A program made the translations under genes and the position numbers. 64,000 nucleotides of DNA from a virus (taxonomy: Duplodnaviria > Caudoviricetes), in IMG/VR virus record IMGVR_UViG_3300010352_000625, positions 128,001 through 192,000 of that record. The stretch is one strand, 5' to 3'. Each line of letters begins with the position of its first letter. Positions within the stretch are counted from its first letter, which is position 1. The notes beneath the pieces were generated by a model. That model was given only the letters and a program-made list of their open reading frames with translations. It had not been told where the DNA came from and did not search any database. Below are positions 1-64,000 of the stretch, one piece after another.

Positions 1-88
1 AATCGTGGTAGAATTTTGCTGTAATGATACTGTCTAATAAAGTCTATAGCTATTTTTTTGTCAATTTCTTTCAGTTTAATTTTATTCA

Positions 89-1879
89 TTATAATCCCTT
101 TCCTTCGTATAATCCAAGTAAAGATGATAGAGTATCTTCTTCTGATATTACTTGACCATCTAATACCTGACTTAATATATTTCTTTTACTGTCAATCATT
201 TTAGCTAGTTCCATTTCTATTGTATTCTCAGCTAAGAGATACCAAATGTTTACAGCATTTTTCTGACCCATTCGGTGGCAGCGATCTTCCGCTTGTTCTA
301 GTTCACCGGGTGTCCACGGTAATTCTAGAAAAACAATATTGCTACTTGCAGTTAAAGTTATACCAACTCCCGCCGCTTTGATATTACCAACAAACAATCT
401 TATATTTTTATCATTCTGAAATTTTTCTACTATAGTCTGTCTCACTTCACCGGTAGGTACACTGCCATCTATCTTAACAGCTATATCACCAAATTCTTCC
501 ATTAACGCACTTATTATTTCTTTGTGTACAGCAAACACTACTAATTTACCATCGTAGTCAGCTAGAAAATTCTTAATCCATTGTATACTATTAGCTAATG
601 CCCCACGTACAGCAAGCAATCTAAGTGTACCTACTTTAACTAATTTCTCAGCACTACTAGCTCTTTCAGCCGCTCTCTTACCTTTATTTTCTCTTATCCA
701 TTCAATAAAATCATTTTCCGCTTTATTATAATCAGATATGTTAGTTAAATCTAATGATACAAATGTTCTTCTTTTTTCTGGTAAATCTTCGATAACATCT
801 TCTTTTTTTCTTCTTATCATTATATTACTAAGTATATCATATAGTTCTTCTAGATTACTTCCACCTTTATATTCCCATCCATATCCATTAAAATAAGCAT
901 CGCAATATCTTTGTGCATATGATTGAAATGAACCAAATAATTCTGGCTCAACTAATTTAATACTGTTGTATAATTCAGCAGGTCTGTTAATAGCAGGTGT
1001 ACCACTCATAGGAATAATATGTTTAGTTTTCTTTGCTATATGTTTAACACCTTTAGTTCGTTTAGTTGTAGATGTTTTAATAGCATGACATTCATCTAAT
1101 ATCAATACTTTGGGATTAATATTAGCTATTTCTTTTCTCCATGCGTATACTATATCATAATTTACTATTATTATATCAGATGATTTTTTTAGTTTTTTAG
1201 TTTTTTTACCTTCAAGTATTTGTATATCTCGTTTTGTTAATAGCCATTTATCTGCTTCTTTTTTCCAGTTATATTTAAGTGTAGCTGGTACTACAATAAC
1301 AACAGGAGTTAATTCGGGATGATTAGATATGTAGGTAAGTACAGTTATTGTTTTACCAGTACCCATTTCGTCACCTACAATAACATTACCATTTCTAGAT
1401 TCAATAAATCCAACACCTTCTTTTTGAAATTCCATTAATGATAATCCTTTAGGTACTTTAATATTATCAGTATTATATTTTTTTGGAGTATTTCTTTTAG
1501 TTACAACTTTAATTAACTGCTCATGTTTAATCTTTAGTTTACTATCTAGATTAAAATTTAAAGTAACTAAACTATTAATATTATTTAAAGTACATGTACA
1601 AGTCCAGTATTTACCATCAAGTATATATTTTCTACCATCCAGATTTTTTATTTGTGCTACTAATTCAGCATCGTAGTTAAATTTAATTATAATTTTTTTA
1701 CCATCTAATGTAGCTTTTCTAGACTTATCTTTTATTGTAATTTCAGGTATAGAAATATCAACTATTTCTTTTTTAGAAACAGTTGATTTTTTATCTGTAT
1801 TACTGATTTTTTTTGTATTAGATAAATTATCTTTTTTATCTTTTAGTAATTTACTATACTTATCTTTAATAGTTGACAA
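89..1879 (-). CDS. SNF2-family (SMARCAL1/HARP-like) DEAD/H helicase
   Basis: Walker A GDEMGTGKT, DECH box, SGTP motif III, GVGITLT and QAEDRCHRMGQ motif VI; N-terminal HARP-like FNYDAELVAQIK segment. Confidence 0.9.
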   Translation of the reverse strand: MSTIKDKYSKLLKDKKDNLSNTKKISNTDKKSTVSKKEIVDISIPEITIKDKSRKATLDGKKIIIKFNYDAELVAQIKNLDGRKYILDGKYWTCTCTLNNINSLVTLNFNLDSKLKIKHEQLIKVVTKRNTPKKYNTDNIKVPKGLSLMEFQKEGVGFIESRNGNVIVGDEMGTGKTITVLTYISNHPELTPVVIVVPATLKYNWKKEADKWLLTKRDIQILEGKKTKKLKKSSDIIIVNYDIVYAWRKEIANINPKVLILDECHAIKTSTTKRTKGVKHIAKKTKHIIPMSGTPAINRPAELYNSIKLVEPELFGSFQSYAQRYCDAYFNGYGWEYKGGSNLEELYDILSNIMIRRKKEDVIEDLPEKRRTFVSLDLTNISDYNKAENDFIEWIRENKGKRAAERASSAEKLVKVGTLRLLAVRGALANSIQWIKNFLADYDGKLVVFAVHKEIISALMEEFGDIAVKIDGSVPTGEVRQTIVEKFQNDKNIRLFVGNIKAAGVGITLTASSNIVFLELPWTPGELEQAEDRCHRMGQKNAVNIWYLLAENTIEMELAKMIDSKRNILSQVLDGQVISEEDTLSSLLGLYEGKGL

Positions 1880-1905
1880 AGATAATCAAATCCTTATTAT
1901 AAATT

Positions 1906-2457
1906 TTAAATATTTTTTTCGTTTAAATCATATATCCCAGTGTTTTTTTCCATAGCTGTGATTGCATTATTGATAGTCTGTTTTTTATAAGGATCCCCTA
2001 AACTATTAAAAATCATATATTCAACATCTTCAACAACAAGTTCATGCAAAGCTCTATGCAATTCAGTATTAATATCTCTTAATTTATAATTCCAATTTAT
2101 ATCTACGTTAGTCTCAGTTTTATTATTTTCATGATAATATTCTGTAAATGAAAACCACTTATCTTTAATTAAATGACCAATACGTATTATACTATTATTT
2201 TCTATTTCACATCGAACAAAAGTGTTTTCTAATTCTTCCCAACTATTCAACTCTAAGGTTTCAAGTAATTTTATGATGGCACCTAAACCAACAGCTGTGG
2301 GAACTCTTTTCTTTTTATCTTTATCATATTTATCTAAAGCATAAGTACCATACCCACATCCAGTACCATCAAATGTTATATCAAGAAGAAAGGTGAAAAA
2401 TCCAAAATCTTTTGTTCCTAACATTGTCTTTCTTATTTTACCATTTAGTATACTCAT
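1906..2457 (-). CDS. Hypothetical phage protein
   Basis: 183-aa ORF packed head-to-tail with its neighbours. Confidence 0.7.
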   Translation of the reverse strand: MSILNGKIRKTMLGTKDFGFFTFLLDITFDGTGCGYGTYALDKYDKDKKKRVPTAVGLGAIIKLLETLELNSWEELENTFVRCEIENNSIIRIGHLIKDKWFSFTEYYHENNKTETNVDINWNYKLRDINTELHRALHELVVEDVEYMIFNSLGDPYKKQTINNAITAMEKNTGIYDLNEKNI

Positions 2458-2463
2458 ATTTTA

Positions 2464-2754
2464 TTATTCCTCATTTATTAATTCATTTATTTTTACTCTA
2501 CCATGCCAAACAATTTCGACAGTATCAAATATAGTTTCTTCTGTTTCATCTTCTTTAAATTCAAACTGATATATAATATCTTTATCATTATTCTGTTTTA
2601 AATATTTAAATACATCAATAGCTAATCTATCCCAACAATCTTCTTTTTCTTTATTAATTGATATCATATCAGATATATTTTTCTTACAATCTTTAGTATA
2701 TCTTGTAGCTATATTATATTGTTTAAGATTTTTTTTAATCATTCGATATCCCAA
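2464..2754 (-). CDS. Hypothetical protein
   Basis: 96-aa ORF overlapping the adjacent gene, operon-like. Confidence 0.6.
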   Translation of the reverse strand: MGYRMIKKNLKQYNIATRYTKDCKKNISDMISINKEKEDCWDRLAIDVFKYLKQNNDKDIIYQFEFKEDETEETIFDTVEIVWHGRVKINELINEE

Positions 2755-3026
2755 TTCATTTCCTTCATGGTTTCTATTATTTTATCAGCATCTAAGTATA
2801 CATCTGCATAATCTGTTCTTTTTTTATCTGTAACATCTTCTACATACATTTCAGTATCAGCATAAGAATTTTCATGCTCAATATCAAACTCATCAGATTG
2901 ATACAACTGATAAACTATTTCTTTAATATCATCATCTGTAAGTGGTTCTTTAAGATTATCAGGAACTTCAACTATTACCATATGTGAAAATGTTTGTACT
3001 ATTTCTACTTCTTTCTTCATACTCAT
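2739..3026 (-). CDS. Hypothetical acidic protein
   Basis: 95-aa ORF with GGAGAG RBS upstream. Confidence 0.65.
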   Translation of the reverse strand: MSMKKEVEIVQTFSHMVIVEVPDNLKEPLTDDDIKEIVYQLYQSDEFDIEHENSYADTEMYVEDVTDKKRTDYADVYLDADKIIETMKEMNWDIE

Positions 3027-3035
3027 TATCTCTCC

Positions 3036-3284
3036 TTACTTATTATGTTTTCTTTCTTCTCTTAGTTGTTCTCTCCAAATTTTACGTTTGCTACGTGGTA
3101 AAGGTTCTATATTAGGATTATAATCTTTCGTTGTTTTAGGATAATTTCTAACTTTAGTTTTATTTACGGATGTTCCTAAATATTCATCTATTCCCATTCC
3201 ATTGAATTCTGTAAAAAATTCATTATATACTCCTGCTGTGTTAGGTAGTTCAAGATGTTCTGGTATTGTATTAGGGTCTGGCAT
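3036..3284 (-). CDS. Hypothetical protein
   Basis: 82-aa ORF in the same tight gene run. Confidence 0.6.
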   Translation of the reverse strand: MPDPNTIPEHLELPNTAGVYNEFFTEFNGMGIDEYLGTSVNKTKVRNYPKTTKDYNPNIEPLPRSKRKIWREQLREERKHNK

Positions 3285-3577
3285 ATTATTTTATTATTCT
3301 CCTTCTTTTTTATTCTCCTCTAATAATTCATCTAATATAGGTTTTTTGTGCTTACACCAATCTATATAAACAATAATAAAACCAATAACTATAAATATAT
3401 AGAATGAGATTTTAACTAGTGCTACTTTCAAACAACACTTTATCCTTACCAATGATTTTAGGTCTACCATCTTCAATATTAGCCATAACTATCACTCCTT
3501 ACTTTTAATCCAAATTACAAATGCCAAGAAGCTGAACGTAATCGCAAGCATTAACACTATTGTTATATCTTCACTGC

Positions 3578-4279
3578 TCATTCCTCATCCTCCGGCAGAT
3601 TGAGCGAACGCCATGCTATTATTTCCTTATTGATGCGAGTTTGAGCTATATCAAAATACCCTTCGTCAAGTTCCATCCCTATGAATTGCCTATTAGTTCT
3701 AATACAAGCAACTCCCGTAGTTCCTGACCCCATACATGGGTCTAAAACTACGCCACCCTCGCCAGTGCAATCTGTTATCAATTCCTTAAACAGAAGAACA
3801 TTCTTTTCAGTTGGGTGTAATTTACTTTTTCCACACGGATATTTGAAAACTGTATTTTTGCAGTGTGGATTAAATATTTTATAGCCTGCTTTCTTAAACC
3901 AGACTGCCGTTTCTACCCCACTTAAATAGACATGTTGCCCGTTCATTGGAGATGGATTACTCTTTTGCCATACCAAAAGACGCACTGTGCCTTTCTGTGT
4001 TTCAAAGAACTGATAGATAGGACTAATCTGCCCTTTGCCACAAAATATAACTATGCACCCTTTAGATATTCGCAAACATTCAGTCAAGAAGTTATCTAGA
4101 TTAAATGTTAGAACGTCCGCATTGCCTTTATCTAGTTGTCTTATCCCATTAGAACTTCGATTAACTTCGTTGTATGGTATATCAGTGAGTATCATATCAA
4201 CAGAAGCATTCTCTATGTCCCTCATAAGAGACATGCAATCTCCTTGGATTAACTCAACTTGTTTGTCGAGTTCTGTCAT
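3578..4279 (-). CDS. N6/N4 DNA methyltransferase (beta class)
   Basis: LTDIPY motif IV, HPTEK, VLDPCMGSGTTG motif I. Confidence 0.92.
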   Translation of the reverse strand: MTELDKQVELIQGDCMSLMRDIENASVDMILTDIPYNEVNRSSNGIRQLDKGNADVLTFNLDNFLTECLRISKGCIVIFCGKGQISPIYQFFETQKGTVRLLVWQKSNPSPMNGQHVYLSGVETAVWFKKAGYKIFNPHCKNTVFKYPCGKSKLHPTEKNVLLFKELITDCTGEGGVVLDPCMGSGTTGVACIRTNRQFIGMELDEGYFDIAQTRINKEIIAWRSLNLPEDEE

Positions 4280-4295
4280 TCCGAGACCTCCTTCA

Positions 4296-4544
4296 CTATC
4301 TCCACGCCCTGTTATAAGCCTCTACTGCCTTTTCCGGGGTCTCGCCGAATCCACAAATGCCCTCTTGTATACTCTCGCCATATAAGGCACACCACATATT
4401 GCCATCTTTATAAATTTTAGGCTTGAAATTAGTGCTTGGCAGAAGTTGTTGCTCACATACAGTGTCGTAATAAATTCTCATGTGATGTTGTTCTATGTTA
4501 AATCGCTCGTTCCAGTATGCTTCTTCTGTGTTTATTCCGCTCAT
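4296..4544 (-). CDS. Hypothetical phage protein
   Basis: 82-aa ORF (DGNMWCALYG...GFGETPEKA) with GGAG RBS. Confidence 0.65.
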   Translation of the reverse strand: MSGINTEEAYWNERFNIEQHHMRIYYDTVCEQQLLPSTNFKPKIYKDGNMWCALYGESIQEGICGFGETPEKAVEAYNRAWR

Positions 4545-4663
4545 TCCGCTTTCTCCTCCTCTAACTCCTTAATTCTTTGTCTTAGTTCGCTATCTAAAAG
4601 ATCAGCCATTGTTAGCCTCCTTTGTATCCGCGCCGTTAATGTTGCAGATGTTTAGTAAGTGTT

Positions 4664-5416
4664 TCATTCGCCCACTTCCTTTTCGGCAAGGGCTTTCTGT
4701 ATGCGCTCGTTGGCTATATCGCAGTATTGCGCATCCAATTCAAAACCTATGTAATTGCGGTTGGTGTTGATGCAGGCGATTGCGGTTGTGCCGGAACCCA
4801 TACAGTTGTCGAGGACTGTCTCGTTTTCGTTGGTATATGTACAGATAAGGTATTCCATTAACTCAACGGGTTTCTGCGTCGGATGTCCACCCTTGAATCT
4901 CTTTTGCGGTATCTCAATAATTGATTTAGGGTAATACCATTCTGAATAATGAGGTTTATATGTAAACTTGCCATAATTTGTAGAGTCTCCACCTGTTGAC
5001 TTTAAAACTCTTTTCCCTTTAACCATTTTAGGGTTATATGTTGGTTGCTTTTGATAAAACACTAATATATCTTCGTGGCTTCTAAGTGGTTGCTTTTTAG
5101 CGTTTAAAAACCCCGTAACCTGACTTTTGCTCCAAACAAGCGAATACTTAAATAGCTTTCTGTTGCTTTGAATCAAATCTGTTGTAAACGGTTGCGTAGC
5201 AGTAAGTACAATCACGCCGTTTTCTTTTATAATCCTCTCATAATGCTTCCACAACTTTTCAAACGGTATAACGCAATCCCATTTATTCCTTGCAGTTACA
5301 CCATAGGGCAAATCACATAAAATCATATCGACAGACTTATCCGGTATCCTTTTCATTCCCACTAAGCAATCCTCATTGTAAATCTTATTTATCAATAATT
5401 CGTCAAAAGTCATCAC
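4664..5416 (-). CDS. N6/N4 DNA methyltransferase (beta class)
   Basis: LCDLPYG, HPTQKP, VLDNCMGSGTT. Confidence 0.93.
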   Translation of the reverse strand: MMTFDELLINKIYNEDCLVGMKRIPDKSVDMILCDLPYGVTARNKWDCVIPFEKLWKHYERIIKENGVIVLTATQPFTTDLIQSNRKLFKYSLVWSKSQVTGFLNAKKQPLRSHEDILVFYQKQPTYNPKMVKGKRVLKSTGGDSTNYGKFTYKPHYSEWYYPKSIIEIPQKRFKGGHPTQKPVELMEYLICTYTNENETVLDNCMGSGTTAIACINTNRNYIGFELDAQYCDIANERIQKALAEKEVGE

Positions 5417-5559
5417 TCCGCACCCTCCTTCCCCGCCAGTCCGCAGTAGCCCTCGTTTTTTACCTCCGTGTCAAACCAACGCCACGCCATACATAAATAA
5501 GCGTTACATCCATCGTTTAGCATAGGACACCATTTTATTTTTGCTTCTTCAACCTTCAT
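5413..5559 (-). CDS. Small Cys-rich hypothetical protein (below the ORF-track cutoff)
   Basis: Manual translation MKVEEAKIKWCPMLNDGCNAYLCMAWRW...EGYCGLAGKEGAE*; stop overlaps the MTase start. Confidence 0.55.
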   Translation of the reverse strand: MKVEEAKIKWCPMLNDGCNAYLCMAWRWFDTEVKNEGYCGLAGKEGAE

Positions 5560-5639
5560 TAATTCGTACCCCCGATCTTGATCTCATCTCTCTTGTAAAT
5601 CTCATAGGCCATATGTGATTTCAAGGCGTAATATATTAT

Positions 5640-5930
5640 TTATTTTATTCCATATTGGTGGTCTAAATTATATCTAAGATAATTAAAATCAATACCAAGT
5701 TTGTTATGATATATTTCAGCTCTATTGTAGGCCGATAAAAGAGATTTTTCGTCATCGTTATCGTTGCATAACATTTCGGGGTATCTCAATCCCAACAGAA
5801 AAATATCTTTATCTTTCAGTTTTTCATTATTATCATATTTTTCAAAAGATTCGGCTATAGCATGAATAATCATACTTTTATCAAATTTAATCAAATCTTT
5901 GCAATTTCTGATTTCTTTTTCTATATTCAT
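5640..5930 (-). CDS. Hypothetical protein
   Basis: 96-aa ORF with GGAGG RBS directly after a consensus promoter. Confidence 0.65.
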   Translation of the reverse strand: MNIEKEIRNCKDLIKFDKSMIIHAIAESFEKYDNNEKLKDKDIFLLGLRYPEMLCNDNDDEKSLLSAYNRAEIYHNKLGIDFNYLRYNLDHQYGIK

Positions 5931-5965
5931 TAGAAAAACCTCCAGAAGTATAATTATTTTTTAAC

Positions 5966-6003
5966 TATATATATTATATCATACTTTAGAGATAAATACA
6001 AGT
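5966..6003 (-). promoter_or_regulatory. Phage sigma70/sigmaA-type promoter (representative of a repeated class)
   Basis: TTGTAT-N17-TATAAT with extended TG; the TTATCTCT spacer and ATGATATAATATATA core recur near 32600, 33330, 39730, 50110, 51345, 53580 and 56695. Confidence 0.85.
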
Positions 6004-6278
6004 CGGCTGAAAGTATGGATTTCAGTTATACACTTACTTAATCAAAACTTAAAATTCGAATCTTTCAACTCACTGTATATATTATATCATATTTATAACT
6101 GATTGTCAATAGACAAAAAACCAGCTATACATGTATAACTGATTTTAAATTATTTCATATTAAAAATTAGTTTAATTTAAAAAGTAATCGTTAAAACTAT
6201 CATGTTTACTATCTATATCTTCCTTAATTTCTGATTACTTAAAAATTCTGTTATCTTCATTCTTTATCGTCTTCTGTT

Positions 6279-6623
6279 CTATTTCCACAATTGAATATCT
6301 GTCATTATTTCATTTAAGGCATATGCTCTAGGGTCACTTATATACAAAAAAACATCATATGAAATAAACAATATTGGTAAACAAACTATTACAAATATAA
6401 TCATAGGAAACAAAAACAATTCAGGGTTTTTGTTAGTTTTAATTTCTCTTATATATACGTATAATGTAATAATAAGCATCACAACTGCTAATCCCACGAA
6501 TAGAAATAGCATATATTTCATAGCTAAGCCTTGTGCTGAATATGATTCAATCAATTGTTCGGGGGTTATATACAACGATTGTGCTAAATAATTTATTGCA
6601 TTTTGATATATATTATTTTCCAT
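6279..6623 (-). CDS. Membrane protein, 2 TM
   Basis: Two hydrophobic stretches; RBS. Confidence 0.65.
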   Translation of the reverse strand: MENNIYQNAINYLAQSLYITPEQLIESYSAQGLAMKYMLFLFVGLAVVMLIITLYVYIREIKTNKNPELFLFPMIIFVIVCLPILFISYDVFLYISDPRAYALNEIMTDIQLWK

Positions 6624-6709
6624 TTAATATCGTCCTTTTTATTTCAGTCTTTGTCTATTCATGATTTTTTTAAAAATTCATCATAATCATTTCAGCTTCA
6701 ATTATTAAC

Positions 6710-6952
6710 TCACATTCTATTAAATTTATCAATCACACCAGCGATAATATCAACATCTTCAATAGTGTTTCGATTAGCTTTTACTAATATTGGTGTTAAT
6801 ATCTCCACATAATTTTCATCAACAAAACAAACTCTAAAATTAACCTTTTCATTTAGCAATGCTTTAACAGCTTTAATAATATTTTCTTTGTTGTTGCATA
6901 CACCTTTAACTATATAAAGTATATTATATGATTCATTTATATTCTCTGTCAT
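6710..6952 (-). CDS. Hypothetical protein
   Basis: 80-aa ORF with AGGAG RBS. Confidence 0.6.
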   Translation of the reverse strand: MTENINESYNILYIVKGVCNNKENIIKAVKALLNEKVNFRVCFVDENYVEILTPILVKANRNTIEDVDIIAGVIDKFNRM

Positions 6953-6967
6953 TTTATTATTCTCCTT

Positions 6968-7315
6968 TTAAATTGAAATGAAAATATAAAGCAATACTAA
7001 AAATATAAAACATATAACTGTTGAATTAATTTTATATAAATAATATGTTATATCCATTGATTCAGCAATATATTTAACATCATCAGTTAATCTTATATAT
7101 GCTTCTTTAATATTATATCCTAGTCTGGCACTTTCCAATAGATTAACAAAAACATAAAACACAGGCAAAACAAAAAACAAAACATAAAATAGACCTAAAA
7201 ATATTCTAGCACAATCATTAGGTATATCAGTATGTATTATATAAACATACATTATAAATTGAATAGCTATTATTGATATTGCTAACATTAGTGTTTTAAT
7301 ATTATATTTATTCAT
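6968..7315 (-). CDS. Membrane protein, 3 TM
   Basis: Three hydrophobic segments. Confidence 0.6.
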   Translation of the reverse strand: MNKYNIKTLMLAISIIAIQFIMYVYIIHTDIPNDCARIFLGLFYVLFFVLPVFYVFVNLLESARLGYNIKEAYIRLTDDVKYIAESMDITYYLYKINSTVICFIFLVLLYIFISI

Positions 7316-7355
7316 TATTTATCAACCCTTATTATAATATGCATTATTTATTTTC

Positions 7356-7889
7356 CTATTCAAATAAATTTAAATCAATTTTCTTTCTTTCATCACTAAT
7401 CAACTTCTGAATTACCTCCATTTTAACTGGAGTATAATTATTAACTTCAACTGAAGTGCAATAACCACATGAACTATAATGTTTATAGTTATCATTATTA
7501 TGTACATGAGCATAAATATTAACGAAAGGACTATTATTATTAACAAAGTACGGCTCATGAGTAATTAAAAGATATTCATACATGATAGGATAATCATACA
7601 CCTTGAAAATACCATTACTGGTATATACATCGTCATTCATGTTATCGTGATTACCACGAATAAGTATCTTCTTATCATTTAATTTTGAAATAAATTGATA
7701 ATCATTTTCATTCTCATAGCGACTTAAATCACCATTAATAAAAATAGTGTCTTTATTTCTAACTACATTATTCCACTGTTGAATCATATATCTATTCATT
7801 TCATCTACTGTAAAGAATTTATCATTTCTACAATACCTAAGAATTCTAGCATCACCGAAATGATTATCTCCAATTACAAAATATGTCAT
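7356..7889 (-). CDS. Calcineurin-like metallophosphoesterase
   Basis: GDNHFG, GD, RGNHD, THEP and HVH motifs. Confidence 0.88.
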   Translation of the reverse strand: MTYFVIGDNHFGDARILRYCRNDKFFTVDEMNRYMIQQWNNVVRNKDTIFINGDLSRYENENDYQFISKLNDKKILIRGNHDNMNDDVYTSNGIFKVYDYPIMYEYLLITHEPYFVNNNSPFVNIYAHVHNNDNYKHYSSCGYCTSVEVNNYTPVKMEVIQKLISDERKKIDLNLFE

Positions 7890-8107
7890 ATATTATCCTT
7901 TCACTTTATTCTGAATCAAAATAAGCAATTAAAATATTTATTTATTTGATAAATATTCAATACTTATAATAATTATCGTAGTTATAGCTACAGCTATAGA
8001 TGTAGATAATATTATCTGAGAGATAGTTACTTTTTCTATATCTGATAGACTAAAAATTAATGACATATTATTAATAAATCTAATTTGATTCAATAGAGTT
8101 ATCATTA

Positions 8108-8548
8108 TTATTTTTCCCCCAATGTTATAAGAAACTCTTTAGCTTCTTTCCAGCTATCAAAATATTTTGAACCATCAAAATATTTTGAACCATCACTCAC
8201 AAATACTTCTGTTTTACCTTTATATCTCTTATCATTAAACCCCAATTTAGGAGCAATCCATACAATTAGTGTGCCTGTTTCAATATCAACTATACCAAAT
8301 GAATCAAAGATTTTACCATCCATAGGACAGTTATTTTTCATGAAAACATATGTTTTATCTGTATCAAAAAAACCAATCTTACTAATATCTTTTATTTTCT
8401 TACCTAATGTTTTTGTTTTGTTCTTCAAAGCACTATCTTTACAAAACCAATCATACCAACCTGCACTCATCTGAGCTTTAAGACTATCAACATCAAAATC
8501 ACCATTATCAAACTTTGTTATGAACTGTCTTACTGTAAGCTTATCCAT
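8108..8548 (-). CDS. Hypothetical phage protein (probable start MDKLTV)
   Basis: GWYDWFC motif; the upstream part of the track ORF overlaps a separate ~49-aa ORF (8545-8695). Confidence 0.6.
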   Translation of the reverse strand: MDKLTVRQFITKFDNGDFDVDSLKAQMSAGWYDWFCKDSALKNKTKTLGKKIKDISKIGFFDTDKTYVFMKNNCPMDGKIFDSFGIVDIETGTLIVWIAPKLGFNDKRYKGKTEVFVSDGSKYFDGSKYFDSWKEAKEFLITLGEK

Positions 8549-8971
8549 TATATTTTTCCCCCTGTTTAATATAAGATTTAATTTCTGTTTTTGCTTCTCT
8601 ACGTTCCAGAATATTAGCGTGTTTATGAGAAATCTTACGACCTCTTTTACCATCATATTTCCAGCTTGTTGATTTGTTTTTCATTCTCATAGACATTTTA
8701 AACTAAACTCCTTTATATTTCTCTATTTAAAATGAACTATCCTTTATAGCCTGACATTAGAAACAGTATAAACCACAAACCCAGTAACCAGAAGTATTTT
8801 CTATCATTTTTAAACATTTTAATTAATCCTCTCTGATTGCTATTTTTCTTTCAACTCACTATATATATTATATCATATTTTACTCTATCTGTCAATAGCT
8901 ATTTAGTTTAAAAACAAAAAAAATAACAGTTTAAACTGTTATTTTTAAGTTATATTAATTTTTAATTTAAA

Positions 8972-9430
8972 TTAGATATTTTGCAAAAAGTAAAATACAG
9001 CATCACATAAATCGCTGGATATAGCACCTTTTATTACTGGTTCAAAGTTATTTTTATCAAATCCTATATCTAAAACTTTAATAATATTACCATTTGAATC
9101 TACTAAAGCCATAGATGTTATTTGAAATTTTTTAATTCTGGTGTTAGTAAAAACAATTCTAGTCATTACAAATTCAGTCTTGTTGTTTTGAATTAATTTA
9201 CGAATATGATTTCGCCCTCTATCTGAGGTTGGAAACATAGCATATTCGGCTACAACATAATTATCAATCATTTCTATAGAATCTACATCTAGTTTATAAG
9301 CTATATCATTATTATCTTCTGCAACATGTATAATATTACTTTCAGCAAAACTAGTTGTAACACCAAATATACATATTGTTGCAACTATTAAAACTATTAC
9401 GAACATATTAAATTTTCTAATTTTAATCAT
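8972..9430 (-). CDS. Secreted/surface protein with signal peptide
   Basis: Basic N-terminus, hydrophobic core and SFA|E cleavage site. Confidence 0.65.
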   Translation of the reverse strand: MIKIRKFNMFVIVLIVATICIFGVTTSFAESNIIHVAEDNNDIAYKLDVDSIEMIDNYVVAEYAMFPTSDRGRNHIRKLIQNNKTEFVMTRIVFTNTRIKKFQITSMALVDSNGNIIKVLDIGFDKNNFEPVIKGAISSDLCDAVFYFLQNI

Positions 9431-9441
9431 TCTCCTTTATA

Positions 9442-10731
9442 TTATCTGTCCATTTTTAATCTACGATATATTGGAAATCTCAAACTAAAATTACCATCAC
9501 TGTTTTGTGAAATCTCTTGATATTTAATCTCAGCTAATTTTCCGATAAATGTATCTTTATTTTTCCAGAAATAGTCTCTATCTTCATCACTAAATCCAGA
9601 CCCGCACTCTGTTTTAATAATTTTACCACCATCTGAATACCCTTCGCATATAATATTACCCATGGTATTACTATACTTTCCTTCACCTGCTACCATACCA
9701 ACAATAGTTAAATCCATTTCACTGAAAAATTTAAATTTAATCAAATTATTACTACGTTTAAAATCATAATATACATCAGGATTTCTTAGCATTATACCTT
9801 CATATCCCTGTTCTACAAACTGTCTAGCCAAATCCTTAATTCTCTCTGTATTGTTATCAATCTTAACAGCCTGAACAAAATCTAAAGTATCAAATAGTTT
9901 GTGTTTACTATTATCATTTATAAAATCTTCAATAGTTTTCTGCATATCTTCAGTTATTTTAAAATTATCACTACCACAAGCAAAGATATTAAATCTAATT
10001 TTGTTTTTTTCATCTGAATTATAATTAACTGTTGCCATAACTACTCTCTGGATTTCATTAAATTCAATATCTTTACTATACAATTCACCATCAATAAAAG
10101 TGATATCAGGGTATAGATTACGTATTTTATTTAAATCTTCAATGATATGTTTCATACCTACAAATTTTTTACCTTGTCTACTATGCAAAGAATCGGGGCA
10201 ATTACAATTCCAAAAAGCTCTGATGCCATCTAGTTTAGGAGTAGCGTACCAATATTTGTTTTTATATTTTTTATTTTCATCATATTTATTTGCTAATTGA
10301 ACTTTAAAATCTGGAAGGAAATTTTTCCCAAATGCTTTATTTATTAGACTAACTCCAATGTTACAACGTAAATCTCGTTTAAGTATATTAATAAAAATTT
10401 CCTGAGATTCTTTATCTAATTTACAACCAACAATATCTACAGATTCTCTAGCTGTATTACCAGTGATAACTCTATTCATTAGATTATTCAATAAATCAAA
10501 TATATCAGACCACATATCAACTATATTACTAGTTCCAATTGTTGAGAAACTATCTACATTAGCAATATAAAAATTAAAGTCTGTGTTATAAGTCATGTTA
10601 ATAATATCTTTAAATAACTCATTATTGATATTCTCTTTGATTATTTTAATTTTATCATTAGTGCTGGAAGTGTTAGTTATTTTCTGTATAATATTATAAA
10701 TTTCATTTTTATCCATCTTATAACCTCCCAT
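9442..10731 (-). CDS. lig: ATP-dependent DNA ligase
   Basis: PKLDGIR motif I, FIDGEL, EGIMLR, KFK and C-terminal OB fold (GSGFSD...LRFP). Confidence 0.95.
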   Translation of the reverse strand: MGGYKMDKNEIYNIIQKITNTSSTNDKIKIIKENINNELFKDIINMTYNTDFNFYIANVDSFSTIGTSNIVDMWSDIFDLLNNLMNRVITGNTARESVDIVGCKLDKESQEIFINILKRDLRCNIGVSLINKAFGKNFLPDFKVQLANKYDENKKYKNKYWYATPKLDGIRAFWNCNCPDSLHSRQGKKFVGMKHIIEDLNKIRNLYPDITFIDGELYSKDIEFNEIQRVVMATVNYNSDEKNKIRFNIFACGSDNFKITEDMQKTIEDFINDNSKHKLFDTLDFVQAVKIDNNTERIKDLARQFVEQGYEGIMLRNPDVYYDFKRSNNLIKFKFFSEMDLTIVGMVAGEGKYSNTMGNIICEGYSDGGKIIKTECGSGFSDEDRDYFWKNKDTFIGKLAEIKYQEISQNSDGNFSLRFPIYRRLKMDR

Positions 10732-11077
10732 ATATTAAAATTTTAAATTTTAAATATTATAATTATCACAATGATGCTTGGTTATATCCATCACAATCTT
10801 TGACACGAAAACTCTTTTATCTTCTTCTTGTATCTTTTGTTTCGCAAACTTTATAGCATTATCTATGTCAGAAAAGGTCTTATATTGAACTTCATCATTC
10901 TTATTTAGAATTGTTGCTATGTACATTATAATATCATCCTCTCGATTAAATTAGTTGATTATTCATAATTTAGTGTTTCATTCACTGTATATATTATATC
11001 ATATTTTGTTTTAGATGTCAATAGTTATTTAATTCAAAACTCAAAAAAAAATAACATAAATTATTACTAAAATAAAA

Positions 11078-11172
11078 ACCCTACACACTAGCTAGATATG
11101 TAGGGGTATAGTCCCATATTTCTCAATATGAGGGGCTTAACTAAATATTAGTACTAAATATTAGTTAAGGGA
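11078..11172 (-). terminator. Hairpins / intrinsic terminator downstream of Ro60
   Basis: CCCTACA...TGTAGGG stem followed by a T-run on the minus strand; second inverted repeat CTTAACTAA...TTAGTTAAG. Confidence 0.6.
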
Positions 11173-11178
11173 TTAATT

Positions 11179-12813
11179 TTAAATATTACCTTTACTAAAC
11201 TCAGCGATAATATTAGGAACACTAGCATCAAAACCAGCTATATCTAGCATACCCTTATCTTCTGGGTCAGCAATACTAAAATTGGTTGCCTCTGTAGCAC
11301 AAACTATCAACTTAGTATCCAGCTTCATCTTTTCTCTGTAATTCTTTAGCCCGGCAAATGGGTGAGTTCTTCCACACCAAGTGTCATTGTCAGTCCATAC
11401 GTTGAATACGTCAACTTCTATATTATTCTTCAAGGCCCAGTTAATAGCCGCTGAACAATCTGTACCACCCCAATTACTTCTTACAACCTTCTTACAAACT
11501 GAATCTAGTTTATCTGTCTTTGTTATACCTAGGTCAACAACTTCATCACAAAAACCAACTACATGTACATTAGGTTCAGTCTTTAGTAGTATCATAGACA
11601 TTGCCGCAGTTACTTCACAACTTCTAAGATTAGTGTTATTTATTGTTGAACTCATTGAACCAGATACATCAAGAGCTACCAGATATCTCTTGTTAGTTGG
11701 TTCAACATTATCAAACGCAAGATAAAAAGCATCTTCCAAAGCTGATTCAATTGCTGGTACTGGTGTCCAACTATTACTACCTCTAAATCCTTCACCAGCT
11801 GAATAAGTCTTCAATGCTATTAATATATTAATAGGATGTATTCTTGACTTGCGTATAACTTCCTTATTGCTCAAAGTCTTACATACCATCATAGTACCCT
11901 TGCTTAGTGGTGCCAAATAACCAATCATAGTCATTTTAGCTAGATTTCTAACTAGTGCTGTTATAGGCATAGTACAGTTTTCACCATCATTAGACATCAA
12001 AGCTTCCCATATATCAACTTCATTAAGCAACTGAGTTGGTACAGTTTCTCTAGGCATATTATATTTCTTTATCAGCTTAACAGCGTTCTTAACTGTATCA
12101 CCAGACATTTCTGACAGATACTTTTCAAAATTCATACCAAGATTAAACTGGTCTATTGCTGAATTAGTATCATCCAATACAGGAAGTACTTCATCATAAC
12201 CCTTTACAATCTTGTTGAATATATAAGCCATATCATTATTCGTAGCTACTGGATGTGAAAGAGCTATGGTATCCTTATGTGTCCAACCTTCACGATTCTT
12301 GTACTTAATTACCTGATATACCAACTGACTAGTATTCTTATCCAAATACCAATTAGCTATACACTTTCTAAGACCTCTACCCCAACCACGAAACTTCTGT
12401 ACGTCTTCTACAAACTGAAACAGATGTGTAGCAGTACGACATACCTTATTAAGATTTCTAAAAGCATAAGCCTTAACATCAGCATTACCAAAGGCACTAG
12501 CCAATGCCATCACAAATATTGCTGAGTCATTCTTAGGTGCTCTACCTGCATCACTTATCTTAACAGTTTCATATACTACTCTACAACCATCCTGTTCAAT
12601 AAGCTTCAATACATTTTCAGCATTTTCCTTAGACAACACTGAACCCTTAACATAATAAGAATTCTTTTCTGAACCCAATATTAGGAATCTATTTAGTCTA
12701 TCCCAATCACTAATTGTAAATACATATCCACCAGCGTTATTCTTAACCTGATTCTTACCAAATACTGATTCTGTTTGTGGAACATTTGTGATTATATCTG
12801 AATACTTTGTCAT
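11179..12813 (-). CDS. rsr: Ro60 / TROVE-domain RNA-binding protein (Rsr-like)
   Basis: N-terminal QVKNNAGGYVF..RFLILGS, KYKNREGWTHKD, MPITALVRNL and RIHP; vWA MIDAS DVSGSM, GGTDCS and WTDNDT. Confidence 0.95.
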   Translation of the reverse strand: MTKYSDIITNVPQTESVFGKNQVKNNAGGYVFTISDWDRLNRFLILGSEKNSYYVKGSVLSKENAENVLKLIEQDGCRVVYETVKISDAGRAPKNDSAIFVMALASAFGNADVKAYAFRNLNKVCRTATHLFQFVEDVQKFRGWGRGLRKCIANWYLDKNTSQLVYQVIKYKNREGWTHKDTIALSHPVATNNDMAYIFNKIVKGYDEVLPVLDDTNSAIDQFNLGMNFEKYLSEMSGDTVKNAVKLIKKYNMPRETVPTQLLNEVDIWEALMSNDGENCTMPITALVRNLAKMTMIGYLAPLSKGTMMVCKTLSNKEVIRKSRIHPINILIALKTYSAGEGFRGSNSWTPVPAIESALEDAFYLAFDNVEPTNKRYLVALDVSGSMSSTINNTNLRSCEVTAAMSMILLKTEPNVHVVGFCDEVVDLGITKTDKLDSVCKKVVRSNWGGTDCSAAINWALKNNIEVDVFNVWTDNDTWCGRTHPFAGLKNYREKMKLDTKLIVCATEATNFSIADPEDKGMLDIAGFDASVPNIIAEFSKGNI

Positions 12814-12921
12814 TTCTTATTACCATCCTTTATTTTTGATTTATTTTTAGATATAAAAAAACACCTTATAGCTATAAAACTAATCAGGTGTTTTTTTATC
12901 TTGTTATATATTTAAATAATA

Positions 12922-13054
12922 TTTTGGATAATTATTGCAGATTGGCTTAAAAATCATTCGATTTTTTATTGCTCAATTACAATTTGTGGAACAAGGTTAC
13001 ATATATTCATTCTGTATGTTAGAATTAGATAACCAACCTGCTCCGACCCAAAAT
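12922..13054 (-). ncRNA. Y-RNA-like gene 1
   Basis: 5' UUUUGGGUCGGAGCAGGUUGGUUAUC pairs with 3' GCCAAUCUGC-AAUAA-UUAUCCAAAA leaving a bulged C; immediately upstream of Ro60. Confidence 0.75.
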
Positions 13055-13064
13055 GTATTATGAT

Positions 13065-13155
13065 ATATATTAGATAAAAAAGCGAAAAACAATTTATAAA
13101 TTAAATTGTATTATTAATCATCCTATGATAATTGTTCTTCAGCGACCCAATATAT
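13065..13155 (-). ncRNA. Y-RNA-like gene 2
   Basis: 5' AUAUUGGGUCGCUGAAGAACAAUUAUC pairs with 3' AAUUGUUUUUC...UUAUCUAAUAU. Confidence 0.72.
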
Positions 13156-13217
13156 TAAGTTTTCAATGTTACATATATTAACTTATATTAATTTATAAAT
13201 TTTAAACATTATTTTAT

Positions 13218-13318
13218 GTGAACTAATTACAGTCTAAAGACTGTAATCTTCCTGATTCATCGACTACAGATTTCGCATAGTCTCCACAGGCTTGAATTCC
13301 CTAGGTATTTGATTTTAT
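13218..13318 (-). mobile_element. Non-autonomous IS200/IS605 right-end (omegaRNA scaffold) derivative
   Basis: Near-identical to 53035-53140, ends GTTCAC and is preceded by TTAC. Confidence 0.9.
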
Positions 13319-13362
13319 GTAACTTAAAATCTAATAAATAGATTTTATTATACAAAAATTAA

Positions 13363-13443
13363 GTTAGATAATTGTTGAAAAACAGATGTTTTCTGTTTAT
13401 AATTTATAAGATTATATGATAACTGTTTTTCTTCGACCCAACA
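13363..13443 (-). ncRNA. Y-RNA-like gene 3
   Basis: 5' GUUGGGUCGAAGAAAAACAGUUAUC (contains GNCGAAG) pairs with 3' CUGUUUUUC-AACAA-UUAUCUAAC. Confidence 0.78.
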
Positions 13444-13455
13444 TATTTATTAAAA

Positions 13456-13670
13456 TTGGCTGGGAAACATTTAAGTTTTACGGGGAAAAACTATCCCCAA
13501 CCCAAATTTACTAAGTTAATGATTGGCGTTATATAGAATGGTAACATAGATAAGACTATATAACATTTGATAGCATAGTACCCGTAAATTCCTGAAGCCA
13601 ACCAATTCAGTATTCCTATTGGTATTGGTGTAAACGATATTATGTCTATGCCCATAATAGGATAAAAAAT
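13456..13670 (-). ncRNA. Unrecognised structured RNA, copy A
   Basis: Paralogous to 13788-14004; identical 27-nt block plus compensatory changes in several helices. Confidence 0.7.
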
Positions 13671-13681
13671 ATTTAAATTAA

Positions 13682-13751
13682 TGGCAGTCGAATGAAGATT
13701 CGAACTCATTATAAATCGCACTTGATTGATAATCGATTACTACGACCCAAC
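13682..13751 (-). ncRNA. Y-RNA-like gene 4 with tRNA-like T-arm and CCA end
   Basis: 5' GUUGGGUCGUAGUAAUCGAUUAUC, then AUGAG-UUCGAAU-CUUCAU, then UCGACUGCCA. Confidence 0.65.
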
Positions 13752-13787
13752 TTATATTATTAACTTATATAAATTTAAAAATTAACT

Positions 13788-14004
13788 AACTTGGGATAAC
13801 TTCAATGAAGTTTTACAATCATTCAGGCGGGGGAGCCAGACCAACCCAAGTTTTTAAAGAACGCTGACATTATATAGAATGATTCATCTAGATAAGACTA
13901 TATAACATTTGATAGTATAGTACCCATAAACTTCTGAGGTCAGCTAACCCAGTACTCTATTATAATAACGATATCATAGCTATACCTACGATAGGATGAA
14001 AAAC
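13788..14004 (-). ncRNA. Unrecognised structured RNA, copy B
   Basis: See copy A; G-U pairs indicate the minus strand. Confidence 0.7.
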
Positions 14005-14187
14005 ATCAATAATTCAATATAGCTGAGTATAGTACACAAAGGAAATGATTTGTAAAAATAAAATGATTGAATTTTTTCGCATTACATAATAATTTACTTT
14101 TTAATTTCTTTATTAATAAAAATAATATTTGATAAGTTTAAAAATTATTTAATATATTCTCTCAGCTATATTGAATTGTCAATGTTC
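14003..14187 (-). other. Long inverted repeat (17 bp perfect, about 27 bp with G-U) enclosing an AU-rich loop
   Basis: AATTCAATATAGCTGAG (14011-14027) / CTCAGCTATATTGAATT (14161-14177). Confidence 0.75.
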
Positions 14188-14198
14188 ATAATTATAAT

Positions 14199-14282
14199 TG
14201 GTGGGAGCGAAGGGAGTCGAACCCTCAAGCCTTGCGGCGAGACATTTTAAGTGTCTTATGTATACCATTCCATCACGCTCCC
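14199..14282 (-). tRNA. tRNA-Leu(UAA)
   Basis: Full cloverleaf with long variable arm, AGACA-CTTAAAA-TGTCT, CCA. Confidence 0.95.
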
Positions 14283-14372
14283 AATATATAATAAAGATTT
14301 ATGTGGGCTAACCAATTTTTGGTTTTACAGGATTTATTACCAAACCCACAAATTTAAGGAATTTAATTATTT

Positions 14373-14714
14373 TTATCCCCAGTATTTATCAGTTCCGTTA
14401 GCAACTACTCTTTTATAATTTTCACATGGGCAAATATTTTTAAGTGACAATGAGGAATTAATATAGCTTTTAAGAAATTTTTCGATATACAGATTACTTC
14501 TCTTATCAGCGTTCATTTTTTCAATAACTTGTTTAATCCAAGAAATTTTCTTTTCTTTAGTTATTGAAAAATCATGATTCAACCAAGATGTTATATTGCT
14601 TACAACATTTTTGTTTATTTCAGTTGATGCAAAATCGATTTTCTTAATAGCATCCCAATTACCGCTTTTAACAAACTTATTGTTTTCATCTCTAAAATTA
14701 AATCTGTAATTCAT
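14373..14714 (-). CDS. Hypothetical protein
   Basis: 113-aa ORF with GAGGAGG RBS downstream of three tandem promoters. Confidence 0.7.
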   Translation of the reverse strand: MNYRFNFRDENNKFVKSGNWDAIKKIDFASTEINKNVVSNITSWLNHDFSITKEKKISWIKQVIEKMNADKRSNLYIEKFLKSYINSSLSLKNICPCENYKRVVANGTDKYWG

Positions 14715-14759
14715 ATCAAATTCCTCCTCATTTCGATTTTTTGTTTGTTCTTGCTTGAT

Positions 14760-14995
14760 ATAAAGAGTATATCATGATATTGTTGGTTTGTCAAGTATTA
14801 ATTTAAAAATTAATTAAAAAATATTTTTTAATTAACTGAGAGTTTTAGTTGTTCTCAGCAACAAACATATTATATCATGTTTTTACTGTTTTGTCAAGTG
14901 TTAATTTTTGTTTATTTTTAATCTTTTTTCGTTTGAGAGTTTTAGTTGTTCTCAGCAACAAACATAGTATATCATAGTTTATATAATTTGTCAAG
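14760..14995 (-). promoter_or_regulatory. Three tandem TTGACA/TG-TATA(A/C)T promoters, two followed by an identical 33-bp leader
   Basis: TTGACA near 14789-14794, 14892-14897 and 14989-14994; repeat at 14837-14869 and 14934-14966. Confidence 0.8.
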
Positions 14996-15018
14996 CACTT
15001 TATTTTTGTAGAGTTTTA

Positions 15019-15792
15019 TTAATTTTTTAAACTAAATTTAATATTCTTTTTTGCTTCTTCAATTCTATTTTGTGCTATATTAAAATAATTTTCATCTAAT
15101 TCAATACCTATAAAATTTCTGTTAGTATTAACGCAAGCTACGCCAGTTGTGCCAGAACCCATACAATTATCTAAAACCAAATCTTCTTCATTGGTATAGG
15201 TCTTAATTAGATATTCCATTAGTGCTACGGGTTTTTGTGTTGGATGAATGGTACTGCCCAATTTTTCTCTATTTATATTTAATATATCACAAGGGTATCT
15301 ATATCCAGTGTCTTCATAGGGCTTAATTGACAAAATAGGAGAATTAGATGCAACCACAGATTTAAACTTGGCATTTTTTTCACTTGGTTTATTTGTTACC
15401 TTTTTACCATTATGTTTAACCATTTGCGGATTATAAGTACATTGCTTTTTATAAAACACACATATATTTTCAGTTAGTTTTCCCACTCTCTTTTTTACTT
15501 GCATAAAATTAGTAGGTTTTTCTTTTACCCAATATATGTCATATTTGTAATCAGATTTATTACTTAATCTTAGTTCACTACTAAATGGCTCTGTTCCAAA
15601 AAGAATGATTGCACCTTTATCTTTAATCACTCTGTTGTATTGCTCCCATAACGGCTCAAAAGGAATTATGATATCCCATTTACATGCTGTAGTTCCGTAT
15701 GGTAAATCACATAAAATCATATCTATTGATTCATCAGAAATATCTTTCATTTTCTCTAGACAATCACCATGCATTAATCTAATCTCAGACAT
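15019..15792 (-). CDS. N6/N4 DNA methyltransferase
   Basis: LCDLPYG, HPTQKP, LDNCMGSGTTG. Confidence 0.93.
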   Translation of the reverse strand: MSEIRLMHGDCLEKMKDISDESIDMILCDLPYGTTACKWDIIIPFEPLWEQYNRVIKDKGAIILFGTEPFSSELRLSNKSDYKYDIYWVKEKPTNFMQVKKRVGKLTENICVFYKKQCTYNPQMVKHNGKKVTNKPSEKNAKFKSVVASNSPILSIKPYEDTGYRYPCDILNINREKLGSTIHPTQKPVALMEYLIKTYTNEEDLVLDNCMGSGTTGVACVNTNRNFIGIELDENYFNIAQNRIEEAKKNIKFSLKN

Positions 15793-15800
15793 TACTTACC

Positions 15801-16553
15801 TCACTTAAATTTAATATTCTTTTTTGCTTCTTCAATTCTATCTTTAGCTATATTAAAATACTTTTCATCTAATTCAATACCGATAAAATTTCTGTTAGTA
15901 TTAACACAAGCTACCCCTGTACTACCTGAACCCATTGTAAAATCAAGAACTAGTTCATTTTCGTTAGTATAGATTTTTATTAGATATTCCATTAGTGTCA
16001 CTGGTTTTTGTGTTGGATGTAAATGACCCTTTCCACTTGGGTTTGAAAAGTTCAACAGACTATCTTGCCAACCAGTATGTGTGGTTTTATGTTCTGTTTT
16101 CCCTGCAACTCCTAGTCTGTGTTGTTCATCATTTCTTAATCTTGCTCTACCAGATTTTATTGGAGTATCAAGTTCTATAAGATTTTGTTGATTAAAAGTT
16201 GGTTGTTTTTCATAGAAAACAAGAATTTCCTCGTGTTTTCTCATGGGCATTTTTTTAGCGTTTTGAAAACCGCTTGATTTTGTTTTTATCCAAGAATAAT
16301 CATACTTAAACATCTTAATATTACTCATAATCAAAGCACTTGTAAAAGGCTGTGAACCGAATAAAACTATAGCCCCGTTAGGTTTAATAACTCTTTTCAA
16401 CTGCTCCCACATCGACTCAAAAGGAATAACACTATCCCATTTACACGCAGTTGTGCCATAAGGTGGGTCTGTTATAATGGCGTCAATTGATACATCAGGG
16501 ATATCTTTCATCTTATCAAGACAATCACCTTGTATCAATCTAACCTCAGACAT
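15801..16553 (-). CDS. N6/N4 DNA methyltransferase (tandem paralog)
   Basis: TDPPYG, HPTQKP, LDFTMGSGSTG. Confidence 0.93.
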   Translation of the reverse strand: MSEVRLIQGDCLDKMKDIPDVSIDAIITDPPYGTTACKWDSVIPFESMWEQLKRVIKPNGAIVLFGSQPFTSALIMSNIKMFKYDYSWIKTKSSGFQNAKKMPMRKHEEILVFYEKQPTFNQQNLIELDTPIKSGRARLRNDEQHRLGVAGKTEHKTTHTGWQDSLLNFSNPSGKGHLHPTQKPVTLMEYLIKIYTNENELVLDFTMGSGSTGVACVNTNRNFIGIELDEKYFNIAKDRIEEAKKNIKFK

Positions 16554-16584
16554 TACTTATCTACCTCACTATTAAATTTAATAT

Positions 16585-16659
16585 TGGAGCACCTTCCCCG
16601 AATTGAACGGGGATCTAATCCTTACCATGGATTTGTAATAACCTTTATACGAAAGATGC
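16585..16659 (-). tRNA. tRNA-Thr(GGU)
   Basis: Cloverleaf, AATCC-ATGGTAA-GGATT, CCA. Confidence 0.88.
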
Positions 16660-16663
16660 TTAT

Positions 16664-16738
16664 CGGATCTGCATAGCTGATTCGAACAGCTGACTAATAC
16701 TTACGAGGTATTTGTTTTTCCAGTTAAACTAATGCAGA
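16664..16738 (-). tRNA. tRNA-Thr(CGU)
   Basis: AATAC-CTCGTAA-GTATT; ends in CCG rather than CCA; U1-A72. Confidence 0.8.
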
Positions 16739-16750
16739 ACATTAACTTAA

Positions 16751-16824
16751 TGGAGCCACTTGGAGGAATCAAACCCCCATCCGAGGTGTACAAAACCCCT
16801 ATAATGTCATTATACGAAAGTGGC
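16751..16824 (-). tRNA. tRNA-Thr(UGU)
   Basis: GGGGT-TTTGTAC-ACCTC, CCA; A19/U56 variant. Confidence 0.88.
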
Positions 16825-16835
16825 AAAAATTTTAA

Positions 16836-16911
16836 TGGCACCAGAGGCTGGATTCAAACCAACATTTCTCAAATTTGGAGTTTGATAGTTTTTCATTTAA
16901 CTTACTCTGGC
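16836..16911 (-). tRNA. tRNA-Trp(CCA)
   Basis: TCAAA-CTCCAAA-TTTGA, GCCA end; A19/U56 variant. Confidence 0.85.
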
Positions 16912-16929
16912 ACATAATTTGAATACATT

Positions 16930-17004
16930 TGGAGAGGATAACCAGAATCGAACTGGCACTCATAATTTGGAAGAATATGCGACTACCGATTATCTTATAT
17001 CCTC
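16930..17004 (-). tRNA. tRNA-Gly(UCC)
   Basis: Loop CTTCCAA, U73 discriminator, CCA; imperfect anticodon stem. Confidence 0.75.
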
Positions 17005-17177
17005 ATCATAAACAATTCTATCTAAATCTATTTTTTCTCTATGATTTTTTAGCATATCTCGGTATAATTCTTGTTGTCTTTCATCTAAATCTAACATTTT
17101 GTGATTTAAAAAATAAAATGTATTATTCTCATTCATTTAATATTTCACTCTCTTTTATTTAACCCAATTTTAAACAC

Positions 17178-17335
17178 TTACGCCTATATATTCTATAGTG
17201 CTAAAAATAACCATTATGATACGCAAAGCGTTTATCTTTAATATTTACCTAGGATAGTTATTTTATCATTGTACGCCAGTATTTAGGAATCGAACCTCAA
17301 TAAGTGCATTGCTCTATAAAAATACATAGGCGTAA
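17178..17335 (-). ncRNA. Rod-like structured RNA containing a tRNA-type T-loop
   Basis: Terminal stem UUACGCCUAUGUAUU.../...AAUAUAUAGGCGUAA; internal AGG-UUCGAUU-CCU; inner stem AAAAUAACUA/UGGUUAUUUU. Confidence 0.6.
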
Positions 17336-17346
17336 ATATTTAATTA

Positions 17347-17420
17347 TGGAGCGGGTAGAGAGAATCAAACTCTCATCTACTGACAGGCAATCAGTCATAA
17401 TATCATTATACTATACCCGC
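17347..17420 (-). tRNA. tRNA-Gly(GCC)
   Basis: ACTGA-TTGCCTG-TCAGT, UCCA end; U37; A19/U56. Confidence 0.87.
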
Positions 17421-17427
17421 ATAAAAT

Positions 17428-17504
17428 TGGGAGCGGTGGTCAGACTTGAACTGACAATCAAATGGGTATGAGCCATTTCGCATTAACCATTAGCGTACAC
17501 CGCA
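17428..17504 (-). tRNA. tRNA-Met(CAU), unpaired 1:72
   Basis: AATGG-CTCATAC-CCATT; U1.U72 mismatch. Confidence 0.8.
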
Positions 17505-17542
17505 ATAATTAATTATAATTTATATACATTAATATTACTTTC

Positions 17543-17767
17543 TTAATTATAAAATGATATTAACGCATAAAAAAATGTTGAAAATATAAAAATAAAAATT
17601 GCAATTATAAATTTATACCATATTAAAACGGTTGGTTCAAATAACAATAAAATACATGTTATAAATAATACACTAGATATTATAATAAATGCTAGCATTA
17701 AAAGTATTTTACCCCATGATATAAATATATCTTTCCATAATTTAAAAAACTTAATTATATCATTCAT
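17543..17767 (-). CDS. Small membrane protein
   Basis: Two hydrophobic helices, AGGAG RBS. Confidence 0.55.
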   Translation of the reverse strand: MNDIIKFFKLWKDIFISWGKILLMLAFIIISSVLFITCILLLFEPTVLIWYKFIIAIFIFIFSTFFYALISFYN

Positions 17768-17807
17768 TAAAATTTATTTCTCCTTAGTTGAATGAATTAT
17801 TAAAAAA

Positions 17808-17998
17808 TGGGGTGAAGTGAACTAATTACAGTCTAAAGGCTGTAATCTTCCTGATTCATCGACTACAGATTTCATAGTCTCCACAGGCTTGAATTCCCTA
17901 GGTTCCCTAGGTATCTGTCTTAATATTAGTAAGGGAATTAAACCCTCGCCGTTCTGGTTCACAGCCAGACTGTACTTGTCAATTATACGAACAACACC
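17808..17998 (-). pseudogene. tRNA-His(GUG) interrupted by an IS-derived mini element
   Basis: TCTGG-CTGTGAA-CCAGA anticodon arm and G-1; the 3' end TTCACCCCA lies beyond the insertion. Confidence 0.8.
17817..17928 (-). mobile_element. Non-autonomous IS200/IS605 derivative in tRNA-His
   Basis: TTAC|TAATATTAAGACAGA...GTTCAC; matches the ends of 51745-53140. Confidence 0.9.
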
Positions 17999-18009
17999 AT
18001 GTATTAAAT

Positions 18010-18083
18010 TGGCAGAGCTATGGGGAATCAAACCCCAGCCTAGTGATAGAAAGTCACTTGTGCTATCATTACACAATAGCTCC
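18010..18083 (-). tRNA. tRNA-Glu(UUC)
   Basis: AGTGA-CTTTCTA-TCACT, CCA; U37; A19/U56. Confidence 0.85.
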
Positions 18084-18284
18084 ATAATAAATTTTTATTC
18101 TTCTATACTAAGTTTATAACGATATTGTTCTATATCTATAGATTCATTCAAAACAAACGAATCAGCTTTATTATTATCAAAACTTTTAAAATCAATAAAC
18201 ATATCCATATTCATTATATATACCTCAATATTTATTCTTCTATAACTCTAATTACATTAGTTAAATATATATTTTTCCTACAGG

Positions 18285-18563
18285 TTATTCTTTTGGATCA
18301 GTTAATGAAAAATCATCATTATCTATAAAATGATCGATAACCATTTTACATCTTTTTAAATCATTCACAACACTTTCTATCTCTTTGTATTCATAAGATG
18401 AGTTATCAACTCTAGGTTTTAAATCAATATCAAGAAAATGTCTTAAGCAATCTAATTGATTAACATACTCGCTAAGAACCTTTTTAACAAACTCAATTTG
18501 GCCTTCACTATCATATTCAGCTGAACTTAATATCACATCTAAGTCATTTGGTCCAATACTCAT
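18285..18563 (-). CDS. 'PNDLD'-motif family protein
   Basis: N-terminus GPNDLDVILS; PRVDNSSYEY domain shared with 37128 and 46033. Confidence 0.7.
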   Translation of the reverse strand: MSIGPNDLDVILSSAEYDSEGQIEFVKKVLSEYVNQLDCLRHFLDIDLKPRVDNSSYEYKEIESVVNDLKRCKMVIDHFIDNDDFSLTDPKE

Positions 18564-18684
18564 GTTATCATCTCTTTATTTTAAACAAGTTCCACAATAC
18601 TCACTTCCAAATGGCAATTTCACCATATTTCCATTTTCACGCAAAACTTTACCATTAACTTTAACACATACTGCTAACATTTCG

Positions 18685-19029
18685 TTATACCTCCCTTAAA
18701 TTCCCCATAGAATATTTGTTAGTTATATTCATATTTATATTATATTTTTCTGAATTATAAGGTAATTCTGTAACTAACTGATTATTCTCAATATTATCAA
18801 TAACAAATTCAACATCTTTAATATCGTTTATATTTTTAATATAATCACTTAATGATTCAATATCAGCAAATATATCATCCGAATATTCAGATTCATTATC
18901 AGATATATAACTCAATGTATCCGATAAACTATTAATTATACTAGTAGCTTCTGTGATATTACTTAAACTATTAATATGAGATTTAATTATATCTAACTGT
19001 TTCTGGCTTATCAAATATACTTTATCCAT
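18685..19029 (-). CDS. Hypothetical protein
   Basis: 114-aa ORF with RBS. Confidence 0.6.
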   Translation of the reverse strand: MDKVYLISQKQLDIIKSHINSLSNITEATSIINSLSDTLSYISDNESEYSDDIFADIESLSDYIKNINDIKDVEFVIDNIENNQLVTELPYNSEKYNINMNITNKYSMGNLREV

Positions 19030-19057
19030 TCTTTCGTTCCTTCTTTCAACATATTAA

Positions 19058-19129
19058 TGGAGGGAAGTGAGAGAATTTAACTCTCCTTGTACCCTTTGCA
19101 GGGGTATTACATCAACAGATGAACTTCCC
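19058..19129 (-). tRNA. tRNA-Cys(GCA), reduced D-loop
   Basis: TACCC-CTGCAAA-GGGTA, U73-CCA; own promoter at about 19138-19167. Confidence 0.82.
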
Positions 19130-19174
19130 ATTAATACTAGTATATCATATTATATATAATTTGTCAAGTGTTAA

Positions 19175-19210
19175 TTCTAACTTGTGCTTAGGTTGAAGCA
19201 CAAGTTAGAA
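19175..19210. terminator. 15-bp perfect hairpin
   Basis: TTCTAACTTGTGCTT-AGGTTG-AAGCACAAGTTAGAA. Confidence 0.6.
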
Positions 19211-19268
19211 ATATCAATTTTGTGACATCACGAAATTAACGTTAAGAGATATCATAAAGGTGTATCAA

Positions 19269-19895
19269 TTATTTCATATCAAATAAATAATAACCCTTTG
19301 CTTTAAAATATACTGCTGAAGCATAATTAGAAACTATAGGAGCATATACACAAGAAAAAATAAAATTCTTATTTTTAATTTTAGAATATATTTCTTCAAA
19401 TTCTTTATATGTTACATGTACAGCATTACCAATACTAAATTCTTCATCCTTTGATACAACATAAATCTCCTTACCATCACCATAAAGAATTGATTCTTGA
19501 TTATACTTATCTCTTAATTCAATCCCTAACTGTTTAAATTGTTCATTGTCTAAACTTTTACCATCCCAAGTTTTGTTAGGAATAAAATAAGAAATTTCTA
19601 CAACTTTAAGTTCATCTGGAGTACCAGCGTTTTCTGTCCAATGCCCTTCTAATTGAATAGCACCTAGATTATTTTCTTTAATATCAGATAGTAATTGTTT
19701 GTTTCTGATAATATTCTTATTTTTAGAATATTCTCCTCTAAATGCTGTTATTATAATAAAACTTATTCCACTTTGTACATGACTTATAATTCTAGATAAA
19801 CCAGCACTAGCTTCAATAACTTTAAAATTGTTACTATCAGATATGTTTGGTGAAGTTTGTTCAATGATACTATCAAATTTTTTAAATATATTCAT
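19269..19895 (-). CDS. Conserved phage protein (paralog of 20956-21831)
   Basis: IITAFR..N..RN..L, G.W.E, EISY/F and YNQ motifs shared with 20956. Confidence 0.7.
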   Translation of the reverse strand: MNIFKKFDSIIEQTSPNISDSNNFKVIEASAGLSRIISHVQSGISFIIITAFRGEYSKNKNIIRNKQLLSDIKENNLGAIQLEGHWTENAGTPDELKVVEISYFIPNKTWDGKSLDNEQFKQLGIELRDKYNQESILYGDGKEIYVVSKDEEFSIGNAVHVTYKEFEEIYSKIKNKNFIFSCVYAPIVSNYASAVYFKAKGYYLFDMK

Positions 19896-19896
19896 T

Positions 19897-20160
19897 TTAA
19901 AATCTCCTTATCTCTATTATATAATGTAAAAATCTTTTATTACTTTTATTAATTTCAATATTCAATATCTTATTATTATTTAATCGATTAATCATATCTT
20001 TGTATTCTTCAGTATCTTCGACAACTATCCTATGTCTACCATTAGTCATAGTATATTTAATACCATTATATTCTGGTGTATTAACAATTACAGATAAATT
20101 ATCTATGTTATCTAAAAATAATTCATAAAAATCTTTAAATAGTATAATATTATTCATCAT
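19897..20160 (-). CDS. Hypothetical protein
   Basis: 87-aa ORF in operon. Confidence 0.55.
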   Translation of the reverse strand: MMNNIILFKDFYELFLDNIDNLSVIVNTPEYNGIKYTMTNGRHRIVVEDTEEYKDMINRLNNNKILNIEINKSNKRFLHYIIEIRRF

Positions 20161-20166
20161 TATTAT

Positions 20167-20598
20167 TTACTTTAATATAAAAAACCCAGCATCTTTTTTC
20201 CACTCAGGCCAGGAATCTATTTCATTTTGTATTTCTTTAAATCTACGTTCAGCTTCTTCTATTTCTTTTTTTCGTTCTTCTTTTATTTTATTAACTTTGT
20301 ATAAATATTGTATTCTATCTAATTCATCATTAGTACTAAAAGCAACTGTCCATTCATTTTCTTCATCTGTAGGTAATTCATCAAATTCATATTTAGGAGT
20401 TTCTATTTTATTATATTTAATAGTTGTGTTAACTATCTCTCTTACTCTACCGAGACCATCACAAAAATCACACTTAATAAAACGATAATCAACAAAACCA
20501 CTAAATGTTGATTCAGCTTTTTCCATTTTTAAATATCCTCTACCCTTACATTTAGGGCAAATTATAATTTCATCTGTGTTTTTGATTTTTTCATCCAT
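20167..20598 (-). CDS. DnaJ-type zinc-finger (CxxCxGxG) protein
   Basis: CPKCKGRG and CDFCDGLG. Confidence 0.7.
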   Translation of the reverse strand: MDEKIKNTDEIIICPKCKGRGYLKMEKAESTFSGFVDYRFIKCDFCDGLGRVREIVNTTIKYNKIETPKYEFDELPTDEENEWTVAFSTNDELDRIQYLYKVNKIKEERKKEIEEAERRFKEIQNEIDSWPEWKKDAGFFILK

Positions 20599-20734
20599 TT
20601 CTCATTCTTCCTTATCTTCTACATATATAAATTTATGATATATAAATTTATGAATTAAATACACACAAAAACAATAAAAAAATCTTGAATAAAAAGTATC
20701 ATCAATATTAAAATAATTAAATATGGGTGCATAT

Positions 20735-20898
20735 GTGAACTAATTACAGTCTAAAGACTGTAATCTTCCTGATTCATCAACTACAAATTTCATAGTCTCC
20801 ACAGGCTTGAATTCCCTAGGTTCCCTAGGTATTTGATTTTTAATTATTTTTGACATTCATATTACCACCTAAAGACAGTAATCTTTCTGTCTATTTTT
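20735..20898 (-). mobile_element. Complete miniature IS200/IS605 element (left end fused to right end)
   Basis: TTAC|AAAAATAGACAGAAAGATTACTG...GGTGGTAATATGAATGTC joined to the right end ending GTTCAC. Confidence 0.92.
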
Positions 20899-20955
20899 GT
20901 AAAATAACAAACCAATCTAAAAATATTTTCATATAATTTTATCTCCTAATTTAAA

Positions 20956-21831
20956 TTAATCATCTAATCTATACATTCCAGTTAAATTTTTAAACCATTT
21001 TTCAGATTTATCATAGTATATATTATAATTACTTTCAATTGTTTTATTTTTAAATAATGTATCGATAAATTCTGATTTATCTTTATTATTCATCACAAAA
21101 GCACTGTTTGATTTTTTATTTTTCTGACTATAACCAAATCCATAATTATCTTCATCAGCTATCTTTTTATATGCTACATATTTATCATGCACATTTTTAA
21201 TATTATCAGGAGTGCTAAAATGAATCTGTATAAAAGTATCAGCTAGACTTACATTAGAATCACCATCATTTATATATAATTCAAATTTTACACTACCATC
21301 AGTTGTTTTTTCTACAGCTTTACCAACAATTACTGCCATTTGATTATATTTAATACACCACTCAAAAGCTAATTTTTTAAATTCATCATAATTCATTATT
21401 TTATTGCCATGTCTGTTATAACCAAGTATCATAAAACTTATTTCTTCTGAAGCTGGTTCATAACCTATATCATTCTGTTTCTTATCTGACCAACTACCAG
21501 CTATTTTAACAAAAGATAAATCATTATTAATAATATCAACGACTAATCTTTTTCTCTGCAACTCATTCTGATTTCTGGTATTCTCACTTCGTTCAGCACT
21601 AATAAACATAACAGGTACACCAGAATAAATATGTTCAGCAATTCTAGACATATTAGCAGATAACAAAGATTTTTTAGCTATATAAATATTATCATCTTTA
21701 GTATCAGCAGTTATATTGTTAATAATAGTAAATCTAGAGTTATTAGCTAAATCGTCATTAAGTGATTTCAACTCTTTATATATATTTGCTGTTGCTATAG
21801 TAACATTTAAATTTTTAATGATATCACTCAT
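20956..21831 (-). CDS. Conserved phage protein (paralog of 19269-19895)
   Basis: FISAER..N..N, GSW, EISF, KYNQ. Confidence 0.7.
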   Translation of the reverse strand: MSDIIKNLNVTIATANIYKELKSLNDDLANNSRFTIINNITADTKDDNIYIAKKSLLSANMSRIAEHIYSGVPVMFISAERSENTRNQNELQRKRLVVDIINNDLSFVKIAGSWSDKKQNDIGYEPASEEISFMILGYNRHGNKIMNYDEFKKLAFEWCIKYNQMAVIVGKAVEKTTDGSVKFELYINDGDSNVSLADTFIQIHFSTPDNIKNVHDKYVAYKKIADEDNYGFGYSQKNKKSNSAFVMNNKDKSEFIDTLFKNKTIESNYNIYYDKSEKWFKNLTGMYRLDD

Positions 21832-21859
21832 TGAACAATCAACTCTCTATTTAAATTAT

Positions 21860-21946
21860 TGGTGGGCGTGACAGGACTTGAACCTGCAAGACCTTTCGGT
21901 CAGTAGCTTCTAAGACTACCGTGTATTCCAGTTCCACCACACACCC
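21860..21946 (-). tRNA. tRNA-Leu(UAG)
   Basis: GTAGT-CTTAGAA-GCTAC, long variable arm, CCA. Confidence 0.95.
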
Positions 21947-21952
21947 ACATCA

Positions 21953-22474
21953 TTATTTCTTTTCCCAAAAATTAATTATATCATCATAAGCTTCAATCAT
22001 ATGTTCCCACATAATACCATTATTAGGGTCTGTCTGAATAAATCTACATGGAAAAAATTCGATAATATTACTAGGAGTATCATCAAATATAATAAAATCT
22101 GAATATTTTTCCCCATATTTATCCATGTAATCTTTTATTTCATTACCACGTTCCATATAATTTTTAGATTCATTGATATCATTAGTCTTCCAAGGATTAG
22201 CAAATTTACCTCTAAATCCTGAATTAGCAAAAGCACTATTAACCCAGTGATATGCTGTCATATCAGTTTCTTTCACAAAATTTTTCCAACTTGATGTAAT
22301 TATAAATTCAACATCATACTCATCATGTATCTTATTAAAAAAATCTATTGCAACAGGGTCAAATCTAGCCCACATTTTATAACTCGCATTATGAGCAAAA
22401 TGTACTCTCCAACTTGTCAGCACACCATCAATATCAACAAAGATAGCATATTTCTTTTTATATTCTTTATCCAT
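21953..22474 (-). CDS. HAD-superfamily phosphatase (Swiss-Army-Knife RNA-repair type)
   Basis: FVDIDGVL, ITSSW, RGNEI and IIFDD motifs. Confidence 0.8.
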   Translation of the reverse strand: MDKEYKKKYAIFVDIDGVLTSWRVHFAHNASYKMWARFDPVAIDFFNKIHDEYDVEFIITSSWKNFVKETDMTAYHWVNSAFANSGFRGKFANPWKTNDINESKNYMERGNEIKDYMDKYGEKYSDFIIFDDTPSNIIEFFPCRFIQTDPNNGIMWEHMIEAYDDIINFWEKK

Positions 22475-22519
22475 TTCGTTTTCATTCCTTCATATTATAA
22501 TATTATTTATATTTTATTA

Positions 22520-22780
22520 TTAATCATAACACTTCAAATAAGGAATGTCTTCATTTACATGTTCTATATCATAATCTGGCATTGGAAGCATTTCAGCTAC
22601 TATTTCACATAATATTAAATCACATTCTTTAGGATTATATACATTATCTGTACTTCCATACTCACTAATATCTTCATTAATTCCATTTATTATTTCTTCA
22701 ACAAATTCTAATGCTGAATTTTTATCATTAAAATAGTCATTAATACCCATATCATAGCTATAAACAAAATATTTACTCAT
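22520..22780 (-). CDS. Hypothetical acidic protein
   Basis: 86-aa ORF. Confidence 0.55.
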   Translation of the reverse strand: MSKYFVYSYDMGINDYFNDKNSALEFVEEIINGINEDISEYGSTDNVYNPKECDLILCEIVAEMLPMPDYDIEHVNEDIPYLKCYD

Positions 22781-22790
22781 AAAAATAGCC

Positions 22791-23834
22791 TCATTTCATT
22801 GGTTTAATCTTTTCTTCGATGCAACTGATTTCTTCTTCAGTCAAGCCGTATTTTGCATAAAACTGACTGTCGATTTCAGAAATGCTCTTGCTCCAGTCGA
22901 TGTCGGATTTTGTGGTTAAGTCTTGTAACGGTACGAACTGGTACACATTCTGGTACACATTCTGGGACACTTTTAATATACCTACCATAAATCTAAAGAA
23001 TTTTCCGCTCATGTATTTTTGAAGATTTTCGGCTTCTAATTGCGTGTCAAATGCACCTATAGGAATTAATGAATCTGTACATACGGATTGAGGATATCCA
23101 ATATACGCTTTCCCAAGAATAGCAACCGGTTTATCATTGCTCAAAATACCGGCACCACCATTGCCTTTCGAAGTAAATACTTTGTATTTATCAATTACAT
23201 CTATATTTTTTGTGATATTTTCTCTCTTTGTATAACGGATTTTTTCATATGCACAACGAACTTCAATTGCACAATCAAAAGGTTTTTCTGTTGTGATTTT
23301 ATCGAGTTCTGACTTTTTACCTACTATTCCAAATGCATTACGTCCAGAGGTTATAGTGGTCATCGATACAAATCCATTGGCAGTGCGAACTTTATCTAAT
23401 ATACTAACCAAACAATTCATAGAGATAATAATATCCAATCCCTCTTCAAATAAAGGCCTTGTTGCTATATTTCTGCTGTCAGCATAGCACTCTGTGAAAA
23501 CGACATTGCCAATGTGACTTTTATCAAACAGATAATAATTAACACCACCTGCAATTTCAACCCCCTTAAACAACAGTTTATTGTCGGGATAATTAAAAAT
23601 TTTCGAAAAATGATTATTGTCCTTGATAAACTCTCTAAGTTTGATAAAGGATTTATCTTGCGCATCTGCAGTAAACCATCTTGAAGGTGTAATGAGAGAT
23701 GTGTAAACTGCGTTTAATTTAATAGTATTTTGAATAAACATAGGAAACAATTGCTTTGATAACGCAGTATTCTCTCCTGTATTGCTAATATTTTCCTGAT
23801 ATGGAGGATTTCCCACTACAGCGTTAAACTTCAT
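22791..23834 (-). CDS. Eco57I-type methyltransferase catalytic (NPPY) + target-recognition module
   Basis: MKFNAVVGNPPYQ, ITPSRW and C-terminal FVPLQD..DIDWSK..YAKYGL; no SAM-binding motif I. Confidence 0.85.
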   Translation of the reverse strand: MKFNAVVGNPPYQENISNTGENTALSKQLFPMFIQNTIKLNAVYTSLITPSRWFTADAQDKSFIKLREFIKDNNHFSKIFNYPDNKLLFKGVEIAGGVNYYLFDKSHIGNVVFTECYADSRNIATRPLFEEGLDIIISMNCLVSILDKVRTANGFVSMTTITSGRNAFGIVGKKSELDKITTEKPFDCAIEVRCAYEKIRYTKRENITKNIDVIDKYKVFTSKGNGGAGILSNDKPVAILGKAYIGYPQSVCTDSLIPIGAFDTQLEAENLQKYMSGKFFRFMVGILKVSQNVYQNVYQFVPLQDLTTKSDIDWSKSISEIDSQFYAKYGLTEEEISCIEEKIKPMK

Positions 23835-24036
23835 TTTCTTAACTTCTCCTTTTTCCCAATAGCTTGGCTCCAGACCAGACGCATTTGCCTTTATGCTACA
23901 TTCCGATATTTACAAATTAAAAAATATGTTAGATGAAAAGCATATATTGAATTTTCTTCAAAGAGATAATCAATATATAACGCCCCAACATCTTTTATAA
24001 TACTATTATATCACAACTTACTAATGTTGTCAAGTA

Positions 24037-24417
24037 TCAAATTTTATTTCTAAGTATCGTAACTATATCTTCAGTTTTCATTTTATTTTGTGCTACACTC
24101 ATTCCTATATTTACTAATTCGTCTGTTTCAAATTTAACATTATAGTTATTAATTTTAAGTAATACCAACATTATATGTATACCAATTCTTTTGTTACCAT
24201 CAGTGAAAGGATGATTAGTAATAAAAGAATAACACGCTCTAGCTATTTTTTCAATATCACTTTTGTATATTTCTTCATTGAAAGCACCAGCATAAGGCGA
24301 AAAATAAGCTGTCCAAAAAGACATGTTATCTCTAACTTTACCGCTGAACCCACCCGTTTTAGCAGTAATTACTTTATTAAGATTAACAACTTGTTCTTGT
24401 GTTAAATATTTCATCAC
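24037..24417 (-). CDS. doc: Doc/Fic-family toxin
   Basis: HPFTDGNKRIG motif; 126 aa. Confidence 0.88.
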   Translation of the reverse strand: MMKYLTQEQVVNLNKVITAKTGGFSGKVRDNMSFWTAYFSPYAGAFNEEIYKSDIEKIARACYSFITNHPFTDGNKRIGIHIMLVLLKINNYNVKFETDELVNIGMSVAQNKMKTEDIVTILRNKI

Positions 24418-24476
24418 TATTCTCCCAATATAGTATAAGCTTCTATATTATCATCCTTGAGTTTCTAGTCTTTTGT

Positions 24477-25646
24477 TTATTCAAAGGATTTAATTCTGGA
24501 TTCGATATAATCTATTTCATCTTGATCCAAATCGTATTTCGCATAAAGTTGCGTGTCTATATCTGTAATCGTTTTTCCCCAGTCAATATCTGAGTTAGAT
24601 CTGAAATTCTGCTGTGGGACAAAGGAATAAATATTACTTGTTATCACTTGGGCAATTTTTTTGATTCCAAGCATAAATCTGAAGAACTTTGTATTCATAT
24701 ATTTGTTAAGATTCTCTGCCTCTAATCGGTTGTCAAAATCACCAACAGCGATAAGTGTGTTTGAACAAATCGAATTTGGCCTCATAAGAAAAGTTCTTCC
24801 CAAAATCGCTACAGCCTTATCATCAAGCAGGGTTCCTGCGCCGCCATTCATTTTTGATGTAAAAACCTTCCAATGTTTTGACAGTTCTCTATTTCGCTTA
24901 ATTTCATCACTTGATATATATTTCATTTCCCCATAAGCGCAAAGAATCATTGTGTTATGCGTCACATCTGGTGAGGTTGTAGTAATTCTATCTAAAGATG
25001 CATCTATTGCAGGAATACCGAATGGGTTACGTCCAGTCACAATTTTTTCCATTGACTTAAAGTTTTCAGCGGTAACTTTATGTAGAATACTTATCATTCT
25101 ATTCATTGGGAGGACAACATCTAAACCTTTTTCAAAAAGAGGTCTTTCAACAACTGTTTCATTCTTGTTAGAAATCTCAGTAAAAATAATATCTCCTGAA
25201 TACCCATTGTGGTACAGGAAGTAATTTACGCCACCAGGAACACTAACATCACCAAATACATCACTACTGTTTAAATAGTTTACAATGTGGGAAAAATGGT
25301 TGTTATTTCTTAAAAAATTCCTAAGTGTCACAAAAGAACGGTCCTGAGCGTTTCCAGTAAACCACCTTGATGGCGTAATTAATGATAAATATCTGGGTTG
25401 CATCTTAATTACAAGGGTAATAAATGAAGGGTATAGTTGCTTGCTTAGTGACTTATTTTCTTGACCCCCAATATTTTCTTGATATGGTGGATTGCCAACA
25501 ATGGCATCGAATTTTAGCATGTTTTCTTCATCTCTTAGGACTACTTCGTCCTCCATAGTAATTTCATTAAACGACTTATTTTGATTCAACAATAATCTGA
25601 TTTTTTTATAATTAATTTCGTTATCATCGGTTTTGATATTGAGCAA
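24477..25646 (-). CDS. Second Eco57I-type NPPY + target-recognition module (start may be internal, near MLKFDAIVGNPPY)
   Basis: FDAIVGNPPYQ, ITPSRW; paralogous to 22791-23834. Confidence 0.85.
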   Translation of the reverse strand: MLNIKTDDNEINYKKIRLLLNQNKSFNEITMEDEVVLRDEENMLKFDAIVGNPPYQENIGGQENKSLSKQLYPSFITLVIKMQPRYLSLITPSRWFTGNAQDRSFVTLRNFLRNNNHFSHIVNYLNSSDVFGDVSVPGGVNYFLYHNGYSGDIIFTEISNKNETVVERPLFEKGLDVVLPMNRMISILHKVTAENFKSMEKIVTGRNPFGIPAIDASLDRITTTSPDVTHNTMILCAYGEMKYISSDEIKRNRELSKHWKVFTSKMNGGAGTLLDDKAVAILGRTFLMRPNSICSNTLIAVGDFDNRLEAENLNKYMNTKFFRFMLGIKKIAQVITSNIYSFVPQQNFRSNSDIDWGKTITDIDTQLYAKYDLDQDEIDYIESRIKSFE

Positions 25647-25689
25647 ATAGATTATCGAGTAATTCTAAATTTCTCATGAGATCCTTCAT

Positions 25690-26679
25690 TTATTTTTTAT
25701 TGAGTAAAGAAACAAATTTAATTTCTTTACTTACACCCCAATCCATAACCTTGCAATAAATCCCTGAATGAAGGAGCGGGTCGTTTTTTGCACATCCCTC
25801 ACAAGGCGTGTTCTCTATGGGTGCATCGAAAAGACTCAATTGAACAAAATTACTGTTTTTATTTTTACAACTATTTGGGACTACAAATTTTAATCCGTCC
25901 ATTTGCCAGATGTTCCACGAAATGACAAAGGCAATATTTAATAGTAGTTCTTCACATGGCTCATAATGGAATTTATTTATATAATAGTCGATAAATGTAC
26001 ACAATAAATTTTCTCTTGCTAATAGAACATTATCTCCCTGCCAGTCATAGCCATAAATACTTTTATACGCCTTGTATGCCCAATTTAGCCATTCTTCTTT
26101 ATCACTTACATTTTCAGATAACACACGCAATTTTCTATCAAGAAGGCCTATTCGTTCAGATATTTCAATATATTGTCCGATTACAGTATCATAGCGACTA
26201 ACCAAATACGGTGCTTCTCCACAACATATTTCAAGCCGTGACTCGAGTACATAATCTTTCCAAGTCTTCCCGCTTTTGGTTGGAAATTTAATTGGCTCAT
26301 GTATCGAATCCCAAGAATTTTCTTTCCCGATATTAAAAACATGCTTTTGTCCAAACCACTCATAATCTATAAGATTATTCTGTTTGTTACATACCCAAGA
26401 AGGTGTAAAGACTTCGGCTTTTTCACGAATACGCATAATTTGGTTTTCTTTCGTTTTTTCAGTCCTCGGTTTCACTATGTCACGATAGAATCCAGTTACA
26501 GAGTCAATTGTGATTTGATCATCGAAATTAAATTGATTACCATGAACAGAATAATTATTTGTAGCCCAAATAATGTTCTTTTTTGTGGTCTCATCTTTAA
26601 GGAGAATTTCCAGTACGTTTGGACTGAATTCTTTATTCTTTTCTTCAATAAAATTCATTGTATAATTCAGCATTTTCAA
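25690..26679 (-). CDS. R-M methyltransferase SAM-binding subunit
   Basis: KAEVFTP (motif X), LEICCGEAPY (motif I), YGYDWQGDN, WQMDGL; no NPPY. Confidence 0.82.
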   Translation of the reverse strand: MKMLNYTMNFIEEKNKEFSPNVLEILLKDETTKKNIIWATNNYSVHGNQFNFDDQITIDSVTGFYRDIVKPRTEKTKENQIMRIREKAEVFTPSWVCNKQNNLIDYEWFGQKHVFNIGKENSWDSIHEPIKFPTKSGKTWKDYVLESRLEICCGEAPYLVSRYDTVIGQYIEISERIGLLDRKLRVLSENVSDKEEWLNWAYKAYKSIYGYDWQGDNVLLARENLLCTFIDYYINKFHYEPCEELLLNIAFVISWNIWQMDGLKFVVPNSCKNKNSNFVQLSLFDAPIENTPCEGCAKNDPLLHSGIYCKVMDWGVSKEIKFVSLLNKK

Positions 26680-26722
26680 TCCTCCAGCTTTATCTGAATC
26701 AAAAGTTGCTCACATAGGTGAA

Positions 26723-26782
26723 TATGAAATCTGTAGTCGATGAATCAGGAAGATTACAGTCTAAAGACTGTAATTAGTTCAC
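26723..26782 (+). mobile_element. Truncated IS200/IS605 right-end derivative
   Basis: Matches the last ~60 bp of the tnpB element, ending GTTCAC. Confidence 0.88.
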
Positions 26783-26919
26783 TATTCTCCCAATATAATA
26801 TAGACTTCTATGTTATTATCAATTATTTCATTAGATATAATATCAATTTTTATATCATCTAAGAATTCTGTTTCATAAGCTACTATCAAATGCATTTCCA
26901 TATCATTTACAGATACCAT
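26782..26919 (-). CDS. Small acidic protein, putative Doc antitoxin
   Basis: Manual translation MVSVND...IIDNNIEVYIILGE*; its 3' end is duplicated immediately before doc. Confidence 0.5.
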   Translation of the reverse strand: MVSVNDMEMHLIVAYETEFLDDIKIDIISNEIIDNNIEVYIILGE

Positions 26920-26947
26920 TTTTTTATACCTACTTTATATTTATTAT

Positions 26948-27021
26948 TGGAAGGGATAATTGGAATCTAACCAATAACTAAAGTGTCAGAAACTTTTGTT
27001 TTAACATTAAACTATATCCCT
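26948..27021 (-). tRNA. tRNA-Gln(CUG)
   Basis: AAAGT-TTCTGAC-ACTTT, CCA; U19/A56 variant. Confidence 0.82.
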
Positions 27022-27036
27022 ATATTATAAATAAAA

Positions 27037-27564
27037 TTACTCCCACATTAAATCTAATGTTTTATAAATTTCATCTATCTGTTTATCAGTAAATTTCCAT
27101 CTTTTATTAATTGTTTTTTTAGCCCAATCATAAGGTGTATTTTTACCTAGTTCTTCAGACATTGCACACCAATCAGCACCCATTTCATGAATTGCAAGTG
27201 TTGGCATTTTAGAAGCATCAACTAACATGTTATCTAGTTCATTATCTCTAGTAAAATTTTTAATGTTTTTATCCCAATATTCAGGATGATGTACATTATT
27301 TTTAATATGTTTAAACGTAGCTTCATCAATCAATTTAGAATCAAAAGGATACTCATATTCTGGATTAGCATATTTCCATGTTAAAAATATATACCAAGTG
27401 TTAATATCAGTATCTTCCAATTTATCTAAATCATGATATGTGTAATCTTTATTCATTTTTTTACCATATTTATTAACTAAGCTAATATGTTTATTAGTTC
27501 TACGATAAAAAAATGATATCATATCATTCATTAATTTTGTTGGTAATACACTATTTATATTCAA
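27037..27564 (-). CDS. HD-like domain protein (DUF5662-like)
   Basis: H..HDLDK, H...N.HHPEYW, EMGADW. Confidence 0.7.
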   Translation of the reverse strand: MNINSVLPTKLMNDMISFFYRRTNKHISLVNKYGKKMNKDYTYHDLDKLEDTDINTWYIFLTWKYANPEYEYPFDSKLIDEATFKHIKNNVHHPEYWDKNIKNFTRDNELDNMLVDASKMPTLAIHEMGADWCAMSEELGKNTPYDWAKKTINKRWKFTDKQIDEIYKTLDLMWE

Positions 27565-27576
27565 TTAAACATCTCT

Positions 27577-27768
27577 TTAGGCTGGTTCATAATTAGAACC
27601 ATTATTATGAAGACAAACAGTCATAGAAAACCAACAATTCTGCTGTCCACAAGGACCAGCTATATAACCGCTAGATTTTGCTGGGTCTTGCTCTATATTA
27701 TATTCACATGAATCACAATCATGTTCATCACGACAATTACAGTTACAGTCTTTACATATATCTTCCAT
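27577..27768 (-). CDS. Small Cys-rich protein
   Basis: 63 aa with multiple Cys; RBS. Confidence 0.6.
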   Translation of the reverse strand: MEDICKDCNCNCRDEHDCDSCEYNIEQDPAKSSGYIAGPCGQQNCWFSMTVCLHNNGSNYEPA

Positions 27769-27784
27769 TTTAATTTCCTTCTTT

Positions 27785-28132
27785 CTAAAAGAAATCCTTC
27801 ATGTCTACTCTTTTTATGGTTCTAAGATAGTTACCCAAATCTATTACTGAACTTTTGTTAAAGAAGAAATTATATTTTAACATAATATCATCTTTAGTAA
27901 TAATATCAAAATTAACTATATTATCATGCTCATAAACTGTAATGATTGCAACAAACTTAGGTGTATCAACATATGTTGTTTCGCCATCTGTTGCTACTGC
28001 TGTTGCTTTATAAAGATCAGAATAAAATTTTTCTCTAAGTTCTTCCTCACCACCGCAAGCCCCGTTAATAGGTGTAGAGTCCATAAACAGTTTTGCTAAC
28101 ATCAAAGAATTAAATTTACTCATTGTATACAT
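27785..28132 (-). CDS. Hypothetical protein
   Basis: 115-aa ORF after a promoter and GAGG RBS. Confidence 0.65.
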   Translation of the reverse strand: MYTMSKFNSLMLAKLFMDSTPINGACGGEEELREKFYSDLYKATAVATDGETTYVDTPKFVAIITVYEHDNIVNFDIITKDDIMLKYNFFFNKSSVIDLGNYLRTIKRVDMKDFF

Positions 28133-28342
28133 CCTCTCTCAATCAAGTGTTTTTCATTCACTATATATATTATAACACAGAATTAAGATGTTGTATAGTA
28201 TCTAAAAGTATACAATGTAAAATAGATGTAAACTAAGTCTATAATTAATTTACTTTGTAATAATTATAATTAAACTTAGTTTCATTTTTTATTAAATATT
28301 AAATTGTTGTAATAATTAAATAATAAACTTTAATATATTTTA

Positions 28343-28402
28343 TGCGGACCCACTGAACTCGAAGCAGACCTTTTTCGTTTCGTCAATTTAAACTACAGTC
28401 CC
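28343..28402 (-). pseudogene. Degenerate tRNA-like remnant lacking an anticodon arm
   Basis: GGGACTG-TA-GTTTAAATTGACGAAAC D-like arm and TTCGA T-like loop. Confidence 0.4.
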
Positions 28403-28426
28403 GATGTGTTAATTTTTAAACATAAT

Positions 28427-28460
28427 TGGCTCCGACGGAGAGAATCGAACTCCCATATGA
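28427..28460 (-). pseudogene. Isolated tRNA 3' half (Asn-like)
   Basis: CATATGGGAG-TTCGATT-CTCTCCGTCGGAGCCA resembles the 3' end of tRNA-Asn at 29716. Confidence 0.75.
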
Positions 28461-28469
28461 TGTTTTTAT

Positions 28470-36278: not shown

Positions 36279-36992
36279 TTAATATTCTCCTAATTTTACA
36301 ATATCACGAAATAAAAATCTAATGTTAGCTTTACTATTTATCTTATCTCCATGAAAATGACCACAATACCACTTGTCAAAATTCACTTTATTATATATAT
36401 GTTGTAGCCAATGCTCAGTTGAATTGTCAACTCTATTTTGATTAATCATAGGCAGAAACTATTCAGTAGGTCTAAAATCATAAGGGCATGTATGAGATAT
36501 AACATAATCTATATTCCAATTGTTATCTTCTAGTTGCTTCTCTACATAATTTTTAATTTCTTCTGATGGTTGTTCATTCTCCCACCAGTTATAACCTCGT
36601 TCTAATCTATAATATTTATCAACACTATATGCCCCACCTATAGCAATACATCTTTTATTAGTAGTATCAGTTATCGGTAGATTATATATTTCACCATCAA
36701 TAGCAAATATTATATTAGGATACTCATCTTCTGCTAATGCTGTACCACCATAAAACTCAATCTCTTTATAAGTATTGATATTAGTTGCTCTTGCTTCGTG
36801 ATTACCATGTATATTAAATATCTTAATATTCAAACTATTTAATTTAGTTTTACATTCTTTAGTAAACTGATGATTATTATCAAAGTAATTTATACCTGAA
36901 TCCCCAGCAATTATCATCATATCATTTTTATTGAATTTTGATTTATATAATCTATGAAAATCACCATGTGTATCTCCAGTAATGTATATCAT
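36279..36992 (-). pseudogene. Metallophosphoesterase with in-frame TAG at 36459-36461
   Basis: GDTHG, AGD, GNHE, GGAYSVDK and SHTCP precede the stop; FLPMINQ...WYCGHFH continues in frame after it. Confidence 0.85.
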
Positions 36993-37127
36993 ATACTCAC
37001 TCCTTTTAACTGTATAATTATATCATACTTTTATATTTATGTCAATAGACAAAAAAAATACACCCAGTGAAGGGTGTATTTATGTATATACAATTCTCAT
37101 TTACTACTGAGAAACATCTTTATATAT

Positions 37128-37469
37128 TTATTTTTCTCTATCAACTATTAAATTTAAAGTATTTTCATTTTCTATCAACTTATTAATAGTCTCAGCAGAT
37201 ACTCTCAAATTACTTATAATATCTTTTAACTCTCTATATTCATAAGATGAAGAATCAACTCTAGGTATTAAATATTTATTTATATATATATAACAACTAT
37301 TAAGATATCCTATGCACTCCTTATATTTTTCAATTCTAATTTCTTTTTCCATTTCTTTCGCTTTTTCTTCTAATACTCTTGTAAATTCTTTTTTATTTTC
37401 GTCATCTGAGATATCTTTTACATAATTACTAATAATACTATTTAAATCATTTGGTTTAATATTTTTCAT
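37128..37469 (-). CDS. 'KPNDL'-motif family protein
   Basis: MKNIKPNDLNSIIS; PRVDSSSYEY domain. Confidence 0.7.
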   Translation of the reverse strand: MKNIKPNDLNSIISNYVKDISDDENKKEFTRVLEEKAKEMEKEIRIEKYKECIGYLNSCYIYINKYLIPRVDSSSYEYRELKDIISNLRVSAETINKLIENENTLNLIVDREK

Positions 37470-37659
37470 TAATTATCACTAACTCCTCTATTATGTTTTT
37501 TATTAAATCTAGCTAATGCAACTCGTTCTATAACTTCTAATATTTCAGCATTTATTTGGTTTAATATTTTTCATTAATTATCACTAACTCCTCTATTATG
37601 TTTTTTATTAAATCTAGCTAATGCAACTCGTTCTATAACTTCTAATATTTCAGCATTTA
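37449..37659. repeat. Exact tandem duplication of about 105 bp spanning a gene junction
   Basis: ATTTGGTTTAATATTTTTCATT...TTTCAGCATTTA occurs twice in tandem. Confidence 0.9.
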
Positions 37660-37846
37660 ATAGATAAACAGGTCTATTTCTTTCAACACAAAATTCTTCA
37701 ATTAATCCTTTTATATCTTCTTCTTTTTCTGCTCTTGATCCAGCATAATGAGATATAATTCTGATATCAGAATTTATTTTATGATAATCTCTAGGATGAA
37801 TATCTTTCAAGCTTTCAAGTTCACTAATATCTTCAAACTGTCTCAT
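37574..37846 (-). CDS. Hypothetical protein
   Basis: 90-aa ORF. Confidence 0.6.
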   Translation of the reverse strand: MRQFEDISELESLKDIHPRDYHKINSDIRIISHYAGSRAEKEEDIKGLIEEFCVERNRPVYLLNAEILEVIERVALARFNKKHNRGVSDN

Positions 37847-37852
37847 TATTTA

Positions 37853-38293
37853 TTATATCTTCTCTTTAATTAAAGTATACAGTATTGTAAAAGATATTTG
37901 TCTCATGAAATAATTAAGTTCTCTTACAATAAAAGGAGGTTCTATATTAGCATCTGTACTAGAAAATTCAAGTTTATCTAATTTAAAATTAGATGAAAAA
38001 ATACACGTAGTAACAAAATTCCAACAATATTTATCATCTTTAGATCCTAAGAATTTATTTATTACTGCTGTAGCTTCATCTTCAAAACTTAATTCAATAT
38101 ATTTATCTAAACTATTTACTTCTTCTTTATAATACTCAGATTCATTTTCATAGCTATCTTCAATATTTTCTTCTATTTCTACTTTCATATTCTTAACTAG
38201 ATTTATTATATCAGTGTCATTAAAACTTGAATTCATAGTTTGTTCACTAAGTATACTGTTTAACCTCTTAATTATATCATCTTCTTTTTTCAT
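37853..38293 (-). CDS. Hypothetical protein
   Basis: 146-aa ORF, AGGAG RBS. Confidence 0.65.
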   Translation of the reverse strand: MKKEDDIIKRLNSILSEQTMNSSFNDTDIINLVKNMKVEIEENIEDSYENESEYYKEEVNSLDKYIELSFEDEATAVINKFLGSKDDKYCWNFVTTCIFSSNFKLDKLEFSSTDANIEPPFIVRELNYFMRQISFTILYTLIKEKI

Positions 38294-38321
38294 AAATTAT
38301 ATCTCCTTTTATTTAATTATT

Positions 38322-38789
38322 TTAAATTTTTATGTAGTCTACATGTTTAAATGGTTTTAACATTTCTTCTGATATGTGAACTGTATAATTATCATTTTGA
38401 TCATATATAAAAGTTCTATCTAAAATATCTTTAATTGAAGAATAACGTTTTAACAATATATCTTTTAACTCATGGTCTCCAATTAATTGTCTAAATTCAT
38501 CGTATGATATATTCCAATCTTTAATATAAAAACCAAAAGTTACATCATCAATTTGACCATTATAATAAATTTTAACTGTATCTTTAATTGGAATAGTGGT
38601 ACCATCTTTAAATTGACCAACTATTTGTATTTTAGTTGAATCCCATATTTCATCATTAAATTGTCTGATAATTTTAAAATATTTAGGTTTATTATCATAA
38701 CTTTTGATATTTTTAACATAATCTATTAATCCTGCTTCTACACTAATAAATTTATCTAAATCATTTGGTTTAACCATGTATAATATCAT
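38322..38789 (-). CDS. 'KPNDLD'-motif family protein
   Basis: MVKPNDLDKFISVE. Confidence 0.65.
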   Translation of the reverse strand: MILYMVKPNDLDKFISVEAGLIDYVKNIKSYDNKPKYFKIIRQFNDEIWDSTKIQIVGQFKDGTTIPIKDTVKIYYNGQIDDVTFGFYIKDWNISYDEFRQLIGDHELKDILLKRYSSIKDILDRTFIYDQNDNYTVHISEEMLKPFKHVDYIKI

Positions 38790-38811
38790 ATCCCTTTAAT
38801 ATATATTAAAT

Positions 38812-39182
38812 TGGTGGAGTTAGGGGGAATCGAACCCCCGTCCAGATAAAATTTGTTCAGATTATCTACAAGTTTAGTTATTGTTAATTATTTTTAAAGT
38901 ATATAGCAATAACAAATATACTTATGATATATACAGTCTAAGTGAACTAATTACAGTCTAAAGGCAGTAATCTTTCTGTCTAAGTATAACTGTAACAATA
39001 CTATAAGCGTTGCTGAACTGTATTATACTGACTTCTAAACTAGTTTACAGCTTATCATTTAGGTCAGTACGGTTATGCCGCTAAAGCAAATTCGTTATTT
39101 GTTTTTTGTTGACAACTTTAAGGTGATTGTCTTCCCACTTGCAAATCTGTTTTAGTTTTATCGGTCGAAACCAATTAACCCC
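38812..39182 (-). ncRNA. ssrA: tmRNA
   Basis: 5' GGGGTTA...GGTTTCGAC, tag frame ...KTNNEFALAA*, 3' GGACGGGGGTTCGATTCCCCCTAACTCCACCA with G3.U70. Confidence 0.95.
38942..38991 (-). mobile_element. Ultra-short (about 41-50 bp) left/right-end fusion of the IS inside tmRNA
   Basis: TAGACAGAAAGATTACTGCCTTTAG (left end) joined to ACTGTAATTAGTTCAC (right end). Confidence 0.85.
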
Positions 39183-39212
39183 ATATATATTAATTTGTTA
39201 ATTAACTTCATT

Positions 39213-39692
39213 TTATTTAGGCCAAATATACTCTAAATTATCAGATTCAGACCAACCGTATTGACTATAAAATAAATAATTTTTTCTTAATAAATTACTT
39301 CTATGTGAAGCATGAAATTTAATATCTCCAAACCAATAAGGTTTAGAATAATTAGTTTTATATAATACATCTTCAGTTATGATTTTATTTTCTAATTCTG
39401 ATATTAGATTTAATATTTTATTTTTACATGTATCTTTATATCCTCTATTTATCCACTCATTACATGTAATAATAGCATATTCAGCTAAAGACCCTATATT
39501 ATTTCTCCACATCAATCTAGCTGGGTGATTAGTCCAACCTTTCTTTTTATAACTAGGTAAAAAAGTAGATATTAACTGCATCGCTTCAACTCTTTGTTTA
39601 CCGAGCCTTCTATAATCTAGTACTCTAGCGGATAATTTAAAATCAGCATAAGGTAAAAAAGTTTGTATTTTAATACCACCTTTCGATTTCAT
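39213..39692 (-). CDS. Pyrimidine-dimer DNA glycosylase-like (MSMEG_6728 family)
   Basis: QTFLPY.DF..SA.VLD.RRLGKQRVE, HPA.LMW, HASHRSNLLRK, Y.WP. Confidence 0.85.
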   Translation of the reverse strand: MKSKGGIKIQTFLPYADFKLSARVLDYRRLGKQRVEAMQLISTFLPSYKKKGWTNHPARLMWRNNIGSLAEYAIITCNEWINRGYKDTCKNKILNLISELENKIITEDVLYKTNYSKPYWFGDIKFHASHRSNLLRKNYLFYSQYGWSESDNLEYIWPK

Positions 39693-40063
39693 TCATAATA
39701 ATATTACTTTCGTTTATATATATTAATATTATATCATATTTTAGAAATAAATGCAAGTCTTTTATTTGTAACAATACAAAAAGATGTAAACTTATTGTCT
39801 ACATCTTTTTATTGAACTATAGTTTAATTATTAGTATATAATATATTAATTTAAAGCTGTACCACCATTAGTGATAGACCAGATTTTATCACAACCATCA
39901 CCATCCCAAAAAACAGTAACAGGTTCATGTTCAGTATCAATTACAATATTAAAACTGCGGTCATCATTACTTTTATTGTTGATAGCAGATAGAATTTCTA
40001 TCATTTTATCCGGTTCATATTCATTAGTAGAATATGTTATTATTAACATCTTTTTTGTCTCAT

Positions 40064-40321
40064 TTATTTAACATCTTTATATTTCTGAAGTTCTTTTTGT
40101 AGTTCGATTATTTCATGTCTTAATGCGCCAGTTTCATTGACTAAAGATTTATACACTAAACAAATTTGTTTAGGTGTGCAATCTGGGTCATATATTTCTC
40201 CATGCTCAAAACAATCATCGCAATTCAGTATATCTCTAGCCTCATCAATATCTTTAGCTTCAATATAACCTTCATCTGGCACTTCTGGACATACATAAAG
40301 TTTTATTATTTCATTATTCAA
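40064..40321 (-). CDS. Hypothetical protein
   Basis: 85-aa ORF. Confidence 0.55.
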   Translation of the reverse strand: MNNEIIKLYVCPEVPDEGYIEAKDIDEARDILNCDDCFEHGEIYDPDCTPKQICLVYKSLVNETGALRHEIIELQKELQKYKDVK

Positions 40322-40389
40322 TTACTATCACATCACTTTAATTCTTCTAATATTTTAGATTCATAAATTGCTAATCTGTTTATTACTAC

Positions 40390-40635
40390 TTATTCCTTCG
40401 CTTCCTTTAGTAATTCTTCTGCATTTTCTTTCATATATTTAGATACTTTAATATAACCTTGCGTATTGTTGTTATCATCGAAACCTCTAAATTTAACTCT
40501 AGCTGGGTATGCTTCTAATATTTTATCATCTTTCATAACAACAACTATAGACCAACCAAATATATGCAATTGCTGATTAATCCACCATAACAAACCTGAA
40601 TTTCTAAATTCTTCTCATGTTTTTCTATTTATCAT
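40390..40635 (-). pseudogene. Conserved phage protein with in-frame TGA at codon 7
   Basis: GAGG RBS, then MINRKT*EEFRNSGLLWWINQ...YPARVKFRGF. Confidence 0.6.
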
Positions 40636-40848
40636 ATTATTACCTCTAAATAAATCTGAAATTATTTCTGTAACATTTGGTCATATTCATATTCAATTAT
40701 TTCTTGTTCAGTTGGAGCTAAATATCTAAGTTCTCCGCAATATCTACATTTCCAACTTCGGTGACAAAGTTCTGTACTATAAGGAATCATATCTTTAGAG
40801 CCACATTTTAGACATTTAAATTCTTCATTTTTCATTCTTCACACCTTC

Positions 40849-41298
40849 TTATTTATTCTTTCCTATGTAATGAGCATATGTATTATATGAATCATATGTA
40901 TTTCCTATAACTTCTGTTATATAACACTGTGATAACATTTTTGCATCTATATTTGCACTATCTTCACCTTTTCGTGGAAAATGTACATTCCAACAATTAG
41001 TCCATCGGCAATATGTAACTACTCCAATATTATACGTTTGAGTTTCAAAATTATATGATTTAATAATATCTCTATTAAATATTTTAATTCCATTCATATC
41101 TACTCTACCAGAGCATCTAACTATTGTATTTGGGTCTACATGTAAAAATTGATAATATTTAAAAGGGTCATCAATATGTGTTATTATTAGGTCAGGCGTA
41201 GAAGTACCATCGATATTTCTAGTTAATATAAAAAATCCTTCCACCCATTTACCATCTTTTGTTTTTGCTTTACATAAATGTTCTATATATTCATTCAT
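40849..41298 (-). CDS. YopX-family protein
   Basis: KAK..DGKWVEG, VDPNTI..CSG..D.NG.KIF..DI, EVIGN.YD. Confidence 0.8.
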   Translation of the reverse strand: MNEYIEHLCKAKTKDGKWVEGFFILTRNIDGTSTPDLIITHIDDPFKYYQFLHVDPNTIVRCSGRVDMNGIKIFNRDIIKSYNFETQTYNIGVVTYCRWTNCWNVHFPRKGEDSANIDAKMLSQCYITEVIGNTYDSYNTYAHYIGKNK

Positions 41299-41309
41299 TT
41301 TAAAAATCT

Positions 41310-42350
41310 CTAATTAAACACTCTATCAATTACTGTTGACAAGTAAGTTGAATCATATGAAAATTCTTCACCTTTACTCTTTTTTTCTTCCATCATTTTT
41401 CTTAGACATTCGATAGTATGCAGAAAATATAGACTATCAACTCCAACTAGTTGATCTTCTAGTACATTAATATCTTGCAAATTCAGTTCGCTAATCTGAA
41501 ATGCCATTTTTAATATCTGACCAGCATTAATTTTCCACCCACGATTAATAAATTTTCTCATTCTCATTACTGAACAAATAGGATATTTACTACCAACATA
41601 TTTTAGTTCCTTATTCAATATTGCATCCAAGGCATCAACTGTATAATGTACTTTTTTATCCCATGAAGTCCAATAACACATACAATGTACATAATCAAAT
41701 GTTTCATGTATCTGAGTGGGTGAACCATAAAAACGTATAACCAATTGTATTTTATCAGATAGTGTGATTGCATTAGTTGACAAAAATACAGGCATATATC
41801 TTTTCTCTGTGTCATTCAATTTATCAATTTCACGACTTGAAATTTCGTCAGACTCTTTGATTGTATTCATATAAACTTCAGTGCCAAGTTCACTATTACT
41901 ACTGGCAATTCCATCTGAATTAACAATAACTTTAATTCTATCTGTTGTAGTATTCGTTATCATACCTGAAGGAATATCATCATCATTGTAATATCCATAA
42001 GCAAATGAGGTTAATTTTTTATTATTAGCTTTATATTCTTCTACATCTTTACCATCTAATACCCATGCATGAAGAACTTTTCCTAATTTATTTTCTCGAT
42101 TTTGATTATTATCATTAAAAATATTACAGTAATATTGTGCCACCCTTTTTGTAATATCTTTATTTCTAAAATATATATCAAAATCATTTGGTGTTTCATT
42201 ATTAATTAGTGATACTATACAACCACCAGTTACTATAATATTATCTTTAATATCTCTTGCTAGATCTATATCTGTAATTGATGTTACCCAATCGTTTATT
42301 TTATTATCAATTACTTTACTTACTTTAGTTTTTCTCATTCTGTATACCAT
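41310..42350 (-). CDS. Pol-beta-superfamily nucleotidyltransferase-like phage protein
   Basis: VTGGCIVSL...PNDFDIYF, NAITL, FDY.HC, R.RKF..RGW. Confidence 0.7.
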   Translation of the reverse strand: MVYRMRKTKVSKVIDNKINDWVTSITDIDLARDIKDNIIVTGGCIVSLINNETPNDFDIYFRNKDITKRVAQYYCNIFNDNNQNRENKLGKVLHAWVLDGKDVEEYKANNKKLTSFAYGYYNDDDIPSGMITNTTTDRIKVIVNSDGIASSNSELGTEVYMNTIKESDEISSREIDKLNDTEKRYMPVFLSTNAITLSDKIQLVIRFYGSPTQIHETFDYVHCMCYWTSWDKKVHYTVDALDAILNKELKYVGSKYPICSVMRMRKFINRGWKINAGQILKMAFQISELNLQDINVLEDQLVGVDSLYFLHTIECLRKMMEEKKSKGEEFSYDSTYLSTVIDRVFN

Positions 42351-42633
42351 CCTTTTAATATTTATTTTAATTATAACATGTTATATATGATTAATTACAC
42401 TATATCATGTATAATTTAAAGTATTTAATTATAATTCTTAAATACTCCATTATTACTCTTATAGTTTAGATAATCATTTTTAAGTTCTAGCATAGCTTCT
42501 CTGCGTACTTCATGTCTATACATAAGTTTTTCCCCTGTATACTTATCAATCATATCTTCAGGTTCAAAAGCCAGTTTAAGCAAACTCATCAGTTCTACTA
42601 CCATATCTTTATTCTTCATTTTTATATTCCCCT

Positions 42634-42993
42634 TTATTCTTCTATGTTTTCTATATAATTTTTTATTTTTTTATTATATCTTTTTATTTCTTGTCTATGC
42701 TTAAATTTATTGAAAACTTTTTTATCTACTAATTTTTTACCTCTACATGTAATACTATTCTTTTGTTGTTTATTTCTTCTGTGAGTTTCTTTAGTATATA
42801 CATCTTGGCCGACATTTGCTTTATTAAAATTATTTTTAGGACTAATTCCACCGGAAATTTTTTTATATAATGAACCATCTGGAAGTATTATACAATCACT
42901 TATATTTCTTCTTAAATTTCTATTAGTCATTTTTCGTATAGTTTTATTCATATACTGTCTACGTTTATAGTTAGTATAAAAACTTCTAGACAT
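42634..42993 (-). CDS. Basic hypothetical protein
   Basis: 119-aa Lys/Arg-rich ORF with GAGG RBS. Confidence 0.55.
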   Translation of the reverse strand: MSRSFYTNYKRRQYMNKTIRKMTNRNLRRNISDCIILPDGSLYKKISGGISPKNNFNKANVGQDVYTKETHRRNKQQKNSITCRGKKLVDKKVFNKFKHRQEIKRYNKKIKNYIENIEE

Positions 42994-43233
42994 TAGTAGT
43001 AATCACCTCAATCAGTAGTATCTTCTGTTATATCACTATTTATATTTCTAGATGGATAACTTTCAAATGTTCTAGTTATTTGTACATCTGCACCTATATC
43101 ATTTTTATTTAACAATTTAACTAACTTTTCTACTACTCTATCAACTATCTTATTATTTGTTGTAAACACTGAAAATTTAATAGTCACATCATTTGTATAT
43201 CTAAATTTTTCCGTCATTTTATATTCTCCTTAT

Positions 43234-43758
43234 TTAAACAAGTATTCCTTCAAAATCACTATTCAATCTATGATATTTCTTAATCTCAGGACTATCAGAC
43301 CCATATTTCTCAGCTATAGTTGAATATCCTTCATATATCATATCTGGTTTTCTAAGTTTAATTTTAACTGTGCCATCATCGTTGTGTGTCGGCAAACCTT
43401 TCTTTTCAAATATTTCAATCTGATTCAATGCACCATCAATCACAGCCTGTTTTTCTAAATCAGTAATATCTTCCCAATATTCAGTATCAAGCTGTATTTC
43501 AATATCAATTTTTTTAAGCAGTCTGTCTTTTGCGTTATTATATTTTACTTTATAAGGAAGATTCTTAAATGTTGGCAATACTGCACCACTCTTATCATCT
43601 TCTGTAGTTACATATATCAAAGCAAATCTGATATTATAACCATTAAGATTCTGATAATCTTCTGTTTGCAACATTTCATTCAATATTTCCCTGTCTTCTG
43701 TACTTGCATATTCATATCTAATATTTGTACTCAATTTATCTCCTCCATTAATATTCAT
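43234..43758 (-). CDS. Phage putative metallopeptidase-like protein (lacks HExxH)
   Basis: W..I...EKQAVID..L and KLRKPD..EGY..I.EKYG pattern. Confidence 0.5.
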   Translation of the reverse strand: MNINGGDKLSTNIRYEYASTEDREILNEMLQTEDYQNLNGYNIRFALIYVTTEDDKSGAVLPTFKNLPYKVKYNNAKDRLLKKIDIEIQLDTEYWEDITDLEKQAVIDGALNQIEIFEKKGLPTHNDDGTVKIKLRKPDMIYEGYSTIAEKYGSDSPEIKKYHRLNSDFEGILV

Positions 43759-43821
43759 TTCTTAATATGTCTATTATATCACAATCATTGACTTTTGTCA
43801 AGACTTTAATATATAGTTTAT

Positions 43822-44053
43822 TTATTTTTTAAATATAAAAATAGGTTCATATTTAACACCTTTATCTGATACAGTTATTATTATACAACAATTTAGATTC
43901 ATCAAATTTGATAAGTTTATTCAATTCTTTTTTGATATCATAGCTATCCTTAGTATAATTAGGAAATCCTACTATTTTATAATACTGAAATATTTTATCT
44001 AATTCTTCATCTATATTATTATCACTAACTATATAATTATTAATATCTATCAA
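43822..44053 (-). pseudogene. Probable internally deleted methyltransferase-like gene
   Basis: N-terminal FQYYK..GFP segment directly followed, out of frame, by a C-terminal-type GVKYEPIFIFKK*. Confidence 0.45.
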
Positions 44054-44182
44054 ATAATTTATGCACCTCTATTCTTTTATATAATCATTTTATTAATTAT
44101 TAATTATATTATAATTAATAAAATTAATAATATAAGTTAAATCAATAATTAATATTACATATATTCTAAGGAGTGTCTAACA

Positions 44183-44521
44183 ATGTCTTCTATTGCATGG
44201 GATAATTTTTTAAAACCAAATTTTAAAACTGAATTTTTTCTGAGAAACATTCGTTCATTTGACCTCGACACAAAATACAACTATGAAGAATTTTTAGACA
44301 ATCCTAAATCTTATTCTATGGTTTTTGCTGATACATACGATAGTAACTATATTGATGATGATATTGATATTGATGCTATAACACTAATTAATATGAGAGA
44401 ACAACAGAACATTATCAATAATATCGATACTAATTTAGAACAACAATTTAATGACCAAATGGTCAGTACTAATGATGAATATTATATCGAAGATGATGAA
44501 TATGAAGAAGATGAATATTAA
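44183..44521 (+). CDS. Highly acidic protein on the opposite strand
   Basis: AAGGAG RBS; Asp/Glu-rich, ending EDDEYEEDEY. Confidence 0.7.
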   Translation: MSSIAWDNFLKPNFKTEFFLRNIRSFDLDTKYNYEEFLDNPKSYSMVFADTYDSNYIDDDIDIDAITLINMREQQNIINNIDTNLEQQFNDQMVSTNDEYYIEDDEYEEDEY

Positions 44522-45213
44522 TCTCTCGCTTCATATTTATAATAATCATCCACAATACTAGTTAGAAACTTGACATCTAAATTATCTGGCAAATTAGATT
44601 CAGCAATTCTATACAAATTTTCTTTACATAAATAATTTGAATATTCAAGCAACATCTCAAAATCGATGTATCCATTTTTGATATCAGTTGGTTTGTAAGC
44701 CCCTTCTAATGGAAACTCAATTCTACCGATATCAATTAGCTGTCTAATCTCTAAGTTTAATCTATAAGCATTAGCTAGATATTTACAAGCTTTATTAAAA
44801 TCAGTTAAATTAAGAATTTGCTTTAAATTGCTTTCAGCACAATACACAAAAGAAGTGATTCTTTTGCTGATAAATCTATAATTATTGAATAATACTCTTT
44901 CCTTAAAGAATCTACTCTCATTAATTCTAACAGATTCTTTATTAACAAACAACATTTCAGTACAAGCAATATCACCTTTAGCTAACATGTTAAAAAATTT
45001 ACATAGTGAATAATAGCCATATTCAATTGTATCTTTATCTGATTTTTCATTATTATTTTTATTTCTGAAATTTTTAGTATCAATAGCTAGTTCTGTACCA
45101 TTCAATACATTACGTTTCTCTGGAGCATAAACACCTTTAATATCTAAATCACTTTCTGGGGTATGCGTACCGTATAATCTAGACCCATGTACTACTTCAT
45201 ATAATACATACAT
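44518..45213 (-). CDS. RlaP-like (PF10127-type) nucleotidyltransferase
   Basis: HGSRLYGT.TPESDLDIKGVY, YSL.KF..ML.KG. Confidence 0.82.
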   Translation of the reverse strand: MYVLYEVVHGSRLYGTHTPESDLDIKGVYAPEKRNVLNGTELAIDTKNFRNKNNNEKSDKDTIEYGYYSLCKFFNMLAKGDIACTEMLFVNKESVRINESRFFKERVLFNNYRFISKRITSFVYCAESNLKQILNLTDFNKACKYLANAYRLNLEIRQLIDIGRIEFPLEGAYKPTDIKNGYIDFEMLLEYSNYLCKENLYRIAESNLPDNLDVKFLTSIVDDYYKYEARD

Positions 45214-45250
45214 TGTTTTATATCTTCCTTCATTTTTAAAATTTACATTA

Positions 45251-45667
45251 TTATATGCTATCTTTACTCATTTGATGTAAAAGTTCTGTAATATCTTTTA
45301 TTATTGCATAATTCAAATCATGTGTTGTAGCTACTGTAACAATATACATACCATCATCATCTTTATATCTTTCAGCTAAACCTCTCAATTTAGCTTGCAT
45401 ACCTTCTCTGTCAAAATCAGTTCCATATTTAATTAATGAAGGTATATCACGTATAATTATTTGTCTTTTATTATCAACATTGTCATAAAATATATTTTTA
45501 TTGTTTATATCATCTGCTTCATTGATTATTATATGTAAAACAGTCAAACAATTATAAAGAATTGAATTTCTGTTTTTATTAAATTCAACATGCATTTTAT
45601 CAGCTATAATTTGTGCTAACCAACTTGTATCTGTAAGTTCTCTAGTTTTTATTTTCAGTTTAATCAT
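45251..45667 (-). CDS. Hypothetical protein
   Basis: 138-aa ORF after a promoter. Confidence 0.6.
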   Translation of the reverse strand: MIKLKIKTRELTDTSWLAQIIADKMHVEFNKNRNSILYNCLTVLHIIINEADDINNKNIFYDNVDNKRQIIIRDIPSLIKYGTDFDREGMQAKLRGLAERYKDDDGMYIVTVATTHDLNYAIIKDITELLHQMSKDSI

Positions 45668-45783
45668 TCCTTTCTATTTAATATATATTATATCATATAT
45701 ATAATGATTTGTCAATCAAAGATCATAAAAAAATGAATATACGAGTATATTCATTTTAAATTTTATTAATTATTATTTAATTT

Positions 45784-46002
45784 TTAGAAATTCGAATTTG
45801 GTAATGGATATTTACCTTTAATAAACTTACTAAAATATGAACCTTTACTTGGTGCATTTTTAAATGCCAACCAAACTTCTTCATTTACATTATAATAAGT
45901 ATAAGTTTTACCCGTAGCAAATGTTACTTGAAGTTCTTTTTTATCTTTATCATAACTAGCTTTTGTCATTCTTGTGCTACTAACAATATTAATATCTTCC
46001 AT
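45784..46002 (-). CDS. KTSC-domain protein
   Basis: V.SS....YD....L.V.F..G..Y.Y..V......F..APSKGSYF...IKG.Y. Confidence 0.9.
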   Translation of the reverse strand: MEDINIVSSTRMTKASYDKDKKELQVTFATGKTYTYYNVNEEVWLAFKNAPSKGSYFSKFIKGKYPLPNSNF

Positions 46003-46032
46003 TCTCTCATTCTCCTTTATTGAATATTATAT

Positions 46033-48066
46033 TTATCTTTTTTCTATATTATTGACAAAATATTTGTAATAAACTTGTTTATTTTCTTCTAAATCATCAG
46101 TTAATTTAATCAATTCCAGATATTCATTAGATGTTTTGTCATATCTTGGTATCATTTCTTTTTTTATAAAATTTATAATATTACAAAAATATATTGCATG
46201 ATCACGTAAGTCACTAGAATACTTTACTTCATTATTCATTATATTATCCATATCCATCATTTTCTGTAATTTAGATATCATATCTTCATATTCCGCACCA
46301 ATAGAATCAAAATCTAACCCAATATCAGACATATTTTTTCTTATTTCTTGTTCTAATTTATTATGTTTCTGTAATGCATTATTATCATGATATTCTTCAG
46401 ATTTCCACCATAATTCATTTAATATTTTTAATTTATCAATAATATCTTTTATTTTTCCTTCTCTATCATCATTATCAATTATATTAGATTCTTCTAGTGC
46501 ATTGTTATTACTTAATAGTTTTTCGGCAACTTTGTCTAAAGCAGAATTAATTTCATCTACTGATAAATATTTTTTCCATTTATTATATAATCTCAATTTC
46601 AGTCCATCAGGAAGTAATTTAAATATTTTTAACCCACTACCATCAAAAGTTTTATTTTTATTGCCTTTATTCATGTATTTATAAAAATATTTTTCATCAA
46701 TTTTCTTTTTTTCATTATTAACTGCATTATATAATTCTTGAAAATCTACATCAGACATTTTCATATTATCATTATCAATTATATTAGATTCTTCTACTGC
46801 TATTTCTTTTTTGTTGGGGTTATATAATTTATCTGCTCCAGATTCTCTAACTATAACAGCATCACCAGACGGATTTATATGAATCATATAAGACATACTA
46901 TTACTTATTCCCTTGTAGCCGTGGTATTCAATACCATCAATAACTTCAGGAGTATTTAATCTCATAACTTCATCTAAATATATTCTATGTTTAAAATAAT
47001 CAACATAAGGTCTAGTTTCATCACTATCTGAATCTTCGACATATTCATATTCTATAGGTATATAATAATCTTCAATATCTTCTGGTACAGTATTACTTAC
47101 TATAGTACTTTCTTCTAGTACATTTCTGATAATTTCATCTAACAACGCACTCACGCCCTCACTATATGCGTTAATCTCCTCATCTATGGCGATTTCTTTT
47201 ATAGTTTGAAAAATAGAAGGAAATTCGTTGATTAAAATTTCATATGTTGTTGCTCCCAACATGTGTTTTTCTTTTTCCTCCTTTATCCGCATCTTTAAGG
47301 TTTTCTTTTGATCCCCTGCATAGTCCAATGCGAGGCTGTCGAGGTCTTGAACGCAATCTGTCCAGTCCCACGCCGAAAACGTGGTGATGCAGAGGTCAGT
47401 ACCGTTCCACGTGGATTCAGGTTCACTGTAATTTCCCACATATGTCCAAGTGTACAATTTTCCGCTTGGCTCAATCGCTAGTCCCTTGTGTACGTTCTGG
47501 TTAGTGCCTTCACACTCCCGATATAAGTCAACCATTTTTTCTTCTATTGCATCGCGGTTATCTTCCAAAACTTTTTTCCAGTTTGTTTCATCATCATTAT
47601 CAATTATATTAGATTCTTCCAATATATTGTCCATATCAGAAGGTTCTATTTCTATATTATCTTCAGGTTCAATTATTCCAGTAACTTTAAATTTTTTAAC
47701 TAATGCAAAAAATTCTCTAGTAAGCAAATTCCAATATAATTTATCAACTTGTTCATCTGAATACTTTGAAGATTCTTCACTACTCTGGTCAAACCAATAT
47801 TCTATTTTTGCTCTCATATCAAAATAAGAATAATCAAACTGTAAAGGCAGTCCTTTTAACCATTCTATAAATGCATTATATTCTCCAATTTGTCTAATCT
47901 TCCAACTAAATTGGTCTTTAAATTCAGCATAAACACAATTAAGTGCAGAAGCTGTATCAGTATAATTTTCTATCTCATATTCTTCTGCATATTGTTGTGC
48001 CGCTTCTATAATTTCTTTTCTGATTCTTTCTTTTACTTCTCTTTGCATTGATATTTTAATACCCAT
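46033..48066 (-). CDS. Modular acidic polyprotein with repeated EESNIIDND linkers
   Basis: (L/V)EESNIIDND three times plus LEESTIVSN; internal EPSDMD motif; C-terminal PRYD..S.EY domain. Confidence 0.75.
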   Translation of the reverse strand: MGIKISMQREVKERIRKEIIEAAQQYAEEYEIENYTDTASALNCVYAEFKDQFSWKIRQIGEYNAFIEWLKGLPLQFDYSYFDMRAKIEYWFDQSSEESSKYSDEQVDKLYWNLLTREFFALVKKFKVTGIIEPEDNIEIEPSDMDNILEESNIIDNDDETNWKKVLEDNRDAIEEKMVDLYRECEGTNQNVHKGLAIEPSGKLYTWTYVGNYSEPESTWNGTDLCITTFSAWDWTDCVQDLDSLALDYAGDQKKTLKMRIKEEKEKHMLGATTYEILINEFPSIFQTIKEIAIDEEINAYSEGVSALLDEIIRNVLEESTIVSNTVPEDIEDYYIPIEYEYVEDSDSDETRPYVDYFKHRIYLDEVMRLNTPEVIDGIEYHGYKGISNSMSYMIHINPSGDAVIVRESGADKLYNPNKKEIAVEESNIIDNDNMKMSDVDFQELYNAVNNEKKKIDEKYFYKYMNKGNKNKTFDGSGLKIFKLLPDGLKLRLYNKWKKYLSVDEINSALDKVAEKLLSNNNALEESNIIDNDDREGKIKDIIDKLKILNELWWKSEEYHDNNALQKHNKLEQEIRKNMSDIGLDFDSIGAEYEDMISKLQKMMDMDNIMNNEVKYSSDLRDHAIYFCNIINFIKKEMIPRYDKTSNEYLELIKLTDDLEENKQVYYKYFVNNIEKR

Positions 48067-48097
48067 ATTTTATTAACTCCTTTGAATATATTATAAT

Positions 48098-48442
48098 TTA
48101 ATAACCTTCTAAATTAATAACTTTATAAATTGCTTTACCTAAATTTACATAATTTTTTTCCCAATAATCGGTTATTTTACTTAACAATTCTGATGCTTCT
48201 TGTGTCTGTAAAATATAAGAATTATCAGTGTTAAAATCTATAGCAATAAATGGTGTACTCCAATTAATAGTAATTTCACCTACTATATTATTATCTTTAT
48301 CTTTATAAATATAGATTTCGTCTTTCCCTTGTTTTTTAATTTCATATTTTAATTTTGAATTTATATTTGACCCATCTACTAAAAAAGTATTCATATCCAT
48401 TGGTTTTATATTTCTATTCATTATATCAACTCCAATATTCAA
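48098..48442 (-). CDS. 'KPxD' motif family protein (start probably MNRNIKPMDM)
   Basis: GGAG precedes the internal ATG; NIKPMDMNTFL. Confidence 0.6.
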   Translation of the reverse strand: MNIGVDIMNRNIKPMDMNTFLVDGSNINSKLKYEIKKQGKDEIYIYKDKDNNIVGEITINWSTPFIAIDFNTDNSYILQTQEASELLSKITDYWEKNYVNLGKAIYKVINLEGY

Positions 48443-48492
48443 TTAGTTATTATAATCTCATATTAATTTGATTTTTTAATACTAATATTTAA

Positions 48493-48765
48493 TTAATCAT
48501 CAACAAAAACGTCAGCTAAATCAATATTCCCACCATATTTAATAAACTTCTTAAAAAAATCATTACTGAGTTCTTTATATTTTTCATAATTGTCAGATGA
48601 TATAATAGTCTGTTCATCATCTTTATCGAATTTAAGATACATCATAAATCTACCTGACACTTTATTTTCAATTATTTCTGCACCTGTTTTATGACTAAGT
48701 TTAGCTAAAGCTTTAATTTCATTATCGGAAATAACAATATCTTCAATATCCAACATATTAATCAC
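48493..48765 (-). CDS. Hypothetical protein
   Basis: 90-aa ORF. Confidence 0.55.
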   Translation of the reverse strand: MINMLDIEDIVISDNEIKALAKLSHKTGAEIIENKVSGRFMMYLKFDKDDEQTIISSDNYEKYKELSNDFFKKFIKYGGNIDLADVFVDD

Positions 48766-48804
48766 TCTTTTTCATATTGATTTATAACACTTCTTACAAC
48801 AACC

Positions 48805-49017
48805 TTATTTAAATATTTTATCGTAACAATCACCACATATACTAGAGATAAGAAGTTCCCTATCATCAGCTGAAAATTCTGGTAGAGCTTCTTGTATATT
48901 CATTTTACCAGCTTTCCATTGCACAAGTCTCTGATATTGTTCCTCAGTAAACTTAATTTTATGCATAACACCACATGATGCACATTTTATATTAATATAA
49001 TATTGCGACATTTTCAT
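48805..49017 (-). CDS. Small zinc-ribbon protein
   Basis: CASCG...IQEALP..SADDRELLIS.ICGDC. Confidence 0.7.
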   Translation of the reverse strand: MKMSQYYINIKCASCGVMHKIKFTEEQYQRLVQWKAGKMNIQEALPEFSADDRELLISSICGDCYDKIFK

Positions 49018-49100
49018 TTCCCCTTTTATTAACTTATTTAAAATAGTTGAGTTTAAATGAAATATATTTAATCAAATAAACTCAACTATTAATCAAAAAT

Positions 49101-50102
49101 CTAATTTACTGCAAATTCTACATCCATTACTTCATCATCTTCTGTTACTGTAAGCTTGTTCTTTTTCTTTAGGTCAGATACAAGGTCATCAATACTAGAT
49201 TCCCAGTAAAACTTTGTAGCAAACATCTTAGTAATGCCAGCACCCAAATCTATCTTCTTCGTGTCAGCGTTAATAGCTCTAGTAGGAGTATAATCATGAG
49301 TTATAGCTTCAGTGCAGGCATTGTAAAAACCCCACTTCGTATAATCAAAATTATTATCAAGTCTGTTAGCAATCATCTTACTAACTCTCTTAGGAATATA
49401 ATTCAACAAAAGTTCAACCCTATCTTCTGTTACGGATTGAGTTGTCCAATTTCTCCAATTAAGAGAGTAGCTACGAAAACCATTGATAAGTTGATGAGCA
49501 TTATGACTAAATTCATTAAGATTAAATTTACTACCAAAATGCTTATAAGACATTGACATAAACTGTCTAGTAGCAATCATTCCATTAGTACAAACAAGTC
49601 TAACAGCATCAATATAAAATCCTACTGCCTGACTTCCATCATAGCTATTTACTATACGTATCATAGGTGAAATTTCATCGCCGGGTCTTACTTCAACACT
49701 ATAATCTTTAATAGTATACAGACGTGTCATTAGGGAACCATCTTTTGAAAGTATAGTCTGAATATCAGTATTGTTAAAAGACATACCTTCTTCTATCTTC
49801 TGAACAATATCCCCATGCTTAATCACAGGATATGAACTGGAAACTGTAGCAAGATACACGGGTTTACCGGAATTATCTTCTCTGAACAATGCTTTCTTGT
49901 CTGGTATTTCAATGCCATCAAAAGAAAGTTTGCGTTCCATTACATCAAAATTTAGCTTTGACCTATCAGGACCTGACCAACTATCTGTTACAAACATACC
50001 ATACTTTGCTCTCCTTGCAATTTCTGTTCGATTATTTCTTACGCCACTATCATTAAATTTTACCGTCATTTTAATATCCCCCTTTAATTTTGTGTTGCTC
50101 AT
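49101..50102 (-). CDS. DUF932-family protein
   Basis: NSYDGS, RLVCTNGM, KH, TKWG.YNA.TE. Confidence 0.85.
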   Translation of the reverse strand: MSNTKLKGDIKMTVKFNDSGVRNNRTEIARRAKYGMFVTDSWSGPDRSKLNFDVMERKLSFDGIEIPDKKALFREDNSGKPVYLATVSSSYPVIKHGDIVQKIEEGMSFNNTDIQTILSKDGSLMTRLYTIKDYSVEVRPGDEISPMIRIVNSYDGSQAVGFYIDAVRLVCTNGMIATRQFMSMSYKHFGSKFNLNEFSHNAHQLINGFRSYSLNWRNWTTQSVTEDRVELLLNYIPKRVSKMIANRLDNNFDYTKWGFYNACTEAITHDYTPTRAINADTKKIDLGAGITKMFATKFYWESSIDDLVSDLKKKNKLTVTEDDEVMDVEFAVN

Positions 50103-50180
50103 TCAATAAATATATTATATCATTATTTAGAGATAAAAGCAAGTTGTCCTAAAGTATACAAATTTTATTTTGTTTAATAT

Positions 50181-50441
50181 TTAAAAAAATCTATCTGCTA
50201 TCTGTTGTTTATTGAAAACTTCACCAGTCATTTGGTAAATAAATTCTTTAATATGTCTTAGTGTTGTATTACTATAAAACTCATTAACTGTTATTTTTTC
50301 TTTTATTCTATCATATTTAGCAACAATTGTTGAATAACTCATAAGTTCAATTATATTATCATCGGTGTATATCAATTTAGCTTTTTCATAAAAACTCTTT
50401 CTTTTATCAAGTTGCGTATTCATATTTGATGTTATTATCAT
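50181..50441 (-). CDS. Hypothetical phage protein (start uncertain)
   Basis: KSFYEKA, LMSYSTIVA, YS.TTLRHIKEF. Confidence 0.6.
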   Translation of the reverse strand: MIITSNMNTQLDKRKSFYEKAKLIYTDDNIIELMSYSTIVAKYDRIKEKITVNEFYSNTTLRHIKEFIYQMTGEVFNKQQIADRFF

Positions 50442-50466
50442 TATCTTATTCTTCTTTGATTTATAA

Positions 50467-50988
50467 TTATTCAGAATAATATAGCACGCCGTTTGATACT
50501 TCGTAATAGTTACCATCTAACATCATATCTCTACCCATATTATCAAAATCTATATAATACTTAATTGAATCAGGAATATCAAAACATTCATCTACATATT
50601 CTTTGGCAACTTGTGCCATAGACATACCTGAATAAAGAGTCCATTTATCAACTGTATTATCATTAATCATTTCAATAATATCATTAACACTGTTTATAGT
50701 GTAATAATCTGATTCAAGTATAGAATCTAATACTTCCTGCTTATAGCCATCCATAAAATTATAAGCATCCTGTAATTCTACATAATCTTCTATTGTATCA
50801 TCTTCATCAAAAAAATCTACTTCTATTGTATCAAAATCAGCTCTTAAAATAGTATAATTAACATCTTCTATATCTTCTTCAGTGATACCAATTTCATTTA
50901 GTTTAATATAATCTTCTCGATAAAGGTCAACACTTACCCAACACTGCTCATCATTAGTGTTATTTTTAATCAAAACTTGAATTTCCAT
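50467..50988 (-). CDS. ardA: ArdA-like anti-restriction (DNA mimic) protein
   Basis: Very acidic; C-terminal M..VA.EYVDE..DIP..I.YYIDF...GRD...G.Y. Confidence 0.75.
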   Translation of the reverse strand: MEIQVLIKNNTNDEQCWVSVDLYREDYIKLNEIGITEEDIEDVNYTILRADFDTIEVDFFDEDDTIEDYVELQDAYNFMDGYKQEVLDSILESDYYTINSVNDIIEMINDNTVDKWTLYSGMSMAQVAKEYVDECFDIPDSIKYYIDFDNMGRDMMLDGNYYEVSNGVLYYSE

Positions 50989-51012
50989 TATTTTAATCTC
51001 CTTTAAATTGTT

Positions 51013-51288
51013 TTAAATAAATGGCATATAAATTTCATCTTTGAACTCATCGACAATCTTTTTTGCAAGTTTACAGGTCTGTTCGTTTCTCAGGTCATAC
51101 CAACCTTTATCGTACATTTCAGCCCAAAGCTTCATACACTCCATCATTACTGCCATAGAACTCTGCTGAAGTGTTCTATGTGTATTATAACAGATCTTTT
51201 CAGCAAATTCCTTGTGTCTACTAGTATCAAAACTATTTACAAAATCTGAAAAAGTATTTGCCATTTCTTCGCCTGTCATTTTAGCCAT
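51013..51288 (-). CDS. Hypothetical phage protein
   Basis: HRTLQQS, YDLRNE motifs; promoter and RBS. Confidence 0.65.
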   Translation of the reverse strand: MAKMTGEEMANTFSDFVNSFDTSRHKEFAEKICYNTHRTLQQSSMAVMMECMKLWAEMYDKGWYDLRNEQTCKLAKKIVDEFKDEIYMPFI

Positions 51289-51744
51289 TTTGTTTTTTAT
51301 CTCCTTCAGTTGTAATCAGTATTGTTATCTCTCTCAATCAATAAATATATTATATCACATTTTAGAGATAAACACAAGTCTTTTTATTTGTAACAATATT
51401 AATAAATATATACATAAAGTTTATATTTATTTAATTGGTTTTCTAGCTTTTCTATTTTGTGTATGATAATAATTTCTATAATAACTAATACTACGAAGAT
51501 TGAATATCACCAAAAAAAAAACAGTTATTAACATGCATATAATTATAATAAACATTTATTCACCAAATTTCTCAATACATTCAGGAAGTCTCTGATAAGC
51601 ATGTATGTAACGATTAAACAAAGTACATATATAATCCAAATGTTCTAGTTCAAAATAATGACAATTAGTACATTTTTTACCACAAGGAATTTTAACTTTA
51701 ACATATATAAATTTATCAGACATTAAAAAATCACACTTTTTTAC

Positions 51745-53140
51745 TAAAATAGACAGAAAGATTACTGCCTTTAGGTGGTAATATGAATGTCTATAAATTT
51801 TAACTTCATATAAGTTAAAAATATATAAACAAAATGTAATTTAATAATAAAGAAGGTGAATCTATTTTGACTGCAAGTACTGTTTCTAAAAATCAAAATA
51901 TTAAAAAAACTATGAAAGAAACTATGACTAGAAGAACTAGCCAGTCTTGTGGTGTTTATAAAGTCAAAATAGACGAATCTAGACTTTCTAAAAAACAAAA
52001 AGAGCAAATTAAAATGATATTTGTTGAAGCAAAATGGTTTTATAATAATATTTTAAGTTGGTCTGAAAATCACGATATTAATGATTTTGATACTAAAACT
52101 AAATTTGTTAATATTTTAAATAAAAATAAAGAAATTGAAACTAGAGAATTAAAAAATATTGGTTCTCAAATGAAACAAGCAATACATACTGGCGTTATAT
52201 CTGCTATTAAAACTTTGTCAACTTTAAAGAAAAAGGGGCATAAAGTTGGAAAACTTAAATATTTGTCGGATTATAAATCTATTAATTTAAAACAGTTTGG
52301 AACTACATATCAAATACTTAATACTAAATATATGAAGATTCAAAACATATCTGGTAAAGTCAAAGTCAACGGTTTGGATCAATTTATTAATGACCCTGAT
52401 ATTGAATTTGCTAATGCTAAGATTCTAAATACTCCGTCTGGATATTATGTTGCAATAACTACTTATCGATATAATGACGATTTGGCACTTAAATCATATT
52501 TAGGTTCTGAAATTGGTATTGATATGGGAATCAAAGATTCAATCATTCTTTCTAATGGTGAAAAATTTAAAGCATCTATTGAAGAAACTGAACATTTAAA
52601 ATGTTTGCAAAGAAAACTAGCGAGACAGAAAAAAGGTTCTAACAATAGAAGAAAAACTATTTTCAAGATTCAGAAAGAATATCAAAAAATATCAAATCGA
52701 AAAAATGATATTTCAAATAAAATCACAAGTCATATTTTATCATATGAGCATATCTATATGCAAGACGAGATGATATCTGGTTGGCATAAAGGATTATTTG
52801 GAAAACAGGTTCAACATTCTATTTTAGGCCGAGTAAAAGCTAAATTAATAAATCATTCTAGAGTTGAAGTGTTAGATCGTTCAGTTCCAACAACTAAATA
52901 TTGTCCTTGTTGTGGCAACATCAATAAAAATATCACCTTGGCTGACAGAACTTATATTTGCCCAACATGCGGTTATCAAGAAGACCGAGATATTCATTCT
53001 GCTAAAAATATGATATTGATGACTAAAATAATTAAAAATCAAATACCTAGGGAACCTAGGGAATTCAAGCCTGTGGAGACTATGAACCTTGTAGCCGTTG
53101 AAGCAGGAAGATTACAGTCTTTAGACTGTAATTAGTTCAC
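51745..53140 (+). mobile_element. IS200/IS605-family element carrying tnpB only
   Basis: Inserted after TTAC; subterminal hairpins ATTACTGCCTTTAGGTGGTAAT (left) and ATTACAGTCTTTAGACTGTAAT (right); ends TTCAC; no tnpA. Confidence 0.9.
51867..53135 (+). CDS. tnpB: RNA-guided endonuclease TnpB
   Basis: RuvC-I IGIDMGIK, RuvC-II QDE, zinc finger CPCCG/CPTCG, RuvC-III DRDIHSAKN. Confidence 0.92.
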   Translation: MTASTVSKNQNIKKTMKETMTRRTSQSCGVYKVKIDESRLSKKQKEQIKMIFVEAKWFYNNILSWSENHDINDFDTKTKFVNILNKNKEIETRELKNIGSQMKQAIHTGVISAIKTLSTLKKKGHKVGKLKYLSDYKSINLKQFGTTYQILNTKYMKIQNISGKVKVNGLDQFINDPDIEFANAKILNTPSGYYVAITTYRYNDDLALKSYLGSEIGIDMGIKDSIILSNGEKFKASIEETEHLKCLQRKLARQKKGSNNRRKTIFKIQKEYQKISNRKNDISNKITSHILSYEHIYMQDEMISGWHKGLFGKQVQHSILGRVKAKLINHSRVEVLDRSVPTTKYCPCCGNINKNITLADRTYICPTCGYQEDRDIHSAKNMILMTKIIKNQIPREPREFKPVETMNLVAVEAGRLQSLDCN

Positions 53141-53157
53141 TTATTATATTTTAATTA

Positions 53158-53532
53158 TTAATGCTCACTCGGAAGAAGTATTACACCATTTTCTACCCAA
53201 AGTGTTATACCTTCTTCAAGAGGAAAATCAGTATAATAAATTTTCTGTGATACTAATTTGTTATCATTACCATCTGTACAAATAACTTTGGCACCGTTTC
53301 CATTTTTATTCATTTTTAATGACCACACCTGAAAATTTTGGTTTCTAAATTTTTTCTCACATTGATATGAAACAATAATATCAACTAACCAATTTGCTTC
53401 ACATAAACTAACCATCATTTTAACTCCATCAGTGCATACCATACCAAACCATCCCAAAGAATAATAATGTTCAGTACCAGTCATACATCTAAGATTTGTT
53501 CTAATTTCATCAGCAGTATAAGTTTTAAGCAT
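53158..53532 (-). CDS. Conserved MGE protein (DUF6876-like)
   Basis: TGTEHYY, TDGV, WL.D.I.S.Q, FQVW, DGN, YTDFP, LLPSEH. Confidence 0.7.
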   Translation of the reverse strand: MLKTYTADEIRTNLRCMTGTEHYYSLGWFGMVCTDGVKMMVSLCEANWLVDIIVSYQCEKKFRNQNFQVWSLKMNKNGNGAKVICTDGNDNKLVSQKIYYTDFPLEEGITLWVENGVILLPSEH

Positions 53533-53696
53533 TGTAATTCCCCCTAATTTTTATGTTGTGTATTATGTTTCACTCACTATATATATTATATCACAACTTA
53601 GAGATAAATACAAGTCTTTTATTTGTAACAATAAAAAAAAGATGTAAACTCTATGTTTACATCTTTTTGCTGAATTATCAGTATCATTTGTCCCAC

Positions 53697-54800
53697 TTAT
53701 TCATTTTTTAAAAGAAACTTATTAGATATTGATTTAAAACTTATTCTAACTTTATTATTTTCTGGTTTAGCAAGTCTCCAGACTATACCTTCACGTTCAA
53801 TATTACTGTTGTTGACTACACTCTTACCTTCAGCTAATTTAAGTATTTCATTAATATCATTAGGTAATATAAAATCTCTATAAATAATTGGTACAGATTT
53901 CAACCCAATTTCTTTAGTAATTCTTTCTACTTCATATTGACTATAATATTCTTGTGTATCAATATCAAAAATATCAAATATATATATATCTATACCTTTT
54001 ATCTTATATTTATTACCTTGAATACCTTCACCACATAATTCACCTTGTAGTGCTATGTTTTTGTTTTTAAAGTATTTTCTCATTTTACTTTCTATATCTT
54101 GTTCTTTAATTACTTGCCAGTATTTACCACCATCATCTTCATCAAGTTGGTTATTTCTTGAACAAACATAAAATTTATTATCTTTAAGAAATATTGTCTC
54201 AGAAGAACCATCTATTTTTTCAGTACCAACAACTTTCATACCAGCAATTTCGTTAATCAAATTTCTAAGATTCTGTACACGTTCTTCATCTGTCTTATAT
54301 ATAAAAACAGGGAAACCTTTTTTAATAATAGTATTAGTAAACAATATCTTAGCTAATTTGTTAAAATATCTAAACATAAAGCTAAGTACAACATCAGGTA
54401 TATATTTTTTAACCCATTTCTTATTGGTAATTACTTTTCTCTTAGCATTATTATCTTCATCTGGTTCATATTTAGTTATACCAATGATTTCAGTAACATC
54501 ATCATCAATATTATAATTACCTTTAGGAAGATAACTAATCGGCAATACCAGTCCCTGACTTATTTGACCACGTAGCTTAATTGTTCTAACTCTATATTTT
54601 CTATCTTTAAGAAATTCAAACTCTGGTGCAGGTGGTAAAATACTATCTATTTCACAATAGATAATCTTATCCCCAGCTTTAAAATTATCTTTCTTAGCTA
54701 CAACACATTGCCAACCATTAATAATAGCTAATTCTATTGCATCAGCATTTTCAATTGGTTTAATTTCTAATATTTCTTGTATACTTGCTAGTTTTCTCAT
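53697..54800 (-). CDS. ATP-dependent RNA ligase, DRB0094/Rnl2-like family
   Basis: MRKLASI, LRGQISQGL, KTDEER, TEKIDGSS, QGELCG.GIQGN.Y, REGIV, SFK.ISN.FL. Confidence 0.92.
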   Translation of the reverse strand: MRKLASIQEILEIKPIENADAIELAIINGWQCVVAKKDNFKAGDKIIYCEIDSILPPAPEFEFLKDRKYRVRTIKLRGQISQGLVLPISYLPKGNYNIDDDVTEIIGITKYEPDEDNNAKRKVITNKKWVKKYIPDVVLSFMFRYFNKLAKILFTNTIIKKGFPVFIYKTDEERVQNLRNLINEIAGMKVVGTEKIDGSSETIFLKDNKFYVCSRNNQLDEDDGGKYWQVIKEQDIESKMRKYFKNKNIALQGELCGEGIQGNKYKIKGIDIYIFDIFDIDTQEYYSQYEVERITKEIGLKSVPIIYRDFILPNDINEILKLAEGKSVVNNSNIEREGIVWRLAKPENNKVRISFKSISNKFLLKNE

Positions 54801-54931
54801 TTTTCATTTCTCCTAACTAACCACGAATTGATTTTATCATCTAATAGACAATATATTACTATAATCATAAAAATTAACATAGGCAACCAATAAGATGATA
54901 ATATTGTTTACACATCTTGACAATTCAATAT

Positions 54932-55561
54932 CTATACCTTTTTATTTGTTACCTTATTTACAGGTGCACGAAGCGTACATTTCCCCTTTTCATTTAAAAG
55001 ATTTTCCAAACAAACATATGTTTGTTTCATATCATTTTTGTTTTTGGGATAGATGTCAGTACTGTATCCATCATATTTTCTTTCATTCTGAATCAAATAC
55101 GATAACAATTGACCACAATAACCGGCATCTATCGTATAGTTTCTATAATTTTTCGCACAGTTGTTATTAAGGGCCACTTCTAATTCTTTTATAGTTTCAT
55201 CGTCGGTGTCAAAATAATAGCCTTCATCTGGCAAATCTGTAGGATCAATTTCTGCAAAATCTACCTCTTTATATTTCATTCCACTTTTTTCATCGGTGTA
55301 TTCAACAGAATACACCTTTTTATCTGTTTTAAATGCATCATACATGGGTATTTTACCCTTACACATATTAAGTATTGTTGTCGATTGAACGCATGAAACA
55401 ATTGTCCAATGTGCTTTCTTTCTAATTTCACTACACAGACATAAATATAAATTATTGCTATCATCGCAACAAACAAATACAATAGGTATATACTCAAATT
55501 CATCAATGGTGTATAAAAAATAAACTTTTTTATCCCCCAAACGAATAAATTCTTTTAGCAT
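54932..55561 (-). CDS. Hypothetical protein (DUF6575-like)
   Basis: Y.PI.FVC.D...NLYLC and LP.EG motifs; GGAGG RBS. Confidence 0.55.
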   Translation of the reverse strand: MLKEFIRLGDKKVYFLYTIDEFEYIPIVFVCCDDSNNLYLCLCSEIRKKAHWTIVSCVQSTTILNMCKGKIPMYDAFKTDKKVYSVEYTDEKSGMKYKEVDFAEIDPTDLPDEGYYFDTDDETIKELEVALNNNCAKNYRNYTIDAGYCGQLLSYLIQNERKYDGYSTDIYPKNKNDMKQTYVCLENLLNEKGKCTLRAPVNKVTNKKV

Positions 55562-55589
55562 GGTATTTCCTCCTCAATTTCCGTAAAAC

Positions 55590-55722
55590 TCATTTAATAT
55601 TTTTAATTTATCAATAATATCTTTTATTTTTCCTTCTCTATCATCATTATCAATTATATTAGATTCTTCTAGTGCATTGTTATTACTTAATAGTTTTTCG
55701 GCAACTTTGTCTAAAGCAGAAT
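55590..55722. repeat. 133-bp copy of 46415-46547
   Basis: Identical nucleotide block encoding SALDKVAEK...LEESNIIDNDD...KILNE. Confidence 0.92.
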
Positions 55723-55763
55723 GACATAAAGATATTAACTCGTGTATATTATTAGACATAATA

Positions 55764-56051
55764 TCACTTCTTTTTCTTATTGTTTTTCTTTTTTTCTTTT
55801 TTATTCTCTGTTTCCATATATCTCAAATATAGATTACCACTATTTATGTTATTAATAAAGTAAACGTTATTGTGTTCATCTGTAATATCAATATAGTTGA
55901 AATCATTCAAATCATATTCATTTTTATTGTGAAAATATTTTATAATTGCAATTAGTTCATTCTCTTTTATATAAACATAATCTTTAGAATTCTTTATAAA
56001 ATTAGATTCTACTTTATATTCTTTGTCATTTAGTTTAAAATTCAACTTCAT
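55764..56051 (-). CDS. Hypothetical protein
   Basis: 95-aa ORF. Confidence 0.55.
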   Translation of the reverse strand: MKLNFKLNDKEYKVESNFIKNSKDYVYIKENELIAIIKYFHNKNEYDLNDFNYIDITDEHNNVYFINNINSGNLYLRYMETENKKEKKKNNKKKK

Positions 56052-56056
56052 TATAG

Positions 56057-56653
56057 TTAAACCAAACTTTCCACTTTAAAATTTGAATTTTTACATTTAT
56101 TGCAGGTACATCTTGAAATAATATCAAGAGTTTTACATTTGCGATAAAAATAACTCTTAGTCCCACAGGTTTCACATGTAACTATATATTTGGGTGTCTT
56201 AGGAACTACTTCAGAATCTTCTACACTCTCATCAACTTTATAGTAAGTAGATATATTATATTTAGGATAATGTTTATTGATTAGCCCAGCATATCTCTTG
56301 AAGTTAGGACCATGATTATTACAGCCTGGGATTGTATGTATAAGTTCGTGAGCCATAGTCTTTTCTATTTCAGAATTATCTCCAACCAACTTTTTATTAA
56401 TAGCTACATAATTAATTTTAGAGACATTTCTATCAGCAAGAAACGTACTCATGGGATTAATAAAAGTGTAAGTAACTCCTCTTACTCTCTTAGATCTAGT
56501 CTTCAGTTCCCCAACTTTTGTAATATCTTTTATTGGGATAGGGACACCTATTTTAATAAGTTCTTTACTTACTGTATTAAATATCTCAGTAATTGAACTA
56601 TCCTTAATTATATTCTTTTCTATATTTTCTTTAGATTTTTTAACTTTAGCCAT
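56057..56653 (-). CDS. SprT-like zinc metalloprotease (start probably MAKVKK)
   Basis: MAHELIH, HG..FK, C-terminal CxxC...CxxC. Confidence 0.85.
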   Translation of the reverse strand: MAKVKKSKENIEKNIIKDSSITEIFNTVSKELIKIGVPIPIKDITKVGELKTRSKRVRGVTYTFINPMSTFLADRNVSKINYVAINKKLVGDNSEIEKTMAHELIHTIPGCNNHGPNFKRYAGLINKHYPKYNISTYYKVDESVEDSEVVPKTPKYIVTCETCGTKSYFYRKCKTLDIISRCTCNKCKNSNFKVESLV

Positions 56654-56750
56654 ATTTTTTACCCCCAAAAAATAATTTGTAATATCAACTAAATATATTA
56701 TATCACTATTTGGAGATAAAGTCAACAAAAATATTTATTATTTTTAAAAT

Positions 56751-56915
56751 TTAATTTTTTGATTTATAATCTGGGCAACCAATTAATACTGCATGAGGTA
56801 GAGATTCAACTTTACATTTATTAATACAATTCTTACATTTATCTAATATCACTAGAGTTGTTGATGCTTCTATATTACTTTTTTCTTTTTTAATAATCTT
56901 TTTACGACCCAACAT
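56751..56915 (-). CDS. Small Cys-motif protein (54 aa)
   Basis: MLGRKK...CKNC..KC...GCPDY*; GGAG RBS. Confidence 0.55.
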   Translation of the reverse strand: MLGRKKIIKKEKSNIEASTTLVILDKCKNCINKCKVESLPHAVLIGCPDYKSKN

Positions 56916-56917
56916 TA

Positions 56918-57154
56918 TCACTCCATAACTGATATAAATTTACAATCTATTTTATGAGGTTTAACTGTAGATTTAAACTCAGATAAACTCATACTTTTTG
57001 AATAAGTATCAGATTCAACTATAACTTGTTTATCTAAATCCCAACTATAGGTAAATTTAAATATTACTGGACTACCATTAGATTCTCCAGCAAACCAATC
57101 GTATATTCTAGTTTTCTCTTTTTTTGTTGATTTATCATTTTTCATTATAATCAC
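56918..57154 (-). CDS. Hypothetical protein
   Basis: 78-aa ORF after a promoter. Confidence 0.55.
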   Translation of the reverse strand: MIIMKNDKSTKKEKTRIYDWFAGESNGSPVIFKFTYSWDLDKQVIVESDTYSKSMSLSEFKSTVKPHKIDCKFISVME

Positions 57155-57212
57155 CCCTAAAATTATAATTACTTGATGAGTATATTATAATACTAATTAA
57201 CCTAATTGTCAA

Positions 57213-58433
57213 CTACCCATTTGATTTAAAATTGTATACAGGCTTGATAATATTGACTACATCAACAGTATCAACGATTGACTCCTGTATCTCAGCTAAA
57301 CCTCTGTACGCCATTGGAGCCTCGTCTACAGTGTGATTATTAACTGATGTAGTGTATACATCTTTCATTGACTTAATATATTCTATCATGTTAATTGTTT
57401 CTTTTGCCTCGGTTCTTGACATAATTCTTCCAGCCCCATGTGGTGCTGAACAATTCCAATCTTCGTTGCCTTTACCTATACCAATTATTGAACCAGTAGC
57501 CATATTTATTGGTATTACTACTCTTTCACCTTTTTTAGCTGATATAGCACCTTTGCGTACTATTTTAGATTCAATATCGATATAATTATGTATTGACTCA
57601 AACTGCTCCAATACATATCCAGACAATTTAAACTCTGATATTATTTTGTTAGCTATAGCATGTCGATTACCTACTGCATATTCCTGGGCTATAGCTATAT
57701 CATGTAAATAATCATTAAAATCATCGTCAGTAATATACTTTGATTTTAAAGCTATTTTGTTATACTTAGCTTTTATTTTCTCTAATTCTGATGATATCAT
57801 TGAATAATTATTTTCTTTTTTAAGTTTATCTACAGTTTTATTTATTTCCTTAATCATTCTATCTTTCATTTTATCCATATTACCATTAATCATTATATTA
57901 TAATAATGTTTAGCAATCTGAACCCCTAAGTTTCTGGAGCCAGTATGTATAACTAAATACTTATAATTATCCTCATCAACAGCTATTTCTATAAAATGAT
58001 TACCGCCGCCTAAAGTACCTAAAGATTTTACTATTCTATCTATATTATCTATTTTATCAAAACATTTTAAATTAGACAACATTGACATAACTTTATTTTT
58101 TATTTCATTTTCAACTTTAGTATATGTTCCATTACCATTTGGTATGCAATTGCGTATAAACTCGTCTATATCATGATAATTCAATTCTATAGACTTATCT
58201 ATTTTAGTTACATTAACGCCACAACCCAAATCAACACCAACTATATTTGGGTCAATTTTATTCTCAATTTCACCAGTAAAGCCTATGACACAACCTATAC
58301 CAATATGTACATCGGGCATGATACGAACTTTCTTATCATCAAATATCCCAGTATCAAGCATGTTTTCTATCTGCTCTATTACTTTATAATCATAAGTTTT
58401 TGCAAATATTTTTACGTCATAATCTTTAAACAT
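57213..58433 (-). CDS. rtcB: RtcB RNA ligase (3'-P/2',3'-cyclic P to 5'-OH)
   Basis: MPDVH, GVDLGCG, GTLGGGNHFIE, HTGSR, HNY, RKGA, SAPHGAGR, DEAP.AY. Confidence 0.96.
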   Translation of the reverse strand: MFKDYDVKIFAKTYDYKVIEQIENMLDTGIFDDKKVRIMPDVHIGIGCVIGFTGEIENKIDPNIVGVDLGCGVNVTKIDKSIELNYHDIDEFIRNCIPNGNGTYTKVENEIKNKVMSMLSNLKCFDKIDNIDRIVKSLGTLGGGNHFIEIAVDEDNYKYLVIHTGSRNLGVQIAKHYYNIMINGNMDKMKDRMIKEINKTVDKLKKENNYSMISSELEKIKAKYNKIALKSKYITDDDFNDYLHDIAIAQEYAVGNRHAIANKIISEFKLSGYVLEQFESIHNYIDIESKIVRKGAISAKKGERVVIPINMATGSIIGIGKGNEDWNCSAPHGAGRIMSRTEAKETINMIEYIKSMKDVYTTSVNNHTVDEAPMAYRGLAEIQESIVDTVDVVNIIKPVYNFKSNG

Positions 58434-58562
58434 GTAACCACCTGTTTTCTTTCTTGAATATGACTATTATATCATACTTTTTGATTATTGTCAAATAATA
58501 ATAAAAAAATAACTGTAAACATTAAGTCTACAGTTATTTTATATGCTTACTCTAAATATACA

Positions 58563-58820
58563 TTAAATTAATTCATCTAAATCGTCAGGTTTAAAATCAT
58601 CTCCAGACTTTTCTAATTCAGCTTCCATAGCATCTAATCCTATATAATAATTAGAAAACTCATCTAGATGATCTTTAGCAATTATCTTAGCTATATTTTC
58701 GTTTTTACTATGTTCTTTTTCTACTTCTATACCTATTTTTAATTGTTCCTCATCATAATCATCATCAGGTCTAGTGTCTTCACCTTCTAGAATATACTTA
58801 TAACCATGTTTATTTTCCAA
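58563..58820 (-). CDS. DUF5661-like protein
   Basis: QLK.GIEVE.EH...AKIIAKDHL.E..NYY; C-terminal KPDDLDELI. Confidence 0.7.
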   Translation of the reverse strand: MENKHGYKYILEGEDTRPDDDYDEEQLKIGIEVEKEHSKNENIAKIIAKDHLDEFSNYYIGLDAMEAELEKSGDDFKPDDLDELI

Positions 58821-58836
58821 TTATATCACCAATCTT

Positions 58837-59844
58837 TTAAATTTTATCTCCTACAATATTACCATTATTATTAAGTTTATATCTGGGGTCATTTAATTGT
58901 CTGTCTATATTTAATTTCCTTTTTTGATTATAAACTGCATATAACAATTTATACACATCGTCACTATTATTTTCATTTAGTTTTTTACCTAACAATTCAC
59001 TTAAAGCAACTAGATTATAACTGATACCTTGTAAACAATAATAATACATATCACGATTTATATTAGATAATTTTGCAAATTTAACTGGGTCAAAATAATT
59101 ATTTGGATATTGTTTCCAATCTTTAAAATTGGTTTCTCGAATAAATTCACGATTTAATCTCTGTAAAGTTCTAAGTGTTTGTTTTCCACAATTAACAAAA
59201 CCAGTATCCATATATAAAGATGTTTGTATAAATTGCGGAAATATCATCGGTGTCTTTGAATTCATTTCTTCTGCAATATGCCAACCTTCAGCTAATATTA
59301 AATATTTAACATCGTCTGAGAAATCATTTTCTTCTGTAAAATAATATTCTAATAAATCTCGTGTAGATTTTATTTTATCAGGTTGCAATGTCATTAAAAA
59401 ATGTTCTTTTAGTGTACCAGTTAATTCCGTGATAAAATGATATGCATCAATCCATTCTTCTAATATTAATAATTTAACCATCATTATTTTTTCATCATCA
59501 GAATTTAATGGTAATTTTTCATATTTTTCATATGCATCCAATACTTCATATAATTCATCTTCCATGCCAACGTGATTATGCATATAAATATGTTGATACA
59601 TTGTATCCAATAATTCATATCCGGAGATATTATCTGTTAAATATCTTTTATTAATCATATTAATATTAAGATAATTTCTTTTCATTTCATAATGTTTTAC
59701 TGCACAATCACTAATAACATATCCTGATAAATAACTTTTTTCATCATTAACTGATATTGGTGGACATATTGCTGATATTACATTAATATCGTCTAAATAT
59801 TTCTTTACTATATCTCTATTAGTATATACTGATACTAAGCTCAT
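58837..59844 (-). CDS. Dimeric dUTPase/MazG-like protein
   Basis: EDELYE and EEWIDAYHF acidic motifs, FKDWK, K..LN..RQ..Y. Confidence 0.55.
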   Translation of the reverse strand: MSLVSVYTNRDIVKKYLDDINVISAICPPISVNDEKSYLSGYVISDCAVKHYEMKRNYLNINMINKRYLTDNISGYELLDTMYQHIYMHNHVGMEDELYEVLDAYEKYEKLPLNSDDEKIMMVKLLILEEWIDAYHFITELTGTLKEHFLMTLQPDKIKSTRDLLEYYFTEENDFSDDVKYLILAEGWHIAEEMNSKTPMIFPQFIQTSLYMDTGFVNCGKQTLRTLQRLNREFIRETNFKDWKQYPNNYFDPVKFAKLSNINRDMYYYCLQGISYNLVALSELLGKKLNENNSDDVYKLLYAVYNQKRKLNIDRQLNDPRYKLNNNGNIVGDKI

Positions 59845-61040
59845 TTCGATTTCACCTTCTTTGTAACTTTTTCATCTTTTTCTAAAGAATCTTCTTCATC
59901 ACTAAATTCATTTTCTACTTCAGATAATTTCTTTAATTCATGTTCAATATTGATTTCGCTATCTAACATTATCTTAGATACCATTGAAATATTTTTATTT
60001 ACATATTCTTCAGAATCATGTAACATTTGTTTATAATATTCTTCATCTTCCATTAATCGTAAACTAAAATCTTTTAGATAAAACTTTTTAACTTCTTTCT
60101 TAGCATCTTCTTCTGACATTCCATCAGCTATCATTTTATCAACTTCTGTCTGTAAGAAACACCAAGCACCTGATTGTCCTAATATACCAATTTCTTTTAT
60201 AAACTCACAGAATGATTTAATAATATTTTCTTTTGTGAAACCTAATGCATAGTTAAATTGTACAACTGTACTCTGAAATGGATTAAACAATCTATTCTTT
60301 GATGGTGTAGATATTTTAATGCCCTGTTCTGTTTCGTTTGGTTTAAGTTTATTAACTCTTAATATAATATCACAACTATGCATCAATGCTTTACCACCAG
60401 GCATCTTATATAAATCACCAAATCTATCTTGATTCTCTCTGGCTTGATTTATAAACACTAATCCAGTGGTTTTACATCTATGCACATAAGGTTTAATTCT
60501 TCTGAGACCTCTAGTTAATACAGCTGATTGACTACCAATTTCTTTATCAAATGCTGTACGATTCATTTCATCTGATGTAGCTGTCTGAGCAATTGAATCC
60601 CATACAATAATTAAATGTCTATCATCATTTTCTTTGATTTTATATCTACATACTCTTTCAATAATGTCAAACACTTGTTCCATATTGTCAGGCACTATAT
60701 AATTTAATTCATCTATATTAACTCCAAATTGTTTAAGTCTAGGTCTAGTGACACTACATTCTGAATCAATATAGACAATATCATAATCTTTTTTTTGTGC
60801 TATTGATATTAGATGATTAACATAACTTGTCTTGCCGCATCCCTCCGGGCCATACATACATACCATTTTACCACTTAATGGAATTCCACCTGTTAAAGGT
60901 CTACCAGATAACACGTAATTCATAGTTGGTATACCAGTATCTAAATATTCAACCTCACTTATTATTTCACTATCGATATTATCTGGGTATTCTTTTTTTA
61001 ACATTGAACTTAAATTTTTTGCCATTATATTCTGATGCAC
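59841..61040 (-). CDS. recA: RecA/UvsX recombinase
   Basis: LDTG, GPEGCGKT, YIDSE, IVWDSIA, FINQ.R, PGGKAL, KNR..PF. Confidence 0.92.
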   Translation of the reverse strand: MHQNIMAKNLSSMLKKEYPDNIDSEIISEVEYLDTGIPTMNYVLSGRPLTGGIPLSGKMVCMYGPEGCGKTSYVNHLISIAQKKDYDIVYIDSECSVTRPRLKQFGVNIDELNYIVPDNMEQVFDIIERVCRYKIKENDDRHLIIVWDSIAQTATSDEMNRTAFDKEIGSQSAVLTRGLRRIKPYVHRCKTTGLVFINQARENQDRFGDLYKMPGGKALMHSCDIILRVNKLKPNETEQGIKISTPSKNRLFNPFQSTVVQFNYALGFTKENIIKSFCEFIKEIGILGQSGAWCFLQTEVDKMIADGMSEEDAKKEVKKFYLKDFSLRLMEDEEYYKQMLHDSEEYVNKNISMVSKIMLDSEINIEHELKKLSEVENEFSDEEDSLEKDEKVTKKVKSK

Positions 61041-61158
61041 TCCTTATATTTTTAGTTCTATTTAATGTATATATTATATCATGAAGTAAACATCTTGTCA
61101 ACATGTAATTTAATATCATCAATAAGAAAATTAAGAATGTAATTATAGTGGGGAAGAG

Positions 61159-61950
61159 GTGCTACTGCATATGGATTTATGGAACCTACTTACCAAGATA
61201 TTAGGTAAGAAATTGTCTGATGGTAAAAATTATCTAATAATGCTAATAGTTTTAGTAGTTATAAGTTTAAATTTATTAGGTTTTGATATTGCTAAATTAT
61301 CAAACACACCATATATAATTATAATATTGTTTTTACTTAATTACATTATTAATATATTAACAGATACATATACAATGAATAAATTAAGTGATATACAAAG
61401 ATCCTTAGATGAAAACAATGAAATAATTGAGTTAATAGAAAATAATATAGAAAAAACTGATATAATTAATGCTAATATTAATAAAATAAAAGAAAATAAT
61501 ACTGAATTAGCAATTAAAATAAAAGATGTATTAGTTGAAGTAAGTGGTAAACCTAGTCTACCAACAATATTAATTATAACAAAAGCTGATACTAGAACCT
61601 TATTACATGACTTATTTAATGAATGTTTAAATTATACTTTAATTTGTAATGAAAATAATGTTAATATTGCCAATGAAAATTTAAAAAATAATTTAGAAGA
61701 ATATATAAACGATTACTTAAATACTATGCATAGAACTCTGAGTATATATGATAACAAAGAATTATTAACAAGTGAATTAAAAAACAAATTAAACAGTGTA
61801 ATTGAAATCATTTTAAAAGAGATTCAAACAAATAAAAATGTCAATGAAAAATTGTATATACTATCAGTTATATTAAAAAATAATAAGATTGAAATAGACC
61901 AAATGATAACTGATTATTTAAGAACTATGCAAACAAAATACATTGATTAA
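61159..61950 (+). CDS. Membrane protein, 2 TM plus coiled coil
   Basis: Two N-terminal hydrophobic helices followed by a heptad-rich region. Confidence 0.65.
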   Translation: MLLHMDLWNLLTKILGKKLSDGKNYLIMLIVLVVISLNLLGFDIAKLSNTPYIIIILFLLNYIINILTDTYTMNKLSDIQRSLDENNEIIELIENNIEKTDIINANINKIKENNTELAIKIKDVLVEVSGKPSLPTILIITKADTRTLLHDLFNECLNYTLICNENNVNIANENLKNNLEEYINDYLNTMHRTLSIYDNKELLTSELKNKLNSVIEIILKEIQTNKNVNEKLYILSVILKNNKIEIDQMITDYLRTMQTKYID

Positions 61951-61969
61951 AGAAGGGTAGTTAATTTGA

Positions 61970-63460
61970 ATGTACACTTTTATTGATGTTTTAAAAATTG
62001 AAAATATAGTTATATTAACTTTATTAACTCTAACTATGATTTATTTATTATTATCATTAATCAAAAATTATCAATGTAAATATAAAATAATCATAGATAA
62101 ATTATTAGAGTTACCAATACCACTATGCATAATTAATCTGTCTAATAATAAAATAGTAGACGGTAATCAACCACTTAAAGATATTTTCAATATTAATAAA
62201 ATTAAAAACACTGATATATCTGGGTTGAATATATTTAGTAAATTTGAAACTTATCTAGACATTAAAAACATATGTAAACATAGTGAAAGTAAAAATCATT
62301 CTAGAATAATATCGATAGATAATAATAATAGTAGATTATTTTTTAGAGTTGATTTTACTTATATTACTATAGGGTATAAGAAATTTATGTTATTAACTTT
62401 AATTAATAACACAGATATGATTAATTATATTAAAAAATTAGGTGTATTAGCTAATGTTGTTGATAAATCATCTGAAGGTATTATTATTTCAAGATATGAG
62501 AATGAAGCAGATGAGTATCCTAAAATTTTATATGCTAACAGTACATTAAAAGATATTACTGGTTATAATGCAGATGAAGCAATAAATAAATCTATATCAG
62601 TATTGTTTGAAACTAATATAGATGAAAATACACTTATACAATTAAAAACAAATTTAAGAGAATTAAAGCCAACAACTTTAGAATATCAATATACAAAAAA
62701 GAATGGTCAAATTTGTTGGATAATTTCTGAAATAGTACCAATAACAAAAAGAAATATTTTTAGTTCTTTAGTGTGTTTAGATGATAATAGATGTCTAGAT
62801 AATTTATATGAAGATGATATATCAGACATAGATATTTACATTACACTATATCAAAAAGACATCACAATAATGAAAGATATGGGTTCTATACCTAAAGTAT
62901 ATTCTGAAAAATTAATTAACATGTTAAAATGCAAAGAAACATATGTTGAAATGATAGGTAGTATATTAAATTTATATAATGAATATTTTAAATATATTCC
63001 AACTAGTAGAGACGATGTTTTAGAAATGTTAACTCCTCTTTTAGGTAAAGCTTTAAATTCAGATAGATGTTATATATCCAGCATTTATGATAAAGATGAT
63101 AAAAAATATATACATAATTTAAGTGTTTGGTATAAAGATGAAAACATGAAAAATAAATTAGAGAGTAATTTTAAATTAATGGATAACACTACATTTGAAG
63201 ATATATCAGCATATCAGACTTATTCTCATATGATATCAAATAAAGTTTATAAACTCAATACAAAAAAGATAAAAGTAGGTAGTTCTTTACAATTACTCGA
63301 AGCAAATGGGATTAAATCCAGTTTAAGATGTCCTATATATAAAGATAATAATTTAATTGGTATGATAAGTGCAGATGATTTTAATGATAATAACAGAGAA
63401 TGGAATAATTCGGAAAAGTTAATTAGAACAGTAGCAGATAATATAACTAACATAATTTAG
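61970..63460 (+). CDS. Membrane-anchored PAS-PAS-GAF protein without output domain
   Basis: N-terminal TM; ILYAN...ITGY..DE.I; KKNG...W; GAF SSLRCPI...LIGMI..D...REW. Confidence 0.75.
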   Translation: MYTFIDVLKIENIVILTLLTLTMIYLLLSLIKNYQCKYKIIIDKLLELPIPLCIINLSNNKIVDGNQPLKDIFNINKIKNTDISGLNIFSKFETYLDIKNICKHSESKNHSRIISIDNNNSRLFFRVDFTYITIGYKKFMLLTLINNTDMINYIKKLGVLANVVDKSSEGIIISRYENEADEYPKILYANSTLKDITGYNADEAINKSISVLFETNIDENTLIQLKTNLRELKPTTLEYQYTKKNGQICWIISEIVPITKRNIFSSLVCLDDNRCLDNLYEDDISDIDIYITLYQKDITIMKDMGSIPKVYSEKLINMLKCKETYVEMIGSILNLYNEYFKYIPTSRDDVLEMLTPLLGKALNSDRCYISSIYDKDDKKYIHNLSVWYKDENMKNKLESNFKLMDNTTFEDISAYQTYSHMISNKVYKLNTKKIKVGSSLQLLEANGIKSSLRCPIYKDNNLIGMISADDFNDNNREWNNSEKLIRTVADNITNII

Positions 63461-63472
63461 CAGTTTGTGTAA

Positions 63473-63511
63473 TAAAAAGAGATATTCTAATTAATAGATA
63501 TCTCTTTTTTT
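63473..63511 (+). terminator. Intrinsic terminator
   Basis: AAAAAGAGATAT...ATATCTCTTTTTT. Confidence 0.75.
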
Positions 63512-64000
63512 GTAATATATTAAACATTATTTAAAATCGTTGCTTATAGCAACGATTAATTGATGCAAAGCATCAATTTTCTATATATTAGAATGTATTG
63601 ACCCACTCTCTTAAACTCAACTTTATTTATCTTATATTATATATTTTCAAATCTTTTTATATTTCTATAAACTTTATAAATTTATATTTTTATTATTGAT
63701 CTAACTGATCTTTAATTTATCAACTTTTAAAATTTTCATAAAACAATCGGTGAACAAAAGTAATCAAAATTAAGTCTAGGGACTCATTTTTAATAGAATC
63801 TCTAGACTTAGTTATATTATATATATTTTAATTCAGTAATAAATCTTACTGCTTTTGTTCGAACTCAGTAATATATTTTTCTAGTTCATTTTTTAATTTA
63901 ATATTTTCTTCTTCTAACTCTTTATTTCTTTGCATCAATTCACAATCAGAGCATAAATCTACTAAATTAAAAAACATTTATTTAATCCCCAATCTTCACC

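What the first reader, a model, noticed from the sequence alone, without database searches (positions are those of the whole stretch)
11179..14300. Phage Ro60 with a multi-member Y-RNA-like array (top candidate system)
Seen: directly upstream of Ro60, on the same strand, four ncRNA units share a 5' motif UUGGGUCG-N10-12-UUAUC. In units 1-3 the variable segment always pairs with a matching 3' strand (GCAGGUUGGU/GCCAAUCUGC; GAAGAACAAUU/AAUUGUUUUUC; GAAAAACAG/CUGUUUUUC) above a terminal helix with a bulged C, while the enclosed loops are unrelated. Known: Ro60 binds a bulged-C helix in Y RNAs, bacterial YrlA carries a GNCGAA(N)G motif, and Y RNAs tether Ro60 to effectors such as PNPase; characterised bacterial loci have one or two Y RNAs. 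Inference: one Ro60 is programmed by a cassette of interchangeable adaptor RNAs, each with a constant handle and a different effector or guide domain, co-transcribed with tRNA-Leu from three stacked promoters.
Basis: partly seen in the sequence, partly recalled or inferred. Interest (0 to 1): 0.9.

Follow-up and report, generated by a model that had tools for sequence, protein, structure and literature searches.

The report
Phage Ro60 with Y-RNA gene array
A 207-kb uncultured phage encodes the ring-shaped RNA-binding protein Ro60 and, just upstream, several small RNA genes that carry the docking helix Ro60 uses in animals and bacteria; this is a large, well-preserved example of a known partnership, not a new kind of system.

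Summary
ORF 11179-12813(-) is a full-length Ro60. Four units upstream on the same strand share UUGGGUCG-N10-11-UUAUC. Y1-Y3 close with a covarying upper stem and a 3' UUAUCY strand, which gives a bulged-C helix. A model built only from other genomes finds Y3 (26 bits, the only hit in the phage genome). The same motif flanks Ro60 in 33 of 81 phage loci and 55 of 80 bacterial loci, in arrays of up to 8. It fits the nematode sbRNA/animal Y model better than Rfam YrlA.

So this is a Ro60-Y RNA locus, a known kind (mycobacteriophages, Thermus phage phiLo). It is larger than the characterised cases but not unusual among uncharacterised genomes. This scan has already noted such arrays in at least 23 other genomes.

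Specific to this window:
- Near-identical strains exchange the upper stem and loop of one unit behind a constant handle.
- Y4 is a rearranged tRNA-like unit.
- Two variant "B" units have U at the bulge.
- A separate structured RNA (X) is present in two copies.
- A 101-nt mini-IS sits inside the array.

The "three stacked promoters" and the "guide" idea have no support. Ro60 binding, expression and function remain inferred.

The parts
11179..12813 (-). Ro60 (TROVE + vWA) gene, 544 aa
   Evidence: Pfam TROVE 4.9e-41 and vWA_Ro60 1.9e-63. Full-length alignment to human and Xenopus Ro60 at E about 1e-121 and to D. radiodurans Rsr at 2.5e-108. The DVSGS MIDAS motif and the KYKNR...H segment are conserved.
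11079..11105 (-). Terminator-like hairpin plus T-run downstream of Ro60
   Evidence: Consensus scan, 10-bp stem followed by TTTTTATTTT.
12851..12895 (-). A7-stem-U7 hairpin (terminator-like) between Y1 and the Ro60 ribosome-binding site
   Evidence: dG -19.5 kcal/mol, z -6.6, 0 of 200 shuffles fold as well. Conserved in close relatives.
12921..13054 (-). Y1: Y RNA with a long (about 80 nt) branched loop
   Evidence: Handle UUUUGGGU[C]GG / UUAUCCAAAA and upper stem GCAGGUUGG/CCAAUCUGC. Rfam sbRNA model RF01656 gives 28.5 bits, E 0.0028. Relatives show G.U to A-U in the upper stem and U-A to C-G in an inner hairpin.
13067..13153 (-). Y2: Y RNA; occupies the exchangeable slot
   Evidence: The minimum-energy fold is the Y architecture. 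Model R1 aligns it full length but weakly, 3.8 bits. Five of seven close relatives carry a tRNA-like Y RNA here instead.
13218..13318 (-). 101-nt miniature IS200/IS605-like element inserted in the array; not part of the Ro60 system
   Evidence: Absent from all close relatives. Inserted after TTAC and ends in TCAC. Further copies lie near 17.8k and 20.7k, and a partial one at 26.7k. It accounts for the sub-threshold RAGATH-18 match, 32 bits against a gathering score of 44.9.
13361..13444 (-). Y3: canonical Y RNA
   Evidence: Model R1, built without any sequence from this window, gives 26.3 bits and E 5e-4 in 64 kb. It is the only hit in the 207-kb genome. The GUCGAAG motif, an 8/8 upper stem and a UUAUCU 3' strand are all present.
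13458..13505 (-). B1: degenerate second copy of the B unit
   Evidence: Starts UUGGGUUGG. A 9-bp hairpin is predicted. It is part of the X-B duplication and is absent from relatives.
13521..13669 (-). X2: second, diverged copy of the structured RNA 'X'
   Evidence: It differs from X1 by compensatory changes in two hairpins and two loop-to-downstream pairings.
13680..13753 (-). Y4: rearranged tRNA-like (YrlA-type) Y unit; 3' end uncertain
   Evidence: The 5' half matches the relatives' tRNA-like unit (handle, GUAAUCGA-UUAUC, T-loop-like GAGUUCGAAUC). The canonical 3' upper strand, spacer and handle are replaced by UCGACUGCCA. R1 gives 3.5 bits. No Rfam YrlA hit at E<=10.
13788..13852 (-). B2: Y-like variant with U at the bulge position and no UUAUC after the upper stem
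   Evidence: ACUUGGGU[U]GG ... UUAUCCCAAGU closes like the handle. The interior has a C-rich-loop hairpin and a second hairpin. Nearly invariant in six close relatives. The bulge is C in 298 of 321 family members and U in 11.
13862..14005 (-). X1: structured RNA 'X', conserved in all close relatives
   Evidence: Five helices including two pseudoknots are 99.5% paired across 6 distinct sequences, with 6 pairs changed on both sides. Slid controls give 21-47% pairing.
14199..14282 (-). tRNA-Leu(UAA), last gene of a same-strand tRNA cluster preceding the array
   Evidence: ARAGORN and Rfam. Two relatives (L165, L166) have a tRNA-Leu(UAA) at the equivalent position; in L166 it aligns with this gene.

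Best explanation
This is a phage-borne Ro60-Y RNA ribonucleoprotein locus.

The 544-aa Ro60 ring protein is made from 11179-12813(-). The 1.4 kb upstream, on the same strand and following a tRNA cluster, encodes three canonical Y RNAs (Y1, Y2, Y3). It also encodes one rearranged tRNA-like Y RNA (Y4) and a Y-like variant (B2, with a degenerate copy B1).

Each canonical unit has the same layout:
- a terminal helix in which 5' GGGU[C]G(A/G) pairs with 3' UUAUCY, leaving one C bulged;
- an asymmetric internal loop;
- an 8-11 bp upper stem of free sequence;
- UUAUC at the 5' edge of the loop;
- a variable module.

Shown here: the anatomy; its conservation and covariation across more than 100 Ro60 loci; and its match to the nematode sbRNA / animal Y RNA model.

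Inferred from the Xenopus, Deinococcus, Salmonella and Thermus-phage work: Ro60 docks on the 5' strand of the bulged helix. The variable modules either gate the Ro60 cavity or tether it to host partners such as a 3'-5' exoribonuclease. The phage has no PNPase of its own. The RNP would then serve structured-RNA surveillance or decay during infection, alongside the phage's own RtcB, RNA ligase, more than 20 tRNAs and tmRNA.

Also inferred: the strong hairpin-U7 between Y1 and the Ro60 start suggests that the RNAs are made in excess, with Ro60 expressed by read-through.
For: Protein:
- Pfam TROVE and vWA_Ro60 match.
- Full-length alignment to solved Ro60 structures.

RNA anatomy in the window.

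Independent model: R1, built from 56 units of other genomes, hits Y3 at 26.3 bits. That is the only hit in the whole phage genome.

Enrichment of the composite motif:
- Phage loci: 0.76 per kb in the 1.5 kb upstream of Ro60, against 0.029 elsewhere on the same strand and 0.004 on the other strand.
- Bacterial loci: 1.29 against 0.134 and 0.011.

Covariation:
- A unit's own upper-stem 5' strand finds a complement scoring at least 7.5 of 8 in 26% of units, against 3% for strands swapped between units.
- 5' GGGC goes with 3' GNCY in 109 of 111 units where a 3' element was found. 5' GGGU goes with ANCY in 32 of 33 (31 of them A(U/C)CY). The 3' element was located without using the unit's own 5' strand.
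- The bulged base is C in 298 of 321 units.

Rfam:
- The sbRNA model RF01656 aligns end to end with short units, up to 38.4 bits against a gathering score of 38.
- tRNA-like units hit YrlA at 28-43 bits.

Strain comparison: compensatory changes in Y1, and whole-module exchange behind a constant handle.

Genome context: RtcB and an Rnl2-type ligase are present, and no RNase PH domain is found.

Precedents:
- YrlA in 22 phages, and polycistronic Yrn2-tRNA-Yrn1 in D. radiodurans (PMC4201824).
- phiLo Ro60 binds two upstream Yrl RNAs and host PNPase in vitro (PMC12135203).
- Three highly transcribed ncRNA regions lie upstream of an Rsr-like gene in Listeria phage CKA15 (PMC12282133).
Against: - There is no expression or binding evidence for this phage, and its host is unknown.
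- Rfam Y_RNA (RF00019) and YrlA (RF02553) give no hit at E<=10 on the array.
- Y1, Y2 and Y4 score weakly with R1, at 9.5, 3.8 and 3.5 bits. Their membership therefore rests on the motif plus pairing, not on the model.
- For Y1 the Y-type fold is not the minimum-energy fold, -28.1 against -32.5 kcal/mol.
- Y4 lacks a canonical 3' strand and may be a decaying copy.
- B units have U, not C, at the bulge.
- The units used for the pair counts were chosen by a pairing score, so that count is biased. Searches are the fairer tests.
Confidence: 0.8

Rival explanations
1. The units act in cis rather than as free RNAs. They would be repeated Ro60-binding sites or attenuators in a long 5' leader of the Ro60 mRNA, giving autoregulation of Ro60 synthesis.
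For: All units lie upstream of Ro60 on the same strand. A terminator-like hairpin sits just before the ribosome-binding site. Promoter-like sites for individual units are no more frequent than chance.
Against: - In other genomes the same units lie downstream of Ro60 (Anaerolineae loci, 4-6 copies). They also lie 1.3-2.4 kb away among tRNAs in Streptomyces phage Beuffert.
- Each unit closes on itself through a terminal helix.
- Homologous RNAs in D. radiodurans, Salmonella and M. smegmatis accumulate as discrete Ro60-bound species processed from precursors (PMC4201824).
Confidence: 0.08
2. The repeats are DNA-level elements, such as iterons, protein-binding sites or a small mobile repeat family, or are decayed tRNA-derived pseudogenes. 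They would have no RNA function.
For: - A real mobile element (the mini-IS) and a tandem duplication lie inside the array.
- Y4 and B1 look degenerate.
- The array lies at the end of a tRNA cluster.
Against: - Orientation is strictly strand-specific, 0.004-0.011 per kb on the opposite strand.
- The helices contain G.U pairs, which would be A.C on the other strand.
- Both helices covary while the handle sequence stays fixed.
- The association with Ro60 holds across distant phyla and GC contents from 26 to 70%.
Confidence: 0.04
3. The variable loops are guides that base-pair with specific phage or host RNAs and so programme Ro60 towards targets.
For: The loops are unrelated between units and are exchanged between strains.
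Against: - The longest complementarity of each loop to the rest of the phage genome is no better than for shuffled loops; 37 to 200 of 200 shuffles do as well.
- About two thirds of the long loops in the family carry a tRNA-like T-loop, which points to a protein-binding module rather than an antisense one.
- The host genome is unknown, so host targets could not be tested.
Confidence: 0.08

Closest known systems
Bacterial and phage Y RNAs bound by Ro60/Rsr: YrlA, YrlB, Yrn1, Yrn2 (Chen et al. 2014, PMC4201824; Rfam RF02553); Yrl1/Yrl2 of Thermus phage phiLo (PMC12135203)
   Same: - Encoded within 4 kb of Ro60 on the same strand.
- Several per locus, next to or between tRNA genes.
- GNCGAA(N)G-type 5' strand (Y3: GUCGAAG).
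- One member with a tRNA-like T arm: Y4 here, and a unit with a 5-bp-stem, 7-nt-loop T-arm-like hairpin in the close relatives.
- The phage also carries RtcB, as in the Salmonella rsr-yrlBA-rtcBA operon.
   Different: - The array gives no Rfam YrlA hit at E<=10, and the YrlA consensus has no UUAUC.
- Y1-Y3 have no tRNA-like domain.
- This locus has 4-6 units, against two in the characterised loci.
- Ro60 binding and PNPase recruitment were not tested here.
Metazoan Y RNAs and nematode stem-bulge RNAs (Rfam RF00019, RF01656; Kowalski and Krude 2015, PMC4726728; PMC4450293)
   Same: - Same layout: lower stem with one bulged C in the 5' strand, followed by G-U and A-U pairs.
- Internal loop with an A/C-rich 3' strand.
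- Covarying upper stem ending in GG.
- UUAUC at the 5' edge of the loop.
- Variable loop.
- The RF01656 consensus aligns end to end with short units of related phages at 38.4 bits (gathering score 38), and with Y1 at 28.5 bits.
   Different: - These are prokaryotic-virus genes, with no Pol III promoter or terminator and no oligo-U tail.
- The window's own units fall below the gathering score, and there is no RF00019 hit.
- In animals UUAUC is linked to DNA-replication activity, which is not expected here.
- Common descent versus convergence on a Ro60-binding shape is not settled.
Listeria phage CKA15: three highly transcribed non-coding regions within 2 kb upstream of an Rsr-like gene (PMC12282133)
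   Same: Several same-strand non-coding transcription units just upstream of a phage Ro60-like gene, proposed by the authors to be Y RNAs.
   Different: Those RNAs were not shown to have the handle, and I did not examine that genome. Here the sequence anatomy is shown but expression is not.

Membership tests
Ro60 / TROVE protein family | TROVE (HEAT-repeat ring) domain followed by the Ro60-type vWA domain, above Pfam cut-offs | tested here: met
   PF05731 at 141.8 bits (cut-off 23) and PF25045 at 213.7 bits (cut-off 27.7).
Ro60 / TROVE protein family | Full-length similarity to solved Ro60 structures, including the MIDAS DxSxS motif | tested here: met
   9nen and 1yvp at E about 1e-121 over residues 13-540, and 2nvo at 2.5e-108. 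DVSGS aligns with DVSAS/DVSGS.
Y RNA (functional class: Ro60-bound ncRNA) | Encoded near Ro60 in prokaryotes, on the same strand | tested here: met
   Units lie 108-1040 nt upstream of the Ro60 start codon on the minus strand.
Y RNA (functional class: Ro60-bound ncRNA) | Terminal helix formed by the 5' and 3' ends, with a conserved 5' strand and a single bulged C | tested here: met
   Y1-Y3: UUGGGU[C]G / UUAUCYAA. Family-wide covariation of the pair next to the bulge. Bulge is C in 93% of units. Not met for Y4 (no canonical 3' strand) or for B1/B2 (U at the bulge).
Y RNA (functional class: Ro60-bound ncRNA) | Physical binding by Ro60, and dependence on Ro60 for stable accumulation | not testable with these tools
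   Needs EMSA, RIP or Northern blots. Only precedents exist (PMC4201824, PMC12135203).
Metazoan Y / nematode sbRNA (Rfam RF00019, RF01656) | Score at or above the Rfam gathering threshold | tested here: not met
   Window: RF01656 at 28.5 bits against 38 for Y1, and no RF00019 hit at E<=10. A related phage unit (L075:2962-3031) reaches 38.4 bits.
Metazoan Y / nematode sbRNA (Rfam RF00019, RF01656) | Upper stem followed by a conserved UUAUC at the 5' edge of the loop | tested here: met
   All four Y units in the window. UUAUC or UUACC follows the upper stem in 208 of the matches to the strict handle.
YrlA (Rfam RF02553) | Score at or above the gathering threshold (69 bits) | tested here: not met
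   No hit at E<=10 on 12700-14400. The best hit in the genome is 10.1 bits, elsewhere. tRNA-like units of other phages reach 28-43 bits.
YrlA (Rfam RF02553) | GNCGAA(N0-1)G motif near the 5' end | tested here: inconclusive
   Y3 GUCGAAG is exact. Y1 GUCGGAG and Y4 GUCGUAG each have one mismatch. Y2 GUCGCUG does not fit.
YrlA (Rfam RF02553) | tRNA-like domain with T and D arms | tested here: inconclusive
   Y4 has a T-loop-like GAGUUCGAAUC hairpin only. The relatives' unit has a T-arm-like hairpin with a 5-bp stem and 7-nt loop (AUGAG-UUCGAUU-CUCAU), but no D arm was identified. Y1-Y3 have none.

The most novel reading that the evidence does not exclude
The handle-plus-UUAUC RNAs of phages and bacteria are true homologues of animal Y and stem-bulge RNAs. 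UUAUC would then be an ancient Ro60-RNP feature rather than a DNA-replication motif. In addition, co-circulating phage strains recombine the variable module behind a constant Ro60 handle to retarget Ro60 to different host factors. That would make the array an evolving adaptor-RNA cassette system in the phage-host conflict.
Probability: 0.25. Interest if true: 0.75.

Novelty: new member of a known kind. Interest (0 to 1): 0.5.

Why it matters
Ro60-Y RNA particles are studied mainly in animals (as lupus and Sjogren autoantigens) and in three bacteria. What the different Y RNAs of one organism do is still open.

This locus and its relatives offer three things:
- A compact set of natural variants in which the Ro60 handle is fixed and the effector module is exchanged between near-identical strains.
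- A sequence signature (GGKY[C]GR, upper stem, UUAUC, then A/C-rich spacer and RYCY) that finds Y RNAs which Rfam YrlA and Y_RNA miss. It shows arrays of up to eight copies in many bacteria and phages, including cultured Mycobacterium and Streptomyces phages where they can be tested.
- A direct sequence-level bridge between prokaryotic and animal Y RNAs, which a 2015 review described as not homologous (PMC4726728).

The system itself is not new.

Tried and rejected
- Rfam at gathering and at E<=10: no Y_RNA or YrlA hit on the array. Only sub-threshold sbRNA and RAGATH-18 matches appeared.
- The RAGATH-18 match is the end of a repeated 101-nt mini-IS, not part of the Ro60 system.
- A single-protein scan of IMG/VR found no relatives. 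An alignment-based scan was needed.
- The array DNA matched GenBank phages only through the tRNA-Leu gene.
- Fixed-spacing pattern search: one unrelated hit, because the spacing varies.
- The other TTGGGTYG sites: 56905 is at an ORF start; 53901 and 58222 fall inside the RNA-ligase and RtcB ORFs by coordinates.
- A fifth handle-like site at 32743(-), among the tRNAs, shows neither a convincing fold (z -0.5) nor a tRNA or Rfam match. It is left unresolved.
- Sigma-70-type promoter scan: at chance. The 14-mer shared upstream of Y2 and Y4 is not a recurring genome motif.
- Loop complementarity to the phage genome: at chance.
- An exact-word search for X in IMG/VR found nothing.
- I could not find in the held library a paper for the recalled Ro60 K170/R174 Y-RNA-binding mutants, so that point is not used as evidence.
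- Two reviews (PMC10870794, PMC6047535) are not held. A statement there about larger arrays or UUAUC cannot be excluded.


Full report
**What is there**

The window is part of a 206,669-bp IMG/VR virus record rated complete. Its GC content is 26%. It carries more than 20 tRNA genes and a tmRNA, all on the minus strand.

ORF 11179-12813(-) is a full-length Ro60:
- It matches Pfam TROVE and the Ro60-type vWA domain far above their cut-offs.
- It aligns over residues 13-540 with human and Xenopus Ro60 at E about 1e-121. That is better than with D. radiodurans Rsr, at 2.5e-108.
- The MIDAS DVSGS motif and the KYKNR...H segment are invariant among 20 homologues.

A terminator-like hairpin follows the gene.

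**The observation**

TTGGGTYG occurs 9 times in the window against 1.2 expected. Six of these lie within 800 nt upstream of Ro60 on its strand. Of the three others, 56905 is at the start of a coding ORF. 53901 and 58222 fall inside the RNA-ligase and RtcB ORFs by their coordinates.

Four units (first G at 13049, 13148, 13439 and 13748) have UUGGGUCG-N10-11-UUAUC.

In Y1 (12921-13054), Y2 (13067-13153) and Y3 (13361-13444):
- The 8-11 nt before UUAUC pair with a downstream strand that differs in every unit.
- A short A/C-rich spacer and UUAUCYAA follow. This strand pairs with UUGGGU[C]G and leaves the C bulged.
- For Y2 and Y3 this is the unconstrained minimum-energy fold. For Y1 it is 4.4 kcal/mol above the minimum.

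**Is it more than chance, and is it RNA?**

I collected 81 Ro60 loci from viral contigs, including a 92%-identical relative, and 80 from bacterial genomes.

Frequency of the composite GGKYCG-N6-14-UUAYC:

| Loci | 1.5 kb upstream of Ro60, same strand | Elsewhere, same strand | Opposite strand |
|---|---|---|---|
| Viral | 0.76 per kb | 0.029 per kb | 0.004 per kb |
| Bacterial | 1.29 per kb | 0.134 per kb | 0.011 per kb |

- 33 of 81 viral loci and 55 of 80 bacterial loci have at least one copy in that upstream stretch.
- Arrays reach 6 copies in viral loci and 8 in bacterial loci. In some Anaerolineae the array lies downstream of Ro60.

Three tests speak for an RNA structure:
- A unit's own upper-stem strand finds a complement scoring at least 7.5 of 8 downstream in 26% of units. 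The figure is 3% when strands are swapped between units.
- I located the 3' handle without using the unit's own 5' strand. 5' GGGC then goes with 3' G(C/U/A)C(C/U) in 109 units, with 2 exceptions. 5' GGGU goes with A(U/C)C(C/U) in 31 units, with 2 exceptions.
- The bulged base is C in 298 of 321 units.

On a MAFFT alignment of 56 short units the two helices are 79% paired, against 64% in shuffles and 40-58% when slid. Those units had been chosen by a pairing score, so this count is biased. I weight and 87 more.

A covariance model built from those 56 units, none from this window, finds Y3 at 26.3 bits. That is the only hit in the window and in the whole phage genome. With filters off it aligns Y2 correctly but weakly. 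It cannot span Y1's long loop.

**What family**

The consensus is: nnnnn-GGG(U/C)[C]G(A/G)-ag-N6GG-UUAYC-loop-CCN6-CAaCAaC-(U/A)(U/C)(A/G)(U/C)CC-nnnnn.

- The 5' strand is the GNCGAA(N)G motif that Chen et al. described for YrlA and YrlB and compared with vertebrate GGUCCGA (PMC4201824).
- About one third of well-defined units are short hairpins. Of the long-loop units, 97 of 149 contain a T-loop-like element, which is the YrlA type. 50 of 63 multi-unit loci have at least one such unit. [quoted passage not shown]
- tRNA-like units of related phages hit Rfam YrlA below threshold, at 28-43 bits against 69. Short units hit the nematode stem-bulge RNA model RF01656 at up to 38.4 bits, against a gathering score of 38. 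That match runs end to end and includes UUAUC and the 3' spacer.
- The YrlA consensus has no UUAUC. UUAUC is documented as conserved in nematode sbRNAs and vertebrate Y RNAs (PMC4450293, PMC4726728).
- I found no paper in the held library describing UUAUC, or arrays this large, for prokaryotic Y RNAs. Two key reviews are not held.

The family is also present, unannotated, in cultured phages:
- Mycobacterium phage Norm has two R1 hits (35.9 and 26.7 bits) flanking its YrlA, under 'hypothetical protein' CDS 231/232.
- Streptomyces phage Beuffert has four units among its tRNAs.

**What is specific to this window**

Seven contigs with at least 90% identical Ro60 show a common layout: tRNA-Leu (on the two contigs that extend that far), X, B, Y3, then either a tRNA-like Y or Y2, Y1, hairpin-U7, Ro60.

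- The slot next to Y1 holds a 137-nt tRNA-like Y RNA in five contigs. Its T-arm-like hairpin is AUGAG-UUCGAUU-CUCAU.
- In the window and two other contigs the same slot holds Y2.
- The sequences are identical up to GGGUCGC and again from UUAUCUAA onwards. Only the upper stem and loop are exchanged.
- This state occurs in all four combinations with a 117-aa ORF insertion between B and Y3. That indicates recombination among strains.
- Y1 differs from its relatives by structure-preserving changes: G.U to A-U in the upper stem and U-A to C-G in an inner hairpin.

The window alone carries an extra block made of Y4, X2 and B1:
- Y4 is the 5' half of the tRNA-like unit joined to a different 3' end (UCGACUGCCA). 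It lacks the canonical 3' strand.
- The downstream UUAUCC belongs to the conserved 5' end of X. Y4 may therefore be a rearranged or decaying copy.

B2 (13788-13852) closes like the handle but has U at the bulge and no UUAUC. It is nearly invariant in relatives, so probably functional. Whether Ro60 binds it is open.

**Things inside the coordinates that are not Y RNAs**

- The sub-threshold RAGATH-18 match is the end of a 101-nt mini-IS at 13218-13318. It is inserted after TTAC, ends in TCAC, is absent from relatives, and has copies near 17.8k and 20.7k and a partial one at 26.7k.
- X (13862-14005 and 13521-13669) is a separate structured RNA. It has three hairpins, and the loops of two of them pair with downstream segments. 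Pairing is 99.5% across six distinct sequences, with six pairs changed on both sides. I did not identify it with any Rfam family.

**Expression and mechanism**

- Promoter-like sites are at chance, so 'three stacked promoters' is unsupported.
- Co-transcription with tRNAs is plausible by analogy with D. radiodurans Yrn2-tRNA-Yrn1 (PMC4201824), but was not tested.
- A strong A7-stem-U7 hairpin (dG -19.5, z -6.6) lies 38 nt before the Ro60 start and is conserved. I infer RNA excess, with Ro60 made by read-through.
- The loops show no above-chance complementarity to the phage genome.
- The phage also encodes RtcB (57213-58433) and an Rnl2-type RNA ligase (53697-54800), but no RNase PH/PNPase domain. 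This fits an RNA repair and surveillance toolkit that would borrow a host exoribonuclease, as shown in vitro for phage phiLo (PMC12135203).
- Binding, partners and biological role remain inferences.

**Verdict**

This is a real and well-supported phage Ro60-Y RNA locus. The kind is known, so I class it as a new member. Three things give it added value: the family-wide signature linking it to animal Y RNAs, the strain-level module exchange, and the passengers X and the mini-IS. Earlier notes of this scan describe the same kind of array in at least 23 other genomes. I treat that as agreement, not as evidence.

Noticed in passing
window 13862-14005(-) and 13521-13669(-); also L164:2762-2904, L165:1482-1625, L166:2514-2656, L167:1028-1171, L168:765-907: About 145-nt structured RNA 'X' between tRNA-Leu and the Y array, present in two diverged copies in the window. 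It has three hairpins, and the loops of two of them pair with downstream segments, giving a double pseudoknot. Six pairs are changed on both sides. No Rfam family matches it, and an exact-word search of IMG/VR found nothing.
   Followed up: partly
window 13218-13318(-); copies near 17790-17900(-) and 20700-20800(-); partial copy near 26715-26805(+): 101-nt miniature IS200/IS605-like element. It inserts after TTAC, ends in TCAC, and gives a RAGATH-18-like hairpin match at 32 bits. One copy sits inside the Y array and is absent from all close relatives.
   Followed up: partly
window 57213-58433(-) and 53697-54800(-): The phage encodes RtcB (Pfam 183.8 bits) and an Rnl2-type RNA ligase (104.8 bits), about 40-45 kb from Ro60. 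No RNase PH/PNPase domain is found anywhere in the genome.
   Followed up: partly
window about 32668-32750(-): A fifth GGGUCGA-N-UUAUC site, followed by GGUUCGAUUCC and ...CCACCA, lies among the tRNA genes. ARAGORN does not call it a tRNA. Rfam finds no tRNA or other family there at E<=1. Its fold is no better than shuffles. Whether it is a tRNA/Y chimera or a decayed tRNA is open.
   Followed up: partly
L171 (Mycobacterium phage Norm, MK359306.1) 2102-2180, 2241-2318, 2378-2453: Two short Y RNAs (R1 at 35.9 and 26.7 bits) flank the YrlA just upstream of the Ro-like gene. They lie under the annotated 'hypothetical protein' CDS 231 and 232, which are probably mis-annotations.
   Followed up: partly
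L172 (Streptomyces phage Beuffert, MT952852.1) 75, 214, 1073, 1159: Four unannotated handle-UUAUC units among tRNA genes, 1.3-2.4 kb upstream of the Ro-like gene. Three are followed by a T-loop.
   Followed up: no
L164:3006-3359 and L167:1273-1626: A 117-aa ORF with no Pfam match is inserted between B and Y3 in two close relatives. It is flanked by a duplication of the 3' end of B (AAAACUUCAUUGAAGUUAUCYCAAGU).
   Followed up: no
L089, L090, L098, L105, L114, L128, L148 (Anaerolineae/Chloroflexota); L159, L161 (Alphaproteobacteria): Bacterial Ro60 loci with 4-6 handle-UUAUC units downstream of Ro60, or 8 units upstream. These are the largest arrays seen here.
   Followed up: no
window 14002-14027 / 14161-14186: A 26-nt inverted repeat, 88% complementary, brackets a 133-nt very AT-rich spacer between tRNA-Leu and X1. 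Relatives have different sequence there.
   Followed up: no
window 15019-15792(-) and 15801-16553(-): Two adjacent paralogous N6/N4 DNA methyltransferase genes lie between the tRNA cluster and tRNA-Leu. The relatives have one.
   Followed up: no

What the first reader, a model, noticed from the sequence alone, without database searches (positions are those of the whole stretch)
13218..53140. One tnpB plus five dispersed miniature elements: a possible multi-guide TnpB repertoire
Seen: the full element (51745-53140) has derivatives at 13218, 17817, 20735, 26723 and 38942. All end precisely at GTTCAC, and those with an intact left junction follow TTAC. Three retain most of the right-end scaffold, each with a different 3' flank (ATAAAATAATG, TTCACCCCATT, ATATGCACCCA; the truncated 26723 copy has TATTCTCCCAA). 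Known: TnpB omegaRNA is the right end plus about 16-20 nt of flank as guide, and the TAM equals the insertion motif. Inference: a single TnpB could be loaded in trans with several guides that cut insertion-free alleles of co-infecting sister phages. Several copies sit in highly transcribed RNA operons.
Basis: partly seen in the sequence, partly recalled or inferred. Interest (0 to 1): 0.7.

Follow-up and report, generated by a model that had tools for sequence, protein, structure and literature searches.

The report
Phage TnpB with scattered guide-RNA cassettes

Summary
The window lies in a complete 206,669-bp virus record. It holds one tnpB-only IS608-like element (51745-53140) and five minis; a sixth lies outside the window. 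All end at the same right-end terminus, and all with a left junction follow TTAC. No tnpA exists in the genome.

A covariance model finds four complete omegaRNA scaffolds, one lacking its first hairpin (13218) and two remnants (26723, 38942). Related phage contigs supply empty and occupied alleles. These fix the insertion point 3' of TTAC. In one pair, a relative's mini has a guide identical to another relative's empty site.

TnpB has Q at the canonical RuvC-II glutamate. The QDE motif is invariant across the family, and dN/dS is 0.15-0.39.

The multi-guide reading is plausible but unproven, and it has already been proposed for PATE elements.

New details:
- Minis interrupt the phage's only tRNA-His gene, its tmRNA gene and a 62-aa ORF.
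- Three window minis derive from a different subfamily than the resident tnpB.
- Left junctions often duplicate 4-38 nt of the right flank, which IS200/IS605 elements are not supposed to do.
- One right-end remnant bounds a 2.3-kb methyltransferase block.

The parts
51741..51744 (+). TTAC left-flank cleavage site, the inferred TAM of the full element
   Evidence: Insertion 3' of TTAC is confirmed by empty/occupied alleles.
51745..53140 (+). Full tnpB-only IS200/IS605 (IS608-like) element. It has a 6-nt variable linker (51745-51750), and conserved sequence starts at 51751.
   Evidence: It is 98.4% identical to the copy at another site in relative L018.
51867..53135 (+). tnpB, 422 aa. RuvC-I is D219, RuvC-II is Q299-D300-E301, the zinc finger has 4 Cys, and RuvC-III is D373-R-D.
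   Evidence: Pfam, PDB alignments, family alignment A1, dN/dS 0.15-0.39.
53036..53140 (+). omegaRNA scaffold of the full element. It overlaps the tnpB 3' end and the right end.
   Evidence: R1 score 128 bits; consensus fold with covariation.
53141..53160 (+). Predicted cis guide, i.e. the right flank
   Evidence: Position relative to the right end; unique in the genome. Inferred.
20735..20898 (-). MITE/PATE-like mini with a left-end hairpin and a complete scaffold. It interrupts a 62-aa ORF that is intact in relatives L168 and L169.
   Evidence: R1 score 127 bits.
17817..17928 (-). Mini with a complete scaffold and a deleted left hairpin. It sits between positions 67 and 68 of the only tRNA-His gene.
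   Evidence: Rfam tRNA hit at 17929-17992 covering model positions 6-65; R1 score 121 bits; fold of the sequence with the element removed in silico; no other tRNA-His.
17929..17998 (-). 5' part of tRNA-His (anticodon GTG). The 3' acceptor strand and CCA lie at 17805-17816, beyond the mini.
13218..13318 (-). Mini without a left end, lacking the 5' arm of scaffold stem 1. Seven nt of its right flank are repeated after TTAC. It lies between a Ro60 gene and the RNA array upstream of it.
   Evidence: R1 score 101 bits; Ro60 by Pfam.
26717..26782 (+). 66-nt right-end remnant that forms the right edge of a 2.3-kb block absent from relatives
   Evidence: R1 score 46 bits.
24456..26716 (-). Block absent from L168 and L169. 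It holds a 389-aa ORF with an Eco57I-type methyltransferase domain and a 329-aa ORF with no family.
24418..24455 (+). 38-nt duplicate of the right flank (26783-26820). It follows TCAC, which reads TTAC in the empty alleles.
38942..38991 (-). 50-nt micro-element (hybrid of the left and right hairpins) inside the tmRNA gene
   Evidence: R1 score 22 bits.
38812..39182 (-). tmRNA gene that hosts the micro-element in its pseudoknot region
   Evidence: Rfam RF00023, 97 bits.

Best explanation
This is a non-autonomous, tnpB-only IS200/IS605 element of the IS608 type, together with its gene-less decay products (PATE/MITE-like minis). The family circulates in a lineage of about 200-kb AT-rich phages from anaerobic digesters and sludge. 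SHOWN: The elements have similar hairpins near both ends, in the same orientation. They sit exactly 3' of TTAC and end in TCAC. The last ~100 nt fold into a conserved omegaRNA scaffold, followed directly by unique flank. Four copies in this genome keep the whole scaffold and one keeps most of it. Minis arose in three ways: by internal deletion at microhomology (left end plus ~115 nt of right end), by recombination between the two hairpins (40-50-nt micro-elements), and as 5'-truncated, right-end-only copies. INFERRED: TnpB made from the single gene can bind scaffold RNAs transcribed from the minis. Five of the six minis are co-oriented with the surrounding genes and RNA genes. Each resulting RNP would recognise TTAC plus the flank, which is the insertion-free allele of that locus in a co-infecting relative. 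Cutting that allele and repairing it from the occupied genome would copy the mini, and neighbouring DNA, into the rival genome. This is TnpA-independent 'non-restorative homing'. New sites need a Y1 TnpA supplied from outside the phage. The exact right junctions contrast with ragged left junctions (flank duplications of 4-38 nt, one 16-nt deletion, 5' truncations). This pattern suggests that many copies were laid down by break repair or one-ended strand transfer rather than by clean peel-and-paste.
For: Identity: Pfam hits. PDB hits to TnpB structures, including 8IAZ and ISDra2 TnpB. Repeats and termini. No Y1 transposase in the complete genome and a single tnpB.

Insertion site and TAM: this genome is empty where L018, L054/55/87, L083/57/78 and L075 are occupied. 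L168 and L169 are empty where minis 20735 and 26723 sit.

Scaffold: the consensus fold has 31 pairs, 4 with compensatory changes. The RAGATH-18 core hit scores 31.2 and 27.8 bits, below the 44.9 gathering score; that motif is the reRNA core of active IS607 TnpBs (PMC11061315). The R1 inventory gives 121-128 bits for four copies and 101 bits for 13218.

Protein under selection: dN/dS is 0.15-0.39 among six phage-borne copies. YMQDE, the zinc finger and DRD are invariant in 24 homologues at 51-100% identity.

Natural guide/target pair: the flank of mini L061 is identical over more than 60 nt to the sequence after TTAC in the empty allele L168. The flank of 26723 matches L168 at 15 of 16 positions after TTAC.

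Recombination footprint: next to the 26723 right end there are 10 mismatches to L168 in 81 nt, then 1 in 160 nt. At 20735 the left flank is about 97% identical to L168 and the right flank about 74%.

Left-junction duplications: 10 of 25 copies repeat at least 4 nt and 7 of 25 at least 6 nt. The null rate is 1%, and no permutation in 20,000 reached the observed counts.

Prior art for trans use and phage homing: PMC10055086, PMC13565253.
Against: Nuclease activity is unknown: Q occupies the canonical RuvC-II glutamate position in alignments to three TnpB structures.

Three window minis belong to another subfamily than the resident tnpB, so compatibility is assumed; the proteins are about 90% alike.

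The 20735 guide of this genome has 5 of 16 mismatches to the only known empty allele. No empty allele was found for 13218, 17817, 38942 or the full copy.

All four sites that are empty in this genome differ from the cognate TAM or protospacer. That fits drive resistance, but also plain divergence.

Identity steps at element borders could reflect ordinary phage mosaicism.
Confidence: 0.6

Rival explanations
1. The minis are inert debris. A host- or helper-encoded Y1 TnpA moved elements into the phage, deletions then eroded them, and none of their RNAs is used by TnpB. The shared exact right end only reflects TnpA chemistry.
For: Two of six minis lack any usable scaffold and one lacks a hairpin. 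Three stem from a subfamily whose tnpB is not in this genome. They disrupt a tRNA-His gene, a small ORF and sit in the tmRNA, as expected for selfish insertions. Identical linkers at different sites (L069/L072, L063/L074, L068/L076) show classical transposition.
Against: Four scaffolds score as high as the tnpB-linked one although they are free of coding constraint. Minis are orthologous in relatives only about 80% identical in the flank (L061 v this genome), so scaffolds persist. Flank duplications and co-conversion-like gradients are not expected from clean TnpA transposition.
Confidence: 0.3
2. TnpB(QDE) is nuclease-dead. It acts as an RNA-guided DNA binder (TldR-like repressor or roadblock), with the minis supplying extra guides for regulation.
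For: Q replaces the canonical RuvC-II glutamate, and E-to-Q is a classic inactivating change. Minis lie in RNA operons.
Against: QDE is invariant in a family that is multi-copy and mobile in phages and in Synergistaceae MAGs. RuvC-I D, RuvC-III DRD, the zinc finger and the full C-terminus are kept, unlike TldRs (PMC10705468, abstract only read). RuvC-II-rearranged clades are predicted active and some are virus-enriched (PMC10691335). No guide has a second match with TTAC in the genome, so there is no regulatory target.
Confidence: 0.08
3. The right end alone is a mobile or recombinogenic module. One-ended strand transfer by a Y1 transposase joins the right end to a TTAC target. The broken left side is then sealed by templated, microhomology-primed repair. 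This creates right-end-only minis, flank duplications and occasional capture of neighbouring DNA such as the 2.3-kb methyltransferase block. TnpB plays no part.
For: Right junctions are always exact, whereas left junctions carry 0-38-nt flank duplications, a 16-nt deletion or 5' truncation. Joints fall at 1-5-nt microhomologies near the left terminus or inside the right end. Two right-end-only copies with the same 5' boundary sit at different sites (L056, L057).
Against: No TnpA is available in the phage. The divergence gradient on the right flank of 26723 implies import of flank DNA from another genome, which direct ligation to the recipient's own flank would not give. The literature describes no TSDs for this family (PMC13565253).
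Confidence: 0.25

Closest known systems
IS608 (Helicobacter pylori), IS200/IS605 family
   Same: It inserts 3' of TTAC. It has hairpins near both ends, in the same orientation. The tetranucleotide 5' of the left hairpin (AAAG) fits TTAC, and GAAG 5' of the right hairpin fits the TCAC terminus by the same rule. The tnpB gene lies next to the right end.
   Different: There is no tnpA. TnpB has QDE instead of the canonical RuvC-II glutamate. The linker between TTAC and the conserved left end varies (6-10 nt). Many copies duplicate the flank. The host is a phage genome.
PATE-like non-autonomous elements of Geobacillus stearothermophilus (Meers et al., PMC10055086)
   Same: [quoted passage not shown]
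   Different: Here they sit in a phage with a single tnpB and no TnpA. Some lack the left end altogether. Some sit inside RNA genes. Natural empty alleles in related phages are available.
ISFba1 IS607 TnpB with RAGATH-18-derived reRNA (PMC11061315; PDB 8IAZ)
   Same: 8IAZ was the second-best solved-structure hit (E 7e-18). The scaffold core resembles the RAGATH-18 motif.
   Different: The match is below Rfam's gathering score, with a 6-nt instead of a ~37-nt internal segment. The TAM is TTAC, not AGGAG. The ends are of the hairpin (Y1) type, not IS607 type. ISFba1 has a canonical E290.
Free-standing homing endonucleases of T-even phages (SegB, SegF; reviewed in PMC13565253)
   Same: They act on related co-infecting phages, co-convert flanking markers and are located in tRNA gene regions. 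This is what the system would work like.
   Different: Target recognition would be by RNA guide plus TAM, and several loci could be served by one protein. This is a functional analogy only; there is no homology.
TldR, nuclease-dead TnpB-like repressors (PMC10705468)
   Same: TnpB homologues with altered RuvC residues that use right-end-derived guides.
   Different: TldRs are immobilised and have guides against host promoters. This protein is full length, mobile, under purifying selection, and its guides match only their own flanks.

Membership tests
IS200/IS605 (IS608-like, tnpB-only/IS1341 group) | Similar imperfect hairpins near both ends in the same orientation, and no terminal inverted repeats | tested here: met
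   The left hairpin at 51760-51782 and the right hairpin at 53110-53132 are alike. Micro-elements are hybrids of the two.
IS200/IS605 (IS608-like, tnpB-only/IS1341 group) | Insertion immediately 3' of a fixed tetra- or pentanucleotide | tested here: met
   TTAC precedes all copies that have a left junction. Six empty/occupied allele pairs confirm the insertion point.
IS200/IS605 (IS608-like, tnpB-only/IS1341 group) | No target-site duplication | tested here: not met
   Ten of 25 distinct copies repeat 4-12 nt of the right flank after TTAC, against a null rate of 1%, and one repeats 38 nt. The other copies show none. The duplication is real relative to the empty alleles.
IS200/IS605 (IS608-like, tnpB-only/IS1341 group) | Y1 HUH transposase TnpA, in cis or in trans | tested here: not met
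   PF01797 is absent from the complete 206,669-bp genome. The element is therefore non-autonomous, as most tnpB elements are (PMC10055086). Y1 genes exist in Synergistaceae MAGs that carry the same TnpB clade, but not adjacent to it.
TnpB RNA-guided nuclease (OMEGA) | OrfB_IS605 RuvC fold plus a zinc-ribbon TNB domain | tested here: met
   Pfam PF01385 and PF07282 hits above cut-off. Matches to TnpB structures.
TnpB RNA-guided nuclease (OMEGA) | The D-E-D RuvC catalytic triad | tested here: inconclusive
   D219 and D373 are present. Q299 sits at the canonical E position, and E301 two residues later is invariant. Rearranged RuvC-II clades are described (PMC10691335), but membership and activity were not tested.
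TnpB RNA-guided nuclease (OMEGA) | A structured omegaRNA that overlaps the tnpB 3' end and the right end, with the guide being the flank | tested here: met
   Covariation at 4 pairs. Covariance-model hits only at element right ends. RAGATH-18-like core. Use of the flank as guide is inferred.
PATE/MITE derivatives with trans-acting omegaRNA | Gene-less copies that keep the transposon ends and an intact scaffold | tested here: met
   20735 and G000:113160-113323 keep both ends. 17817 keeps the scaffold only. 13218 is partial.
PATE/MITE derivatives with trans-acting omegaRNA | The RNA is expressed and loaded by a TnpB encoded elsewhere | not testable with these tools
Only co-orientation with transcription units and nearby promoter-like sites is available.
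RAGATH-18 (RF03064) / IS607 TnpB reRNA | A score at or above Rfam's gathering threshold | tested here: not met
   31.2 and 27.8 bits against a threshold of 44.9. The resident full copy gave no hit at E<=1.

The most novel reading that the evidence does not exclude
The phage lineage runs a distributed RNA-guided gene drive. One TnpB is served by several right-end-only guide cassettes. It cuts insertion-free alleles of co-infecting relatives, and repair copies the cassette plus adjacent DNA (for example the 2.3-kb methyltransferase block) into them. The flank duplications beside TTAC, the 5' truncations and the right-flank co-conversion tracts would be the repair scars. The TAM or protospacer changes at all four sites that are empty in this genome would be drive-resistant alleles. 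TnpA would not be needed for spread between genomes.
Probability: 0.3. Interest if true: 0.75.

Novelty: new variant of a known kind. Interest (0 to 1): 0.5.

Why it matters
If TnpB really uses mini-encoded guides in a lytic phage, it would be a natural, multiplexed, programmable homing system acting between competing viruses. That is a role so far only proposed on paper for TnpB. The material here makes it directly testable. It offers a single small nuclease, defined ~100-nt scaffolds, a simple TAM, and natural occupied and empty alleles in related phages, including one exact guide-target pair. The ragged left junctions contradict the textbook 'no target duplication' rule for IS200/IS605. They could reveal how these elements are copied when no transposase is present. 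If it is not true, the locus is an ordinary case of IS decay in a phage, with a disrupted tRNA-His gene and an insertion in the tmRNA gene.

Tried and rejected
- The GenBank phage collection gave no relative by blastn.
- Exact-pattern scans of IMG/VR for empty alleles of the tRNA-His and tmRNA sites found nothing.
- Contigs carrying the identical neighbour protein were 100% identical to this genome and all occupied.
- No tRNA-His was found in any fetched relative.
- ARAGORN does not call a tRNA-His after the mini is removed in silico. The reconstructed sequence still folds into a cloverleaf with the 8-bp G-1:C73 acceptor stem and CCA, but with two U-U mismatches.
- ARAGORN finds no tmRNA with or without the micro-element, so only the Rfam call stands.
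- IS607 membership was rejected. The ends are hairpin-type with TTAC, not IS607-type, and the RAGATH-18 hit is below threshold.
- A group I intron (IStron) rescue of the interrupted RNA genes was considered and rejected: no intron family was found by Rfam, and the inserts are only 50 and 112 nt.
- Y1 transposase genes in Synergistaceae genomes are not adjacent to QDE tnpB genes, so no cognate TnpA was identified.
- A first script for flank-divergence profiles used non-unique anchors and was redone. The left-flank value for 26723 is still wrong and is not used.
- No structure prediction was run, because the tools return no coordinates with which to judge whether E301 reaches the active site.


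Full report
**1. Context**

The window is G000:128001-192000 of a single 206,669-bp IMG/VR virus record that CheckV rates 100% complete. G+C is 27.5%. Nearly all genes in the region lie on the minus strand. They include 20 or more tRNA genes, a tmRNA (Rfam, 97 bits) and a Ro60 (TROVE plus vWA) gene. Near-identical and 70-95% related contigs come from anaerobic-digester and activated-sludge metagenomes.

**2.

The repeat finder, BLAST and motif scans recover the full element at 51745-53140 (+). They also recover minis at 13218, 17817, 20735 and 38942 (all -) and at 26717-26782 (+).

A sixth mini of 164 nt, with both ends, lies outside the window at G000:113160-113323. Every copy ends in the same 12-nt terminus closing with GTTCAC. 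Every copy with a left junction follows TTAC.

The ORF at 51867-53135 (422 aa) hits OrfB_IS605 and the Cas12f1-like TNB zinc ribbon. It also aligns to solved TnpB structures. There is one tnpB and no Y1 transposase in the whole genome.

**3. Element boundaries, from empty sites**

Four sites that are occupied in related contigs are empty in this genome:
- L018 carries a full element, 98.4% identical to the resident one, in a phage background that is 91% identical.
- L054/55/87 carry a MITE.
- L083 and L057/78 are occupied at a third site.
- L075 is occupied at a fourth.

Conversely, contigs L168 and L169 (93-94% identical) are empty where minis 20735 and 26723 sit.

In every pair the right end abuts the base that follows TTAC in the empty allele. 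This proves the insertion point and supports TTAC as the TAM.

The tetranucleotides 5' of the hairpin feet (AAAG on the left, GAAG on the right) fit TTAC and TCAC by the IS608 rule. I recall that rule from the IS608 literature; an earlier scan note states it too. PMC13565253 confirms TTAC as the IS608 target.

The conserved element starts 6-10 nt after TTAC. The intervening linker differs between copies.

**4. The right end is an omegaRNA scaffold**

Twenty distinct copies align over ~105 nt. Their consensus fold has 31 pairs, four of them with compensatory double changes. The fold comprises a 5' hairpin, a long-range closing helix next to the guide, an internal helix and the terminal hairpin.

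The internal part gives sub-threshold hits to Rfam RAGATH-18: 31.2 and 27.8 bits against a gathering score of 44.9. The resident full copy gave no hit at E<=1. That motif is the core of the reRNA of active IS607 TnpBs such as ISFba1 (PMC11061315), whose structure 8IAZ is the second-best PDB match of this TnpB. Membership of RAGATH-18 is not claimed.

A covariance model built from the alignment finds nothing else in the genome and ranks the copies as follows:

| Copy | Score (bits) |
|---|---|
| Full element | 128 |
| 20735 | 127 |
| Copy outside the window | 123 |
| 17817 | 121 |
| 13218 (5' arm of the first hairpin lost) | 101 |
| 26723 | 46 |
| 38942 | 22 |

The genome therefore holds four complete guide cassettes and one doubtful one, not six.

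**5. Is TnpB functional?**

Alignments to three TnpB structures put Q299 at the RuvC-II glutamate. The motif YMQDE is invariant in 24 homologues at 51-100% identity. So are D219, the four zinc-finger cysteines and the DRD of RuvC-III.

The same clade is multi-copy in Synergistaceae and Fretibacterium MAGs, where the right-end terminus is conserved. Six phage-borne copies show dN/dS of 0.15-0.39.

Altae-Tran et al. describe several TnpB clades with rearranged RuvC-II sites. They predict these to be active because the rearrangement is conserved, and some are virus-enriched (PMC10691335). E301, two residues on, is a candidate replacement; this is inference only. The protein is clearly under selection, but nuclease activity is not shown.

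**6. How the minis arose**

Three routes are visible.
- MITEs: about 45 nt of left end joined to about 115 nt of right end at a short similarity between the two regions.
- Micro-elements of 40-50 nt whose single hairpin is half left-end and half right-end. At one site a relative has the MITE (L073) and another the micro form (L077) with the same linker, which shows decay in place.
- Right-end-only copies (13218, L057, L056, L075, L058, 26723) truncated at different 5' points.

Minis 17817 and 20735 differ from an L071-type full element by 2-3 positions, but from the resident full copy by 6-7. Mini 13218 shows the same ranking (11 v 16, including its deletion). Only the copy outside the window matches the resident one, with 3 mismatches.

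**7. An unexpected feature: ragged left junctions**

IS200/IS605 elements are said to make no target duplication (PMC13565253). The data here disagree.
- In 10 of 25 distinct copies, the bases after the flank TTAC repeat the first 4-12 nt of the right flank. Seven copies repeat at least 6 nt. Mismatched pairs do so in 1% of cases, and none of 20,000 permutations reached the observed counts.
- The empty alleles hold the repeated stretch once, so these are true duplications.
- The joint to the element falls at 1-5 nt of microhomology, either just before the conserved left end or, in truncated copies, inside the right end.
- Two linkers equal the right flank of a different site: 17817 matches the L070 site, and L054 matches the G000:113k site. 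Identical linkers also occur at unrelated sites. A linker is therefore created at one site and later carried along by ordinary transposition.
- At 20735 the left side instead lost 16 nt, lying between two TTACs.

Right junctions are always exact.

**8. The 26723 remnant**

Relative to L168 and L169, this genome has an extra 2.3 kb (24456-26782). The block encodes a 389-aa ORF with an Eco57I-type methyltransferase domain and a 329-aa ORF with no family hit.

The block ends in the 66-nt right-end remnant. It is preceded by a 38-nt duplicate of the right flank that follows TCAC, which reads TTAC in the empty alleles. The duplicate is identical to L168.

The true right flank has 10 mismatches to L168 in its first 81 nt and 1 in the next 160. 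This looks like a co-conversion tract from a more distant donor.

At 20735 identity to L168 drops from about 97% on the left to about 74% on the right of the element. These patterns fit break repair from another genome. Ordinary phage mosaicism is not excluded.

**9. Guides and targets**

No guide has a second full match in the genome.

A relative's mini (L061, orthologous to 20735) has a flank identical over more than 60 nt to the sequence after TTAC in the empty allele L168. A natural guide-target pair therefore exists for a gene-less cassette.

This genome's own 20735 flank differs from that allele at 5 of 16 positions. The 26723 flank matches 15 of 16, but its scaffold is dead.

The four sites that are empty in this genome all differ from the cognate TAM (three cases) or protospacer (4-7 of 20). 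This is suggestive of resistance, but it is not significant against 3-12% background divergence.

**10. What the minis hit**

- **17817.** It splits the only tRNA-His gene. Rfam matches model positions 6-65 at 28.7 bits, ending exactly at TTAC. After the mini is removed in silico, the sequence folds into a cloverleaf with the His-specific G-1:C73 pair and CCA, but with two U-U mismatches. ARAGORN does not call it.
- **38942.** It lies in the pseudoknot region of the tmRNA, about 75 nt after the tag stop.
- **20735.** It truncates a 62-aa hydrophobic ORF after 13 codons.
- **13218.**
- **A relative.** Another MITE (L072) sits beside a tRNA gene, apparently within a degenerate tRNA 3' remnant; this was read by eye and not tested.

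Five of six minis are co-oriented with local transcription, and strong promoter-like sites lie upstream. Expression is inferred, not shown.

**11. Comparison with what is known**

The element is an IS608-like, tnpB-only member of IS200/IS605, with PATE-like derivatives. Meers et al. already wrote that PATEs often encode omegaRNAs that must be used in trans (PMC10055086). A 2026 review lists homing into co-infecting phages as a theoretical mode and cites TnpA-independent spread among plasmids (PMC13565253).

The parts that differ from the known picture are:
- the lytic-phage setting with one tnpB and no tnpA;
- the QDE site;
- a RAGATH-18-like core in a hairpin-ended TTAC element;
- right-end-only cassettes;
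- the flank duplications;
- a right-end remnant bounding a gene block.

**12. Verdict**

I rate the locus a new variant of a known kind, with moderate interest.

Noticed in passing
window 11179-12813 (-) and 13456-14004: A phage-encoded Ro60 protein (TROVE plus Ro60 vWA domains, Pfam E 1e-41 to 1e-63). Mini 13218 sits between the two.
   Followed up: partly
window 38812-39182 (-): A phage tmRNA (Rfam, 97 bits) that ARAGORN misses both with and without the 50-nt insert. Its tag frame appears to end in ...ALAA.
   Followed up: partly
window 5963-61104, many sites on the minus strand: Families of 40-60-nt repeats (D2, D4, D7, D11) that contain near-consensus -35/-10 hexamers. They are probably the phage's own promoter classes.
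   Followed up: no
window 14600-16600: Repeats of 229-257 nt (D1, D3) correspond to two adjacent N6_N4 methyltransferase genes, as called on the identical contigs L171 and L172.
   Followed up: no
L056:5853-6100 (-) and L080: In a relative, a right-end-only copy follows directly after the right end of a second, diverged element family that has the same 8-nt terminus. This is either a tandem arrangement or use of TCAC as a target.
   Followed up: no
L089-L167 (genome contigs): The QDE TnpB clade is multi-copy in Synergistaceae and Fretibacterium MAGs (50-56% identity). There the right-end terminus is conserved, but the left-flank motif looks like TTATC rather than TTAC, and most copies share one linker.
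   Followed up: partly
window 46412-47630 and 55587-55722: Exact 41-136-nt repeats (D10, D12) lie inside coding regions.
   Followed up: no
window 24037-24417 (-) and 20956-21831 (-): Fic/DOC-family and S-AdoMet-lyase-family genes flank the mini-containing region. These are candidate anti-defence genes.
   Followed up: no

What the first reader, a model, noticed from the sequence alone, without database searches (positions are those of the whole stretch)
13456..14004. Two copies of an unrecognised doubly pseudoknotted RNA inside the Ro60 array
Seen: copies A and B share an identical 27-nt block (13547-13573 = 13889-13915) and differ largely by compensatory changes. Hairpin AUUAUG/CAUAAU vs AUCGUAG/CUAUGAU has a loop GCAUAG vs GUAUAG that pairs with downstream CUAUGC vs CUAUAC. 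Hairpin CUGAA/UUCAG vs CUGGG/CUCAG has a loop GUUGGC vs GCUGAC that pairs with GCCAAU vs GUCAGC. There are also AAUUUAC/GUAAAUU vs AAGUUU/AAACUU and a shared UUAUAUAG/CUAUAUAA stem. Each ends in a UUGGGUUGG...CCCA hairpin containing CCCC and GUAAAACUU. I cannot match this to any RNA family I know. Inference: a new structured ncRNA class, perhaps a ribozyme, a scaffold or a Ro60 cargo.
Basis: seen in the sequence. Interest (0 to 1): 0.88.

Follow-up and report, generated by a model that had tools for sequence, protein, structure and literature searches.

The report
Double-knotted RNA in phage Ro60 operon
A large uncultured bacterial virus carries two diverged copies of a roughly 210-base non-coding RNA, folded with two long-range "knots" that mutations have preserved, among the small RNAs in front of its Ro60 gene; it matches no catalogued RNA family, is not a standard Ro60 partner, and its job is unproven.

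Summary
The feature is real. Copies A (13456-13663) and B (13788-13997, minus strand) are structured RNAs in a 207-kb T4-like phage. Of 11 pairs that differ between A and B, 10 stay paired (6 compensatory). Seven pairs are G-U in some copy and none is A·C, which fixes the strand. The second pseudoknot also varies compensatorily among B copies in sister phages, where B (95-97% identical) is more conserved than Ro60 four-fold sites (14-15% different). There is no Rfam hit at E≤10.

A is a recent insertion, absent from sister phages. The unit lacks the Y-RNA motif, and one contig keeps B without adjacent Ro60. No homolog was found outside this phage group, and no expression data could be obtained.

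Best reading (0.4): a stable processed decoy or scaffold RNA from the tRNA–Ro60 transcript. A non-canonical Ro60 ligand (0.2) and a ribozyme (0.1) remain open. The scan noted this stretch in another window, and orphan phage-array RNAs in other genomes, but no sequence match elsewhere.

The parts
13863..13997 (-). Copy B knotted core: P1 13993-13972 (loop 13985-13980), P2 13952-13934 (loop strand 13944-13939), P4 13924-13911 (loop 13920-13915, kisses the P1 loop), P5 13906-13869, pseudoknot strand 13868-13863
   Evidence: 95-97% identical in sister-phage contigs
13788..13852 (-). Copy B 3' tail: closing stem, C-rich hairpin, YGUAA linker, short AAC..GUU hairpin
   Evidence: closing stem probability 0.998
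13522..13663 (-). Copy A knotted core: P1 13659-13638 (loop 13651-13646), P2 13610-13592 (loop strand 13602-13597), P4 13582-13569, P5 13564-13528, pseudoknot strand 13527-13522
   Evidence: seen only in this genome and in 100%-identical contigs L254 and L255
13456..13505 (-). Copy A 3' tail
   Evidence: closing stem probability 0.98
14302..14350 (-). Stand-alone tail module (T0) without a core, between the 113-aa ORF and tRNA-Leu
   Evidence: a tail descriptor gives exactly three hits in the genome: T0, tail B, tail A; fold
13442..13750 (-). 309-nt block [Y-like/T-arm unit + copy A], a clean indel against sister phage L005, bounded by a short direct repeat at the Y-unit start
13660..13750 (-). 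Y-RNA-like unit with a T-loop (context)
   Evidence: motif scan
13361..13443 (-). Y-RNA-like unit (context)
13069..13150 (-). Y-RNA-like unit (context)
12921..13055 (-). Y-RNA-like unit; weak match to nematode sRNA family RF01656 (E 0.007, below the gathering score) (context)
11179..12813 (-). Ro60 (TROVE + vWA) gene, 544 aa
   Evidence: Pfam PF05731 and PF25045
14199..14282 (-). tRNA-Leu(UAA) heading the RNA array
14006..14182 (-). Long inverted-repeat stem directly 5' of B; AT-rich interior here, a ~200-nt structured insert ('C') in sister phages
14766..14994 (-). Three sigma-70-type promoters (11, 12 and 11 of 12 matches); no comparable minus-strand promoter inside the array
11079..11105 (-). 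Intrinsic-terminator-like hairpin after Ro60; a homologous one follows B directly in contig L100

Best explanation
A and B are two members of an undescribed family of stable, independently folding phage RNAs. Shown from sequence: each has a ~140-nt core in which hairpin P2's loop pairs with the strand after P5 (an H-type pseudoknot whose long loop carries hairpins P4 and P5), while the 5' hairpin P1 kisses the P4 loop. A ~55-65-nt tail follows; the same tail closes two inserted protein-coding units (T0 in the window, and L114). Inferred: both are transcribed as part of one ~3.7-kb RNA (promoters 14766-14994, tRNA-Leu, B, Y units, A, Ro60, terminator 11079-11105) and released by cleavage in the AU-rich linkers, with the tail serving as a 3' processing/stabilising handle. 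Inferred and untested: the released compact, nuclease-resistant core acts in trans as a protein-binding decoy or scaffold within the phage's RNA-protection kit (20 tRNAs, tmRNA, RtcB, an ATP-dependent RNA ligase, Ro60). Its most likely target is a host ribonuclease or another RNA-recognising defence protein. It need not bind Ro60.
For: Fold: 10 of 11 changed pairs kept, 6 compensatory; 97% of cells paired against 28-42% for slid controls. RNA-level selection: 7 G-U pairs and 0 A·C on the minus strand. Purifying selection: B is 95-97% identical while Ro60 four-fold sites differ 14-15%. The P2 pseudoknot shows three paired allele states among 13 B-type copies (7 Watson-Crick, 4 double-wobble, 2 fully compensated) and never the mismatched state. 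Not a cis-leader: B is followed by a Y unit, an inserted ORF or a terminator in different phages. A 117-aa gene inserted behind B duplicates B's last 36 nt and leaves B whole. Operon signals. RNA-repair genes. Such kits are described as counter-defence in jumbo phages (PMC7824862).
Against: No partner protein was identified. All covariation comes from about three lineages of one phage group; P4 never varies and P5 changes on one side only at one pair. The absence of the mismatched allele state is not significant alone (about 0.19). No distant homolog was found, so conserved functional bases cannot be separated from shared ancestry. 'Decoy/scaffold' is chosen from context and by elimination.
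Confidence: 0.4

Rival explanations
1. Non-canonical Ro60 ligand. The GGGU-U-GG strand with a UYAUCC partner is a degenerate Y-type helix that tethers the knotted core to Ro60 as an effector module. The partner is either the tail's 3' end or the invariant 5' AUCC, the latter giving a circularly permuted Y stem (P0).
For: Both copies lie among Y-like units. A came in together with a Y-like unit. The tail's terminal stem resembles that of the Y units. 5' AUCC and GGGU are invariant in all rows and would abut P1 with no gap. Ro60 contacts mainly the 5' strand of the helix (PMC4201824).
Against: No GNCGAA or GGGUCG in either copy, and U replaces the conserved C; changing this motif abolishes binding in vertebrates (PMC4726728). 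P0 has no covariation and its probability is ≤0.002 with the tail present, 0.04-0.5 without it. B is kept with no adjacent Ro60 in L100 (a single 1.9-kb contig). It is absent from the Ro60 loci and records of 82 other viruses.
Confidence: 0.2
2. A new self-cleaving or processing ribozyme that cuts the tRNA/Y-RNA precursor, the ends then being substrates for the phage RtcB.
For: Compact doubly knotted fold; invariant unpaired bases (AAAU junction, UCUUA/CAUU loop); RtcB in the genome.
Against: No hammerhead CUGANGA, pistol or glmS core motif. No HDV-like topology, with a positive control that was found. No Rfam ribozyme hit. Most array units have no core beside them.
Confidence: 0.1
3. Exonuclease roadblock. 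The braced core stalls a 5'-3' exoribonuclease and so defines or protects the downstream Y RNAs and Ro60 message, as flaviviral xrRNAs do (analogy from own knowledge).
For: Each copy sits directly 5' of a Y-like unit; the 5' hairpin is locked by a kiss; the arrangement is tandem.
Against: In L100 nothing but a terminator follows B. The host, and whether it has RNase J, are unknown. No xrRNA-type ring was demonstrated.
Confidence: 0.1
4. RNA-only multimer. The P1/P4 kiss forms between molecules and builds rings or cages, as for ROOL/GOLLD or phi29 pRNA.
For: In ROOL a covarying kiss proved to be intermolecular (PMC12286853). P1 is on a 19-27-nt flexible linker.
Against: The RNA is far smaller than ROOL/GOLLD. 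The similarly sized raiA RNA is a monomer (same paper). A-to-B cross pairings carry 1-2 mismatches in one direction, so no designed heterodimer.
Confidence: 0.1
5. Not a trans RNA: a riboswitch-like leader, a small protein gene (76-aa ORF 13491-13721) or a DNA-level repeat.
For: A 76-aa GTG ORF overlaps A. The 5' and 3' partners of GGGUUGG are mutually exclusive, which could suit a switch.
Against: All six frames of B have 4-7 stops and the ORF has no Pfam match. The downstream neighbour varies. There is no terminator or SD to control. The G-U asymmetry argues against a DNA palindrome.
Confidence: 0.05

Closest known systems
Bacterial/phage Y RNAs: YrlA/YrlB (PMC4201824) and Thermus phage phiLo Yrl1/Yrl2 (PMC12135203)
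   Same: Encoded on the same strand within 2 kb upstream of Ro60; the tail's terminal stem resembles the Y lower stem; modular handle-plus-cargo design.
   Different: No GNCGAAN motif, no bulged C, no T/D-arm module; about twice the size; two pseudoknots; the large domain lies outside (5' of) the Y-like stem rather than inside it.
Orphan stable RNAs of phage tRNA clusters: T4 RNAC/RNAD (function unknown, PMC9697503); GOLLD and ROOL (PMC12286853)
   Same: Phage-encoded, next to tRNA genes, intricately paired, no known function; kissing loops and pseudoknots as in ROOL/GOLLD.
   Different: No Rfam match to GOLLD or ROOL; ~210 nt against 600-800+ nt; T4 RNAC/D were not aligned here; seen in one phage group only.
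raiA motif RNA (205 nt, monomer; PMC12286853)
   Same: Similar size, and a compact orphan RNA; its pseudoknots are from own knowledge.
   Different: No hit to any Rfam model at E≤10; no raiA gene context.
HDV-like (including phage theta) and other small self-cleaving ribozymes
   Same: Double pseudoknot; position near tRNA genes; A's tail contains one L3-like heptamer.
   Different: Nested P1/P1.1/P2/P3 topology and catalytic-C junction not found; the heptamer is absent from B.

Membership tests
Y RNA / Yrl | Encoded within 4 kb of Ro60 on the same strand | tested here: met
   640-1200 nt upstream, same strand; not met in contig L100
Y RNA / Yrl | GNCGAAN(0-1)G / GGUCCGA-like motif near the 5' end with a bulged C | tested here: not met
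   no GNCGAA or GGGUCG in A or B; GGGUUGG instead, near the 3' end
Y RNA / Yrl | 5' and 3' ends pair to form the Ro-binding stem | tested here: inconclusive
   a permuted 4-bp helix is invariant but shows no covariation and is out-competed by the tail stem
YrlA | tRNA-like T and D arms | tested here: not met
   no T-loop motif; no Rfam or ARAGORN hit
Y RNA / Yrl | Binds Ro60 | not testable with these tools
   needs EMSA or pull-down
HDV-like ribozymes | Nested double pseudoknot P1/P1.1/P2/P3/P4 with conserved L3 and J4/2 cytosine | tested here: not met
   0 descriptor hits on either strand; toy control found
Hammerhead / pistol / glmS ribozymes | Conserved catalytic core motifs | tested here: not met
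   motif scan negative; no Rfam hit
Any ribozyme | Catalysis in vitro | not testable with these tools
   needs a cleavage/ligation assay
GOLLD / ROOL / raiA / manA (Rfam) | Match to the family covariance model | tested here: not met
   no match at E≤10 over 13440-14020
T4 RNAC/RNAD-type stable array RNAs | Accumulates as a discrete processed RNA from a tRNA operon | not testable with these tools
Riboswitch / cis-leader | Constant position 5' of a regulated gene with an expression platform | tested here: not met
   downstream neighbour is a Y unit, an inserted ORF or a terminator

The most novel reading that the evidence does not exclude
The core is a new RNA fold with its own activity, either a catalytic RNA or an RNA-only inhibitor of a host defence nuclease. 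It is loaded on the phage Ro60 through a circularly permuted, U-bulged Y helix that forms only after the tail is cut off, giving a processing-activated Ro60 particle.
Probability: 0.1. Interest if true: 0.9.

Novelty: new variant of a known kind. Interest (0 to 1): 0.52.

Why it matters
It adds an undescribed ~140-nt two-knot architecture (a kissing loop plus an H-type pseudoknot with inserted hairpins) that is small enough for direct probing, cleavage assays and cryo-EM. It comes as two natural variants plus wobble intermediates that serve as built-in controls. It also shows that phage Ro60/Y arrays are exchangeable cassettes holding more than Y RNAs. Finding its partner would bear on what orphan phage-array RNAs do, a long-open question. 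Its importance is limited for now by a narrow known distribution and no functional data.

Tried and rejected
Homolog searches that found nothing beyond this phage group: four DNA patterns in IMG/VR; one pattern in GTDB contigs; blastn against INPHARED phages and PLSDB plasmids; covariance model R1 on 1.44 Mb of loci, 82 whole Ro60-bearing viral records (one hit at E 0.04, 19.6 bits, in what reads as coding DNA) and the nearest related phage G001, partly with filters off. R1 was built from 7 close sequences, so remote homologs could be missed.

False leads. L137 gave a pattern hit with an apparently compensatory P5, but it lies inside a 996-aa chemoreceptor-like ORF and has no P1/P2. The Monoglobus and Clostridium plasmid hits lack the structure. 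A/B shows no similarity to element C, to the RNAs at 30396-30614 and 17170-17343, or to the 300-nt element of L010 (z≤0.5).

Structures. P3 is rejected as a conserved helix. The alternative extension of P2 (3 always-paired bp beyond an RUA/RAR loop resembling a 5S loop-E submotif; resemblance from own knowledge) explains invariant bases but has no compensatory change, so it is unresolved. Resemblances of the tail to the SRP Alu UGUNR turn, a type-I hammerhead and attC were considered by eye and not supported.

Supplements of two RNA-motif surveys are not held, so an uncatalogued published candidate cannot be excluded. The host could not be assigned; the capsid protein is only 27% identical to the nearest isolate.

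Full report
Setting. The window is part of a 206,669-nt, 26% GC virus record with a T4-type major head protein only 27% identical to the nearest isolate. It encodes 20 tRNAs by ARAGORN, a tmRNA, RtcB, an ATP-dependent RNA ligase and a full Ro60 at 11179-12813 on the minus strand. Three near-consensus sigma-70 promoters at 14766-14994 and a terminator-like hairpin at 11079-11105 bracket a 113-aa ORF, tRNA-Leu, about 1.4 kb of non-coding DNA and Ro60. A single precursor transcript is inferred from this, not shown. The non-coding part holds four Y-like units (GGGUCG, 10-11 nt, UUAUC) and the two copies A and B.

Observation. On a nine-row alignment the named helices pair in 97% of cells, against 28-42% when partners are slid. 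The CUAURC partner of the first loop is itself the loop of a 4-bp hairpin, so the first knot is a 6-bp kiss; the second joins the P2 loop to the strand after P5. Between A and B, 11 of 38 core pairs change and 10 remain paired (6 compensatory, 4 wobble). Random placement of the same 17 substitutions breaks 9.4 pairs on average (P=2e-5, optimistic because the structure came from these sequences). Seven pairs are G-U in at least one copy and none is A·C, so selection acts on the minus-strand RNA. A sequence-free descriptor of the topology finds every complete copy and only two other sites in 1.8 Mb, one of them inside a Ro60 gene. Rfam has no match at E≤10. Half of the substitutions are in unpaired columns, so 'largely compensatory' overstates.

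Sister phages. Through Ro60 and a neighbouring ORF I recovered B in 15 contigs, four of them partial. B is 95-97% identical to the window copy, while four-fold sites of Ro60 differ by 14-15%, which indicates purifying selection. Among 13 copies with both strands of the second knot readable, 7 have GCUGAC/GUCAGC, 4 have GUUGGC/GUCAGC (two wobbles) and 2 have GUUGGC/GCCAAC; the mismatched combination never occurs. This is support independent of the A/B comparison, though not significant alone (about 0.19). A occurs only in this genome and identical contigs. Against L005 the 309-nt block of the T-loop Y unit plus A is a clean indel bounded by a short repeat at the Y-unit start. A differs from B at 25% of core columns, more than neutral divergence among sister phages, so it is probably an import from a more distant relative rather than a recent duplicate (inference).

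Corrections to the model. P3 is perfect in A but mismatched in the B lineage and has near-zero predicted probability in B, where its 3' strand is taken by the tail stem. An alternative short extension of P2 beyond an RUA/RAR loop accounts for several invariant bases but lacks covariation. The 3' 55-65 nt are a separable module: a descriptor (closing stem, YGUAA, AAY..RUU hairpin) hits exactly three places in the genome, namely tail A, tail B and a core-less copy at 14302-14350, plus a diverged copy behind an inserted ORF in L114. In several sister phages a 117-aa gene has been inserted behind B with duplication of its last 36 nt. An invariant 5' AUCC could pair with the invariant GGGU to give a permuted Y-like helix (P0), but the tail stem wins by 7-8 kcal/mol.

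Link to Ro60. Y RNAs are defined by a GNCGAAN motif near the 5' end and, in vertebrates, a bulged C needed for binding (PMC4201824; PMC4726728). A and B have neither. Other phage Ro60 loci with Y arrays (L002, L010, L120, L125 and more) have no detectable core, nor do 82 whole viral records. In L100, B is followed directly by a terminator homologous to the one behind Ro60 and then the DNA ligase gene; this is one short contig, and Ro60 could lie elsewhere in that genome. The association is therefore positional and not shown to be functional, although A travelling with a Y unit keeps it open.

Mechanism. The fold, strand and selection are shown. Co-transcription and processing are inferred. Function is chosen by elimination: not a cis-leader (variable downstream neighbour), not coding (stops in all frames of B), not a known ribozyme, not a canonical Y RNA. 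The most likely role is a stable decoy or scaffold RNA in the phage's RNA-protection kit, a kind of kit described for jumbo phages (PMC7824862), with the tail as a 3' handle (0.4). Rivals are a non-canonical Ro60 ligand (0.2), a new ribozyme (0.1), an exonuclease roadblock (0.1), a multimer (0.1) and a cis or non-RNA element (0.05).

Comparison and novelty. It works like the orphan stable RNAs of phage tRNA clusters, namely T4 RNAC/RNAD (function unknown, PMC9697503) and GOLLD/ROOL (PMC12286853), but it is a member of none by model match. It is best filed as an undescribed family with a new architecture within that known kind. Earlier notes of this scan describe similar orphan RNAs in other phages; none matched by sequence, and I could not compare their structures. 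Interest 0.52.

Noticed in passing
window 12921-13750 (-); also L002 228-567 and 4761-5582, L010 7336-7758, L031, L041: Arrays of 4-10 Y-like units with the GGGUCG-N9-12-UUAUC layout of animal Y/stem-bulge RNAs near phage Ro60 genes; one unit weakly matches a nematode family (RF01656).
   Followed up: partly
L004 4530-4760, L006, L007, L097 2215-2452, L114: Element 'C': a ~200-nt structured insert with a tail-like end inside the long stem 5' of B; no Rfam hit. In the window the stem (14006-14182) encloses only AT-rich sequence.
   Followed up: partly
window 14302-14350 (-); L114 2072-2146 (-): Core-less tail modules directly after the stop codons of inserted small ORFs; possibly a general 3'-end element of this operon.
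   Followed up: partly
L004 4951-5392; L006 1218-1659: A 117-aa orphan gene inserted behind B with a 36-nt duplication of B's 3' end, as in integration into tRNA genes.
   Followed up: partly
window 13219-13306, 17818-17903 and near 38940-38990; L120 550-710: A ~100-nt insert with a sub-threshold RAGATH-18 match (E 0.003), absent from L005; looks like a non-autonomous IS-end remnant.
   Followed up: partly
L006 480-725; L007; L097 1910-2150: tRNA-Leu(UAA) of sister phages is interrupted by what looks by eye like a group I intron; the window's tRNA-Leu is intron-free.
   Followed up: no
L010 6930-7215: A ~300-nt multi-stem RNA upstream of the Y array of the related phage G001, no Rfam hit at gathering scores, unrelated in sequence to A/B.
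   Followed up: partly
window 30396-30614 (-): A structured RNA with its own promoter, noted elsewhere as raiA-like; Rfam gave no raiA match at E≤1.
   Followed up: partly
window 13845-13858 (-) and near 13160-13180 (-): boxA-like sequences of rRNA-leader type just before tail B and before a Y unit; not conserved in A.
   Followed up: no
window 32673-32745 (-): A further Y-handle/T-arm unit 19 kb from Ro60.
   Followed up: no
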